DNA of 64,000 nucleotides. Source: the human T2T-CHM13v2.0 reference genome, Homo sapiens. How positions within the stretch are numbered: position 1 is the stretch's first letter; each line of letters begins with the position of its first letter. Both the position numbers and the translations under genes were made by a program. Below, piece after piece: positions 1 through 64,000 of this stretch. The notes beneath the pieces are model-generated. The model saw nothing but the letters and a program-made list of their open reading frames with translations, did not search any database and was not told the DNA's origin. Location of the stretch: assembly GCF_009914755.1 (NCBI RefSeq), contig NC_060938.1; one strand, given 5' to 3'.

Positions 1-66
1 GTTGGCCAGGCTGGTCTCAAACACCTGACCTCAAATGATCTGCCCACCTTAGCCTCCCAAATTGCT
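1..66 (-). mobile_element. Alu left-arm fragment (runs off the window start)
   Basis: GTTGGCCAGGCTGGTCTCAAACACCTGACCTCAAATGATCTGCCCACCTTAGCCTCCCAAA is the antisense Alu left arm, including the B-box region; similarity stops after CCTCCCAAATTGCT. Confidence 0.9.
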
Positions 67-2151
67 TGTGATGATTTTCATTTAATGGTGTTCTACAAAG
101 TGAGTTTAGGCAATGAAAGCGCACATGTCATCTATAGTTTACCAGAAAGTAGTACCAGTCACCAGCATTGAAGCATACCCCTAACACTGGAAAATTTCTT
201 CAGCAGCCAGAATTAATCTCAGATTTTGAGACTGGAGCAAAGACTAATTTGGTATGTGTTCATTCAGATTAGTAAATCTCCATGGTGTTTGAACTGTATA
301 ATATCAAATCTAAAATAAGTCAAAAGAGTTGAACAATGTCTCATCTCTGAGAAAAAAATGCATTATTTTCAACAGATTTAAGACTGAATTTAAAATCCAA
401 CTGCCTATTCTAGTGTATGTTTCTCTAGAATAAGGCCAAGCCCTACAAATTCTGGATAGTGTCCTCCAAGTTGTGTTTCAGTGATAATTGATAAATCTAT
501 GGTTTAGATACATATGGAATTCCATATAATTCTAGCTCCAGCCTTTGTGTGTAAAAATTGGCAGTGATCATGGCCTTAATGGAGGCATGTGGTTAATTGG
601 AATTTTCGGTACCAAAAGTCGTCTTCTTAGTAGTTTATCAGGGTACCCTATAATAGTATCCATAACTCATTGCCCACTTGTCTGTTTTGATTTCTTTTTT
701 AAAAAGACAATTTTAAACTTAGAGGATTTGTACCTCAAGTCACATATGTGGCACATTTATAAAATAATCATGCCTTTGCATATTTTTCCCTTGATATCTT
801 AGCTATATATCCAAGCCATTTATGTTTTTTAATTGCCACAAATATTGCACTGAAATAGAGCACTAGTTGCAAAAATGCCTGGTATAACATTTCTTCTTGT
901 TCTTGAAAGTTATTTTAATACCCCATGTTTAAGATATTCCTAGACAACTATATGTAACTATAATTATTTCTGCTAGGTAGAAACATCTTTGTGGTCAACA
1001 TTTGTGAAGCGCCTTGTAAATAAAAATATGCTTGAGTAGAAATAGTATTTTGTAAATATATCCCTAAATAGAGCTACTGATTTTACCAAGAATTAAAGAC
1101 TCCAAACTCTGTCTTTGTCTTTCAAATTAAGTTTATAGGATCATCTCATTACAATGAGCCAAAAGCCTATCTGATCATTAATGAGATAATTTTGACACTT
1201 CCAAATGACACAGCTAATTTGTACTAGGTTTTTGAAGTGCAAATTACATGTTTCTGTTTAAATAATGACAGTAAAATATGGACACTATCTAGTCACAGTC
1301 TATATACACAACTACAACATGTCTCTAGAAGAAAAGTTTAATTTTTCAGGTCTCATTCACAAAATGAAGTGTTAATAAGCTGTATCTTTATTCTCACTTT
1401 TAAGTAATTTCTTCTTAACCATCGTATAACACTACCAAAGTTTGTATGGAGATAAAATAAATCATGGTGAGAAATCCAGTTCTTTAAAAAATCATTTTAC
1501 CTTCAATCACTTTTAGGATGTCTATGGTTTCAGAGTAAGGACAAAAATTTATAAACATTGTTAAATTATGCAACTGTTTTTGAAGATGCTTCAAAATTAC
1601 ATTTTCCTTATTTTACAACTAGTTTTCATGTATTCACAAATGAGACACATGAGAATTATTAATGCAAAAGCAAAGCATATCAACAAAGTTTATAATGTAA
1701 ATGGTTTAGTTAGGAAAGAATGTAATGAGTGAATTATCAAAGCTATTTTATTGGTTCCTAGATTTACCATAGAAGAAAATAAAGCAGCCTTATAAAAATT
1801 TCTCAGCACTGAGTCCATTTAAGGTCTTCTTTGTATGCCGTAAGTTCTACAAAATGTTATTGCTGGTAAAAACAGGGTGCCTATCTAAAATTGTCTTTTT
1901 GAAGGTTCTCTCTTATTCTTCTTCCCTTCCTATGTGTGCACAGAATACTGTCATTGTCTTGATTGGAACACTGTCTCTCTTTCTCAGAGGGTGTACATTT
2001 GTAGAAGGGAGAAAATATTTGTTAATTTTGCTTCCTATAAGATAAGGTCTCAATGGTTGAAGGTCAGTTAACAAACATTTTTTTGTCTTCATACTATTAT
2101 CTTGGAATTACCAACTGGCTTCTATTTAGATTTTGAATAATGAAAGAAAAG

Positions 2152-2375
2152 AACTAGCATTTGTTAGAACTTACTGTGTTCCAGAAACTTTATTGATACC
2201 ATTTCTTCTCATTATCACATTCGTTCTTTCAATTAGTATTATTTTTTTTTCATCTTAATAAGGTGGGACCAGAGGTTTTGTAATATCTACTAACCCACTG
2301 TGGACTTCATGGCTTGCAAGAGGAAGAAAGCATGGTGGAACTCAGGTTTCTCTGATTCCAAATTCACGTCCTTTC
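2152..2375 (-). mobile_element. MIR SINE, old and diverged
   Basis: Resembles the antisense MIR core (AGCATTTGTTAGAACTTACTGTGTTCCAG ... GAACTCAGGTTTCTCTGATTCCAAA); boundaries approximate. Confidence 0.6.
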
Positions 2376-3227
2376 ATGTCTCCATGAAAATTAGAAAAGA
2401 TAAGTTGGGCTCTATTCTAACAAGAGAAACACAATTTTCCGTCATTTAAATGAATAATTCTTAAACCTCAAAAATAAAACGTAGCAAAACCTCAATTCAA
2501 GAGTAGACATAAAGGTTGTGGCATGGGTAGAAGGGACTTATGTCTAGTGACATAGATTTGCTATGCATATCTGACCAAAAATCTCCCTCATGATTTTCAA
2601 ATAAGATGTATAACTGCATTTAATTAGTGTCACGAATCATTAATATCAGTCTCTGAAAACAGGATCATTAAAAATGATTAAGATTTTCAACAACAAAGAT
2701 TTTATCTAAATAGTAAGGAAATTATATTAGATGGCTCCATTCCCTGAGCAGTCTAGTTAATAATTCAACTTGTTCAAAGCTATAAAATATGGCAACTTAA
2801 AAAATTATGAAAGTTTTTCTAACTTTTTGCTTAAGGTAGTTGGCCATTCTTCCTCTTGGGAATAAGAAGGGCAGATTTTCTGTCGAAGCATTTTGCTATT
2901 GTTATTTCAATTTCCATTTATGGAAAATAGATAAAATAGTAATTTTTGTTATAAATTTAAAGTCTAAATGGAAATAATTAAGTATCTCCATTAATTAAGT
3001 AAAGATTAATTTTTCAAAAAATAGCATTTACTAAATTCTAATCAATCGATTGACTATTTTTATCCCTGGCTCAATGTAACTCTCTTTGACATACTCTTGT
3101 CTTAATTCTAGTTTATGTCAACAATGTGTAATCATAGATGACTCTTTGCCATTTTGATCTCTCAGTTCTATAAACACCTTTGATCTAACGATAATGTTTT
3201 CCAACAGAATTATTTCTACTCAAAATT

Positions 3228-3892
3228 CTGAGATGAAATTTGTGGATTTAGTCTCACCCCAATCAATTTTTCAACTCTCAGGACACCAGATGGTGTCCTA
3301 CAATTCAATTCAATCCTGAGACTATCTATCTGGAGATAGCATCAGGTCCCACAAGTTCAGGGTTCAGGCCCACAGGACTGCCCCCCCACCATTAGAGAGG
3401 AGTTGTGGGCCTCCCATACTCCTGACCAACTGGCTATAAATTAGGACTTCCATGGATTCCTTCCCCAGGTTCTATAATTTGCTAACATGGCGCACAGAAC
3501 CCAAGAAAGCACTTTGCTTACAGTTACTGTCTGATACAAATCAGGAACTCTCAAATAGAAGAGACACATAGGGCCAGGTATGGTGAAAAGGGGCACAAAG
3601 CTGCCATATGACCTCTAAGTATATCATAGTATCACCCTCCCAGCACCTCAGAGGTGAGGGAGGAGAGGGCTGACAGTTTCAACCATCTAGTTATGCCTTC
3701 ATGTTTCTGGTGTCGAGCACCCACCCTGAAGCTATACAGGTCTCCAGCCACCACTCATGTCATGTCAATAGCATAAACTCAGGTATGGCTAAGAGGGACT
3801 TATGACTAGTAAAGGATGGTCTTCTCATCTCTATCAGGAAATTTCAAGTTTTATGAGCTCTGTTCTGTGAACCGGGGAGGAAGACCAAATAG
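3228..3892. mobile_element. MER21-family LTR
   Basis: GGACACCAGATGGTGTCCTACAATTCAATTCAATCCTGAGACTATCTATCTGGAGATAGCATCAGGTCCCACA ... GCTATAAATT ... ATAATTTGCTA ... CACAGAAC ... GAAGACCAAATA follows the recalled MER21 consensus in order. Confidence 0.75.
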
Positions 3893-3906
3893 GACATACA
3901 CTAGAC

Positions 3907-4094
3907 CAGTTGTGCTAACTACTGTGTGCCTCAAAATTGCCTACAGTTGTGTTACAATAAGAGATTGCTGAGACCTGCTATTGGAATTTCAGAATTGGTA
4001 TATCTGGGGGTGTAATCTGAGAATATGCAGTTCTAGTAAGTTCCCAGGTGATGCTGTTGCTGCTAGCACAGGGACCACACTTCCAGAGGGACTG
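3907..4094. mobile_element. MER5A-like hAT-Charlie MITE
   Basis: GAGATTGCTG ... GAGAATATGCAGTTCTAGTAAGTTCCCAGGTGATGCTGTTGCTGCT ... GGGACCACACTT ... ACTG; ~190 bp with CAGT...ACTG ends, matching MER5A length and core. Confidence 0.75.
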
Positions 4095-4139
4095 AGTGAA
4101 GCATCGTCGTTACTTATAATAGCAACTTCTCTGTAGTCA

Positions 4140-4735
4140 CAATTTCATTCATCCCATTCTCTGAGCTCCTCCTTTAATCATTCCCTTTCATACGCTGAAA
4201 TAAAATTTTTCAATCTCTCTGAGACCTCCAAACTATTATTTTGTCATATTCATAATGACCCTTACCTACTGATGTACTCTATTTCCTGTTCTCCTGCCTA
4301 AATTCCATGGCCAACCATTCCCAGGAAACTTCAACTTCCTTGTTTCTCTTTCACTTTGCTGAACCTAACCAGGAAAATAACCCTGCTTAGATCCAAATTT
4401 CCACCAAATCCCCACATATATTTTAGCAACTAGCTATATGGATCAAATTGAAAAATATCCCACTTGAAACTGAGAATCTGAGTGCCGCCTATCAATCAAT
4501 CATACTACATATGTTCCAATCTATTCACTCTCTAATTTACCTAGTTTTGTATCTTATCCTGTCTCTAATCCCTAACACTTCCCCAGAAATCCTCAATGTC
4601 TTTTTGGTTGTGCTTCCCTGAGAACATTGAATCACCCAAAAGACAATTTCCACAGACTCCTGAAACCATTTAAACTCACTTTCCCATGTCTACACCCACA
4701 TACTCTCCATTTTCACCTATTATTATCTGTGAAAT
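4140..4735 (+). mobile_element. L2 LINE fragment, highly decayed
   Basis: Pyrimidine-rich tract containing TTCCCTGAGAACATTGAATCACCCAAAAGACAATTTCCAC ... TCTACACCCACATACTCT, resembling L2 ORF2; limits uncertain. Confidence 0.45.
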
Positions 4736-4764
4736 AACTGGCCCCTTTCTGTATATTGTCTGAT

Positions 4765-4860
4765 GATGATTTCTATATTACAGGTGAAGAAAATGAGAAT
4801 AGGGTTAGAGCTACTTTCTCATTATAGCATAGCTTAGAATCAAACCCACGCAGTCCACCA
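4765..4860 (-). mobile_element. MIR fragment
   Basis: ATATTACAGGTGAAGAAAATGAG ... AGAATCAAACCCA resembles the MIR core TTTTACAGATGAGGAAACTGAG. Confidence 0.5.
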
Positions 4861-5666
4861 CTGAAACTGGGATTCCAAGTCAGTGTATTTGGAGAAGGAG
4901 AGCTAGTAGAAAAACAAGGACGAAAATATCCAGGATGAAGTTTCTGATGGAAGAAAAGGACATTTTTACTATTATGAACTCCGTGAAGTAAACCCTAAGC
5001 ATTCTCATCTAGACATATATCCATTCATCCACTCCAGTGAGCTGATTAAGTTTTAGGATTTTAAGGGTCAGTGAACAATTATTAGTCTTTCAGCAATTAA
5101 AGAAAGATTAATATGAATATTATATTGGAGAAGTTTCATTTAAAACATATTTGATTGATTTTTGGCAATTGTCTTCTATCAGATCATTATCAATCCATAT
5201 GAGTTGGTAGGAAGGGAGAAAACCCAAAACTTAACCAGATGCCTGAAATTAAGGAATATTTTATAACCAACCCAGGGGGAAAAAATGCTCAAAAGGGGAA
5301 ATATGAGGACAGAAAATACATTTCAAAGATTTTAACTTTTTGACAAAATGTCAATTCTGTGCAAGAAAAACTGATTGTGTGAATATAACTTTGTCATTTA
5401 CATCTGCCAATGTGTTCAGAAATATATAATCTATAAGTTTTTTAATAGTAGTTTGTTAACACAAAATTTATTCATCAAAGTATCTAAAACATTCTAAAAA
5501 CACTAAAAATTTTCAATTTAAAGATTAAGCTAAACAGCTCTGTATATATAAGTAAGCTCAAACAAACGTGCATGCTCCCCAACAATAACACTGCTACAGA
5601 TATTGACTGGTGGTTTTGGTTTCATTTCATTTTATAATGACAAATCTGGTTAAGACCCAGATTCCG

Positions 5667-7800
<2,134 letters not shown>

Positions 7801-9577
7801 AATAAGGTTCTCAAAGAGGTCAATATGTATATAATCTATTCTTAAAAAAAAATTCTCCAATTGTTTATTGAAATATCACACAGGCTCTGACTTTGTTTAT
7901 ACCCTTAAGAAGTACGTAGATTCATGTGTAGCTTTTGTAAAGTGAAAGCTCAGACTGTCTACTCTGTTCTGGTACCACTTTAGTTTAATTGTTGGAAAAT
8001 ACTTAATAAAAATGAATTACTCAACAAATGGAAAATTTGAACTTTGCATACTAAATTTTTACTTCATATTATCAACTCTTGAAAAATAAGTGTGTCTATT
8101 AGAAATGACACTCATTTGACTATACCATAATATATTTCAGACTTTTTATCTTCAGCTACAGAATTTCTCCGTCCTTTGAATTATGTTAGCGGGCATTATT
8201 TGGCCAGTATTGGTGATCCACCTCCACTAATTGGCAACTCTATTATCTTACCCCCAGGGATGCATTTCCATAGTTCTGCCTTGTTATAAGTGTCATTTTT
8301 TTCTTTTGTTTTGTTGACTGCCGTTCAAGTAGTTTTGGCTTTATCAGAGATTTTCACTTTATTGTTTATCACCTCCTCATTTTTTTAGCTTCTCATAATT
8401 TACTGCATTATATCTGCCTGGGCTTTTGGTTCCTTTACAGATTTGTTTCATTTTATTTTTAGCTTATGATACTTCTAAAGTCTGTACCCTTTTAATTTTC
8501 ACTTGCTTCATCGTCACATTCTTGTGTTTTGTTTTTATTTCAAAATACCAGAAAGTAGGATGTCTCAGCATATTGGTGAGTGGAATAGTTTATTTATAAT
8601 GCAAAAAAACCCCATACATTTTGAGAGCTATCTGCTTCTGAGTAAAAATTTTATATATAAATTCTTGAAAAAAACTCTTAAACTTCTGAGGGATTGAATG
8701 AGATTTTAAAAATCATTCTATACAACAACAGGTGCAAAATTTGTATTCCTCTACTCAAGAGAAATAATGAACATTTGTTATTAGTTTACTAACATCTAAA
8801 TATTAATGTATTCAATTATACATTATTAAAACACAATTAAGCTTAAGAGGTGGAAAAGTATAAAACAAACAAGTGTATAATTTACCTTTATTCATATGAA
8901 ACATCTTTTTCTCTCCTGAAAATAAAGATTAACCAGTGGTGTGTGGAGGCGGGAAGGGGTGTGTTGGAGGGAGAAAAGCCTTGATTTGCCAATTTCAGCA
9001 CAAAACTGAAAATGGTTATTAATCTTTACTAGCTCCAGATATCTTTTAACATATATTGAAATCTATGACCCTTAAAAAGAAAACATATATATAGATTTTG
9101 ACAAAACTTTGCAGTTCCACTCATGGATCCCTGTGTAAGAATCGCTTTTCTATGTGTGTTTGCAATTTAAAGAGTTCAGACTTTATGATTCACAGGTGAC
9201 AACTAATGATTTAATCTCAACACTTAGGCTTTTATAATATGGGAGTCAGGTGTTTAACTGCTGTAGTAGTAACTACTTCTTCTCAGAGAAACTTAGGAGC
9301 TAAGACCAGGGAAATGTCCCTTGGTGTGCAACACACCTCTTCTTTCTGAACGTACAGTATAAGAAGCTAACTTTGTCTCAAAGTTTATATGACTTTTGCA
9401 TTTGCAGTTACTAGCTATTTTCTTTTGGAACTGTAGGACTTGGAGACCTTTCCCTCTACCCTCTGAAGGTATGATAACTGAGTCTATTGAATAAATGGAT
9501 AACAGGCATGTCAAAAGAAGAAAATGTGTACACATTTATTACACGCATGGGGGAATCACAGGAAAGAAAAGTGGAAT

Positions 9578-9609
9578 CAAAAACAAAACAAAACAAAACA
9601 AACAAAACA
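9578..9609 (+). repeat. (CAAAA)n microsatellite inside the LTR
   Basis: CAAAAACAAAACAAAACAAAACAAACAAAACA seen directly. Confidence 0.85.
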
Positions 9610-9845
9610 CCACCAAGAAAAAACCCCAGTGAGATTTAGGAGCTTATAAGGAAGGCAGGAGGAAGAATGTAGGAAACTTAGGGGAGAGCAAATGTTTTTT
9701 GGGAAAGATGACCAGACCCCTAGGAGAATAGATGATAGTTTGTGGCAGTCTGTCTTGGTGTGGAATGGACTCTTAGTCTTGTCTCCTGTGATATGAGGAG
9801 TTAATTTTCCCTGGCTGATGAAACTCCTAGGAAGGAGATGAATGT

Positions 9846-9993
9846 CTTTGTGCTGACAAGACAGTATCTTGAAGCTTTGTTTTCCCATTCAGTTCTAAAT
9901 CTGCAGTGTATAAAAATCTCCTCATCATACTTTGGATGTTATGGTAGATAAATGGTATCTTTACAAAGATACATTCATTCTGGTATTGAAAGT
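9846..9993 (+). repeat. 148-bp direct repeat, copy 1 (inside the LTR)
   Basis: Ungapped match to 10591-10738; 13 mismatches in 148 by manual count (~91% identity). Confidence 0.93.
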
Positions 9994-10590
9994 TCCTTTT
10001 GGAGGATCTCACTTGAGGAACGTAAAGGGAGTGCAGAGAAAGCGTGTCCCACAGTTGTTATTTTTCACATATTTTCAGTTTGATGTAATCAGTACACCAA
10101 AGCAATCCATTTAGGACTGGCATTTCCTGAGCACCTTCAGAACTCTTTTTATCCCATGTTATTTCTATGAAATCACGTGATTTAAGAACAACTTTTACTT
10201 GCCACTTACATATATATTGAAAAGGCAAACTTTCCTTTCATAATTTGCTAATTTTGGCAAAGTACTTTAACAAAAGTTAAATTAAGTGAGTAAGTGAAAT
10301 TTTCTGTTCTATTGTTTTGTAAACAATTCTAGAAACAGTCCTTGTAAGAACAGCAAAAAGAGAAAAAGATAATTCTCAACTGCAGCTTCAACCATTCTTT
10401 GTGTAACAATGTATCTAATTAAAAGGCAAAACTCTCTATTTCAGGTTTATATATATCAATTGCTTGATTAGAAAGTAAATTATTTACCCCATATAATCTG
10501 GTGTCAAAAAACTTATAATAAAATTACTTTGATTTTATTGCTTATAAGTTTGTGAATTTAAATGTCAACTGACAGTGATGAATTTATTTG

Positions 10591-10738
10591 CTTTGTGCTG
10601 ACAAGACAGTATGTTGAAGTTTTGTTTTCCAACTTAGTTCTAAATCTGCAGTGTATCAAAATCTCCTCATTGTGCTTTGGATGTTATGGTACATAAATGG
10701 TATCTTCACAAAGATATATTCATTCTGGTACTGAAAGT
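10591..10738 (+). repeat. 148-bp direct repeat, copy 2 (unique flank)
   Basis: CTTTGTGCTGACAAGACAGT...CATTCTGGTACTGAAAGT, 745 bp downstream of copy 1. Confidence 0.93.
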
Positions 10739-12077
10739 GCATACTTAAAATTCTTCATGAACAGTTTTATTGAAAAAATATGTAGACAAGCCATTAATTA
10801 TACACAGTGATCTGGAAAAAATTCTTACAAGAAGCATAGCATGTCTTCCATTAACTGTATACAATTTATAAAAAGTTACTGAAAGTCTCCCTGAGGTTAA
10901 ACAATAAATATTTTAAATTTAACCACTGTGCTCCCTCAAAGGTAATTTTTTCTTTATGACACTCACTTAGGGGATACAGTCAGATCTCAGCCTACTTTAA
11001 ACAACTAGGCAGTATTTTAGCGCACTTTTCTGTTTGTTAAAAAGCTAGCTGTCAAGAATAAGTTGCTCAATTATCTTCCTCAATTACTTTTTATTTTGTT
11101 TTGTAATTATTATTCTATTTTGGTTTTCCTTTAGAATTGTGGACTATCTTGAATCAGAAATTGCAGAGAATATATCAATAAGTAAGAATGCACTCTTCAA
11201 TCAAACTAGATCTCAAAAGTGTTTTGTTGTAGTTTATACCTTGAACTCGAAGGCCATTCTATAGAAGGCACTTGAATAATTTTCAAGCTCTTATATTTCA
11301 TAATAGTACAGAATTTATTGTTGTTTTATTTGCAAGGAGATAGACCAGATAAAATATCACTTTATTTTTTACAGTGTTGACTTTGATATTCTAAACTTGT
11401 CAGTTTATACAGATTAATGAAGACTCCGTACATGTAAAATTCACTATAATTTTTTTCTGGTATGACAGTCCAAACAAATAGTAACTACATACCCAAACAG
11501 GTAAAGTAAAAATATACAATAGCTTGACAAAAAAAAAGAAGAAAAAAGAAACCCCTATACATTCCTTAACATTCTAAAACTCTGAGGACCAAATTGAATT
11601 CAAAAGAAACATTTCTGGTGGGCAGGGAAAGGGCTAAAAAGCTAAAGTATATAATAAGTAAATTCCTCATTGCTATAAAATATATGACCAGCATGACATT
11701 TCAATGCATGTTTAAGTTTTCTGAAAAAAGTTCTAGGATAATAGGATTTCAACTTTTGATTCTACAGATATCATTCTTGTGATTGGTATGGTAGGATCAT
11801 CCTCTTTATGTATTAGTGGATTCAAATGAAAAAATCAGGCAGCTAGTTCCTTTCCAAGAAGCCTTAGAGATTGTTGTACATAAAAATATGAGCCATATTT
11901 CTGATTCAAATTTTAATTAGAGAATTCTCTTTATTCCCTCTTCTGCATAAAATTATGCACTTGCACTCTGCTCTTCAGACAAGTAAAACTTCTTACCTGC
12001 TATAATTTGAGATAATCAAGACTCAGAACATATTACCTCCTAGCTGAAAGTCCCAACAAACTTCTCAGGACAAAAAC

Positions 12078-12329
12078 AACAAAAAGTTAAATACACAGAG
12101 ATAGAGTATAAAACAGTGGTTACCAGGGGCTGGGGGTGAGAAGAGAAAATGGAGATAGAGAATTCGAAGGATGCAAAGTTGCAGATATGTAGAATTAACA
12201 AATTGAGGTATCCAATGTACAACATGAGGACTGTAGGTATTAATATTTTTTGTATATGGCATTTAACTAAAAGGGTAGTTTGTAGGTACTCTTTCCTCAC
12301 ACACATATCCAAAAGAAAGGTAACTGAGA
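12078..12329 (+). mobile_element. Old L1M (L1MA/MB-type) 3'UTR fragment
   Basis: AAAAAGTTAAATACACAGAGATAGAG...GTGGTTACCAGGGGCTGGGG...AATGTACAACATGAGGACT...AAAAGGGTAG...GGTAACT resembles L1M 3' ends. Confidence 0.75.
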
Positions 12330-12673
12330 TTTTCAAAGGGAATGCTTCCAGGTTTTGCCCATTCAGTATGATATAGGCTGTGGGTTTGTCATAAATAGCT
12401 CTTAATATTTCGAGATACGTCCCATCAATATCTAATTAATTGAGAGTTTTTAGCATGAAGATTGTTGAATTTTGTCAAAGGGCATTGCTGCATCTATTGA
12501 GATAATCGTGGTTTTTGATGTTGGTTCTGTTTATATGATGGATTACGTTTATTGATTTGCATATGTTGTACCAGCCTTGCATCCCAGGGATGCAGCCCAT
12601 TTGATCATGGTGGATAAGCTTTTTTATTTGCTGCTGGATTCGGTTTGCTAGTATTTTATTGAGGATTTTTGCA
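12330..12673 (-). mobile_element. L1PA ORF2 reverse-transcriptase fragment, truncated at both ends
   Basis: Minus-strand translation [50 protein letters not shown] is the N-terminal part of the L1 RT domain; no poly(A); directly fused to the satellite. Confidence 0.95.
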
Positions 12674-15600
12674 CTCCACTCCACTCCACTCCATTCCATT
12701 CCATTCCATTCCATCTCATTTCATTCCACTCCCTTCCCTTCTACTCCACTCCATTCCACTTTACTCCAGTCCACTACACTCCATTCCATTCCATTCCATT
12801 CCATTCCATTCCAATCCATTCTATTCCATTCTTTTATTTCGTCAGGAACTCACTCTGTCACCCAGGCTGTAGTGAAGTGGCAGAAGCTCAGCCCACATTT
12901 CATTTCACTTTGCCATTCCATTCCATTCCATTCCATTCCATTCCATTCCACTCCACACCACTCCACTCCACTCTACTCCACTCCACTGCATTCCTTTCCA
13001 TTACATCCGATTCCAATCCTCTTTATTCCACTCTACTCCACTACACTCATCTCCACTCCACCCCACTCAAATCCATTCCACTCTAACCCATTCCATTCCT
13101 TTCTTTTGATAGAATCTCACCTATCACCCAGGATGGAGTGCAGTGGCACAATCTCAGCTCACATTTCATTTCACCATTCTATTCCTTTCTATTCCATTCC
13201 ACTCCATTCCATTCTATTCTACTCCACTCCTCTCCACTCCACTCCACTCCATTCCATTCGATTCCAATCCACTCAACTCCACTCCACTACATTCCATCCC
13301 ATCCCATTCCATTCCACTCCATTCCACTCCACTCCACTCCATTCCATTCCACTCCATCCCATCCCATTCCACTACATTACATTCCACTACACTCCACTCC
13401 ACACCACTGAATTCTACTCCATTCCATTCCATATCATTCCATTCTATTCCTTTCTGTCGACAGGATCTCACTCTGTCACCCAGGATGGAGTGCAGTGTCA
13501 TAATCTCAGCTATCATTTCATTTCACGATTCCATTCCATTCCATGGCATTCCATTCCATTCCATCCTTTCCGATTACACTACATTCCACTCCATTCCTCT
13601 CCTCTCCGTTCCATTCCATTTCATTCCATTCCATTCCACTCCATTCCACTCCACTCCATTCCACTCCACTCCATACCATTCCATCGAATTGAATTCCACT
13701 CCACTCCACTCCACACCACTCCTCTCCACTCCATTCCGTTCCACTCCACCCCATTCCATTCCACTCCGTTCCACTAGACTCCACTCAAATCCAGCCCCTT
13801 CCACTCCACTCCACTCCACCCCACTCCATCCCATTCCTTTCCCCTCCATTCAATTCCATTCCTTTCTTTTGACAGGATCTCAATCTGTCACCCAGGCTGG
13901 AGTGGAGTGGCACTATCTCAGCTCACATTCAATTTCACCATTCCATTCCATTGCATTCCATTGCATTCCATTCCATTCCATTCCATACCATTCCATTCCA
14001 TTATAATCCACTCCAATCCACTCCACTCCACTCCTTGCCATTCCCTTCCATCCCATTCCATTCCACTCTACTCCACTGAAATTCACACCATCCCACTCCA
14101 CTACATGCCATTCGATTCCATCCTATTCCATTCCACTCCGTTCCACTTGACTCCACTCCACTCCACTCCAATCCACTCCACTCCATTCAATTCCACCACA
14201 TTCCATTCCATGTCTTTCCTTTGACGGGATCTCTCAGTGTCAAAAAGGCTGGAACACAGTGGCACAATCTCAGCTCACATTTTATTTCACCATTCCATTC
14301 CATTCCACTCCATTCCACTCCACTCCATTTCCCTCAACTCCACTCCACTCCCCTCCATTCCATTCCATTCCATTCCACTCCACTCCACTTCATTCCACTG
14401 CAATCCAGTCAAATCCACTCCATTACAATTCACTCCACTCCACTCCACTCCATTCCATTCCACTCCTTCCCATTCCATTCCACTCCATTATGCTCCATTC
14501 CTCTCCACTCCACTCCAATCCATTCCATACCATTATAATTCACTCTCTTACATTCCATTAATTTCTTTCGACAAGATCTCACTCTGTCACACAGGCTGGA
14601 GTGCAGTGGCACTATCTCAGCTCACATTTAATTTCACAATTCCATTCGATTGCATTCCATTGCATTCCACTCCATTGCATTCCATTCCAATCCATTCAAT
14701 TCCATTCCATCCCATTCCATTGCACTCCTGTGAACTCCCCTCCACTCCACTGCATTCCATTCCATTCCATTCGACTCCACTCCACTCTACTCCAATCCAT
14801 TCCATTCCATCCCATTCCATTGCAATACTGTGAACTCCACTCACCTCCACTCAACTGCATTTCAATCAATCCATTCGATTCGATTCGATTCCATTCCATT
14901 CCATTCCACTCCTTTCCATTCCATTCCTTTCATTCGACAGGATCTCACTCTGTCACCCAGGCTGGAGTGCAGTGGCACAATCTCAGCTCATATTTCATTT
15001 CATCATTCCATTCTATACCATTCCATTCCTATCCATTCCATTCTATTCCATTACACTCCAATCCACTCTACTCCACTCCACTTCATTCCATTGCATTCCA
15101 TTCCATTCCACTTTACTCCACTCCTCTCCACCCCACTCCACTCCACTCCATCCCATTCCATCCAATTCCATTCCATTCCTCTCCTCGTCCCTCCACTCAA
15201 CTCCACTCCCCTCCACTTCATACCATTCGATTCCATCCCATTCCATTCCATTCCACTCCACTCCACTCCACTCCACTCTGCTCCACTCCACTGCACTCCA
15301 TTCCATTCCACTCTACTCCATTCCATTCGACAGGATCTCATTCTGTCACACAGTCTGGAGTGCAGTGGGAGAATCTCAGCTCACATTTCATTTCACTATT
15401 CCATTCCATTCCATTCCCCTACACCCTTCTCCAATGCACTCCACTCCACTCCATTCCACTACATTACATTACACTCCATTTCACTCCATTCCACTCCATT
15501 CCAATACAATCCACAACATTCCATTCCATTCCATTCCATTCCATTCCATTCCATTCCATTCCATTCCATTCCAATCCATTCCATTCCACTCCATTCCATT

Positions 15601-18600
15601 CCATTCCACTCCACTCCATTGCACTCCACTACACTCCTTCCATTCAACTCCATCCCATTCCATTCCACTCCATTACACTCCACATCACCCCACACCCCTC
15701 CATTCCACTCCATTCCACTCCACATTACTCCACACCTCTCCACTCCACTCCATTCCATTCCATTCCTTTCTTTCGACAGGATCTCATTCTGTCACCCAGG
15801 CTGGCGTGCAGTGGAACAAACTGAGCTCACATTTCATTTCACCATTCCATTCCATTCCATTCCATTCCATTCCATTCCATTCCATTCCATTGCTTTCCAT
15901 TCCATTCCATACCATTCCATTCCATTCCATTTCATTCCATTCCTTTCCATTCCACTCTATTCCACTCCGATCCACTCCATTCCACTCCACTCCATGCCAT
16001 TCCCTTCCATCCCATTCCAATCCACACCATTCCACTCCATTCCACCCTACTGTACTCAAATTCACTCCACCCCACTCCACTACATGCCATTCCATTCCCT
16101 CCCATTCCATTTCACTCCGTTTCACTCAATTCCACTCCACTCCACTCCAATGCACTACACTCCAATCCACTCCACTCCATTCCATTCCACTCCATTCCAT
16201 TCCACCCCATTCCATTCCAGTCCTTTCTTTCGATGGGATCTCACTGTGTCAAAAAAGGCTGGAACACAGTGGCACAATCTCAGCTCACATTTTATTTCAC
16301 CATTCCATTCCACTCCACTCCATTCCCCTCCACTCCCCTCAACTCCCCTCCATTCCATTCCATTCCATTCCATTCCATTCCATTCCATTCCATTCCATTC
16401 CACTCCACTCCATTCCCCTCCACTCCCCTCCACTCCCCTCCATTCCATTCCATTCCATTCCATTCCATTCCATTCCACTCCACTCCATTCCACTTCAATC
16501 CAGTCAACTCCACTCTACTCCAATTCAATCCACTCCACTCCACTCTATTCCACTCCACTCCATCCCATTCCATTCCACTCCATCCCATTCCTTTCCACTC
16601 CATTACGCTCTATTCCACTCCACTTCACTCCACTCCATTCCATTCCATTCCATTCCATCATACTTCACACACTTACATTCCATTAATTTCTTTCGACAGG
16701 ATCTCACTCTCACACAGGCTGGAGTGCAGTGGCACTATCTCAGCTAACATTTAATTTCACAATTCCATTACATTGCATTCCATTTTATTCCATTCCATTG
16801 CATTCCATTTCATTGCATTCCATTCACTTCCATTCCATCCCATTCCATTCCACTCCTGTGAACTAAACTCCACTGCATTCAATTCCATTACATTCCATTC
16901 CACTCCACTACACTCCTCTGTACTCCTCTCCATTCCATTCCGTCCCATTCCATTCCAGTCCCTTCCACTATACTCCACTCCACCCCACTCCACTCTATTC
17001 CATTCCATTGCATTCCAGTCCTTTCCATTCCATTCCTTTCTTTCAACAGGATTTCACTCTGTCACCCTGCTGGAGTGCAGTGGCACAATCTCAGCTCATA
17101 TTTCATTTCATCATTCCATTCTATTCCATTCCATTCCTTTCCATTCCATTCAATTCCATTCCACTACATTGCATTCCAGTCCACTCCACTCCACTCCACT
17201 TCACTCCACTCCACTCCATTCCATTCCATTCAATTCCACTCCACTGTAGTCCATTCCTCTCCACCCAACTCCACTGAACTCCATTCAATTCCATCCAATT
17301 CCATACCACTCCACTCCTCTCCACAACACTCCACTCCACTACCCTCCACTTCATTCCATTCAATTCCATCCCATTCCATTCCATTTGACTCCACTCCTTT
17401 CCACTCCACTCCACTCCATTCCGTTCCATTCCTTTCCACTCCGTTCCATTCCACTCCACTCCACTCCATTCCATTCCATCCCATTCCACGCCATTCCGTT
17501 CTATTCCTCACATTCGACAGGATGTCACTCTGTCACCCAGTCTGGAGTGCAGTGGCAGAATCTCAGCTTACATTACATTTCACTATTCTATTCCATTCCA
17601 TTACATTCCATTCCACTCCACTTCACTGCACTCCAATCCACTCCATTCCATTCCATTACATTCCACTCCATTCCACACCAGTCCACTCTATTCCACTGCA
17701 CTCCACTCCATTCCATTCCATCCCATTCCATGGCATTCCATTCCACTGCATTTCAATCCACGCCACTCCACTTAATGCAATCCATTCCATTCCACTCCAT
17801 CCCATTCGATTCCACTCCATTCCACTCCACACCACTCCACTCCACTCAGCTCCACTCCAATTCATTTCATTCCATTCCTTTCTTTTGACAGCATGTCACC
17901 CTATCAACCAGACTGGCGGGCATTGGCACAAACTCAGCTCACATCTCATTTCACCACTCCATTCCAATCTATTCCATTGCATTCCATTCCATTGCTTTCC
18001 ACTGCATTCCATTCCATTCCATTCCATTCCACTCCACTCCATTCCACTCTACTCCACTCCAATCCACTCCACTCCACTCCAATCCACTCCCCTCCACCTC
18101 ATTCCATGGTATTCAATTCCATCCCATTCCATTCTACTCCATTCTGCTCTACTCCACTCCAATCCACTCCTCTCTACTCCACTCCATGCCATTCCTTTCC
18201 ATCCCATTCCATTCCACTCCATTCAACTCGACTCCACTCCACTCCACTTCACTCCATTCCATTCCATAAAATTCCACTCCATTCCATAACATTCCTTTCT
18301 TTCCACAGGATCTCACTCTTTCACAAAGGCTGGAGTGCAGTGGCACAATCTCAGCTCAAATTTCTTTTCGCTATTCCATTGCATTCCATTCCATCCAATT
18401 CCATTCCACTCTAGTTCACTCTAGTCAACTCCACTCCATTCCATTTCACTCCATTTCATTCCATTCGACTCCATTTCACTCCAGTCCACTCCACTCCACT
18501 ACCCTCCACTCCACTCCATTCCATTCCATTCAATTTCACTACATTGCATTCTATTCCTTTCTTTCGAAAGGATATCAGTGTGTCACCCAGGCTGGAGTGC

Positions 18601-21600
18601 AGTGGCACAATCTCAATTCACATTACATGTCAACTTTCCATTGCATTGCATTCAATTCCATTCCATTCAATTCAATTCCATTTCATTCCACTTCTTTACA
18701 CACCATTCCACTCCAATCTACGCCACTACATTCCATTATATCCGATTCCATTCCACTCAATTCCACTCCTCTACACTCCACTGCACCCCACTCCACTCCA
18801 CTGCACTCCACTCCATTCCACTCCATCCCATTCCATTCTGCTCCATTCCACTCCATTCCACTCCATTCCACTGAACTCCACTCCACCCGACTCCACTCCA
18901 CACCATTCCATTCCATTCTATCCCTTTCTATTCCTTGCCATTGCACTCCACTCCACTCCACTTCACTCCACTCCACTCCAGTCCATTTCATTCCATTCCA
19001 TTCCATTCCACTGCATTCCATTCCTTTCTTTCGAGACTATCTCTCTCTGTGACACAGCCTGGAGCACAGTGGCACAATCTCAGCTCCCATTTCATTTCTG
19101 CATTCTATTCCATTCCGTTCCATTCTACTCCACTCCACTCCACTCCACTCCAATCCATGCCACTCCACTCCACTCATCTCCATTCCAGTGCACTCCACTC
19201 CTTTCCATTCCATCCCATTCCATTCCACTCTTTCCACTCCAATTCACTCCAATCCATTCCATTAAATTCCACTCCATTCCATTCCATTCCACTCCATTCC
19301 ACTCCATTCCATTCCATTCTTTTCTTTTGACAGGATCTCACTCTGTCACCTAGGCTGGTGTGCAGTGGCACAATAACAGCTCACATTTTATTTCACAATT
19401 CCAATCCATTTCTTTCCATTCCACTGCACTCCACTCCACTCCACTCAATTCCACTCCACTCAACTTCAATCCATTCCATTCCATTCCATTCCATTCGAAT
19501 CCCTTCCATTCCACTTCTTATCTTCGACAGGATCTCCCTCTGTCACATGCTGTAGCTCAGTGGCACAATTTCAGCACGCATTTCTTTTCACCATTCCATT
19601 GCATTCCATTCCATTCCACTCCACTCCCCTCCACTCCTTTCCACTCAACTCCCCTCCATTCCATTCCACACTACTCGACTCCACTCCATTTCATTCCATC
19701 CCATTCCATTCCACTCCTTTCCACTCCACTCCAGTACATGTCTTTCCATTCCCCACCATTCCATTCCGATATTTTCTTTCGACAGTATCTCACCCTGTCA
19801 CCGAGACTGGAGTGCACTGGCACAATCTTAGCTCACATTTCATTTCACCATTCCATTTCATTCCATTCCATTCCATTCCATTCCATTCCATTCCATTCCA
19901 TTCCATTCCATTCCAATCCATTCCATTCCAACCCATTCCATTCCATTTCTTTCCTTTGACAGGATCTCACTGTGTCAAAAAAGGCTGGAATACAGTGGCA
20001 CAATCTCAGCTCACATTTCATTTCACCATTCCGTTCCATTCCATTCCATTCCATTCCACTCCACTCCATTCTCCTCCACTCCACTCCACTCCCCTCCATT
20101 CCATTCCATTCCATTCCATTCCATTCCGTTCCACTCCATTACACTCCACTCCAATCAAATCCACTCCTCTCCACTTCACTCCACTCCACTCCACTCCATT
20201 ATATTCCATCCCATTCCATTTCAATCCATTCCTCTCCACTCCTCTCCAGTCAACTCCATTCCATTCCATTCCATCCCATTCCATTCAACTCCGTTACAAT
20301 CCATTCCACTCCACTCCACTGCAGTCCATTAGATTCCATTCCATTCCATTTCACTCCATTCCATTCCATTCCTAACTTTCTACAAGATCTCACTGTGTCA
20401 TCCAGGCTGGAATGCAGTGGCACTATCTCAGCTCACATTTAATTTCACTATCCATTCCTTTGCATTCCATTGCATTGCATTGCATTGCATTCCATTCCAT
20501 TGTATTTCATTGCATTCCATTGAATTCCATTCCCCTGAATTCCATTGCATTCCATTCCATTGTATTCCTTTCAATTCCATTCCATCCCATTGCATTCCAC
20601 TTCTGTGAACGGCGTTCCACTCCACTCCACTGCATTCCATTCCATTCAATTTCATTCCACTCCACTCCACAGCATTCAATTCCATTCCATTTCATTCCAC
20701 TCCAATCACTCCACTCCACGTCACTCCATTCCATTCCATCCCATTCCTTCCAATTGCATTCCACTATACACCATTCCACTCCATGCCACTCCACTGCACT
20801 CCATTCCATTCCATTCCTCCCCACTCCACTCCACTCAACTCCCCTCCACTCCGCTCCTCTCCATTCCATTCCATTCCATCTCTTTCCATTCCACTCCACT
20901 CTACTCCACTCCGCTCCACTCCATTCCATTCCACTCCATCATATTCCGTTCCGCTCTATTCCACTCCACTCCACTCCATTCCATTCAATTCCATTCCACT
21001 TCATTCCATTCCATTACGTTCTTTCGAGAGGTTCTCACTCTGTCACCCAGGGTGGAGTGTGGTGGTACAATAGCACCTCATATTTCATTTCATCATTGCA
21101 TTAAATTCCATTCCATTCCACTCCAGTCCATTCCACTCCCCTCGACTCCATTCCATTCTACTCCACTCCACTGCACTCCATCCCATTCCTTCCACCCCAC
21201 TCCGTTCCACTCCACTTCATTCCATTCCATTCCATCCCATTCCATTCCACTCCTGTGAACTCCACTCCAGTCCACTGCATTCCATTCCATTCCATTCCAT
21301 TCCATTCCATTCCATTGCGTTCCATTCCATACCATTCCATTCCATACCATTCCATTAAATTCCATTCCATTCCACTCCTGTGAACTCCACTCCACTCCAC
21401 TCCTCTGCATTCCATTCCATTCCATTCCAGTCCACTCCACTCCACTCCATTGCATTTCATCCCATTCCATTCCACTCATTCCACTATACTCCACTCCACT
21501 CAAATACACTCCACTCCTTTCCATTCCATTGCATTCCAGTCCTTTCCATTCCATTCTTTCTTTCAACAGGATTTCACTCTGTCACCCATGCTGGAGTGCA

Positions 21601-24600
21601 GTGGCACAATCTCAACTCATATTTCAATTCATCATTCCATTCTATTCCATTCCATTCCTTTCTATTCCATTCAATTCCATTCCACCACATTCCATTCCAC
21701 TCCACTCCACTCCAACTTCACTCGACTCCACTCCATTCCATTCCATTCAATTTCACTACTCTCTACTCCATTCCTCTCCATCCAATTCCACTCCACTCCA
21801 TTCAATTCCATCCAATTCCATACCACTCCACTCCTCTCCGCAACACTCCACTCCCCTCCACTTCATTCCATTCGATTCCATCCCATTCCATTCCATTCGA
21901 CTCCACTCCTCTCCTCTCTGCTCCACTCCATTCCATTCCGTTCCACTCCACTCCACTCCATTCCATACCATTCCATTCCAGTCCATTCCTTTCCATTCCT
22001 CACATACGACAGGATGTCACTCTGTCACCCAGTCTGGGGTGCAGTGGCAGAATCTCAGCTTACATTTCATTTCACTCTTCCATTCCATTCTATTCCATTC
22101 CATTCCATTCCATTCCATTCCACTCCATTCCTCTGCACTCCACTCCATTCCATTCCATTCCACTCCATTCCACTCCAGTCCACTCTATTAAACTCCCCTA
22201 CACTCCATTCCATTTCATTCCTCCCCACTCCACTACACTCAACTCCCCTCCACTCCACTCCTCCCCATTCCATTCTATTCCATCCCTTTCCATTACACTC
22301 CTCTCCACCCCACTCCGTTCCATTGTTTTAAATCACATTGCATTCCACTCTATTCCACTCCACTCCAGTCCACTCCACTCCACTCCCCTCCATTCCGTTC
22401 CATTGCACTCTATTCCATTCCATTCCATTCCCTTCTTTTGAGAGGATCTCACTCTGTCACCCAGGCTGGAATGTGGTGGCACAATACCACCTCACATTTC
22501 ATTTCACCATTGCGTTCAATTTCATTCCATTCCATTCCATTCCACTCCACTCCATTCCACTCCACTCCACTCCATTCCATTCTACTGCACTCCACTCTAT
22601 CCCATTCCTTTCCCACCCCACTCCGTTCCACTCCACTGCATTCCATTCAATTCCATTCCATCCTATTCCATTCCACTCCCTAACACTCTACTCCACTCCA
22701 TTCCACTCCACTCCAGTACACTAAACTCCATTCCATTCCATCCCATTCCATTACACTCCACCCCACTCCACTCCATGCCATTCCTTTCCCTTCCATTCCA
22801 TTCCATTCCACTCTAATCCATTCCATTCCTTTCATTCGTCAGGATCTCACTCTGTCACCCAGGATGGAGGGCAGTGGCTCAAACTCAGCTCAGATTTCGT
22901 TTCACAATTCTATTCCATTCTATTCCATTTCATTCATTTCCATTCCATTCCATTCCATTCCATTCCATTCCATTCCATTCCGTTCCGTTCCGTTCCATTC
23001 CATTCCATTCCATTCGGGTTGATTCCATTCCATTCCATTTGGGTTGATTCCATTCCATTCCATTCCATTCCAGTCCACTCCTGTGCACTCCACTCCATTC
23101 CACACCATTCCACTCCATTCTATTCCATTCCAATCCATCCCATTCCATTCCACTCCTGTGAACTCCACTCAATTCCATTCCACTGCTTTGCATTCCATTC
23201 TATTCCATTCTATTTCATTCCATTCCATTCCATTCCATTCCACTCCACTCCATTGCATTCTTTCCCATTCCATTCTACTACCTTCCATTCCACTGCACTC
23301 CTCTCCACTCCACTGCATTCCATTCCACTCCTTCCCATCCCTTTCCATTCCACTCCATTCCACTACAAAGCACTCCACTGCATTCTACTCCATGCCATTC
23401 CACTCCATTCCACTACACAGCACTCCACTGCATTCTACTCAATTCCATTCCACTCCATTCTTGTCCAATCCTTTCTGTCGACGGGATATCACTCTGTCAC
23501 CTAGGATGGAGTGTAGTCTCATAATCTCAGCTATAATTTCATTTCACGATTCCCCTCCATTCCATTCCATTCCATTCCATTCCACTCCACTCCACTCCAT
23601 TCCACTCCAATACATTCCATTCAATTAAATTCCATTCAATTCCACTCCACTACACTCCACACCACTCCTCTCAACCCCATTACATTCCACTCCAGCCCAT
23701 TCCATTCCACTCCATTCCACGCGACTCCACTCAAATCCCATCCACTCCACTCCACTCCATTCCTTTCCATTCCTTTCTTTTGACAGGATCTCATTCTGTC
23801 ACCCAGGCTGGCGTGCAGTGCCACAAACTCAGCTCACATTTCATTTCACCATTCCATTCCATTCCATTCCTTTCCATTCCTTTCCATTGTATTCCATTCC
23901 ACTCCATTGCATTCCATTCCATTCCATTCCATTGCAATCCATTCCATTCCATTCCATTCCATTCCATACCACTCCATTCCATTCCATTCCACTCTGCTCC
24001 ACTCCAATCCACTCCACTGAACTCCACTCCATGCCATTCCCTTCCATGCGTTTCCATTCCACTCCATTCCACTCTACTCCACTCAAATTCACTCCATCCC
24101 ACTCCACTACATGCCGCTCCTTTCCATCCCATTCCATTCCACTCCATTCCACTCGAATCCACTCCGCTCCACTCCACTCCAATCCACTTCACTACATTCC
24201 ATTCCACTCCATTCTATTCCATCCCAATCGATTCCATTCCTTTCTTTTGACAGGAACTCACTGTGTCAAAAAAGGCTGGAATACAGTGGCACAATCTCAG
24301 CTCACATTTCATTTCACCATTCCATTCCATTCCATTCCATTCCAATCCACTCCATTCCATTCCATTCCCCTCCACTCCATTCCCCTCCAATCCACTCCAC
24401 TCCCCTCCATTCCATCCCATTCCATTCCATTCCATTCCACTCCACTCTATTCCACTCCATTCCAATCAACTCCACTCAACTCCAATTCACTCCACTCCAC
24501 TGCATTCAATTCCATTCCATCCCTTTCCATTTCACTCCATTCCTCTCCACTCCACTCCACTACATTCCGTTCCACTCCATCCCATTCCATTTCACTCCAT

Positions 24601-27600
24601 TCGACTCCATTCCACTCCATTCAACTCCATTCCATTCCATTCCATTCCATTGCATTCCTTTCCATTCCATTCCATTTCATGTGCTTCCATTCCATTCATT
24701 TCTTTCGACAGGATCTCACTCTGTCACACCGGCTGGAGTGCAGCGACACTATCTTAGCTCACATTTAATTTCACAATTGCATTCCATTGCATTCCATTAC
24801 ATTGCATTCCATTACATTCAATTCCATCCCATCGATTGCATTCCACTCCTGTGAACTCCACTCCACTTCACTGCATTCCATTGCATTCCATTCCATTGCA
24901 TTCCATTCTACTCCATTCCATTCCATTCCTTTCCACTCCACCCCACTCCACTCCACTCCACTCTACTCCACTCCGTTCCATCCCATTCCATTCCACTCCA
25001 TTCCACTATACTCCTCACTACTCCACAGCACTCCATTCCATTCGATTGCATTCAAATCCATTCTATTCCATTCCTTTCTTTCAACAGGATTTCACTCTGT
25101 CACCCATGCTGGAGTGCAGTGGCACAATCTCAGCTCATATTTCATTTCATTTTTCCAATCTATTCCATTCCATTCCTTTCCATTACATTGAATTCTGTTC
25201 CACTACATTCCATTCCACTCCACTCCACTCCACTTCAATCGACTCCACTCCATTCCATTCCATTCAATTCCACTCCACTCTACTCCATTCCTCTCCACCC
25301 CACTCCACTCCAGCCAATTCAATTCCGTCCAATTCCATACCACTCCACTCCTCTCCCCACCACTCCACTCCACTCCCCTCCACTTCATTCTATTCGATTC
25401 CATCCCATTCCTTTTCATTCGACTCCACTCCTCACCACTCCGCTCCACTCCATTCCATTCCATTGCTTTCCACTGCATTCCATTCCACTCCACTCCACTG
25501 CATACCATTCCATTCCATTCCACTCCATTCCGTTCCATTCCTCACATTTGACAGGATGTCAATCTGTCACCCAGTCTGCAGTGCAGTGACAGAATCTCCG
25601 CTTACATTTCATTTCACTATTCCATTCCTCTCCACTCCACTGCACTCCACTCCATTCCGTTACATTACATTCCACTCCTTTCCACTCCAGTCCATTCTAT
25701 TCTACTCCACTCCACTCCATTCCATTCCATCCCTTTACATTCCACTGCATTCCACTCAACACCACTCAACTCACTGCACTCCATTCCATTCCACTCCAAC
25801 CCATTCCATTCCACTCCATTCCACTTCACACCACTGCACTCCACACAGCTCCACTCCACTCCATTCCATTCCATTCCTTTCTTTTGACAGCATCTCAACC
25901 TGTCAAACAGACTGGCAGGCCGTGGCACAAACTCAGCTCACATTTCCTTTCACCACTCCATTCCATTCTATTCCATTGCATTCCATTCCATTCCATTGCA
26001 TTCCACTGCATTCCTTTCCATTCCTTTCCATTCCATTCCATTTCACTCCACTCCATTCCACTCTACTCCACTACAATCCACTCTACTCCACCTCACTCCA
26101 TGACATTCAATTCCATCCCATTCCATTCCACTCCATTCCACTCTACACCACTGCAGTCCACTACTCAGCACTCCACTCCATGCCATTCCTTTCCATCACG
26201 TTCCATTACACTGCATTCCACTAGACTCCACTCCTCTCCACTTCACTCCATTCCATTCCATACAATTCCACTCCATTCCATTCCATTCTTTCCACAGGTT
26301 CTCACTCTGCCACAAAGGCTGGCGTGCAGTGGCACAATCTCAGCTCAAATTTCTTTTCACCATTCTCTTGCATTTCATTCCGTCCCATTCTATTTCACTC
26401 CACTCCCCTCCACTCCCTTCAATTTCACTCCATCCCATTCCGTTCAACTCCATTTCACTCCACTCCACTCCACTGCATTCCACTCCACTCCACTCCACTC
26501 CCTTCCACTCCATTCCTTTCCATTCCATTCCATTTCACTCCGTTGCATTCCATTCCTTTCTTTTGACAAGATATCACTGTGTCACCCAGGATGGAGTGTA
26601 GTGGCACAATCTCAGCTCACATTACATGTCAACTTTCCATTGCATTGCATTCTATTCCATTGCGTTCCAAAACATTCAATTCCATTCCAATTTATTCCAT
26701 TCAATTCCATTCATTTCAATTCCATTCCACTTCGTTCCACTCCACTCCATTCCACTCCACTACATTCCATTACATCCAATTCCATTCCACTCAATTCCAC
26801 TCCTCTCCACTCCACTGCACTCCACTCCATTCCACTCCATTCCACTCCATTCCACTGCACTCCACTCCACCCCACTCCACTCCACTTCATTCCATTCCAT
26901 TCCATGCGATTCCATTCCTCGCCATTCCACTCCACTCCATTTCACTCCACTCCACTCCAGTCCACTCCATTCCATTCCATTCCTTTCTTTCAAGAGTATA
27001 TCACTGTGTGACCCAGCCTGGAGCGTTGTGGCACAATCTCAGCTCACATTTCATTTCTCCATTCCATTCCATTCCACTCCACTCCTTTCCATTCCATTCC
27101 TTTCCATTCCACACCCTTCCACTCCAATCCTCTCCACTCCATTCCATTCCATTCCATTACAATCAATTCCATTCCATTCCTTTCTTTTGACAGGATTTCA
27201 CTCTGTCACCCACGCTGGTGTGCAGTGGCACAATAACAGCTCACATTTCATTTCACCATTCCATTCCATTCCATTCCATTCCATTCCTTTCCATTCCATT
27301 CTATTCCACTTCACTCCACTCCACTCAATTCCACTCCACTCCACTTCAATCCCTTCCGTTCCATTCCATTCCAATGCCTTCAATTCCACTCCTTTCTTTC
27401 GTCAGGATTTCCCTCTGTCACACAGGCTGTAGCGCTGTGGCACAATCTCAGCACACATTTCTTTTCACCATTCCATTGCATTCCATTACATTCCATTCAT
27501 TTCCACTCCATTCTCCTCCACTCCTTTCCACTTGACTCCACTCCATTCCATTCCACTCTTCTCCTATCCAATCCATTTCATACCATCCAATTCCATGCCA

Positions 27601-30600
27601 CTCCTTTCCTCTCCAATCCAATACATTGCATTGCATTCCACTCCATTCCATTCCAATATTTTCTTTCGACAGGATCTCACTGTGTCACCGAGGCTGGAGT
27701 GCAGTGGCACAATCTCAGCTCACATTTCATTTCACCATTCCATTCCATTCCATTCCATTCCATTCCATTACATTCATTCCATTCCATTCCATTCACCTCC
27801 ACTCCTTTCCATTCAACTCCACTGCACTCCACTCTTTTATTCCATTCTTCTGCATTCCATTGCATTCCTTTATTTCGAATGGATCTCACACTGTCATCCA
27901 GACTGGAGTGCAGTGGAAAAATCTTAGCTCACATTTCATTTCTCCATACCATTCCATTCCATTCCACTCCATTCCTCCCCACTCCATTCCATTTCACTCC
28001 AATACACTCCACTCTACTCCACTCCATTCCATTCCATTCCATTCCATTCCATTCCACTCCACTTCATTCCACTCCACTCCACTCCACTCCATTCCATTCC
28101 ACTCCACTCCATTCCGTTCTACCACATTCCATTCCATTCCTTTATTTCGACTAGATCTCACTGTGTAAGCCAGACTGTAGTGCAGTGGCACAATCTTAGC
28201 TCACATTTCATTTCACCATTCCATTCCATTCCATTCCACTCCATTCCATTCCATTCCACTCCATTCCATTCCATTCCATTCCACTCCACTCCAAACCACT
28301 CCACTCCATTCAATTCCATTGCATTCCATTCCATTGCACTCCATTCCATTCCATTCTTTTCCTTTGACAGGATCTCACTGTGTCAAAAATCCTGTAATAC
28401 ATTGGCACAATCTCAGCTCACATTTCTTTCACCATTCCATTGCATTCCATTCCAATTCATTCTATTCCATTCCACCCCACTCCATTCAACTCCACTCCGC
28501 TCCACTCCCCTCCCCTCCATTGCATTCCATTCCAGTCCATTCCATTCCATTCCATTCTATTCCATACCATTCCACTCCACTCCACTCCACTCCACTCCAC
28601 TCCACTTCACTCCACTCCACTCCCCTCCTCTCCTTTCCATTTCATCCCATTCCATTTCACTTCATTCCTCTCCACTCCACTCCGGTCCACTCCATTTGAT
28701 TCCACTCCATCCCATTCAATTCCTCTCCATTCCACTCCATTCCACTCCACTCCATCCCATTCAATTCCTCTCCATTCCACTCCATTCCACTCCACTTCAC
28801 TCCACTCCATTCGATTCCATTTCATTCCGTTTCACTGCATTACATTCCATTCCTTTCTGTCGACAGAATCTCACTATGTCACCCTGGCTGGAGTTCAGTG
28901 GCACTATCTCGGCTCACATTAAATTTCACCATCCATTCCTTTGCATTCTATTGCATTCCATTCCATTTCATTCCATTGCAATCTATTCCTTTCCATTGAA
29001 TTGTATTCCATTCCATTGCATTCAATTCAATTCTATTCTACTTCTGTGAACTCCACTCCTCTCCACTGCATTCCATTCCTTTCAATTCCTTTCCATTCCA
29101 TTCCATTCCATTCCACTGCACTCCACTCCACTCCACTTAATTTCATTCCATTCAATTCCACTCCATTCCTCCATACGCCACCCCACTCCACTGTACTCCA
29201 CTCCACTCCACGCCACTCTACTCCACTCCATTCCATTCCATTCCTCCCCACTCCACTCAAATCTCCTCCACTACACTCCTCCCCATTCCATTCCATTCCA
29301 TCCCTTCCATTCCACTCAATTCTACTCCACTCCACTCCATTCCATGCCACTCCATCACATTCTGTTCCACTCTATTCCACTCCACTCCATCCACTGCATT
29401 CCATTCCATACCGTTCCACTCCATTCCATTCAATTCCTTTCTTTCGAGAAGATCTCACTCTGTCACCAAGACTGGAGTGCAGTAGCACAATAACACCTCA
29501 CATTTCCTTTCACCATTGCATTCAATTTCATTCCATTCCATTCCATTCCACTCCACTCCACTCCATTCCTTTCCATTCTACTCCACTCCACTCCACTCAA
29601 CTCCATCCCATTCCTTTCCACCCACTCCACTCCATTCCATTCCAGTCCACTCCATTCCATTCCATTCCAGTCCCTTCCACTCTACTCAACTCCATTCCAC
29701 TCCTGTCCACTCCATTACACTCCATTTCATTCCATCCCATTGCATTACACTCCATACCACTCCACCCCACTCCATTCTATTCCATTCCATTCCTTTCCAT
29801 TCCATTCATTTCCGTTCCATTCCATTCCATTCCATTGCATTCCACTCCAATCTATTCTATTGCTTTCTTTCGACAGGATCTCACTCTGTCACCCAGGATG
29901 GAGTGCAGAGGCACAATCTCAGCTCAGATTTCATTTCACCATTCTATTCCACTCCATTCCATTCCATTTCATTCCATTCCATTCCATTCCATTCCACTCC
30001 TCTCCATTCCACTCCACTCCATTCCATTCCATTGCATTCCACTCCACTCCACTCCACTCCATTCCATCCCATTCCATTCCACTCCACTCCACTCCATTCC
30101 ATTCCATTCCACTCCCTCCCATCTCATTCCATTCCTGTCCATTCCACTCCACTCCACTCCACTACATTCTACTCCATTCCATTCCACTCCATTCCATTCC
30201 ATTCCTTTCTGTCAACAGGATCTCACTCCATCACCAAGGATGGATTGAAGTGTCATAATCTCAGCTATCATTTGATTTCATGATTCCATTCCGTTCCGTT
30301 CCTTTCCTTTCCATTCCACTCCATTCCATTCCATTCCATCCCTTCCCATTCCACTGCATTCCACTCCACTCCCATGCACTCCTCTTCATTCAATTACATT
30401 CACCTCAATTCCATTCCATTCCAGTACGCTCTATTCCACTCCACTGCACTCCATTCCTCTCCACTCCATTCCATTCCATCCCATTGAATTCCAGTCAATT
30501 CCACTTCACTCCACTCCACAACACTCCTCTCCACTCCTTTACATTCCACTCCACCCCATTGCATTCCACTCCATTCCACTCGACTCCAGTCAAATCCATT

Positions 30601-33600
30601 CCCCTCCACTCAACTCCACTCCACTCCACTCCATTCCATTCTGTTCAACTCCATTCAATTCCATTCCTTTCTTTCGACAAGATCTCACTCTGTCACCTAG
30701 CCTGGGGTGCAGTGGCACTCTCTCAGCTCACATTTCATTTCATATTCCATTCCATTGCATTCCATTCCATTATGTTCCTTTAAGTTCCATTCCATCCCAT
30801 TCCATTCCACTGCTACGCACGCCAATCCACTCCACTCGACTGCACTCCATTCCATTCCTTTCAATTACCTTCCAGTAAACTCCACTTCACTCTGCTCCAT
30901 TCCATTCCACTCCATCCCATTCGATTCCACTATACGGTACTCCACTCGACTGCACTCCAATCCACTCCAGTCCATTCCATTCCATTCCATTACATTCCAC
31001 TCCTTTCCATTCAGTTCCTTTCCTTCGACAGGATCTCACTGTGTCACCCAGGCTGTAGTGTAGTGGCACAATCTCAGCTCATATTTCATTTCATCATCCC
31101 ATTCTATTCCATTCCTTTCTTTCCATTCCATTCTATTCCATTACACAACACCACAATCCACTCTACTCCACTCCACACCATTCCATTCCATTCCATTCCA
31201 CTCTACTCCACTCCTCTTCACCCCAATACACTCCACTCCATTCCATTCCATCCAATACCATTCCTTTCCCCTCCTCGTCTCTTCTCTCCGTTCCACTACC
31301 CTCCACTTCATTCCATTTGATTCCGTCCCATTCCATTCAATTCCACTCCACTCCACTTCTCTCCACTCCTCTGCATTCCATTCCATTCCATTCCATTCCA
31401 TTCCATTCCATTCCATTCCATTCCATTCCATTCCACTCCATTCCACTCAATTCCATTCCATTCCTTTCCATTCCACTCTATTCCATTCCATTCCTTATAT
31501 TCGACAGGATCTCACTCTGTCACACAGTCTGTAGTGCAGCGGCAGAATCTCAGGTCACATTTCATTGCACTATTCCATTTCATTCCATTCCATGCCATTC
31601 CATTCCACTTCACCCCTCTCCACTGCACTCCACTCCATTTCATTCCATTCCATCCCTCTACATTCCACACCAGTCCACTCCATTCAACTCCACTCTACCT
31701 CATTCCATTCCATCACATTCCATTCCACTCCATTCCACTCCACTCTACTCCACTGCACTCCATTTAATTCCACTCCATCACATTCCATTGCACTCCATTC
31801 AACTCCAAACCACTCCACTCCACTCCACTCCATTCCATTCCATTGCATTCTTTCGACAGGGTCTCTCTCTGTCACCCAGGCTGGCGTTCAGTGGCACAAA
31901 CTCAGCTCACATTTCATTTCACCCTGTCCATTCCATTCCATTCCATTCCATTCCATTCCATTCCATTCCACTCTTCTACACTAAAATCCACTCCACTCCA
32001 CTCCAATCCATGCCATTCCCTTCCATCCAATTGCATTCCACTCCGTTCCTCTCTACTCCACTCCAGTTCACTCCACTCCACTCTATGCCATTCCATTGCA
32101 TCCCATTCCATTCTACTCCTTTCCACTCGACTCCACTGCACTCCTCTCCAATCTACCCCATTCCATTCTATTCCACTGCATTCTATTAGTCTCCATTTTA
32201 TGCCATCCCTTTCTTTCGACAGGATCTCACTGTGTCAAAAAAGGCTGGAACACAGTGGCACAATCTCAGTTCACATTTCATTTCACCATTATATTTTATT
32301 CCATTCCATTCCACTCAACTCCATTCCACGCCACTCCAGTCCAGTACATTCCACTCCACTCTAATCAACTCCACTCAACTTCTCTCCACTCCACTCCATT
32401 CCACTCCACTCCACTCCATTCCATTCCATCCTATTAATTTTCACTCTATTCTTCTCCAATCCACTCCATTCAATTCCACTCCATCCCATTCCATTTCACT
32501 CCATTACACTCCATTCCACTCCACTCCACTCCACTCCATTCGAATCCATTCCATTTCACTCCATTCCATTCCATTCCTTTCTTTCGACAGGATCTCACTC
32601 TGTCACCCAGGTTGGGATGTAGGAGCACTATCTCAGCTCACATTTAATTTCACTCTTCCATTCCATTCCATTGCATTCCATTACTTTGCATTCCATTGCA
32701 CTCCATTGCATTCCATTCCATTCAATCCAATACCATTCCATCCAATACCATTCCATCCTATTCCATTCCACTCCAGTGAACTCCACTCCACTCCACTGCA
32801 TTCCATTCCATTCCATTCCATTCCATTACATTCCATTACATTACATTACTTTCCACTCCACACCACTCCACTCCCCTCCATTCCATTCCATTCCATTCCA
32901 TACCATTCCATTCCATACTATTCCACTCCATTCCACTCCACTCCAATCAAGTCCACTCCACTCCACTTCTCTCCCCTCCACTCCACCCCTTTCCATTCCA
33001 ACCCATTCCATTTCACTCAATTCCTCTCCACTCCACTCTGGTCCACTCCATTCCATCCCATTCAATTCCACTCCATTCCACTCCACTTCACTCCTCTCCA
33101 TTCGATTCCATTCCAATCCGTTTCACTGCATACCATTCCATTCCTTTCTTTAGACAGGATCTCACTGTGCCACCCTGGAAGGAGTGCAGTAGCACTGTCT
33201 CAGCTCACATTAAATTTCACCATCCATTCCTTTGCATTCCTTTGCATTCCATTCCATTGTATTCCATTGCATTCTATTCCATTTCATTCCATTGCATTCC
33301 AACCCTTTTCATTGCATTGCATTCCATTCCATTGCATTCCATTCAATTCCATTCCCTCCCATTCGATTCCACTTATGTGAACTCCACTCCACTCCACTCC
33401 GCTACATGCCTTTCCTTTCCATTCCTTTCCATTCCATTCCTTTCCATTCCATTGTATTCCATTGCATTCTACTCCATTTCATTCCATTGCATTCCATTCC
33501 TTTGCATTGCATTGCATTCCATTCCATTGCATTCCATTCAATTCCATTCCCTCCCATTCGATTCCACTTATGTGAACTCCACTCCACTCCACTACATGCC

Positions 33601-36600
33601 TTTCCTTTCCATTCCTTTCCATTCCATTCCTTTCCATTCCATTGTATTCCATTGCATTCTACTCCATTTCATTCCATTGCATTCCATTCCTTTGCATTGC
33701 ATTGCATTCCATTCCATTGCATTCCATTCAATTCCATTCCCTCCCATTTCATTCCACTTATGTGAACTCCACTCCACTCCACTGCATGCCTTTCCTTTCC
33801 ATTCCTTTCCATTCCATTCCATTCCATTCCGTTCCACTCCACTCCACTCCACTCCACTTAATTCCATTCCAACACATTCCATTCCACTCCATTCCACTAC
33901 ACTACACTACACGCAACTCCACTCCATTCCATTCCATTCCATTCCATTCCTGCCCACTCCACTCAACTCCCCTCCACTACAATCCTCCCCATTCCATTCC
34001 ATTCCATCCCTTTCCATTCCACTCAATTCCACTCCACTCCACTCCATTCCATTCCACTTCATCACATACCGTTCCACTCTATTCCACTCCACTCCATCCA
34101 CTGCTTTCCATTCCGTTCCATTCCACTCCATTCCATTCAATTCCTTTTTTTCGAGAGAATCTCACTCTGTCACCGAGGCTGGAGTGCGGTGGCACAATAT
34201 CACCTCACATTTCATTTCACCATTGCATTCAATTTCATTCCATTCCTTTCCATTCCACTCCATTCCATTCCATTCTACTCCACTCCACTCCACTCAACTC
34301 CATCCCTTTCCTCTCCACCCCACTGCACTCCACTCCACTCTATTCCATTCCATTCCATCCCATTCCATTCCAGTCCCTTCCACTCTACTCAACTCCATTC
34401 TACTCCAGTCCGGTCCATTACACTAAATTTCATTACATCCCATTCCATTCCACTCCATTCCACTCCAACCGACTCCATTCTATTCCATTCCATTCCTTTC
34501 CATTCCATTCCATTCCATTGCGTTCCACTCCAATCCATTGCATTGCTTTCTTTCGACAGGATCTCACTCTGTTACCCAGGATGGAGTGCAGAGGCACAAT
34601 CTCAACTCAGATTTCATTTCACCATTCTATTCCACTCCATTCCATTCCATTTCATTCCATTCCATTCCATTCCAGTCCACTCCTCTCCACTCCTCTCCAC
34701 TCCACTCCACTCCATTCCATTCCATTCCATTGCATTCCACTCCACTCCACTCCACTCCAATCCATTCCATTCCATCCCATTCCATTCCACTCCACTCCAC
34801 TCCATCCCATTCCATTCCACTCCCTCTCATCTCATTCCATTCCAGTCCATTCCACTCCACTCCACTCCACTGTATTCTACTCCATTCCATTCCACTCCAT
34901 TTCATTCCATTCTTTTCTCTCGACAGGATCTCACTCCGTCACCCAGGATGGAGTGAAGTGCCATAATCTCAGCTATCATTTCATTTCACGATTCCATTCC
35001 ATTCCATTCCATTCCGTTCCGTTCTGTTCCGTTCCATTCCCTTCCATTCCATTGCATCCCTTCCCATTCAACTGCATTCCACTCCACTCCAATGCACTCC
35101 TCTGCACTCAGTTCCATTACCCTCAATTCCATTCCATTCCATTGCACTCTATTCCACTCCACTCCACTCCATTTCACTCCACTCCATTCCATTCCATCCC
35201 ATTGAATTCCACTCAATTCCACTCCACTCCTCTCCACACCACCTCTCTCCACTCCTTTACATTCCACTCCACCGCATTCCATTCCACTCCATTCCACTCG
35301 ACTCCAGTCAAATCCAGTGCACTCCACTCAGCTCCACTCCACTCCACTCCATTCCATTCCTTTCAACTCCATTCAATTCCATTCCTTTCTTTCGACAAGA
35401 TCTCACTCTGTCACCCAGCCCAGGGTTCAGTGACACTCTCTCAGCTCACATTTCATTTCACATTCCATTCCATTGCATTACATTCCATTGCGTTCCATTC
35501 CATTATGTTCCTTTAAATTCCATTCCATCCCATTCCATTCCACTCCTATGCACTCCAATCCATTCCACTCCATTGCACTCCATTCCATTCCTTTCAATTC
35601 CATTCCATTCCACTCCACTCCCCTCTACTCCATTTCATTCCATTCCATCCCATTCGATTCCAGGATACTGCACTCCACTCGACTGCACTCCACTCCACTC
35701 CACTCCATTCCATTCCATTCCATTCCATTCCATTCCATTCTATTCCATTCCACTCTATTCCACTCCTCTTCACCCCAATACACTCAACTCCATTCCATTC
35801 CATCCAATACCATTCCTTTCCACTCCTCCTTTCTTCTCTCCATTCCACTACCCTCCACTTCATTCCATTCAATTCCGTCCCATTCCATTCAATTCCACTC
35901 CACTCCGCTCCGCTCCTCTCCTCTCCATTCCATTCCATTCCATTCCATTCCATTCCATTCCATTCCATTCCTTTCCATTCCACTCTATTCCATTCCATTC
36001 CTTACATTCGACAGGATCTCACTCTGTCACACAGTCTGGAGTGCAGTGGCAGAATCTCAGGTCACATTTCATTTCACTATTCCATTCCATTCCATTCCAT
36101 TCCATTCCATTCCATTCCATTCCATTCCATTCCATTTCACTCCATTCCATTCCATAACTCTCTTTCGAGAGGATCTCACTCTGTCACCCAGGCTGGAGTG
36201 CAGTGGCAGTATCTCAGCTCACATTTCATTTCACCATTCCATTCCATTGCATTCCATTCCATTCCATTGCATTCCATTCCATTGCATTCCATTGCATTCC
36301 ATTCCATTGCAATGTATTCAATTCATTCCATCCCATTCCATTCCACTCCTGCGAACTCCACTCCAATCCACTGCATTGCATTGCATTCCATTCCATTCCA
36401 TTCCATTCCATTCCATTCCATTCCATACCGTTCCGTTCAACTCCCCCCCACTCCACTCCACTCCATCCCATTCCATTCCACTCCATTCCACTATAATCCA
36501 CTGCACTCCACTCCATTCCATTCCATTCCATTCTACACCTGTCCATTCCATTCCTTTCTTTCGACAGTATTTCACTCTGTCACACTGGCTGGAGTGCAGT

Positions 36601-39600
36601 GTTACAATCTCAGCTCATATTTCATTTCATCATTCCATTCTATTCCGTTACATTCCTTTCCATTCCATTCATTTCCATTCCACTGTATTCCATTCTACTC
36701 CACTGCACTCCACTCCACTCCACTCGGCTCCACTCCATTCAATTTTTTTCCTTTACACTCCACTCTACTCCACTCCTCTCCATCCCACTCCACTCCACTA
36801 CATTCAATTCCATCCAATTCCACACCACTCTACTCCTCTCCCCAACACTCCACTCCACTCCCCTCAATTTCATTCCATTCGATTCCATCCCATTCCATTC
36901 CACTCCACTCCCGTCAACTCTTCTCCTCTCCCTTCCATTCCATTCCTCTCCACTCCATTCCACTCCACTCCACTCCTATCCTCTCCACTACATTCCATTC
37001 AATTCCACCCCACTCAATTCCATTCCTTACATTAGACAGGATGTCACTCTGTCACCCATTCTGGAGTACCGTGGCAGAATCTCAGATTACATTTCATTTC
37101 GCTAATCCATTCCATTCCATTCCATTCCACTCCACTCCACTCCACTGCACTCCACTCCACTGCACTCCAATCCACTCCTTTCCATTCCATTCCACTCCAT
37201 TCCACTCCAGTCCATTCCATTCCATTCCACTCGACTCCATTCCACTCTCCGCCACTCCACTCCACTGTACTCCATTCCATTACAGTCCATCCCATTCCAT
37301 TCCACTCCACACCACTCCACTCCACACTGCTCCAATCCACTCCATTCCATTCCATTTCTTTCTTTCAACAGCATCTCACTCTGTCACCCAGGCTGGCGTG
37401 CAGTGGCACAAATTCAGCTCACATTTCATTTCACCATTCCATTCCATTCTATTCCATGGCATTCCATTCATTTGCCTTCCATTCCATTGCATTCCATTCT
37501 ATTCCACTCCATTCTGTTCCACTCAACTCCATTCCACTCTCCGCCACTGCAGTCCACTCCACTCCACTGCACTCAATGGCATTCCATTCCATCCCATTTC
37601 AATCCACTCCATTCCACTCTACTCCACTCCAATCCACTCCACTCCACCATAATCCATGTCATTCCATTCCATCACATTCCATTCCACTCCATTCCACTCT
37701 ACTCCACTCCAATCCACTCCACTCCACCATAATCCATGCCATTCCATTCCATCACATTCCATTCCACTCCATTCCACTCGACTCCACTCCACTCCCTTCC
37801 ATTCAATTCCATTCCATTCCGCTTTATTCCATTCTATTCCTTTTTTCCACAAGATCTCACTCGGTCACAAAGACTGGAGTGCAGTGGCACAATCTCACCT
37901 CACATTTCTTTTCACCATTCCACTGTATTCCATTCCATCCCACTCCATTCCACTCTATTTCACTCCAATTCACTCCACTCCATTCCACTCCATCCCATTC
38001 CATTCGACTCCATTCCACTCGAATCCACTCCACTCCACTCTACTCCCCTCCATTCCATTCCCTTTCATCCCATTCCATTCAACTCCATTCATTTCCATTC
38101 CTTTCTTTTGACAGGATATCACTGTGTCACTGAGGCTGGAGTACAGTGGCACAATCTCAGCTCACATTACATGTCAACTTTCCATTGCATTGCATTGTAT
38201 TCCATTGCATTCCATTCAATTCCATTCCATTCCATTCAATTCCATTCCATCCCACTCCGTTCCACTCCACTCCACTACATTCCATTACATTCGTTTCCAT
38301 TCCACTCCATTCCACTCACATTCACTCTACTGCGCTCCACTCCATTCCACTCCATCCACTCCATCCCATTCCATTCCACTCCATTCCACTGCACTCCACT
38401 CCACCCCACTCCACTCCACTTCATTCCATTCCATTGCATCTCATTCCATTCCGCTCCGTTCCTCCTCAATCCACTTCACTCTACTCCACACCAATCCAGT
38501 CGACTACATTCCATTCCATTCCATTCCATTCCATTCCATTCCATTCCATTCCATTGCATTCCATTATACTCCACTCCACTCAACTCCAATGAATTCCACT
38601 CCACTCCACTCCACTCCATTCCACTCCACTCCATTCCACTCCACTCCATTCCACTCCACTGCATCCCATTCCACTCCACTCCACTCCATTCCACACCATT
38701 CCACTCCACTCCATTCCACTCCTCTAAACTCCACTCCCCTCTATCCCATTCCACTCCTTTCTTTCTACAGTATCTCTCTCTGTCACACAGGCTTTAGTGC
38801 AGTGGCACAATATCAGCACCCATTCCATTCCTTTCCATTCCGTTCTGTCCCGTTCCATTCCATTTCATTCCACTTAACTCCACTACACTGTACTACATTC
38901 CATTACATCCGATTCCATTCCACTTCATTGCACTTCTCTCCACTTCACTGTACTCCATTCCACTCCATTCCATTTCACTCCTTTCCACTCCTCTCCACTC
39001 TAGTCCACTCCACTTAATTCCATTCCATTTCATTCCATTCCATTCCATTCCATGCCATGCCATGCCATGCCATGCCATGCCATGCCATTCCATTCCATTC
39101 CATTCCTCTCCAGTCCACTCCTCACCACTCCATTCCATTCCACTCCATTCCATTCCATTCCGCTCCAGTACATTCCACTCCACTCCCTTCCATTCCACTC
39201 CACTCCAGTCCATGCCATTCCACTCCACTCCATTACATTCCATGCCACTCCATTCCACTCCACTCCACTGCATTGCATTGCATTCCATTCCATTCCACTC
39301 CAATACATTCCACTCCACTCCACTCCATTCCACTCCACTCCATTCCACTCCATTCCCCTCCACTCCATTCCATTCCATTCCATTCCACTCCACTCCATTC
39401 CACTCCACTCCACTCCACTTCATTCCATTCCACTCCACTCCAGTCCTTTCCATTCCACTCCAATCCATTCCATTCTACTCCAGTCCACTCCACTCCACTC
39501 CATTCCACTCCTCTCCACTCCACTGTACTCCAACCTATTCCACGCCTATCTTTTGACAGGATCTGCCTCTGTCACACAGGCTGTAGTGCAGTAGCACAAT

Positions 39601-42600
39601 CTCAACATCTATTGCATTCCTTTTCATTCCATTCCGTTCCATTCCAATGACTTCCACTGCACCTCACTCCACTGCACTCCACTCCATTCCACTCCACTCC
39701 ACTCCACTCCTTTCCATTCCGATCCACTCTAATCCACTCCACTCCAGTCCATTTCATTCCATCACATTCCATTCCACTCCTTTCCACTCCACTTTACTGT
39801 ATTCCATTACATTGCAGTCCATTCCATTCCAATATTTTCTTTCGACAGGATCTCACTGTGTCACCCAGGCTGGAGTGCAGTGCCACAATGTCAGCTCACA
39901 TTTCATTTCCTCATTCCCTTCCCTTCCATTCCATTCCTTTCCCTTCCCTTCCCTTCCCTTCCTTTCCCTTCCCTTCCCTTCCCTTCCATTCCATTCCATT
40001 CCATTCCCTTCCATTCCATTCCACTCCACTCCACTCCACTCCACTGCACTCCACTCCATTCTATTCCATTCCTTTTCACTCCATTCCATTTCAATATTTT
40101 CTTTTGACAGGATCTCACTCTGTCACCCAAAATGGAGTGCAATTACAAAATCCCAGCTCACATTTCATTTCACCATTCCGTTCCATTCCATTCCATTCCC
40201 CGAAATTCCATTCCACTCCACTCCACTCAACTCCACTGCACGCTACTCGACTCCACTCCACGCCACTCCAGTCATTCCATTCTACTCCATTCCATTCCAT
40301 TCCTTTATTTCGAAATGGACCTCAATCTGTAATCCTGACTGGAGGGCAGTGGCACAATCTTAGCTCACATTTAATTTCTCCATTCCATTCCATTCCATTC
40401 CATTCCATTCCATTCCATTCCATTCCACCCCATTCCATTCCACCCCATTCCATTCCATTCCTTTCTTTCGATGGGATATCTCTCTGTCAAAAAAGGCTGG
40501 AATACAGGGACACAATCTCAGCTCACATTTCATTTCACCATTCCATCGTATTCCTTTCCTTTCCATTCCATGCTGTGCCACTACACTCAATTCCACTCCA
40601 CTCCACTCCCCTCCCCTCCCCTCCCCCATTCCATTCCATACCATTCCATTCTATTGCATTCCACTCCATTCCACTCCACTCCAATCAACTCCACTCCACT
40701 CCACTCCACTCCATTCCATTCCATCCCATTCCATTTCACTCCATTTCTCTCCACTCCACTCCCCTCCACTCCATTCCTTCCACTCCATCCCATTCCATTC
40801 CACTCCATTCTATTCCATTCCACTCCACTCCACTCCACCCCATTCCATTCCATTCCAATCCATTCCATTCCATTCTTCTCTTTTGAGAGGATCTCACTCT
40901 GTCACCCAGGCTGGAGTGCAGTGGCAGTATTTCAGCTCAAATTTAATTTCACCATTCCATTCCATTCTATTCCGTTCCATTGCATGCCATTGCATTCCTT
41001 TCCATTGCATTCCATTCCACTGTAATGCATTCAATTCCATTCCATCCCATTCCATTCCAGTCCTGCGAGCTCCACTCCACTCCACTCCACTGCATTCCAT
41101 TCCATTCTATTCCATACCATACCATTCCATTCAACTCCACTCCACTCCACTCGCCTGCATTCCATTCCCTTCCATTCCATTCCATTTCACTCCATTGCAT
41201 TCCATTCCTTTCTTTTGACAGGATATCACTGTATCACTGAGGCTGGAGTACAGTGGCACAATCTCAGCTCACATTACATGTCAACTTTCCATTGCATTGC
41301 ATACTATTCCATTGCATTCCATTGCATTCCGTTCAATTCCATTCCATTCCATCCCACTCCGTTCCACTCCACTCCACTACATTCCACTACATTCGATTCC
41401 ATTCCACTCCATTCCACTCCTATTCACTCTACTGCGCTCCACTCCATTCCACTCCATCCACTCCATCCCATTCCATTCCGCTCAATTCCACTGCACTCCA
41501 CTCCACCCCACTCCACTCCCCTTCATTCCATTCCATTCCATCCCATTCCATTCCGCTCCTTTCTACTTCAATCCACTTCATTCCACTCCACACCAATCCA
41601 GTCGACTCCATTCCATTCCATTGCATTCCATTCTACTCCATTCCACTCCACCGAATTCCACTCCTCTCCACTCTACTCCATTCCACTCCACTCCATTCCA
41701 CTCCACTGCATTCCATTCCACTCCACTCCACTCCATTCCAGTCCATTCAACTCCACTCCATTCCACTCCACTAAACTCCACTTCCCCCATCCCATTCCAC
41801 TCCTTTCTTTCTACAGTATCTCTCTCTGTCATGCAGGATGTAGTGCAGTGGCACAATCTCAGCACCCATTCCGTTCCGTTCCGTTCCATTCCGTTCCATT
41901 CCAGTTCGTTCCACTTCACTCCACTCCAGTGTACTACATTCCATTACATCTGATTCCATTCCACTACATTGCACTTTTCTCCACTTCACTGCAATCCACT
42001 CCACTCTATTCCATTCCATTCCTTTCCACTCCTCTCCACTCTGTTCCACTCCACATAATTGCATTCCATCCATTCCATTCCATTCCATTCCATTCCATTC
42101 CATTCCATTCCTCTCCATTCCACTCCACTCCATTCCATTCCACTCCATTCGATTCCATTCCACTCCAGTCCATTCCACTCCACTCCATTCCATTCCACTC
42201 CACTCCATTCCATTCCACGCCACTCCATTCCACTCCACTCCACTGCATTGCATTGCATTCCATTCCATTCCACTCCACTCCACTCCACTCCACTCCTCTC
42301 CACCCCATTCCACTCTACTCCACTCCACTCCATTCCACTCCACTCCACTCCAGTCTGTTCCACTCCACTGCACTGCATTCCATTCCATTCCACTCCATTC
42401 CATTCCATTCCATTCCACTCCAGTCCATTCCACTCCACTTAATTCCATTCCACTCCACTCCAGTCCACTCCACTCCACTCCATTCCACTCCACTCCACTC
42501 TGCTCCAACCCATTGCACGCCTATCTTTCGACTGGATCTACCTCTGTCACACAGGCTGTAGTGCAGTAGCACAATCTCAGCACCTGTTAAATTGCGTTTC

Positions 42601-45600
42601 ATTCCATTCCACTGCATTCCATTCCAATGAATTCCACTGCATTCCACTCCACTGCACTCCACTCCCTTCCACTCCACTCCACTCCATTCCGTTCCACTCT
42701 ACTCCACTCCACTACGTTTCATTCCATCACATTCCATTCCACTCCACTTTACTCTATCCCGTTACATTGAACTCCATTCCATTCCAATATTTTCTTTCGA
42801 CAGGGTCTCACTCGGTCACCGAGGCTGGAGTGCAGTGCCACAATGTCAGCTCACATTTCATTTCCCCATTCCTTTCCCTTCCATTCCATTCCCTTCCTTT
42901 CCCTTCCATTCCAATCCATTCCATTCCCTTCTATTCCATTCCACTCCACTCCACTCCACTCCACTCCATTCTTTTCAATTCCACTACACTCCATTCCATT
43001 CCAATATTTTCTTGCGACAGGATCTCACTCTGTCATCCAAAATGGAGTGCAATTACAAAATCCCAGCTCACATTTCATTTCACCATTCCATTCCATTCCA
43101 TTCCCCTAAATTCCATTCCACTCCACTCCACTCAACTCCACTCCACGCCACTCCACTCCACTCCATGCCACTCCAGTCGTTCCATTCTACTACATTCCAT
43201 TCCATTCCTTTATTTTGAAATGGATCTCTCTCTGTCACCCAGACTGGAGTGCAGTGGCACAATCTTAGCTCACATTTAATTTCTCCATTCCATTCCATTC
43301 CATTCCATTCCATTCCATTCCATTCCATTCCATTCCATTAAGCCCCATTCCATTCCATTCCATTCCATTCCACCCCATTCCATTCCATTCCCTTCTTTCG
43401 AGGGGATATCACTGTGTCAAAAATGGCTGGAATACAGGGGCACAATCTCAGCTCACATTTCATTTCACCATTCCATTGTATTTCTTTCCTTTCTATTCCA
43501 TTCCATCCCACTACACTCAATTCCACTCCACTCCCCTCCCCTCCCTCATTCCATTCCATTCCATCCCATTCCATTTCACTCCATTTCTCTCCACTCCACT
43601 CCCGTCCACTCCACTCCCATCCACTCCATTCCTTCCACTCCATCACATTCCATTCCACTCCATTCTATTCCATTCCACTCCACTCCACTCAACTCCATTC
43701 CATTCCATTCCATTTCACTCCATTCCATTCCATTCCTCTCATTCGAGAGGATCTCACTCTGTCACCCAGGCTGGAGTGCAGAGGCAGTATCTCAGCTCAC
43801 ATTTCAATTCAACATTCCATTCCATTGCATTCCATTCCATTCCATTGCATTCCATTGCATTTCATTCCATTGCATTCCATTCCATTGCAACGTATTCAAT
43901 TCTATTCCATCCCATTTCATTCCACTCCTGCGAAGTCCACTCCACTCCACTGCATTCCATTCCGTTCCATTCCATTCCATTCCATTCCTTACCATACCAT
44001 ACCGTTCCATTACACTCCACTCCACTCCACTCCACTCCATCCCATTCCATCCCATTCCATTCCACTCCATTCCACTATAATCCACTCCACTCCACTCCAT
44101 TCCATTCCATTCCATTCCATTCCACACTTGTCCATTCCATTCCTTTCTTTCGACAGTATTTCACTCTGTGACAATGGCTGGAGTGCAGTGTTACAATCTC
44201 AACTCATATTTCATTTCATCATTCCATTCAATTGCATTACATTCCTTTCCATTCCATTCGTTTCCATTCCAGTATATTCCATTCCACTCCACTCCACTCC
44301 ACTTGGCTCCACTTCATTCAATTTCGTTCCATTCCACTCCACTCTACTCCACTCCTCTCCACTCCACTCCTCTACATTCAATTCCATCCAATTCCATACC
44401 ACTCCACTCCTCTCCCTAACACTCCACTCCACTCCCCTCCATTTCATTCCATTCGATTCCATCCCATTCCATTATATTCTACTCCACTCCCGTCCACTCC
44501 TATCCACTCCCTGCCATTCCATTCCTCTCCACTCTATTCCACTCCACTTCACTCCTATCCACTCCACTACATTCCAAACCATTCCACTCCAATGCATTCC
44601 ATTCCTTACATTCCACAGGATGTCACTCTGTTACCCATTCTGGAGTACAGTGGCATAATCTCGGCTTACATTTCATTTCGCTAATCCATTCCATTCCATT
44701 CCACTCCACTCCAATCCACTGCACTACACTCCACTCCACTGCACTCCACTCCACTCCTTTCCATTCCATTCCACTGCATTCCACTCCACTCCATTCCATT
44801 CCATTCCACTCGACTCCATTCCACTCTCCGCCACTCCAATCCACAGCACTCCATTCCATTATAGTCCATCCCATTCCATTCCACTCCACACCACTACACT
44901 CCACACTGCTCCACTCCACTCCATTCCATTCCATTTCTTTCTTTCGACAGCATCTCACGCTGTCACCCAGGCTGGCGTGCAGTGGCACAAATTCAGCTCA
45001 CATTTCATTTCACCATTCCATTCCATTCTATTTCATTGCATTCCATTCCTTTGCATTCCATTCCTTTGCATTCCATTCTATTCCACTCCATTCTATTCCA
45101 CTCGACTCCATTCCACTCTCCGCCACTGAAGTCCACTCCACTCCACTGCACTCGATGGCATTCCATTCCATCCCATTTCATTCCACTACAACCACTCTAC
45201 TCCACTTCAATCCACTCCACTCCACCATAATCCATTCCATTCCATTCCATCACATTCCATTCCACTCCATTCCACTCGACTTCATTCCACTCCACCACAT
45301 TCTATTCAACTCCACTCCACTCCATTCCACTCCACTCCACTGCAATCCATTCCATTCCGTTTCACTCAACTCCAATCCACTCCACTGCTTCCGATTACAA
45401 TTCTTTCTTTTGACAGGATCTCCCTCTGTCACACAGGTTTTGATGCAATGGCACAATCTCATCACCCATTCCATTCCATTCCATTTCATTCACCTCCTTT
45501 CCACTCCAGTCCACTCCACTCCCTTCCACTCCACTGCATGCCACTCCGTTCCATTCCATTCCACTCCACTCCACTCCACTCCAGTCCATTCCACTCCAGT

Positions 45601-48600
45601 CCATTCCAATCCATTCCACTCCACTCCATAACATTAAGCCCCACTCCACTCCACTCCAATCCATTCCATTCCACCACACTCCACCCCATTCCATTCCACT
45701 CGATTCCACTCCACTGCACTCCATTCCACCCCAATCCACTCCATTCCAGTCCACTCCACTCCCCTCCATTCCACTCCACACCAATCCATTCCACTCCATT
45801 TCACTCCACTCCACTGCAATCCACTCGAAACCATCCCATTCCACTCCTTTCTTTCCAGAGGATCTCCCTCTGTCACACAGTCTGTAGCACAGTGACACGA
45901 TCTCACCAGCGATTCCATTCCGTTCCATTCCATTCCATTCCATTCCATTCCAGTCAAATCCACTCCATGACACTACATTCCTTTGCATCCATTTCCATTC
46001 GACTCCATTCCACTCCACTCCACTCCATTCAATTCCACTCCACTCCACTCCATTTAATTCCACTTCACTTCACTACATCCACTCCTCTTCACTCTATTCC
46101 ACTCCACGCCACTGCATTCCACTCCACTCCACTCTATTCCTTTCCACTCCACTCCATTCCATTCCACTCCACTCCATTCCATTCCATTCCAGTCCAGTCC
46201 ATTCCACTCCATTCCACTAAATTTCACTCCACTTTATGCCATTCCATTCCACTGCAATCCATTGCACGCCTCTCCACTCCTCTGCACTCCATTCCACTCC
46301 ATTCCACTCCACTTCTTTCAACTCCACTCATCTCCATTCCAATACATTCCATTCCATTCCACTGCACTCCACTCCACTGAATTCCACTGCACTCCACTCC
46401 ACTGAATTCCACTCCACTGCACTCCTCCTTTCCACTCCATTCCATTCCATTCCACTCCACTACACTCAACACCACTGCATTCCATTCCACTGCAGGCCAT
46501 TGAATTCCATTCCATTCCACCCAACTCCAATGCACTCCAGTCCACTCCACTCAATTCCACTCCACTCCAATCCACTACACTCCATTCTACTCCATGCCTT
46601 TCCATTCCTCCCCATTCCATTCCATTGCTTTCTGGTAAATTGCACTCAACTCCTTTCCACTCCATTTCACTCCACTCCATTCCATTCCACTCAACTGCAC
46701 TTCAATACGCTCCACTCCATTCCATTCCACCACACTCCACTCCATTCCATTCCTTTACCATTCATTCCATTCCATTTCACTCCAATCAATTCCATTCCAT
46801 TCCACTCAACTCCAATCCACTCCACTTCTTCCCATTCGAATTCTTTCTTTCGACAGGATCTCCCTTTATCACACAGGTTGTAGCGCAGTGGCACAATCTC
46901 AGCACCAATTCGATTCCATTCCATTTCACTCAGTTCCATTCCATTCCATTCAAGTCCACTGAACTCCACTCCACGCAACTCCATTCCATGCCAGACCACT
47001 ACATTCCATTCCATTCCATTCCACTCCACTCCATTCCACTGCTCTCCACCCCACTCCACTCCAATCCATTCCACTCCACTCCATTCCATTCCACTCCACT
47101 CCATTATATTAATCTCCAATTCCACTCCACTCCACTCCACTACACTGCACTCCTTCCCATTCCACTCCTTTCTTTCGACAGGTTCCCCTACTGTCACACA
47201 GGCTTTAGTGCAGTGGCACAATCTAAGTATCCATTTCATTCCATTCCATTCCATTCAACACCAATTCACTCCACTCCACTCTACTGTATTCCATTGTACT
47301 CCACTCCACTCCATTCCATGCCACTCCAGTCAACTCCATTCCACTCCACTCAACTCCATTCCAGTCGACTCCAGTCCATTCCACTCCGTTCCAGTGAATT
47401 CTACCCTACTCCATTCTATTCCACTCCACTATATTGTATTCCACCACACTCCATTGCACTCCACTCCATTCCATTTCACTCCACTCCACTGCACTCCGTA
47501 ACATTCCACTCCACCCCACTCCACTCCATTCCATTCCACTACACTCCATTCCACTCCACTCAACTCCATTCCAGTCGACTCCAGTCCATTGCACTCCATT
47601 CCAGTAAATTCCACTACACTCACTTCTATTCCACTGCACTCCACTGCATTCCACCACACTCCATTACACTCCACTCCACTCCCCTCCACTCTATTCCAAT
47701 CTACTCCTCTCCGTTCGACTCCATTTCTTTCCATTCCATTCCACTCAATTCCGTTCAATTCCACTCCAGTCCATTTCACCCAACTCCAGTCCATTCCACT
47801 CCACTCCATCCCATTCCACTCCTCTCCATTCCATTCCATTCCACTCAACTCTAATCCATTAAAATCCACTCCACGCCATTCCACATCACTCCACTCCTCT
47901 CCACTCCATTCCACTCCATTCCACTCTACTCAATCCCATTATACTCCTTTCTCTCAACAGGATCTCTCTCTATCACACAGGCAGTAACTTAGTGGCGTGA
48001 TTACAGCAGACATTTCGTACCGTTTATTCCATTCCATTCCATTCCATTCCATTCCATTCCATTCCATTCCATTCCGTTCCATTCCGTTCCATTCCATTCC
48101 ATTCCATTCCATTCTGTTCCATTCCATTCCTTTCCACTCCACTCAACTCCCCTCCACTATATTCCATTACATCTGATTCCATTCCACTCAATTCGGCTCC
48201 ACTCAACTTCACTGCACTCCATTCCACTCCATTCCACTCCATTCCTTTCCACTCCACCCCACTCAACTCCACTCCATTCCATTCCATTGCATTCCATTTC
48301 ATGGCACTCCACTCCACTCCACTCAATTCTACTCCACATCAATCTACTTAATTAGATTCCATTTCATTCCACTCTAGTCCACATCACACATCTCCATTCC
48401 ATTCTACTCCACTCCATTCCATTCCAGTTCATTCCACTCCACTCCATTCCACTTCACTCCACTCCACTGCACTCCACTCCACTTCATTCCATTCCAATCC
48501 ATTCCATTCCACTCCACTCCACTCCTTTCCATTCCATTCCATTCCATTCCATTCCAATCCATTCCATTCCACTCCACTCCACTCCTTTCCATTCCATTCC

Positions 48601-49116
48601 ATTCCATTCCATTGCACTGCATTCCACTCCACCACTCTCCATTCAGTTCGATTCCATTCCATTACATTTCACTCCACTCTCCTCCACACCAATTCATTCA
48701 ATTCCACTCCACTTCATTCCATTCCATTCCATTCCATTCCATTCCATTCCATTCCATTTCATTCCATTCCTTTCCACTCTACTTCACTCCACTACAGTGC
48801 ACTCCAATCCACTCCATTCCACTCCACTCCACTCCATTCTACTCCAATCCACTCCAGTGCACTACAACGCATTCCACCCATTTCATTAGACAGGATCCCC
48901 CTCTGTCACACAGGCTGTAGTGCAGTGGCACAATCTCAGCACCCATTCCACTCCACACCTTTCCATTCCATTCCAGTGCATTCCATTCCATTCCACACCA
49001 TACCATTCCATTTCTTTTCAGTCCACTGCACTCCACTCGATTCCATCCCACTCAATTCCAGTCCTTTACACTACAATCCAATCCATTCCACTCAAATCCA
49101 TTCTACTCCACTGCAC
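12672..49116 (+). repeat. Composite Satellite III: (CATTC/CACTC)n with a periodic ~60-bp antisense Alu 3'-end fragment
   Basis: Diverged CATTC and CACTC pentamers. The motif TTTC(T/G)ACAGGATCTCACTCTGTCACCCAGGCTGGAGTGCAGTGGCACAATCTCAGCTCAC recurs about 89 times (first ~12841, last ~48889), always in the same orientation. Confidence 0.95.
33240..33815 (+). repeat. Three near-identical ~190-bp tandem copies within the satellite
   Basis: Marker CTTATGTGAA at 33372, 33567 and 33757, each followed by CATGCCTTTCCTTTCC. Confidence 0.85.
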
Positions 49117-49123
49117 TTGGCTA

Positions 49124-50292
49124 CACCCGGGTGGAATGGAATGGAATGGAATGGAATGGAATGGGATGGAATGGAATGGAAAAGTATGGAATTCAATCAA
49201 CCCAAGTGGAATGGAATGGAATGCAATGGAAATGAATTGAAGAGAATGGAATGGAATGGAACGGAATGGAATGGAATCAATGTGAGTGGAATGGAATGGA
49301 ATGGTTGGAATACAATAGATTGAAATCGAACCAACACGAGTGGAATGGAATGGAATTGAATGGAATGCAATAGAATGGAATGGATTCCACTAGAGTGGAA
49401 TGGAATGGAATGGAGTGAAAAACAACAGAACGGATTTGAATCAACCCACGAGGAGTGGACTGGAATAGAATGGAATGGAATGGAACAGAATGGAATTCAA
49501 TCAACCCGAGTGGAATGGAATGGAATGGAATGGAATGGAATGGAATGGAATGGAATCAATCCAAGTGGAATGGAATGGAATGGAATGGAATGGAATGGAA
49601 TGGAATAGACTGGAATTGAATCCACCCGAGTGGAATGGAATGGAATAGAATAGAATGGTATGGAATGGAATGGAATGCAATGGAATGGGATGGAATGGAA
49701 TGGAATAGAATGGAATGGAATGCAATGGAATGGAATCAACCCGAGTGGTATTCAATGGAATGCAATGGAACGAAAGGGAATGGAGTGGAATGGAATGGAA
49801 TGGAATGGAATGGAATAGAATGGAAAGGAATGGAATCATCCCGAGTGGAATGGAATGGAATGAAATGAAATGGAATGGAATGGAATAGAATGGAATGGGG
49901 ATGGAATGGAATGGAATGGAATGGAATGGAATGGGATGGAATAGAATGGAATTGAATCAAACCCGAATGGAATGGAATTGAATGCAATGGAATGGAAGGG
50001 AATAGAATGGAATTGAATCAACCCGAGTAGAATGGAATGGAATGGAATGCAATGGAATGGGATGGAATGGATTAAAATGGAAATGAATCAACCCAAGTGG
50101 AATGGAATGGACTGGCATGGAATGGAACAGAATGGAATGGAATGGAATAGAATGTAATTGATTAAAACCGAGTGGAATGGAATGGAATGGTATGGAATGG
50201 AATGGAATGGAATGGAATGGAATGGAATGGAATGGAATGCAATGGAATGGAATAGAATTGAATCAACCCGAGGGGAATGGAATGAAATGGAA
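49124..50292 (-). repeat. Inverted block of classical Satellite III, (GGAAT)n with CAACCCGAGT motifs
   Basis: Strand switches to GGAAT at CACCCGGGTG (49124-49133) and back at AATGGAATTCCATT (50286-50299); no Alu fragments and few GGAGT units. Confidence 0.96.
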
Positions 50293-53200
50293 TTCCATTC
50301 CATTCCAATCGGGTAGATTCCATTCCATTCCGTTCGATTCGATCCGATTCCATTCCATTCCATTCAACTTGGGTTGATTTAACTCAGTTCTATTCCATTC
50401 CATTCCATTCGATTACATTCCATTCCATTCCAATCAGGTTGACTCAATTCCATTATATTCCATTCCAATCCATTCCATTCTATTCCACTCCATTCCATTC
50501 CACTCGGGTTGATTCAATTCCATTCTGTTCCATTCCATTTCAATCCATTCCATACCATTCCATTAAAATCGGGTTGCATCAATTCCATTCCATTCCATTC
50601 CATTCCATTCCATTCCATTCCACTCAGGTTGATTCAGTTCCATTCCATTCCATTCCATTCCATTCCATTCCATTCTATTCCATTCCAATCCGTTCCATTC
50701 CACTCGTGTGGATTCAACTACATTCCTTTCCATTTAATTCCATACCATTCCATTACACTCCATTCCTTTCCATTCAATTCCATTCCATTCGATAGCACTC
50801 CAGTTGATTCAATTCAATTCTATTCCACTCAATTCCATTCCATTCCATTCCACCCGGGTTGATAAAATTCTATTCTATTCCTTTCCATTTCATTCCATTC
50901 CATACCATTCCATTCCATTCCACTCGGGTTAATTCAATTCCATTCTGTTCCATTCCCTTCCAATCCATTCCATGCCATTCCATGCCATTCCATTGCATTC
51001 CACTCAGATTGATTCAATTCCATTCCAATCCATTCCATTCCATTCCATTTCATTCCATTACATTCTGCTCGTGTTCATTCAGTTCCATTCTATTCCATTC
51101 CATCCCATTCCATTCAATTCCATACCATTCCATTCGGTTTGATTCAATGCCATTCTATGCCATTCCATTCCATTCCATTCCATTCCATTCCATTCCATTC
51201 CATTCCATTCCGTTAAATTCCACTCGGGTTGATTCAATTCCATTCCATTCTATTCCATTCCATTCCATCCCATTCCATTCCATTCCATTCCATTCAATTC
51301 CGCTTGGGTTGATTCAATTCCATTCTATTCCATTCCATTCCATTCCATTCAAATCCATTACACACGGGTTGATTCAATTCCATTCTATTCCATTGCATTC
51401 CATTTAACTCCATTGCATTCCATTCCATTCCATGCCATTCCATTCCATTCCACTCGGATTGATTCAATTCCATTCTAATCCATTCCATTCCATTCCATTC
51501 CATTCCATTCCATTCCATACCATTCCATTCCGCTTGTGTTCACTCAATTCCATTCTATTGCATTCCATTCCATTCCATTCCATTCCATTCCATTCCATTC
51601 CATTCCATTCCATTCGGGTTAATTCAATTCCATTCTATGCCATTCCATTCCATTCCATTCCACTCCAATCCTTTCCATTCCGCTCGGGTTGATTCAATTC
51701 CATTCTATTCCATTCCATTGCATTCCATTCTACTCGGGTCGATACCATTACTTTCCTTTCCATTCCATTCCATTCCATTCCATGCCATTCCATTCCATTA
51801 CACTCCATTCCCTTCCTTTCCATTCCAATCCGATGAATTCCACCCGGGTTGATTCATTTCCATTCCATTCCATTCCATTCCATTCCATTCCATTCCATTC
51901 CATTCCATTCCATTCCATTCCTTTCCACTCTGGTTGTTTCAATTCCATTCTATTAAATTCCATTCAATTCATTCCATTCCATTCCAATCCATTCCATTCC
52001 ACAAGGGTTGATTCAACTCCATTCTATTCCATTGCATTCCATTTACCTCCATTCCATTCCATTCCATTCCATTCCACTCGGGTTGATTCCATTCAATTCT
52101 ATTCCATTCCATTCCATTCCAATCGAGCAGTTTCAATTCCATTCTACACCACTCCATTCCATTTCATTCCATTCCATTCCATTCCATTCTATTCCACTCT
52201 GGGTGACTCAATTCCATTATATTCTATTCCATTCCATTTAATTCCATTCGTCTCAAGTTGATTCGATTCCCTTCTGTTGCATTCCATTCCAATCCATTCC
52301 ATTCCATTCCAATCCACTCGGGTTGACTAAATACCATTATATTCTATTCGATTCCATTCCATTCCATTCCATTCCATTTCATTCCATTCCATTCCATTTC
52401 ATTCCAAACCATTCCATTCCATTCCTTTCCATTCCATTCAATTCCATTCCATTCCATTCCATACCATTCCATTCCATTCCATACCATTCCATTCCATTCC
52501 ACTCGGTTTAAATGAATTCCAGTCTATTCCATTCCATTCCATTCCATTCCATTCCATTCCATTCCATTCCACTCGGGTTGATTCAATTCCATTCTAATAC
52601 ATTCCATTCCACTCCATTCCATTCCATTCCGCTCGTGTTCATTCAATTCCATTCTATTCCATTCCATTCCATTCCATTCCATTCCATTCCATTCCATTCC
52701 ATTCCATTCCATTTGGGTTGATTCAATTCCATTCTATACCATTCCATTCCATTCCATTCCATTCCATTACGTTCAATTCTGCTCGAGTTGATTCAATTCC
52801 ATTCTATTCCTTTCCATTCCATTCCATTCTACTCTGGTGGGTTCCATTACTTTAATTTCCATTCCATTCCATTCCATTCCATTCCATTCCATTCCATTCC
52901 ACTGAATTCCCTTCCTTTCCATTCCATTCCATTTAATTCCACTTGGGATGATTCATTTCCATTGAATTCCATTCCATTCCATTCCTTTCCCCTCGGGTTG
53001 ATTCAATTCCAATCTACTCCATTCCATTCCATTCCTTTCCATTCCATTCCATTCCATTCCATTACTCACGGGTTGATTCAATTCCATTCTATTCCATTAC
53101 ATTCCATTTAACTCCATTCCATTCCATGCCATTCCATTCCATTCCATCCCATTCCATTCCATTCCGCTCGCATTGATTCAATTCCATTCTAATCCATTCC

Positions 53201-56200
53201 ATTCCATTCCATTCCATTCCATTCCATTCCATTCCATTCTGCTCGTGTTCATTCAACTCCATTCTTTTCCATTCAATTCCATTCCATTCCATTCCATTCC
53301 ATTCCATTCCATTCCATTCGGGTTGATTCAATTCCATTCTCTTCCATTCCATTCCATTCCATTCCATTCCATTCCATTCCATTCCATTCGGGTTGATTCA
53401 ATTCCATTCTCTTCCATTCCGTTCCATTCCTTTCCATTCCATTCCGTTCCATTCCATTCCGTTCCATTCCACTCGGGTTGATTCAATTCCATTCTATTCC
53501 ATGCCATTCCACTCCATTCCATTCCATTCCATTCCATTCCATTCTACTCGGGTATATTCAATTGCATTCTGTTGTATTCCATTCCATTCCATTCCATTCC
53601 ATTCCATTCCACTCCATTCCACTCATGTTAATGCAATTCATTTCTATTCCATTCCATTACATTACATTCCAATCCACTCTATTCCATTCGGTTTGATTCC
53701 ATTCCATTCTATTCAATTACATTCCTTTCCTTTCCATACCATTCCATTCCATTGCATTCCACTTGGGTTTATTCAGTTGCATTCTATTCCATTCCATTCC
53801 ATTCCATTCCATTCCATTCCATTCCATTCCATTCCATTCCATTCCATTCCATTCGGGTTGATTCCATTCAATTCTATTCCATTCCATTAAATTCCAATCG
53901 AGCAGTTTCAATTCCATTCTATACCTCTCCATTCCATTTCATTCAATTCCATTCCTTTCCATTCTATTCCACTCTGGGTGACTCAATTCCATTATATTGT
54001 ATTCCATTCCATTCAATTACATTCCTCTCAGGTTGATTCGATTCTGTTGTTTTCCATTCTATTCCATTCCATTCCATTCCACTCGGGTTGATTAAATACC
54101 ATTATATTCCATTCGATTCTATTCCATTCCATTCCATTCCATTCCATTCCATACCATTCCATTCCATTCCACTCGGTTTAAATGAATTCCAGTCTTTCCA
54201 TTCCATTCCATTCCATTCCATTCTACTCGGGTATATTCAATTGCATTCTGTTGTATTCCATTCCATTCCATTCCATTCCATTCCATTCCATTCCATTCCA
54301 CTCCATTCCACTCATGTTAATGCAATTCATTTCTATTCCATTCCATTACATTACATTCCATTCCACTCTATTCCATTCGGTTTGATTCCATTCCATTCTA
54401 TTCAATTACATTCCTTTCCTTTCCATACCATTCCATTCCATTGCATTCCACTTGGGTTTATTCAGTTGCATTCTATTCCATTCCATTCCATTCCATTCCA
54501 TTCCATTCCATTCCATTCCATTCCATTCGGGTTGATTCCATTCAATTCTATTCCATTCCATTCCATTCCATTCCAACCGAGCAGGTTCAATTCCATTCTA
54601 TACCACTCCATTCCATTTCGTTCCATTCCATTCCATTCCATTCTTTTCCACTCTGGGTGACTCAATTCCATTATGCTCTATTCCATTCCATTCAATTCCA
54701 TTCTTCTCAGGTTGATTCGATTCCGTTGTTTTCCATTCCATTCCATTCCATTCCATTCCAATCCACTAGGGTTGATTAAATACCATTATATTCCATTCGA
54801 TTCCATTCCATTCCATTCCATTCCATTTCATTCCATACCATTCCATTCCATTCCATACCATTCCATTCCATTCCACTCGGGTTGATTCAATTCCATTCTA
54901 TTCCATGCCGTTCCATTCCATTCCATTCCATTCCATTCCATTCCATTCCATTCCATTCCGTTCCATTCCATTCCATTACACTCGGGTTGATTCCCTTCCA
55001 TTCCATTCCATTCCATTCCATTCCATTCCATTCCATTCCACTGCATTCCCTTCCTTTCCATTTCATTTCATTGAATTCCACTCGGGTTGATTCAATTTCA
55101 TTCTATTCCATTCCATTGCATTCCATTCCATTCCATTCCATTCCATTCTATTCCATTCCATTCCATTCCACTCGGGTTGATTCCCTTCCATTCCATTCCC
55201 TTTCATTCCATTCCATTCCATTCCTTACCATTCCACACAGGTTAATTCAATTCAATTCTATTGCATTCGATTCCATTCCATTGCATTTCATTCTATTCCA
55301 CTCGGGTTGATTCAATTCCATTCTATTGCATTTCACTACATTGCATTCCATTCCATTCCATTCCACCCCATAGCATTCTATTCCACTGCATTCCATTCGG
55401 GTTGATTCCATTCCATTCCATTCCATTCCATTCCATTCCATTCCATTCCTTTGCTTTCCATTCCATTGCATTCCATTCCACTCGGGTTCTTTCAATTCCA
55501 TTGTATTGAATTCCATTCCTTTCCATTCCATTCTATTCCATTCCAATCCATTCCATTCCAATCCATGCCATGCCATTCCATTCCATTGCATTCCACTCGG
55601 GTTGATTCAGTTCCATTCTATTCCATTCCATGCCATTCCATTACATTCCACTCGGATTGATTCAATTCCATTCTAATCCATTCCATTCCATTCCATTCCA
55701 TTCCATTCCATTCCATTCCATTCCGCTCTTGTTCATTCAATTCCATTCTATTCCATTCCATTCCATTCTATTCCATTCCATTCCATTCCATTCCATTCCA
55801 TTCCATTCCATTCCATTCGGGTTGATTCAATTCCATTCTATGCCATTCCATTCCATTCCAATCCATTCCATTCCGCTCGGCGTGATTCAATTCCATTCTA
55901 TTCCATTCCATTCCATTCTACTCGGGTAGATTCCATTAGTTTCCTTTCCATTCGATTCGATTCCATTCCATTCCATTCCATTCCCTTCCATTCCATTCCA
56001 TCCCTTTGCTTTCCATTCCATTCCGTTCCATTCCACTCGGGTTGATTCAATTCCATTGTATTGAATTCCATTCCATTCCATTCCATTCCATTCCATTCCA
56101 TTCCATTCCATTCCTTTCCATTACATTCCATTCCATGCCATTCCATTCCATTGCATTCCACTCGGGTTGATTCAGTTCCATTCTATTCCATTCCATGCCA

Positions 56201-59200
56201 TTCCATTCCATTCCACTCGGATTGATTCAATTCCATTCTAATCCATTCCATTCCATTCCATTCCATTCCATTCCATTCCATTCCATTCCATTCCGCTCGT
56301 GTTCATTCAATTCCATTCTATTCCATTCCATTCCATTCCATTCCATTCCATTTCATTCCATTAGGGTTGATTCAATTCCATTCTATGCCATTCCATTCCA
56401 TTCCATTCCATTCCGCTCGGGTTGATTCAATTCCCTTCTATTCCATTCCATTCCATTATACTCGGTTAGATTCCATTACTTTCCTTTCCATTCGATTCGA
56501 TTCCATTCCATTCCATTCCATTCCATTCCATTCCATTCCATTCCACTCCATTCCCTTCCTTTCCATTCCATTCCAATGAATTCCACTCGGGTTGATTCAT
56601 TTCCATTCAATTCCATTCCATTCCATTCAATTCCTTTCCACTCCGGTTGATTCAATTACATTCTATTCCATTCCATTCCATTCCATTCCATTCCATTCCA
56701 ATCCTTTCCATTCCACACGCGTTGATTCGATTCCATTCTATTCCATTGAATTCCTTTTACCTCTACTGCATTCCATTCCATTCCATTCCATTCCATTCCA
56801 TTCCATTCCATTCCATTCCTTTCCATTCCATTCCACTCGGGTTGATCCCATTCATTTCTATTCCATTCCATTCCATTCCATTCCATTCCAATCAAGTAGT
56901 TTCAAATCCATTCTATACCAGTCCATTCCATTTCATTCCATTCCATTCCATTCCATTCTATTCCACTCCAGTTGACTCAATTCCATTATACTCTATTCCA
57001 TTCCATTCAATTCAATTATATTCCTCTCGGGTGGATTCGATTCCATTCTGTTCCATTCCATTCCATTCCGATCTACTCGGGTTGATTAAATACCATTATA
57101 TTCCATTCCATTCCATTCCATACCATTCCATTCTACTCCATACCATTCCATTCCGCTGATATTCACTCAATTACATTCTATTGCATTCCATTCCATTCCT
57201 TTCCATTCCATTCCATTCCATTCGGGTTAATTCAATTCCATTCTATGCCATTCCATTCCATTCCATTCCATTCCACTCCGTTAAATTCCACTCGGGTTGA
57301 TTCAATTCCATTCTATGCCATTCCATTCCATTCCATTCAATTCCATAACACACGGGTGGATTCAATTCCATTCTATTCCACTGCATTCCATTTAACTCCA
57401 TTCCATTCCATTCCATTCCATGCCATTCCATTCCATTCCATTCTGATTGATTCAATTCCATTCTAATCCATTCCATTCCATTCCATTCCATTCCATACCA
57501 TTCCATTCCACTCGTGTTCACTCAATTCCATTCTATTGCATTCCATTCCATTCCATTCCACTCCATTCGGGTTAATTCAATTCCATTCTATGCCATTCCA
57601 TTCCATTCCATTCCATTCCATTCCATTCCTTTCCATTACTGCTCGGGTGGTTTCAATTCCATTCTATTCCATTCAATTGCATTCCATTCTACTCGGGTCG
57701 ATTCCATTACTTTCCTTTCCATTCTATTCCATTCCATTCCATTCCATGCCATGCCATTCCATTACAATCCATTCCCTTCCTTTCCATTCCATTCCAATGA
57801 ATTCCACTCGGGTGGATTCATTTCCATTCCATTCCATTCCATTCCATTCCATTCCATTCCTTTCCACTCCGGTTGATTCAATTCCATTCTTTTCCATTCC
57901 ATTCCATTCATTCCATTCCAATCCAATCCATTCCATTCCACACGGGTAGATTCAATTCCATTCTATTCCATTGCATTCCATTTACCTCCATTCCATTCCA
58001 TTACATTCTATTCAATTCCATTCGATTCCATTCCATTCCATTCCATTCCTTTCCACTCGGGTTGATTCCATTCAATTGTATTCCATTCCATTCCATTCCA
58101 ATCGAGCAGTTTCAATTCCATTCTATACCACTCCATTCCATTTCATTCCATTCCATTCCATTCCATTCCATTCCATTCTATTCCAATCTGGGTGACTCAA
58201 TTCCATTATATTCTATTCCATTCCATTCAATTCCATTCCTCTCAGGTTGATTCGATTCCGTTGTGTTCCATTCCATTCCATTCCATTCCATTCCAATCCT
58301 CTCGGGTTGATTAAATACCATTATATTCCATTCGATTCCATTCCATTCCATTCCATTCCATTCCATTCCATACCATTCCATTCCATTCCATACCATTCCA
58401 TTCCATTCCACTCGGTTTAAATGAATTCCAGCCTATTCCATTCCATTCCATTCCATTCCATGCCATTCCATTCCAGTCCACTAGGGTTGATTCAATTCCA
58501 TTCTAATACATTGCATTCCATTCCGTTCCATTCCATTCCGCTCGTGTTCATTCCATTCCATTCCATTCCATTCCATTCCATTCCATTCCATTCGGGGTGA
58601 TTCAATTCCATTCTATACCATTCCATTCCATTCCATTCCATTTCGTTCAATTCCGATCGAGTTGATTCAATTCCATTCTATTCCATTCCATTCCATTCCA
58701 TTCTACTCTGGTGGGTTCCATGACTTTCCTTTCCATTCGATTCCATTCCATTCCATTCCATTCCATTCCATTCCATTCCATTCCATTCTATTCCTTTCCA
58801 TTCCATTCCATTCTACTCTGGTGGTCTCCATTACTTTCCTTTCCATTCGATTCTATTCCATTCCATTCCATTCCATTCCATTCCATTTCGTTCAATTCCG
58901 CCCGAGTTGATTCAATTCCATTCTATTCCATTCCATTCCATTCCATTCTACTCTGGTGAGTTCCATTACTTTTCTTTCCATTCGATTCGATTCCATTCCA
59001 TTACACTCCATTCCATTCCATTCCATTCCATTCCATTCTACTCGGGTATATTCAATTGCATTCTGTTGTATTCCATTCCATTCCATTCCATTCCATTCCA
59101 TTCCATTCCACTCCATTCCACTCATGTTAATGCAATTCATTTCTATTCCATTCCATTACATTACATTACATTCCACTCTATTCCATTCGGTTTGATTCCA

Positions 59201-62200
59201 TTCCATTCTATTCAATTACATTCCTTTCCTTTCCATACCATTCCATTCCATTGCATTCCACTTGGGTTTATTCAGTTGCATTCTATTCCATTCCATTCCA
59301 TTCCATTCCATTCCATTCCATTCCATTCCATTCCATTCCATTCGGGTTGATTCCATTCAATTCTATTCCATTCCATTCCATTCCAGTCGAGCAGTTTCAA
59401 TTCCATTCTATACCTCTCCATTCCATTTCATTCAATTCCATTCCTTTCCATTCTATTCCACTCTGGGTGACTCAATTCCATTATATTGTATTCCATTCCA
59501 TTCAATTACATTCCTCTCAGGTTGATTCGATTCTGTTTTCCATTCTATTCCATTCCATTCCATTCCACTCGGGTTGATTAAATACCATTATATTCCATTA
59601 GATTCTGTTCCATTCCATTCCATTCCATTCCATTCCATACCATTCCATTCCATTCCACTCGGTTTAAATGAATTCCAGTCTTTCCATTCCATTCCATTCC
59701 ATTCCATTCTACTCGGGTATATTCAATTGCATTCTGTTGTATTCCATTCCATTCCATTCCATTACATTCCATTCCATTCCATTCCACTCCATTCCACTCA
59801 TGTTAATGCAATTCATTTCTATTCCATTCCATTACATTCCATTCCATTCCACTCCATTCCATTCGGTTTGATTCCATTCCATTCTATTCAATTACATTCC
59901 TTTCCTTTCCATACCATTCCATTCCATTGCATTCCACTTGGGTTTATTCAGTTGCATTCTATTCCATTCCATTCCATTCCATTCCATTCCATTCCATTCC
60001 ATTCCATTCCATTCCACTCGGGTTGATTCCATTCAATTCTATTCCATTCCATTCCATTCCAATCGAGCAGTTTCAATTCCATTGTATACCACTCCATTCC
60101 ATTTCATTCAATTCCATTCCATTCCATTCTATTCCACTCTGGGTGACTCAATTCCATTATATTCTATTCCATTCCATTCAATTCCATTCCTCTCAGGTTG
60201 ATTCGATTCCGTTGTTTTCCATTCCATTCCATTCCATTCCATTCCATTCCATTCCACTCGAGATGATTAAATACCATTCCATTCCATTCCATTCCATTCC
60301 ATTCCATTCCATTCCATTCCATTCCATTCCATTGCATTCCATTCCATTCCATTCCATTCGGGTTGATTCAATTCCATTCTATACCATTCCATTCCATTCC
60401 ATTTCGTTCAATTCCGCTCGAGTTGATTCAATTCCATTCTATTCCATTCCATTCCATTCCATTCTACTCTGGTGGGTTCCATTACTTTCTTTCCATTCGA
60501 TTCCATTCCATTCCATTCCATTCCATTCTATTCCATTCCATTCCATTCCATTCTACTCTGGTGCGTTCCATTACTTTCCTTCCATTCGATTCCATTCCAT
60601 TCCATTCCATTCCATTCCATTCCATTCCATTCCATTCCATTCCACTGAATTCCCTTCCTTTCCATTCCATTCCATTTAATTCCACTCGGGATGATTCATT
60701 TCCATTGAATTCCAATCCATTCCATTCCTTTCCCCTCTGGTTGATTCAATTCCATTCTACTCCATTCCATTCCATTCCATTCCATTACACACGGTTTGAT
60801 TCAATTCCATTCTATTCCATTACATTCCATTTAACCCCATTCCATTCCATTCCACTCCATCCCATTCCATTCCATTCTGCTCGGATTGATTCAATTCCAT
60901 TCTAATCCATTCCATTCCATTCCATTCCATTCCGCTCGTGTTCATTCAATTCCATTCTATTCCATTCCATTCCATTCCATTCCATTAAATTCCACTCGTG
61001 TTCATTCAATTCCATTCTATTCCTTTGCATTCCAATCCATTCCATTCGGGTTGATTCAATTCCATTCTATACCATTCCATTCCATTCCATTCCATTCCAT
61101 TCCATTTCATTCAATTCCGCTCAAGTTGATTCAATTCCATTCTATTCCATTCCATTCCATTCCATTCTACTCTGGTGGGTTCCATTACTTTCCTTTCCAT
61201 TCGATTCCACTCCATTCCATTCCATTCCAGTCCATGCCATTCCATTCCATTCCACTGCATTCCCTTCCTTTCCATTCCATTCCATTTAATTCCACTCGGG
61301 ATGATTCATTTCCATTGAATTCCATTGCATTCCATTCCTTTCCCCTCGGGTAGATTCAATTCCATTCTACTCCATTCCATTCCATTCCATTGCATTCCAT
61401 TCCACACGGGTTGATTCAATTCCATTCTATTCCATTGCATTCTATTTAACTCCATTCCATTCCATTCCATTCCATTCCATCCCATTCCATTCCATTCCGC
61501 TCGGATTTATTCAATTCCATTCTAATCCATTCCAATCCATTCCATTCCATTCCATTCCATTCCATTCCATTCCATTCCATTCCATTCCATACGGTTCGTG
61601 TTCATTCAATTCCACTCTATTCCATTCCATTCCATTCCATTCCAATCCATTCCATTCCATTCGTGTTGATTCAATTCCATTCTATGCCATTCCATTCAAT
61701 TCCGTTCCTTTCCATTCCATTCTATTCCATTCCATTCCATTCCATTCAATTCCTCTCGGGTTGAGTCGATTCCATTCTGTTCCATTCCATTCCATTCCAC
61801 TCGGGTTGATTAAATACCATTATATTCTATTCCATTCCATTCCTTTCCATTCCATTCCATTCCATTCCATACCATTCCATACCGTTCCATTCCATTAAAC
61901 TCGGTTTAAATGAACTCCAGTCTATTCCATTCCAATCAATTCCATTCCATTCCATTACACTCGGGTTAGTTGCATTTCATTCCATTCCATTCCATTCCAT
62001 ACCATTCCATCCCATTCCACTCGGTGTTGATTCAAATCCATGCTATTCCATTCCATTACATTACATTACATTCCACTCGAGTTGATTCAGTTCCATTCTA
62101 TTCCCTTCCATTCCATTCCACTCCATTCCCTTCCATTCCATTCCACTCAGGTTAATTTAATTCAATTCTATTCCGTTCCATTCCATTCCATTCCTTTACA

Positions 62201-64000
62201 CTCAGGTTGATTGAATTCCACACCCTTGTATTTCACTACGTTCCATTCCATTCTATTCAATTCCATTGATTCCATTCGTGTTGATTCCATTCCATTACAT
62301 TCCATTACATTCCTTTCCTTTCCATTCCCTTCCATTCCATTCCACTGCACTCCATTCCATTCCATTCCGTTACATTCCATTCCCTTCCATTCCACAAGGT
62401 AGTTGATTTAATTCCATTCTATTCCATTCTATTCCATTGTATTCCATTCCAATCCATTCCATTACGTTCTATTCCACTCCATTCCATTCCTTTCCATTCC
62501 ATTCCATTCCATTCCATACCACGTGGGTTGATTCAATTCCATTCTATTCCATTGCATTCCATTCCATTCCTTTCCATTCCATTTCATTCCCTTCAATTCC
62601 ACTCGGGTTGATTCATTTCCGTTCTATTCTACTCCATTCCATTCCTTTCAATTCCATTCCACTTGGGTTGATCCAATTCCTTTCTATTCCACTCCATTCC
62701 ATTAAATTCGATTCCATTCCATTCGATTCCCCTCCATTCCATTCCATTCCACAGGGGTTGATTCAATTCCTATCTGTTACCTTCCAGTCCTTTCCATTCA
62801 ATTCCATTCCATTCCATTCTATTCCACTCCATTCATTTCCTTTCCATTCCATTCCATTCCAGTCCATCCCATCCCAATCTGTTCCACTCGGGGTTGATTC
62901 AAATCCATTCTATTCCATTCCATTCTATTCCATTCCATTCCATTCTACTCGGGTATATTCAATTGCATTCTGTTGTATTCCATTCCATTCCATTCCATTC
63001 CATTCCATTCCATTCCATTCCACTCCATTCCACTCATGTTAATGCAATTCATTTCTATTCCATTACATTACATTACATTACATTCCACTCCATTCCATTC
63101 GGTTTGATTCCATTCCATTCTATTCAATTACATTCCTTTCCTTTCCATACCATTCCATTCCATTGCATTCCACTTGGGTTTATTCAGTTGCATTCTATTC
63201 CATTCCATTCCATTCCATTCCATTCCATTCCATTCCACACGGGTTGATTCAATTCCATTCTATTCCATTACAATCCATTTAACTCCATCCCATTCCATTC
63301 CATTCCGCTCAGATTGATTTGATTCCATTCTAATCCATTCCATTCCATTCCATTCCATTCCGCTCGTGTTCATTGAATTCCATTCTATTCCATTCCATTC
63401 CAATCCATTCCATTCCATTCCATTCCATTCGGGTTGATTCAATTCCATTCTATACCATTCCATTCCATTCCATTCCATTCCATTCCATTTCGTTCAATTC
63501 CGCTCGAGTTGATTCAATTCCATTCTATTCCATTCCATTCCATTCCATTCTACTCTAGTGGGTTCCATTACTTTCCTTTCCATTCGATTCCATTCCATTC
63601 CATTCCATTCCATTCTATTCCATTCCATTCCATTCTACTCTGGTGGTTTCCATTACTTTCCTTTCCGTTCGATTCCATTCCATTCCATTCCATTCCATTC
63701 CTTTCCACTGAATTCCCTTCCTTTCCATTCCACTCCATTTAATTCCACTCGGGATGATTCATTTCCATTGAATTCCACCCCATTCCATTCCTTTCCCCTC
63801 GGCTTGATTCAATTCCATTCTATTCCATTCCATTCCATTCCATTCCATTCCATTCCATTCCACACGGGTTGATTCAATTCCATTCTATTCCATTACAATC
63901 CATTTAACTCCATCCCATTCCATTCCATTCCGCTCAGATTGATTCGATTCCATTCTAATCCATTCCATTCCATTCCATTCCATTCCATTGCATTCCGCTC
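50293..64000 (+). repeat. Classical Satellite III (HSat3): (CATTC)n with interspersed ACTCGGGTTG motif
   Basis: Long pure CATTC runs punctuated every ~50-80 bp by CTCGGGTTGATT and variants; runs off the window end. Confidence 0.97.

What the first reader, a model, noticed from the sequence alone, without database searches (positions are those of the whole stretch)
12672..49116. 36-kb composite satellite built from a captured 60-bp Alu fragment plus CATTC/CACTC spacers
Seen: about 89 same-orientation copies of a conserved ~60-nt non-pentamer module, spaced ~160-1000 bp apart (mean ~410) by variable pentamer tracts. Known: the module is the antisense 3' end of an Alu right arm (GAGACAGGGTCTCGCTCTGTCGCCCAGGCTGGAGTGCAGTGGCGCGATCTCGGCTCAC; the GACAGG looks J-like). 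Every copy breaks at the same point (GCTCAC|ATTT), and none has its own TSD or a normal poly(A). Inference: one truncated Alu entered a pentamer array and was amplified as part of a ~400-bp satellite unit, so this is not ~89 insertions. Mixed GGAAT/GGAGT Sat III subfamilies are known; I cannot tell from the sequence whether this Alu-bearing unit has been formally described.
Basis: partly seen in the sequence, partly recalled or inferred. Interest (0 to 1): 0.8.

Follow-up and report, generated by a model that had tools for sequence, protein, structure and literature searches.

The report
Alu-fragment-bearing satellite III array, chr14p
A 36-kb stretch of human chromosome 14's short arm is an old, decayed satellite whose roughly 410-bp units each carry the same 64-base piece of one Alu element; copies of the block sit on many other chromosomes, and this kind of array has already been noted in print.

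Summary
Window 12672-49116 holds 89 same-strand copies of a 64-nt module, with mean spacing 410 bp and range 156-1000 bp. The copies sit among mixed CATTC/CACTC pentamers.

The module is the antisense 3' end of an Alu right arm. It matches 55 of 63 bases of a full Alu in the same window.

A single capture followed by amplification is well supported:
- All 89 copies lie on one strand.
- None of the 89 continues as Alu past the break.
- Former CpG sites are fixed in the same decayed state in 72-89 of 89 copies.
- The pentamer flanks are conserved.

The array did not grow on chr14. The junction motif occurs 2607 times genome-wide, against 0 for the control. The array with its left flank recurs at 27 or more other places. 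For 83 of 88 units the nearest relative lies on chr4, 9, 22 or Y rather than in this array. The order is therefore old amplification, then decay, then dispersal by segmental duplication.

Novelty is low. T2T papers already report HSat3 arrays intermingled with non-homogenised Alu fragments on Y and the acrocentrics. The AluJ versus AluY origin, the absolute age and the catalogue name remain open.

The parts
12672..49116 (+). Composite satellite array. It has 89 units, each made of a 64-nt Alu-derived module plus a CATTC/CACTC pentamer spacer of variable length (spacer mean 345 bp, median 328 bp).
   Evidence: 27.3% of 5-mers are CATTC rotations and 19.7% are CACTC rotations. GC is 0.463.

Profile-hit starts: 12817, 13086, 13435, 13847, 14199, 14548, 14912, 15300, 15751, 16208, 16674, 17022, 17492, 17863, 18280, 18542, 19009, 19305, 19504, 19757, 19934, 20357, 21002, 21542, 21984, 22416, 22815, 23458, 23758, 24225, 24685, 25059, 25526, 25862, 26269, 26541, 26968, 27166, 27379, 27644, 27853, 28125, 28342, 28838, 29422, 29848, 30190, 30652, 31003, 31480, 31831, 32194, 32562, 33129, 34129, 34531, 34898, 35370, 35987, 36143, 36541, 37011, 37343, 37826, 38086, 38743, 39531, 39820, 40082, 40288, 40446, 40861, 41193, 41788, 42506, 42775, 42992, 43193, 43376, 43721, 44131, 44590, 44922, 45391, 45832, 46830, 47155, 47934, 48867. 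Each hit is about 105-115 bp and includes about 18 bp of pentamer flank upstream and about 28 bp downstream.
36143..36251 (+). Best-scoring single module copy, given as a representative. It reads pentamer flank, T-rich remnant, antisense Alu 3' end, break, then ATTTCATTTCACC and pentamers.
   Evidence: 114.9 bits, the highest of the 89.
12817..12925 (+). First module of the array.
   Evidence: 88.1 bits; sequence seen.
48867..48975 (+). Last module of the array. It is degenerate, and the break region reads CAGCACCCATTCC.
   Evidence: 68.3 bits; sequence seen.
15528..27184 (+). Old multi-unit duplication inside the array: 15528-19225 matches 23549-27184 (offset 8021, 82.6% identity).
   Evidence: Both copies have separate counterparts on chr4, so the duplication predates the dispersal.
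28516..36900 (+). Old multi-unit duplication inside the array: 28516-32183 matches 33228-36900 (offset 4712, 79.9% identity).
36062..47063 (+). Old multi-unit duplication inside the array: 36062-39522 matches 43643-47063 (offset 7581, 80.0% identity).
12330..12671 (+). Left flank, an L1-like fragment broken off at the array border. The flank-array junction is shared by the paralogous blocks.
   Evidence: Query bases 431-774 match many dispersed loci at 92-93%. The whole 1401-bp junction query matches 27 other places at 83-93%. The L1 identity itself is recalled from the translated motif. Pfam gave nothing for the four neighbouring open frames.
49117..50295 (-). Right neighbour: classic HSat3 in inverted orientation (GGAAT with the CAACCCGAGT-type interruption).
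   Evidence: GAATG rotations make up 50.9% of 5-mers and CGGGTTGA occurs 3.4 times per kb. The array-HSat3 border is not shared by the paralogues.
50296..64000 (+). Classic HSat3 in forward orientation, running to the window end. It is not part of the composite family.
   Evidence: CATTC is 48.7% and CACTC 3.1% of 5-mers. There are 46 CGGGTTGA motifs and no module copy. The closest published subfamily 24-mer is that of HSat3B2, with 57 matches at <=2 mismatches and 0 exact.
5673..5975 (+). Ordinary full-length Alu in the flank (sense on the + strand), used as the natural comparator for the module.
   Evidence: Rfam Metazoa_SRP hits at 5668-5782 and 5805-5951, + strand; module core 55/63 identical.

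Best explanation
This is one paralogous copy of an old satellite-III-related family that carries an Alu fragment.

Step 1 (inferred). In a single ancestral locus, the last ~56-58 nt of an Alu right arm, plus a short remnant of its A-tail, came to lie in a tract of mixed CATTC/CACTC pentamers. The Alu lay antisense to the C-rich strand. It was either 5'-truncated on insertion or cut down later.

Step 2 (shown in outline). By the time of amplification the fragment had lost all its CpGs. The fragment and about 40-60 bp of pentamers on each side were then amplified as one unit, by unequal exchange or tandem duplication. Pentamer slippage made the spacers vary from about 90 to 935 bp. Later growth was by duplications of about 9 units.

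Step 3 (shown). Homogenisation stopped and the units decayed to about 70-85% mutual identity.

Step 4 (shown). The decayed array, together with an L1-like left flank, was copied by segmental duplication to the short arms of all five acrocentrics. It was also copied to pericentromeric regions of chromosomes 1, 3, 4, 9 and Y, and members of the family also lie on 10, 16, 17 and 20. The chr14 copy at 4.66-4.70 Mb was later truncated on its right by a rearrangement with inverted classic HSat3.

I see no evidence of a sequence-specific function. It most likely behaves as heterochromatic satellite DNA.
For: The module is Alu-derived.
- Its 64-nt consensus core aligns end to end with the full Alu at 5673-5975: 55/63 identical, score 41, against a maximum of 15 in 200 shuffles.
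- It also aligns with six dispersed Alus fetched from the genome (53-56 identical of 56-64 aligned).
- All seven natural Alus continue TGCAA after the point where the module breaks.
- 689 dispersed Alus carry the same two 11-mers at the right distance.

Single origin.
- 89 of 89 copies lie on one strand.
- 0 of 89 continue as Alu after GCTCAC.
- At four former CpG sites the same decayed base (A after C on the + strand) is held by 72, 89, 87 and 86 of 89 copies. Independent insertions would show a mix of TG and CA.
- The flanks are conserved. The first ~40 bp after the module are nearly CACTC-free (0.01-0.07), and a CACTC peak (0.46) lies 40-60 bp upstream.

The host tract exists without modules. 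On chr4, chr9 and chr1 the CATTC/CACTC sequence runs on, free of modules, for the ~900 bp displayed after the last module.

Old array, later dispersal.
- Within the array, long self-matches are 70-83% identical and there is no higher-order repeat.
- The junction of flank and array recurs at 27 other places at 83-93%.
- Paralogous arrays hold 72 modules (chr22), 114 (chr4), 53 (chr9), 17 (chrY) and 2 (chr1) in the stretches fetched. They are co-linear with the window in blocks of 86-93% identity.
- 83 of 88 units have their best match in one of those four arrays. The median best identity is 91.3% there, against 84.9% within the own array.

Family size. There are 2607 genome-wide matches to the 22-nt junction at <=2 mismatches, against 0 for the reversed control. 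56 of the 89 window copies meet that criterion, which gives about 4100 copies by extrapolation.
Against: - No progenitor was found. No array end that I inspected (chr4, chr9, chr1, chrY) shows the missing part of the Alu, and the founder's TSD cannot be read in pentamer flanks. How the fragment arrived is therefore inferred.
- Absolute dates do not fit together. The module cores differ pairwise by about 22%, but by only 4.3% between best-matching paralogues. A review gives satellite III an age of about 16-23 My in Hominoidea (passage). Either these regions mutate faster than average or the family is older than that date.
- The Y-chromosome preprint calls HSat3-associated Alu fragments AluY-derived and seeded from PAR1 (passage). 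This conflicts with the J-like reading, if it concerns the same fragments.
- The spacing is very variable (156-1000 bp), so '410-bp unit' is an average, not a fixed monomer.
- No other primate genome could be searched.
Confidence: 0.85

Rival explanations
1. About 89 independent Alu retrotranspositions into a pentamer array.
For: Alus are abundant, and 689 dispersed Alus share the module's two 11-mers.
Against: All 89 copies have one orientation and one truncation point. None has a tail longer than the same 8-nt T-rich remnant. The same decayed CpG state is held by 72-89 of 89 copies, and the flanks are conserved.
Confidence: 0.01
2. The pentamers grew out of the Alu's own A-rich tail, as in known pentanucleotide expansions at Alu tails. 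A tandem duplication with one breakpoint inside the Alu then created the unit. On this view the Alu did not enter a pre-existing satellite.
For: A review listed (title and abstract only) says pentanucleotide expansions probably arise from Alu elements. The module's tail side abuts GGAAT-type repeats directly. A duplication breakpoint inside the Alu would explain the clean truncation.
Against: Module-free CATTC/CACTC tracts continue after the last module on chr4, chr9 and chr1. Mixed GGAAT/GGAGT satellite III is widespread on the acrocentrics without any mention of Alu (passages). The remaining 5' part of the Alu, expected at one array end, was not seen at the four ends inspected.
Confidence: 0.08
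3. The array is a recent, locally amplified chr14 satellite.
For: It is a continuous 36-kb same-strand array.
Against: There is no higher-order repeat, and internal matches are 70-83% identical. 83 of 88 units are closer to chr4, 9, 22 or Y than to any unit of the own array. The left junction is shared by 27 other places.
Confidence: 0.03
4. It is simply the catalogued satellite HSAT5 (Dfam DF000000207), which T2T reports on the proximal acrocentric short arms.
For: HSat5 arrays are reported on the proximal short arms and near the rDNA junctions (passages). Paralogues of this block lie near the rDNA arrays on all five acrocentrics (the rDNA positions themselves are recalled).
Against: A supplementary table gives HSAT5 an 86-bp monomer, and a preprint lists HSat5 among G4-enriched satellites (passage). 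This array has no 86-bp period and only 2 G4 motifs in 36.4 kb. I could not see the HSAT5 consensus.
Confidence: 0.12

Closest known systems
HSat3 arrays intermingled with Alu fragments on chrY and the acrocentric short arms (T2T-Y preprint 10.1101/2022.12.01.518724; passages read)
   Same: The chromosomes match: modules occur at chrY 11.2-11.5 Mb and on all acrocentrics. The behaviour matches too. The preprint reports no local homogenisation and no clustering by chromosome, which is what one search shows.
   Different: The preprint speaks of AluY fragments seeded from PAR1. Here the fragment's 3' end looks J-like against my recalled consensuses, and all of its CpGs were already lost before amplification. 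The passages I read do not describe a common breakpoint, a 64-nt module or a ~410-bp unit.
Classical satellite III of the acrocentric short arms, built of GGAAT and GGAGT motifs (clone subfamilies pTRS-47, pTRS-63, pR-1, pE-1 and others; passages)
   Same: The mix of the two pentamers is the same: 27% CATTC and 20% CACTC rotations. So is the location on acrocentric short arms.
   Different: The clone sequences and the original papers were not available. Whether any clone holds this module is untested. The Altemose preprint cites Bandyopadhyay 2001 for TE fragments inside satellite units.
HSat1B / DYZ2, the 2.5-kb Y satellite with one Alu subunit per unit (passages)
   Same: It is a satellite whose repeating unit carries one piece of a single captured Alu.
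   Different: HSat1B has an extremely AT-rich part and units more than 98% identical. Here GC is 0.46, the partner sequence is pentameric, only about 58 nt of Alu are kept, and the units are decayed.
WaluSat, the 64-nt 'with-Alu' satellite of chr14/22 distal short arms (passages)
   Same: It has a 64-nt element, lies on acrocentric short arms and is associated with Alu.
   Different: The WaluSat 64-mer is not Alu sequence. It lies beside an AluSx3 and forms head-to-tail arrays. Here the 64-nt core is itself Alu, and copies are never closer than 156 bp.
[quoted passage not shown]
   Same: It is a high-copy Alu-J fragment picked up by de novo repeat discovery in CHM13. That is what a module of about 4000 copies would produce.
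   Different: The preprint gives no sequence or location in the passages read, and its supplements are closed. Identity with this module is a guess.

Membership tests
HSat3 (human satellite 3) | Tandem array derived from the CATTC/GGAAT pentamer | tested here: met
   27.3% of 5-mers are CATTC rotations and 19.7% are the one-step variant CACTC. TRF reports period 5 across 13174-63996.
HSat3 (human satellite 3) | Regular interruption by the ~10-bp CGGGTTGA-type motif. That this is typical of classic HSat3 is recalled; the motif is seen in the neighbouring array. | tested here: not met
   1 occurrence in 36.4 kb (0.03 per kb), against 3.4 per kb in both neighbouring HSat3 stretches.
HSat3 (human satellite 3) | Assignment to one of the 14 HSat2,3 subfamilies by subfamily-specific 24-mers (Altemose 2014, table seen) | tested here: inconclusive
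   0 exact matches to any of the 14 published 24-mers. At <=2 mismatches only generic ones match (A2 31, A4 30, B5 29). Only one k-mer per subfamily was available. The same paper set aside CACTC-variant reads (passage).
HSat3 (human satellite 3) | Pericentromeric or acrocentric short-arm location | tested here: met
   chr14:4.66-4.70 Mb. The paralogues lie on acrocentric short arms and near centromeres of chr1, 3, 4, 9 and Y.
Alu (SINE) | Sequence homology to the Alu right arm | tested here: met
   55/63 identical to the window's full Alu, and 53-56 of 56-64 to six dispersed Alus. Shuffle control maximum score 15 against 41.
Alu (SINE) | Complete dimeric element with A-tail and target-site duplication (a retrotransposed copy) | tested here: not met
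   Only about 58 nt plus an 8-nt T-rich remnant are present, and 0 of 89 extend past the break. No Rfam SRP hit falls on any module in the scanned part of the array (12672-16000), while the full Alu scores 51 bits. These are fragments, not elements.
[quoted passage not shown] | Unit made of at least three repeat components, arrayed in tandem at one or more loci | tested here: met
   The unit is an Alu fragment plus a CATTC tract plus a CACTC-rich tract, with 89 units in tandem. Whether the T2T composite track lists it was not testable.
HSAT5 (Dfam DF000000207) | 86-bp monomer (supplementary table) | tested here: not met
   No 86-bp period. TRF reports periods 5, 157-158, 197, 212 and 262 only. 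Module spacing is 156-1000 bp.
HSAT5 (Dfam DF000000207) | Sequence match to the HSAT5 consensus | not testable with these tools
   The consensus is not held by any tool. G4 enrichment is reported for HSat5, but only 2 G4 motifs occur in 36.4 kb here.
WaluSat | Head-to-tail arrays of a 64-nt non-Alu monomer beside an AluSx3 | tested here: not met
   The 64-nt core is Alu sequence itself, and the minimum spacing is 156 bp (definition).

The most novel reading that the evidence does not exclude
The Alu-bearing CATTC/CACTC unit is a distinct, unnamed satellite family of about 4000 copies (roughly 1.7 Mb), lying outside the 14 defined HSat2,3 subfamilies. It was founded once from an old, J-type, fully CpG-decayed Alu fragment, not from AluY. 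It was amplified well before the hominoid date usually given to satellite III. Since the dispersal its Alu core has changed more slowly than the surrounding pentamers (4.3% against 5.9-6.2%), which could mean weak constraint on the core.
Probability: 0.15. Interest if true: 0.45.

Novelty: already known. Interest (0 to 1): 0.25.

Why it matters
For annotation, the roughly 89 'Alu' hits here, and a few thousand genome-wide, are one ancient capture multiplied by satellite growth and segmental duplication. They should not be counted as retrotransposition events or used to date Alu activity.

The decayed, non-homogenised units work as position-specific markers. Each unit can be matched to its counterpart on other chromosomes, which is rare for satellite DNA. 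That could help order the duplications that built the acrocentric short arms and several pericentromeres.

The disagreement between the J-like sequence and the printed AluY/PAR1 origin is a small point, but it can be checked.

Tried and rejected
- Rfam scan of 5000-16000 at E<=1. SRP hits fall only on the full Alu (5668-5782, 5805-5951). None falls on the modules in the scanned part of the array, so the 58-nt piece is too short for this test.
- Altemose 24-mers. There were no exact hits in the composite, so the test gives no subfamily.
- HSAT5 idea. I first favoured it, then weakened it on the 86-bp monomer and G4 enrichment in print. It is not excluded.
- WaluSat. Rejected after reading its description.
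- Search for a progenitor. The pattern with the module's 5' 11-mer plus the Alu continuation returned 689 ordinary dispersed Alus, so it is not specific. The array ends on chr4, 9, 1 and Y show no Alu remainder.
- Pfam scan of four open frames in the left flank: 0 families. The L1 assignment of 12330-12671 therefore rests on recall plus the many 92-93% dispersed matches.
- Papers not held: Choo 1990, Choo 1992, Jarmuz 2007, and PMC ids that I recalled for the Science versions of Altemose 2022 and Hoyt 2022. Bandyopadhyay 2001 was not looked up; it is a subscription journal.
- Search for HSat3 together with AluJ: 0 papers. Search for HSat3 together with 'Alu fragments': 2 papers, both read in passages.
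I repeated them with lighter settings.
Full report
OBSERVATION

The window is human T2T chr14:4650001-4714000. From about 12672 to about 49116 the + strand is C-rich pentamer DNA with GC 0.46 and GC skew about -0.75. An nhmmer profile made from 14 window copies finds 89 + strand copies of a non-pentamer module between 12817 and 48975. It also finds one minus-strand hit, which is a normal full Alu at 5673-5975. Successive copies are 156-1000 bp apart, with mean 410 and median 393. The 22-nt junction motif occurs 56 times at <=2 mismatches, all on the + strand, against 0 in 100 shuffles.

WHAT THE MODULE IS

The conserved core is 64 nt: an 8-nt T-rich remnant followed by about 56-58 nt. It aligns over its whole length to the antisense 3' end of the window's own full Alu (55/63 identical; score 41 against a maximum of 15 in 200 shuffles). 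It also aligns to six dispersed Alus from the same genome (53-56 of 56-64 identical). All seven natural Alus continue with TGCAA where the module stops. A pattern made of the module's first 11-mer and the Alu continuation finds 689 ordinary Alus genome-wide. Rfam's SRP model hits the full Alu but no module, because the piece is too short.

SINGLE ORIGIN

- All 89 copies have one orientation.
- After GCTCAC, 60 of 89 read ATTTC and the rest are one-step variants. None continues as Alu.
- At four positions where Alus carry CpG (recalled; visible in the natural copies printed), the module has CA in 72, 89, 87 and 86 of 89 copies. Independent insertions would have decayed to a mix of TG and CA. 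The founder had therefore lost its CpGs before it was multiplied.
- The pentamers next to the module are also conserved. The 40 bp downstream are almost free of CACTC (0.01-0.07 of 5-mers), and a CACTC peak (0.46) lies 40-60 bp upstream. The interior is an even mix and varies in length.

The amplified thing was therefore the module with its flanks, not an Alu.

NOT A CHR14 PRODUCT

Inside the array there is no higher-order repeat. Long self-matches are 70-83% identical, and the best are three duplications of about 3.5-3.8 kb at 80-83%.

The window's genome is held, and the family is spread widely:
- A 109-bp module query has 1684 first-look candidates, with 97-100% matches on chr3, 4, 9, 13, 14, 15, 21 and 22, and 91-94% matches on chr16, 17, 20, Y and elsewhere on the acrocentrics.
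- The junction motif has 2607 matches, against 0 for the reversed control. Since 56 of 89 window copies meet that criterion, the family has roughly 4100 copies, or about 1.7 Mb at 410 bp each. This is an extrapolation.
- A 1401-bp query across the left border (L1-like flank plus the first units) matches 27 other places over its whole length at 83-93% identity. They lie on chr1, 3, 4, 9, 13, 14, 15, 21, 22 and Y.
- The right border is not shared. Paralogues match up to about 49126 and then differ, and on chr22 modules continue past that point.

I fetched five paralogous blocks. They hold 72, 114, 53, 17 and 2 modules on chr22, chr4, chr9, chrY and chr1 respectively. They are co-linear with the window in blocks of 86-93% identity. 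For 83 of 88 window units the best match lies in one of these arrays and not in the own array, with median best identity 91.3% against 84.9%.

The order of events is therefore amplification, then decay with a few multi-unit duplications, then dispersal of the whole block by segmental duplication, then local truncation on chr14 by inverted HSat3. On chr4, chr9 and chr1 the mixed pentamers run on without modules after the last module. This fits a pre-existing host tract.

AGES

Only the relative order is safe. Module cores differ pairwise by 21.6%. Best-matching paralogous cores differ by 4.3% (62 of 88 units passed the filter). A review dates satellite III to about 16-23 My (passage). These figures cannot all be reconciled at the average genomic rate. 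Either the arrays mutate faster or the family is older.

ALU SUBFAMILY

Against my recalled consensuses, the module's 5' 11-mer is one step from the J-type 3' end. It is a CpG decay plus two steps from the S/Y type. It disagrees with the Y-chromosome preprint, which speaks of AluY fragments (passage). This rests on two or three diagnostic bases and on recall. It needs a proper classification.

COMPARISON WITH WHAT IS KNOWN

- Mixed GGAAT/GGAGT satellite III on the acrocentrics is classical (passages).
- The Y-chromosome preprint states that some HSat3 arrays are intermingled with Alu fragments. It adds that those on Y cluster with those on the acrocentrics, and that there is no local homogenisation or clustering by chromosome (passages). 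That is the behaviour found here.
- I read passages only. The supplements of these preprints are closed, so I cannot prove that the same fragments are meant.
- Altemose 2014 does not contain the word Alu, and it set aside CACTC-variant reads (passages).
- The array does not fit classic HSat3 in one respect: the CGGGTTGA-type interruption is nearly absent, at 0.03 per kb against 3.4 per kb next door.
- HSAT5 remains a possible catalogue name but looks unlikely.
- WaluSat and HSat1B are different things.

VERDICT

The array is an ordinary member of a dispersed, old, Alu-fragment-bearing satellite III family that the T2T papers have already noted. What may not be in print is the shared breakpoint, the conserved flanks, the pre-amplification CpG loss, the copy number and the unit-by-unit correspondence between chromosomes. 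Interest is low to moderate.

Noticed in passing
window 49117-50295 and 50296-64000: Classic HSat3 changes strand at about 50296, at a GGAATTCC palindrome. A 1.2-kb inverted piece therefore lies between the composite array and a long forward HSat3 array. This looks like one of the HSat3 inversion breakpoints that the centromere-maps preprint counts genome-wide.
   Followed up: partly
G000:C3:75918618-75919393 (not fetched): A chr3 site far from the centromere matches only the non-satellite left flank (query 1-774, 91%), and no array match was reported beside it. It could be the flank's ancestral locus before it was joined to the array.
   Followed up: no
window 12672-49116 against paralogues L009-L026: Between best-matching paralogous units the Alu core has fewer mismatches (4.29%) than the flanking pentamers (6.15%) or the interior pentamers (5.95%). 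Fisher p is about 5e-5, and 62 of 88 units were used. This may be misalignment or slippage in the pentamers rather than constraint.
   Followed up: partly
window, module columns: All former CpG sites of the fragment decayed in the same direction (CA on the + strand, TG on the Alu sense strand). With four or five sites this may be chance.
   Followed up: no
window 5803-5854: Rfam mir-1268 matches (47 bits, below its gathering score of 83) inside the full Alu of the flank. This is an Alu-derived miRNA family hitting Alu sequence, and it is not a gene call.
   Followed up: no
window 12605-13777: A 390-codon stop-free frame runs through the pentamer array. This is a by-product of CATTC/CACTC composition, not a gene.
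   Followed up: no
G000:C10:38975913-38987325 and C13:13117845-13183107 (not fetched): Further clusters of exact junction matches lie on chr10 and on chr13 near 13.1 Mb, on both strands. These arrays of the family were not examined.
   Followed up: no
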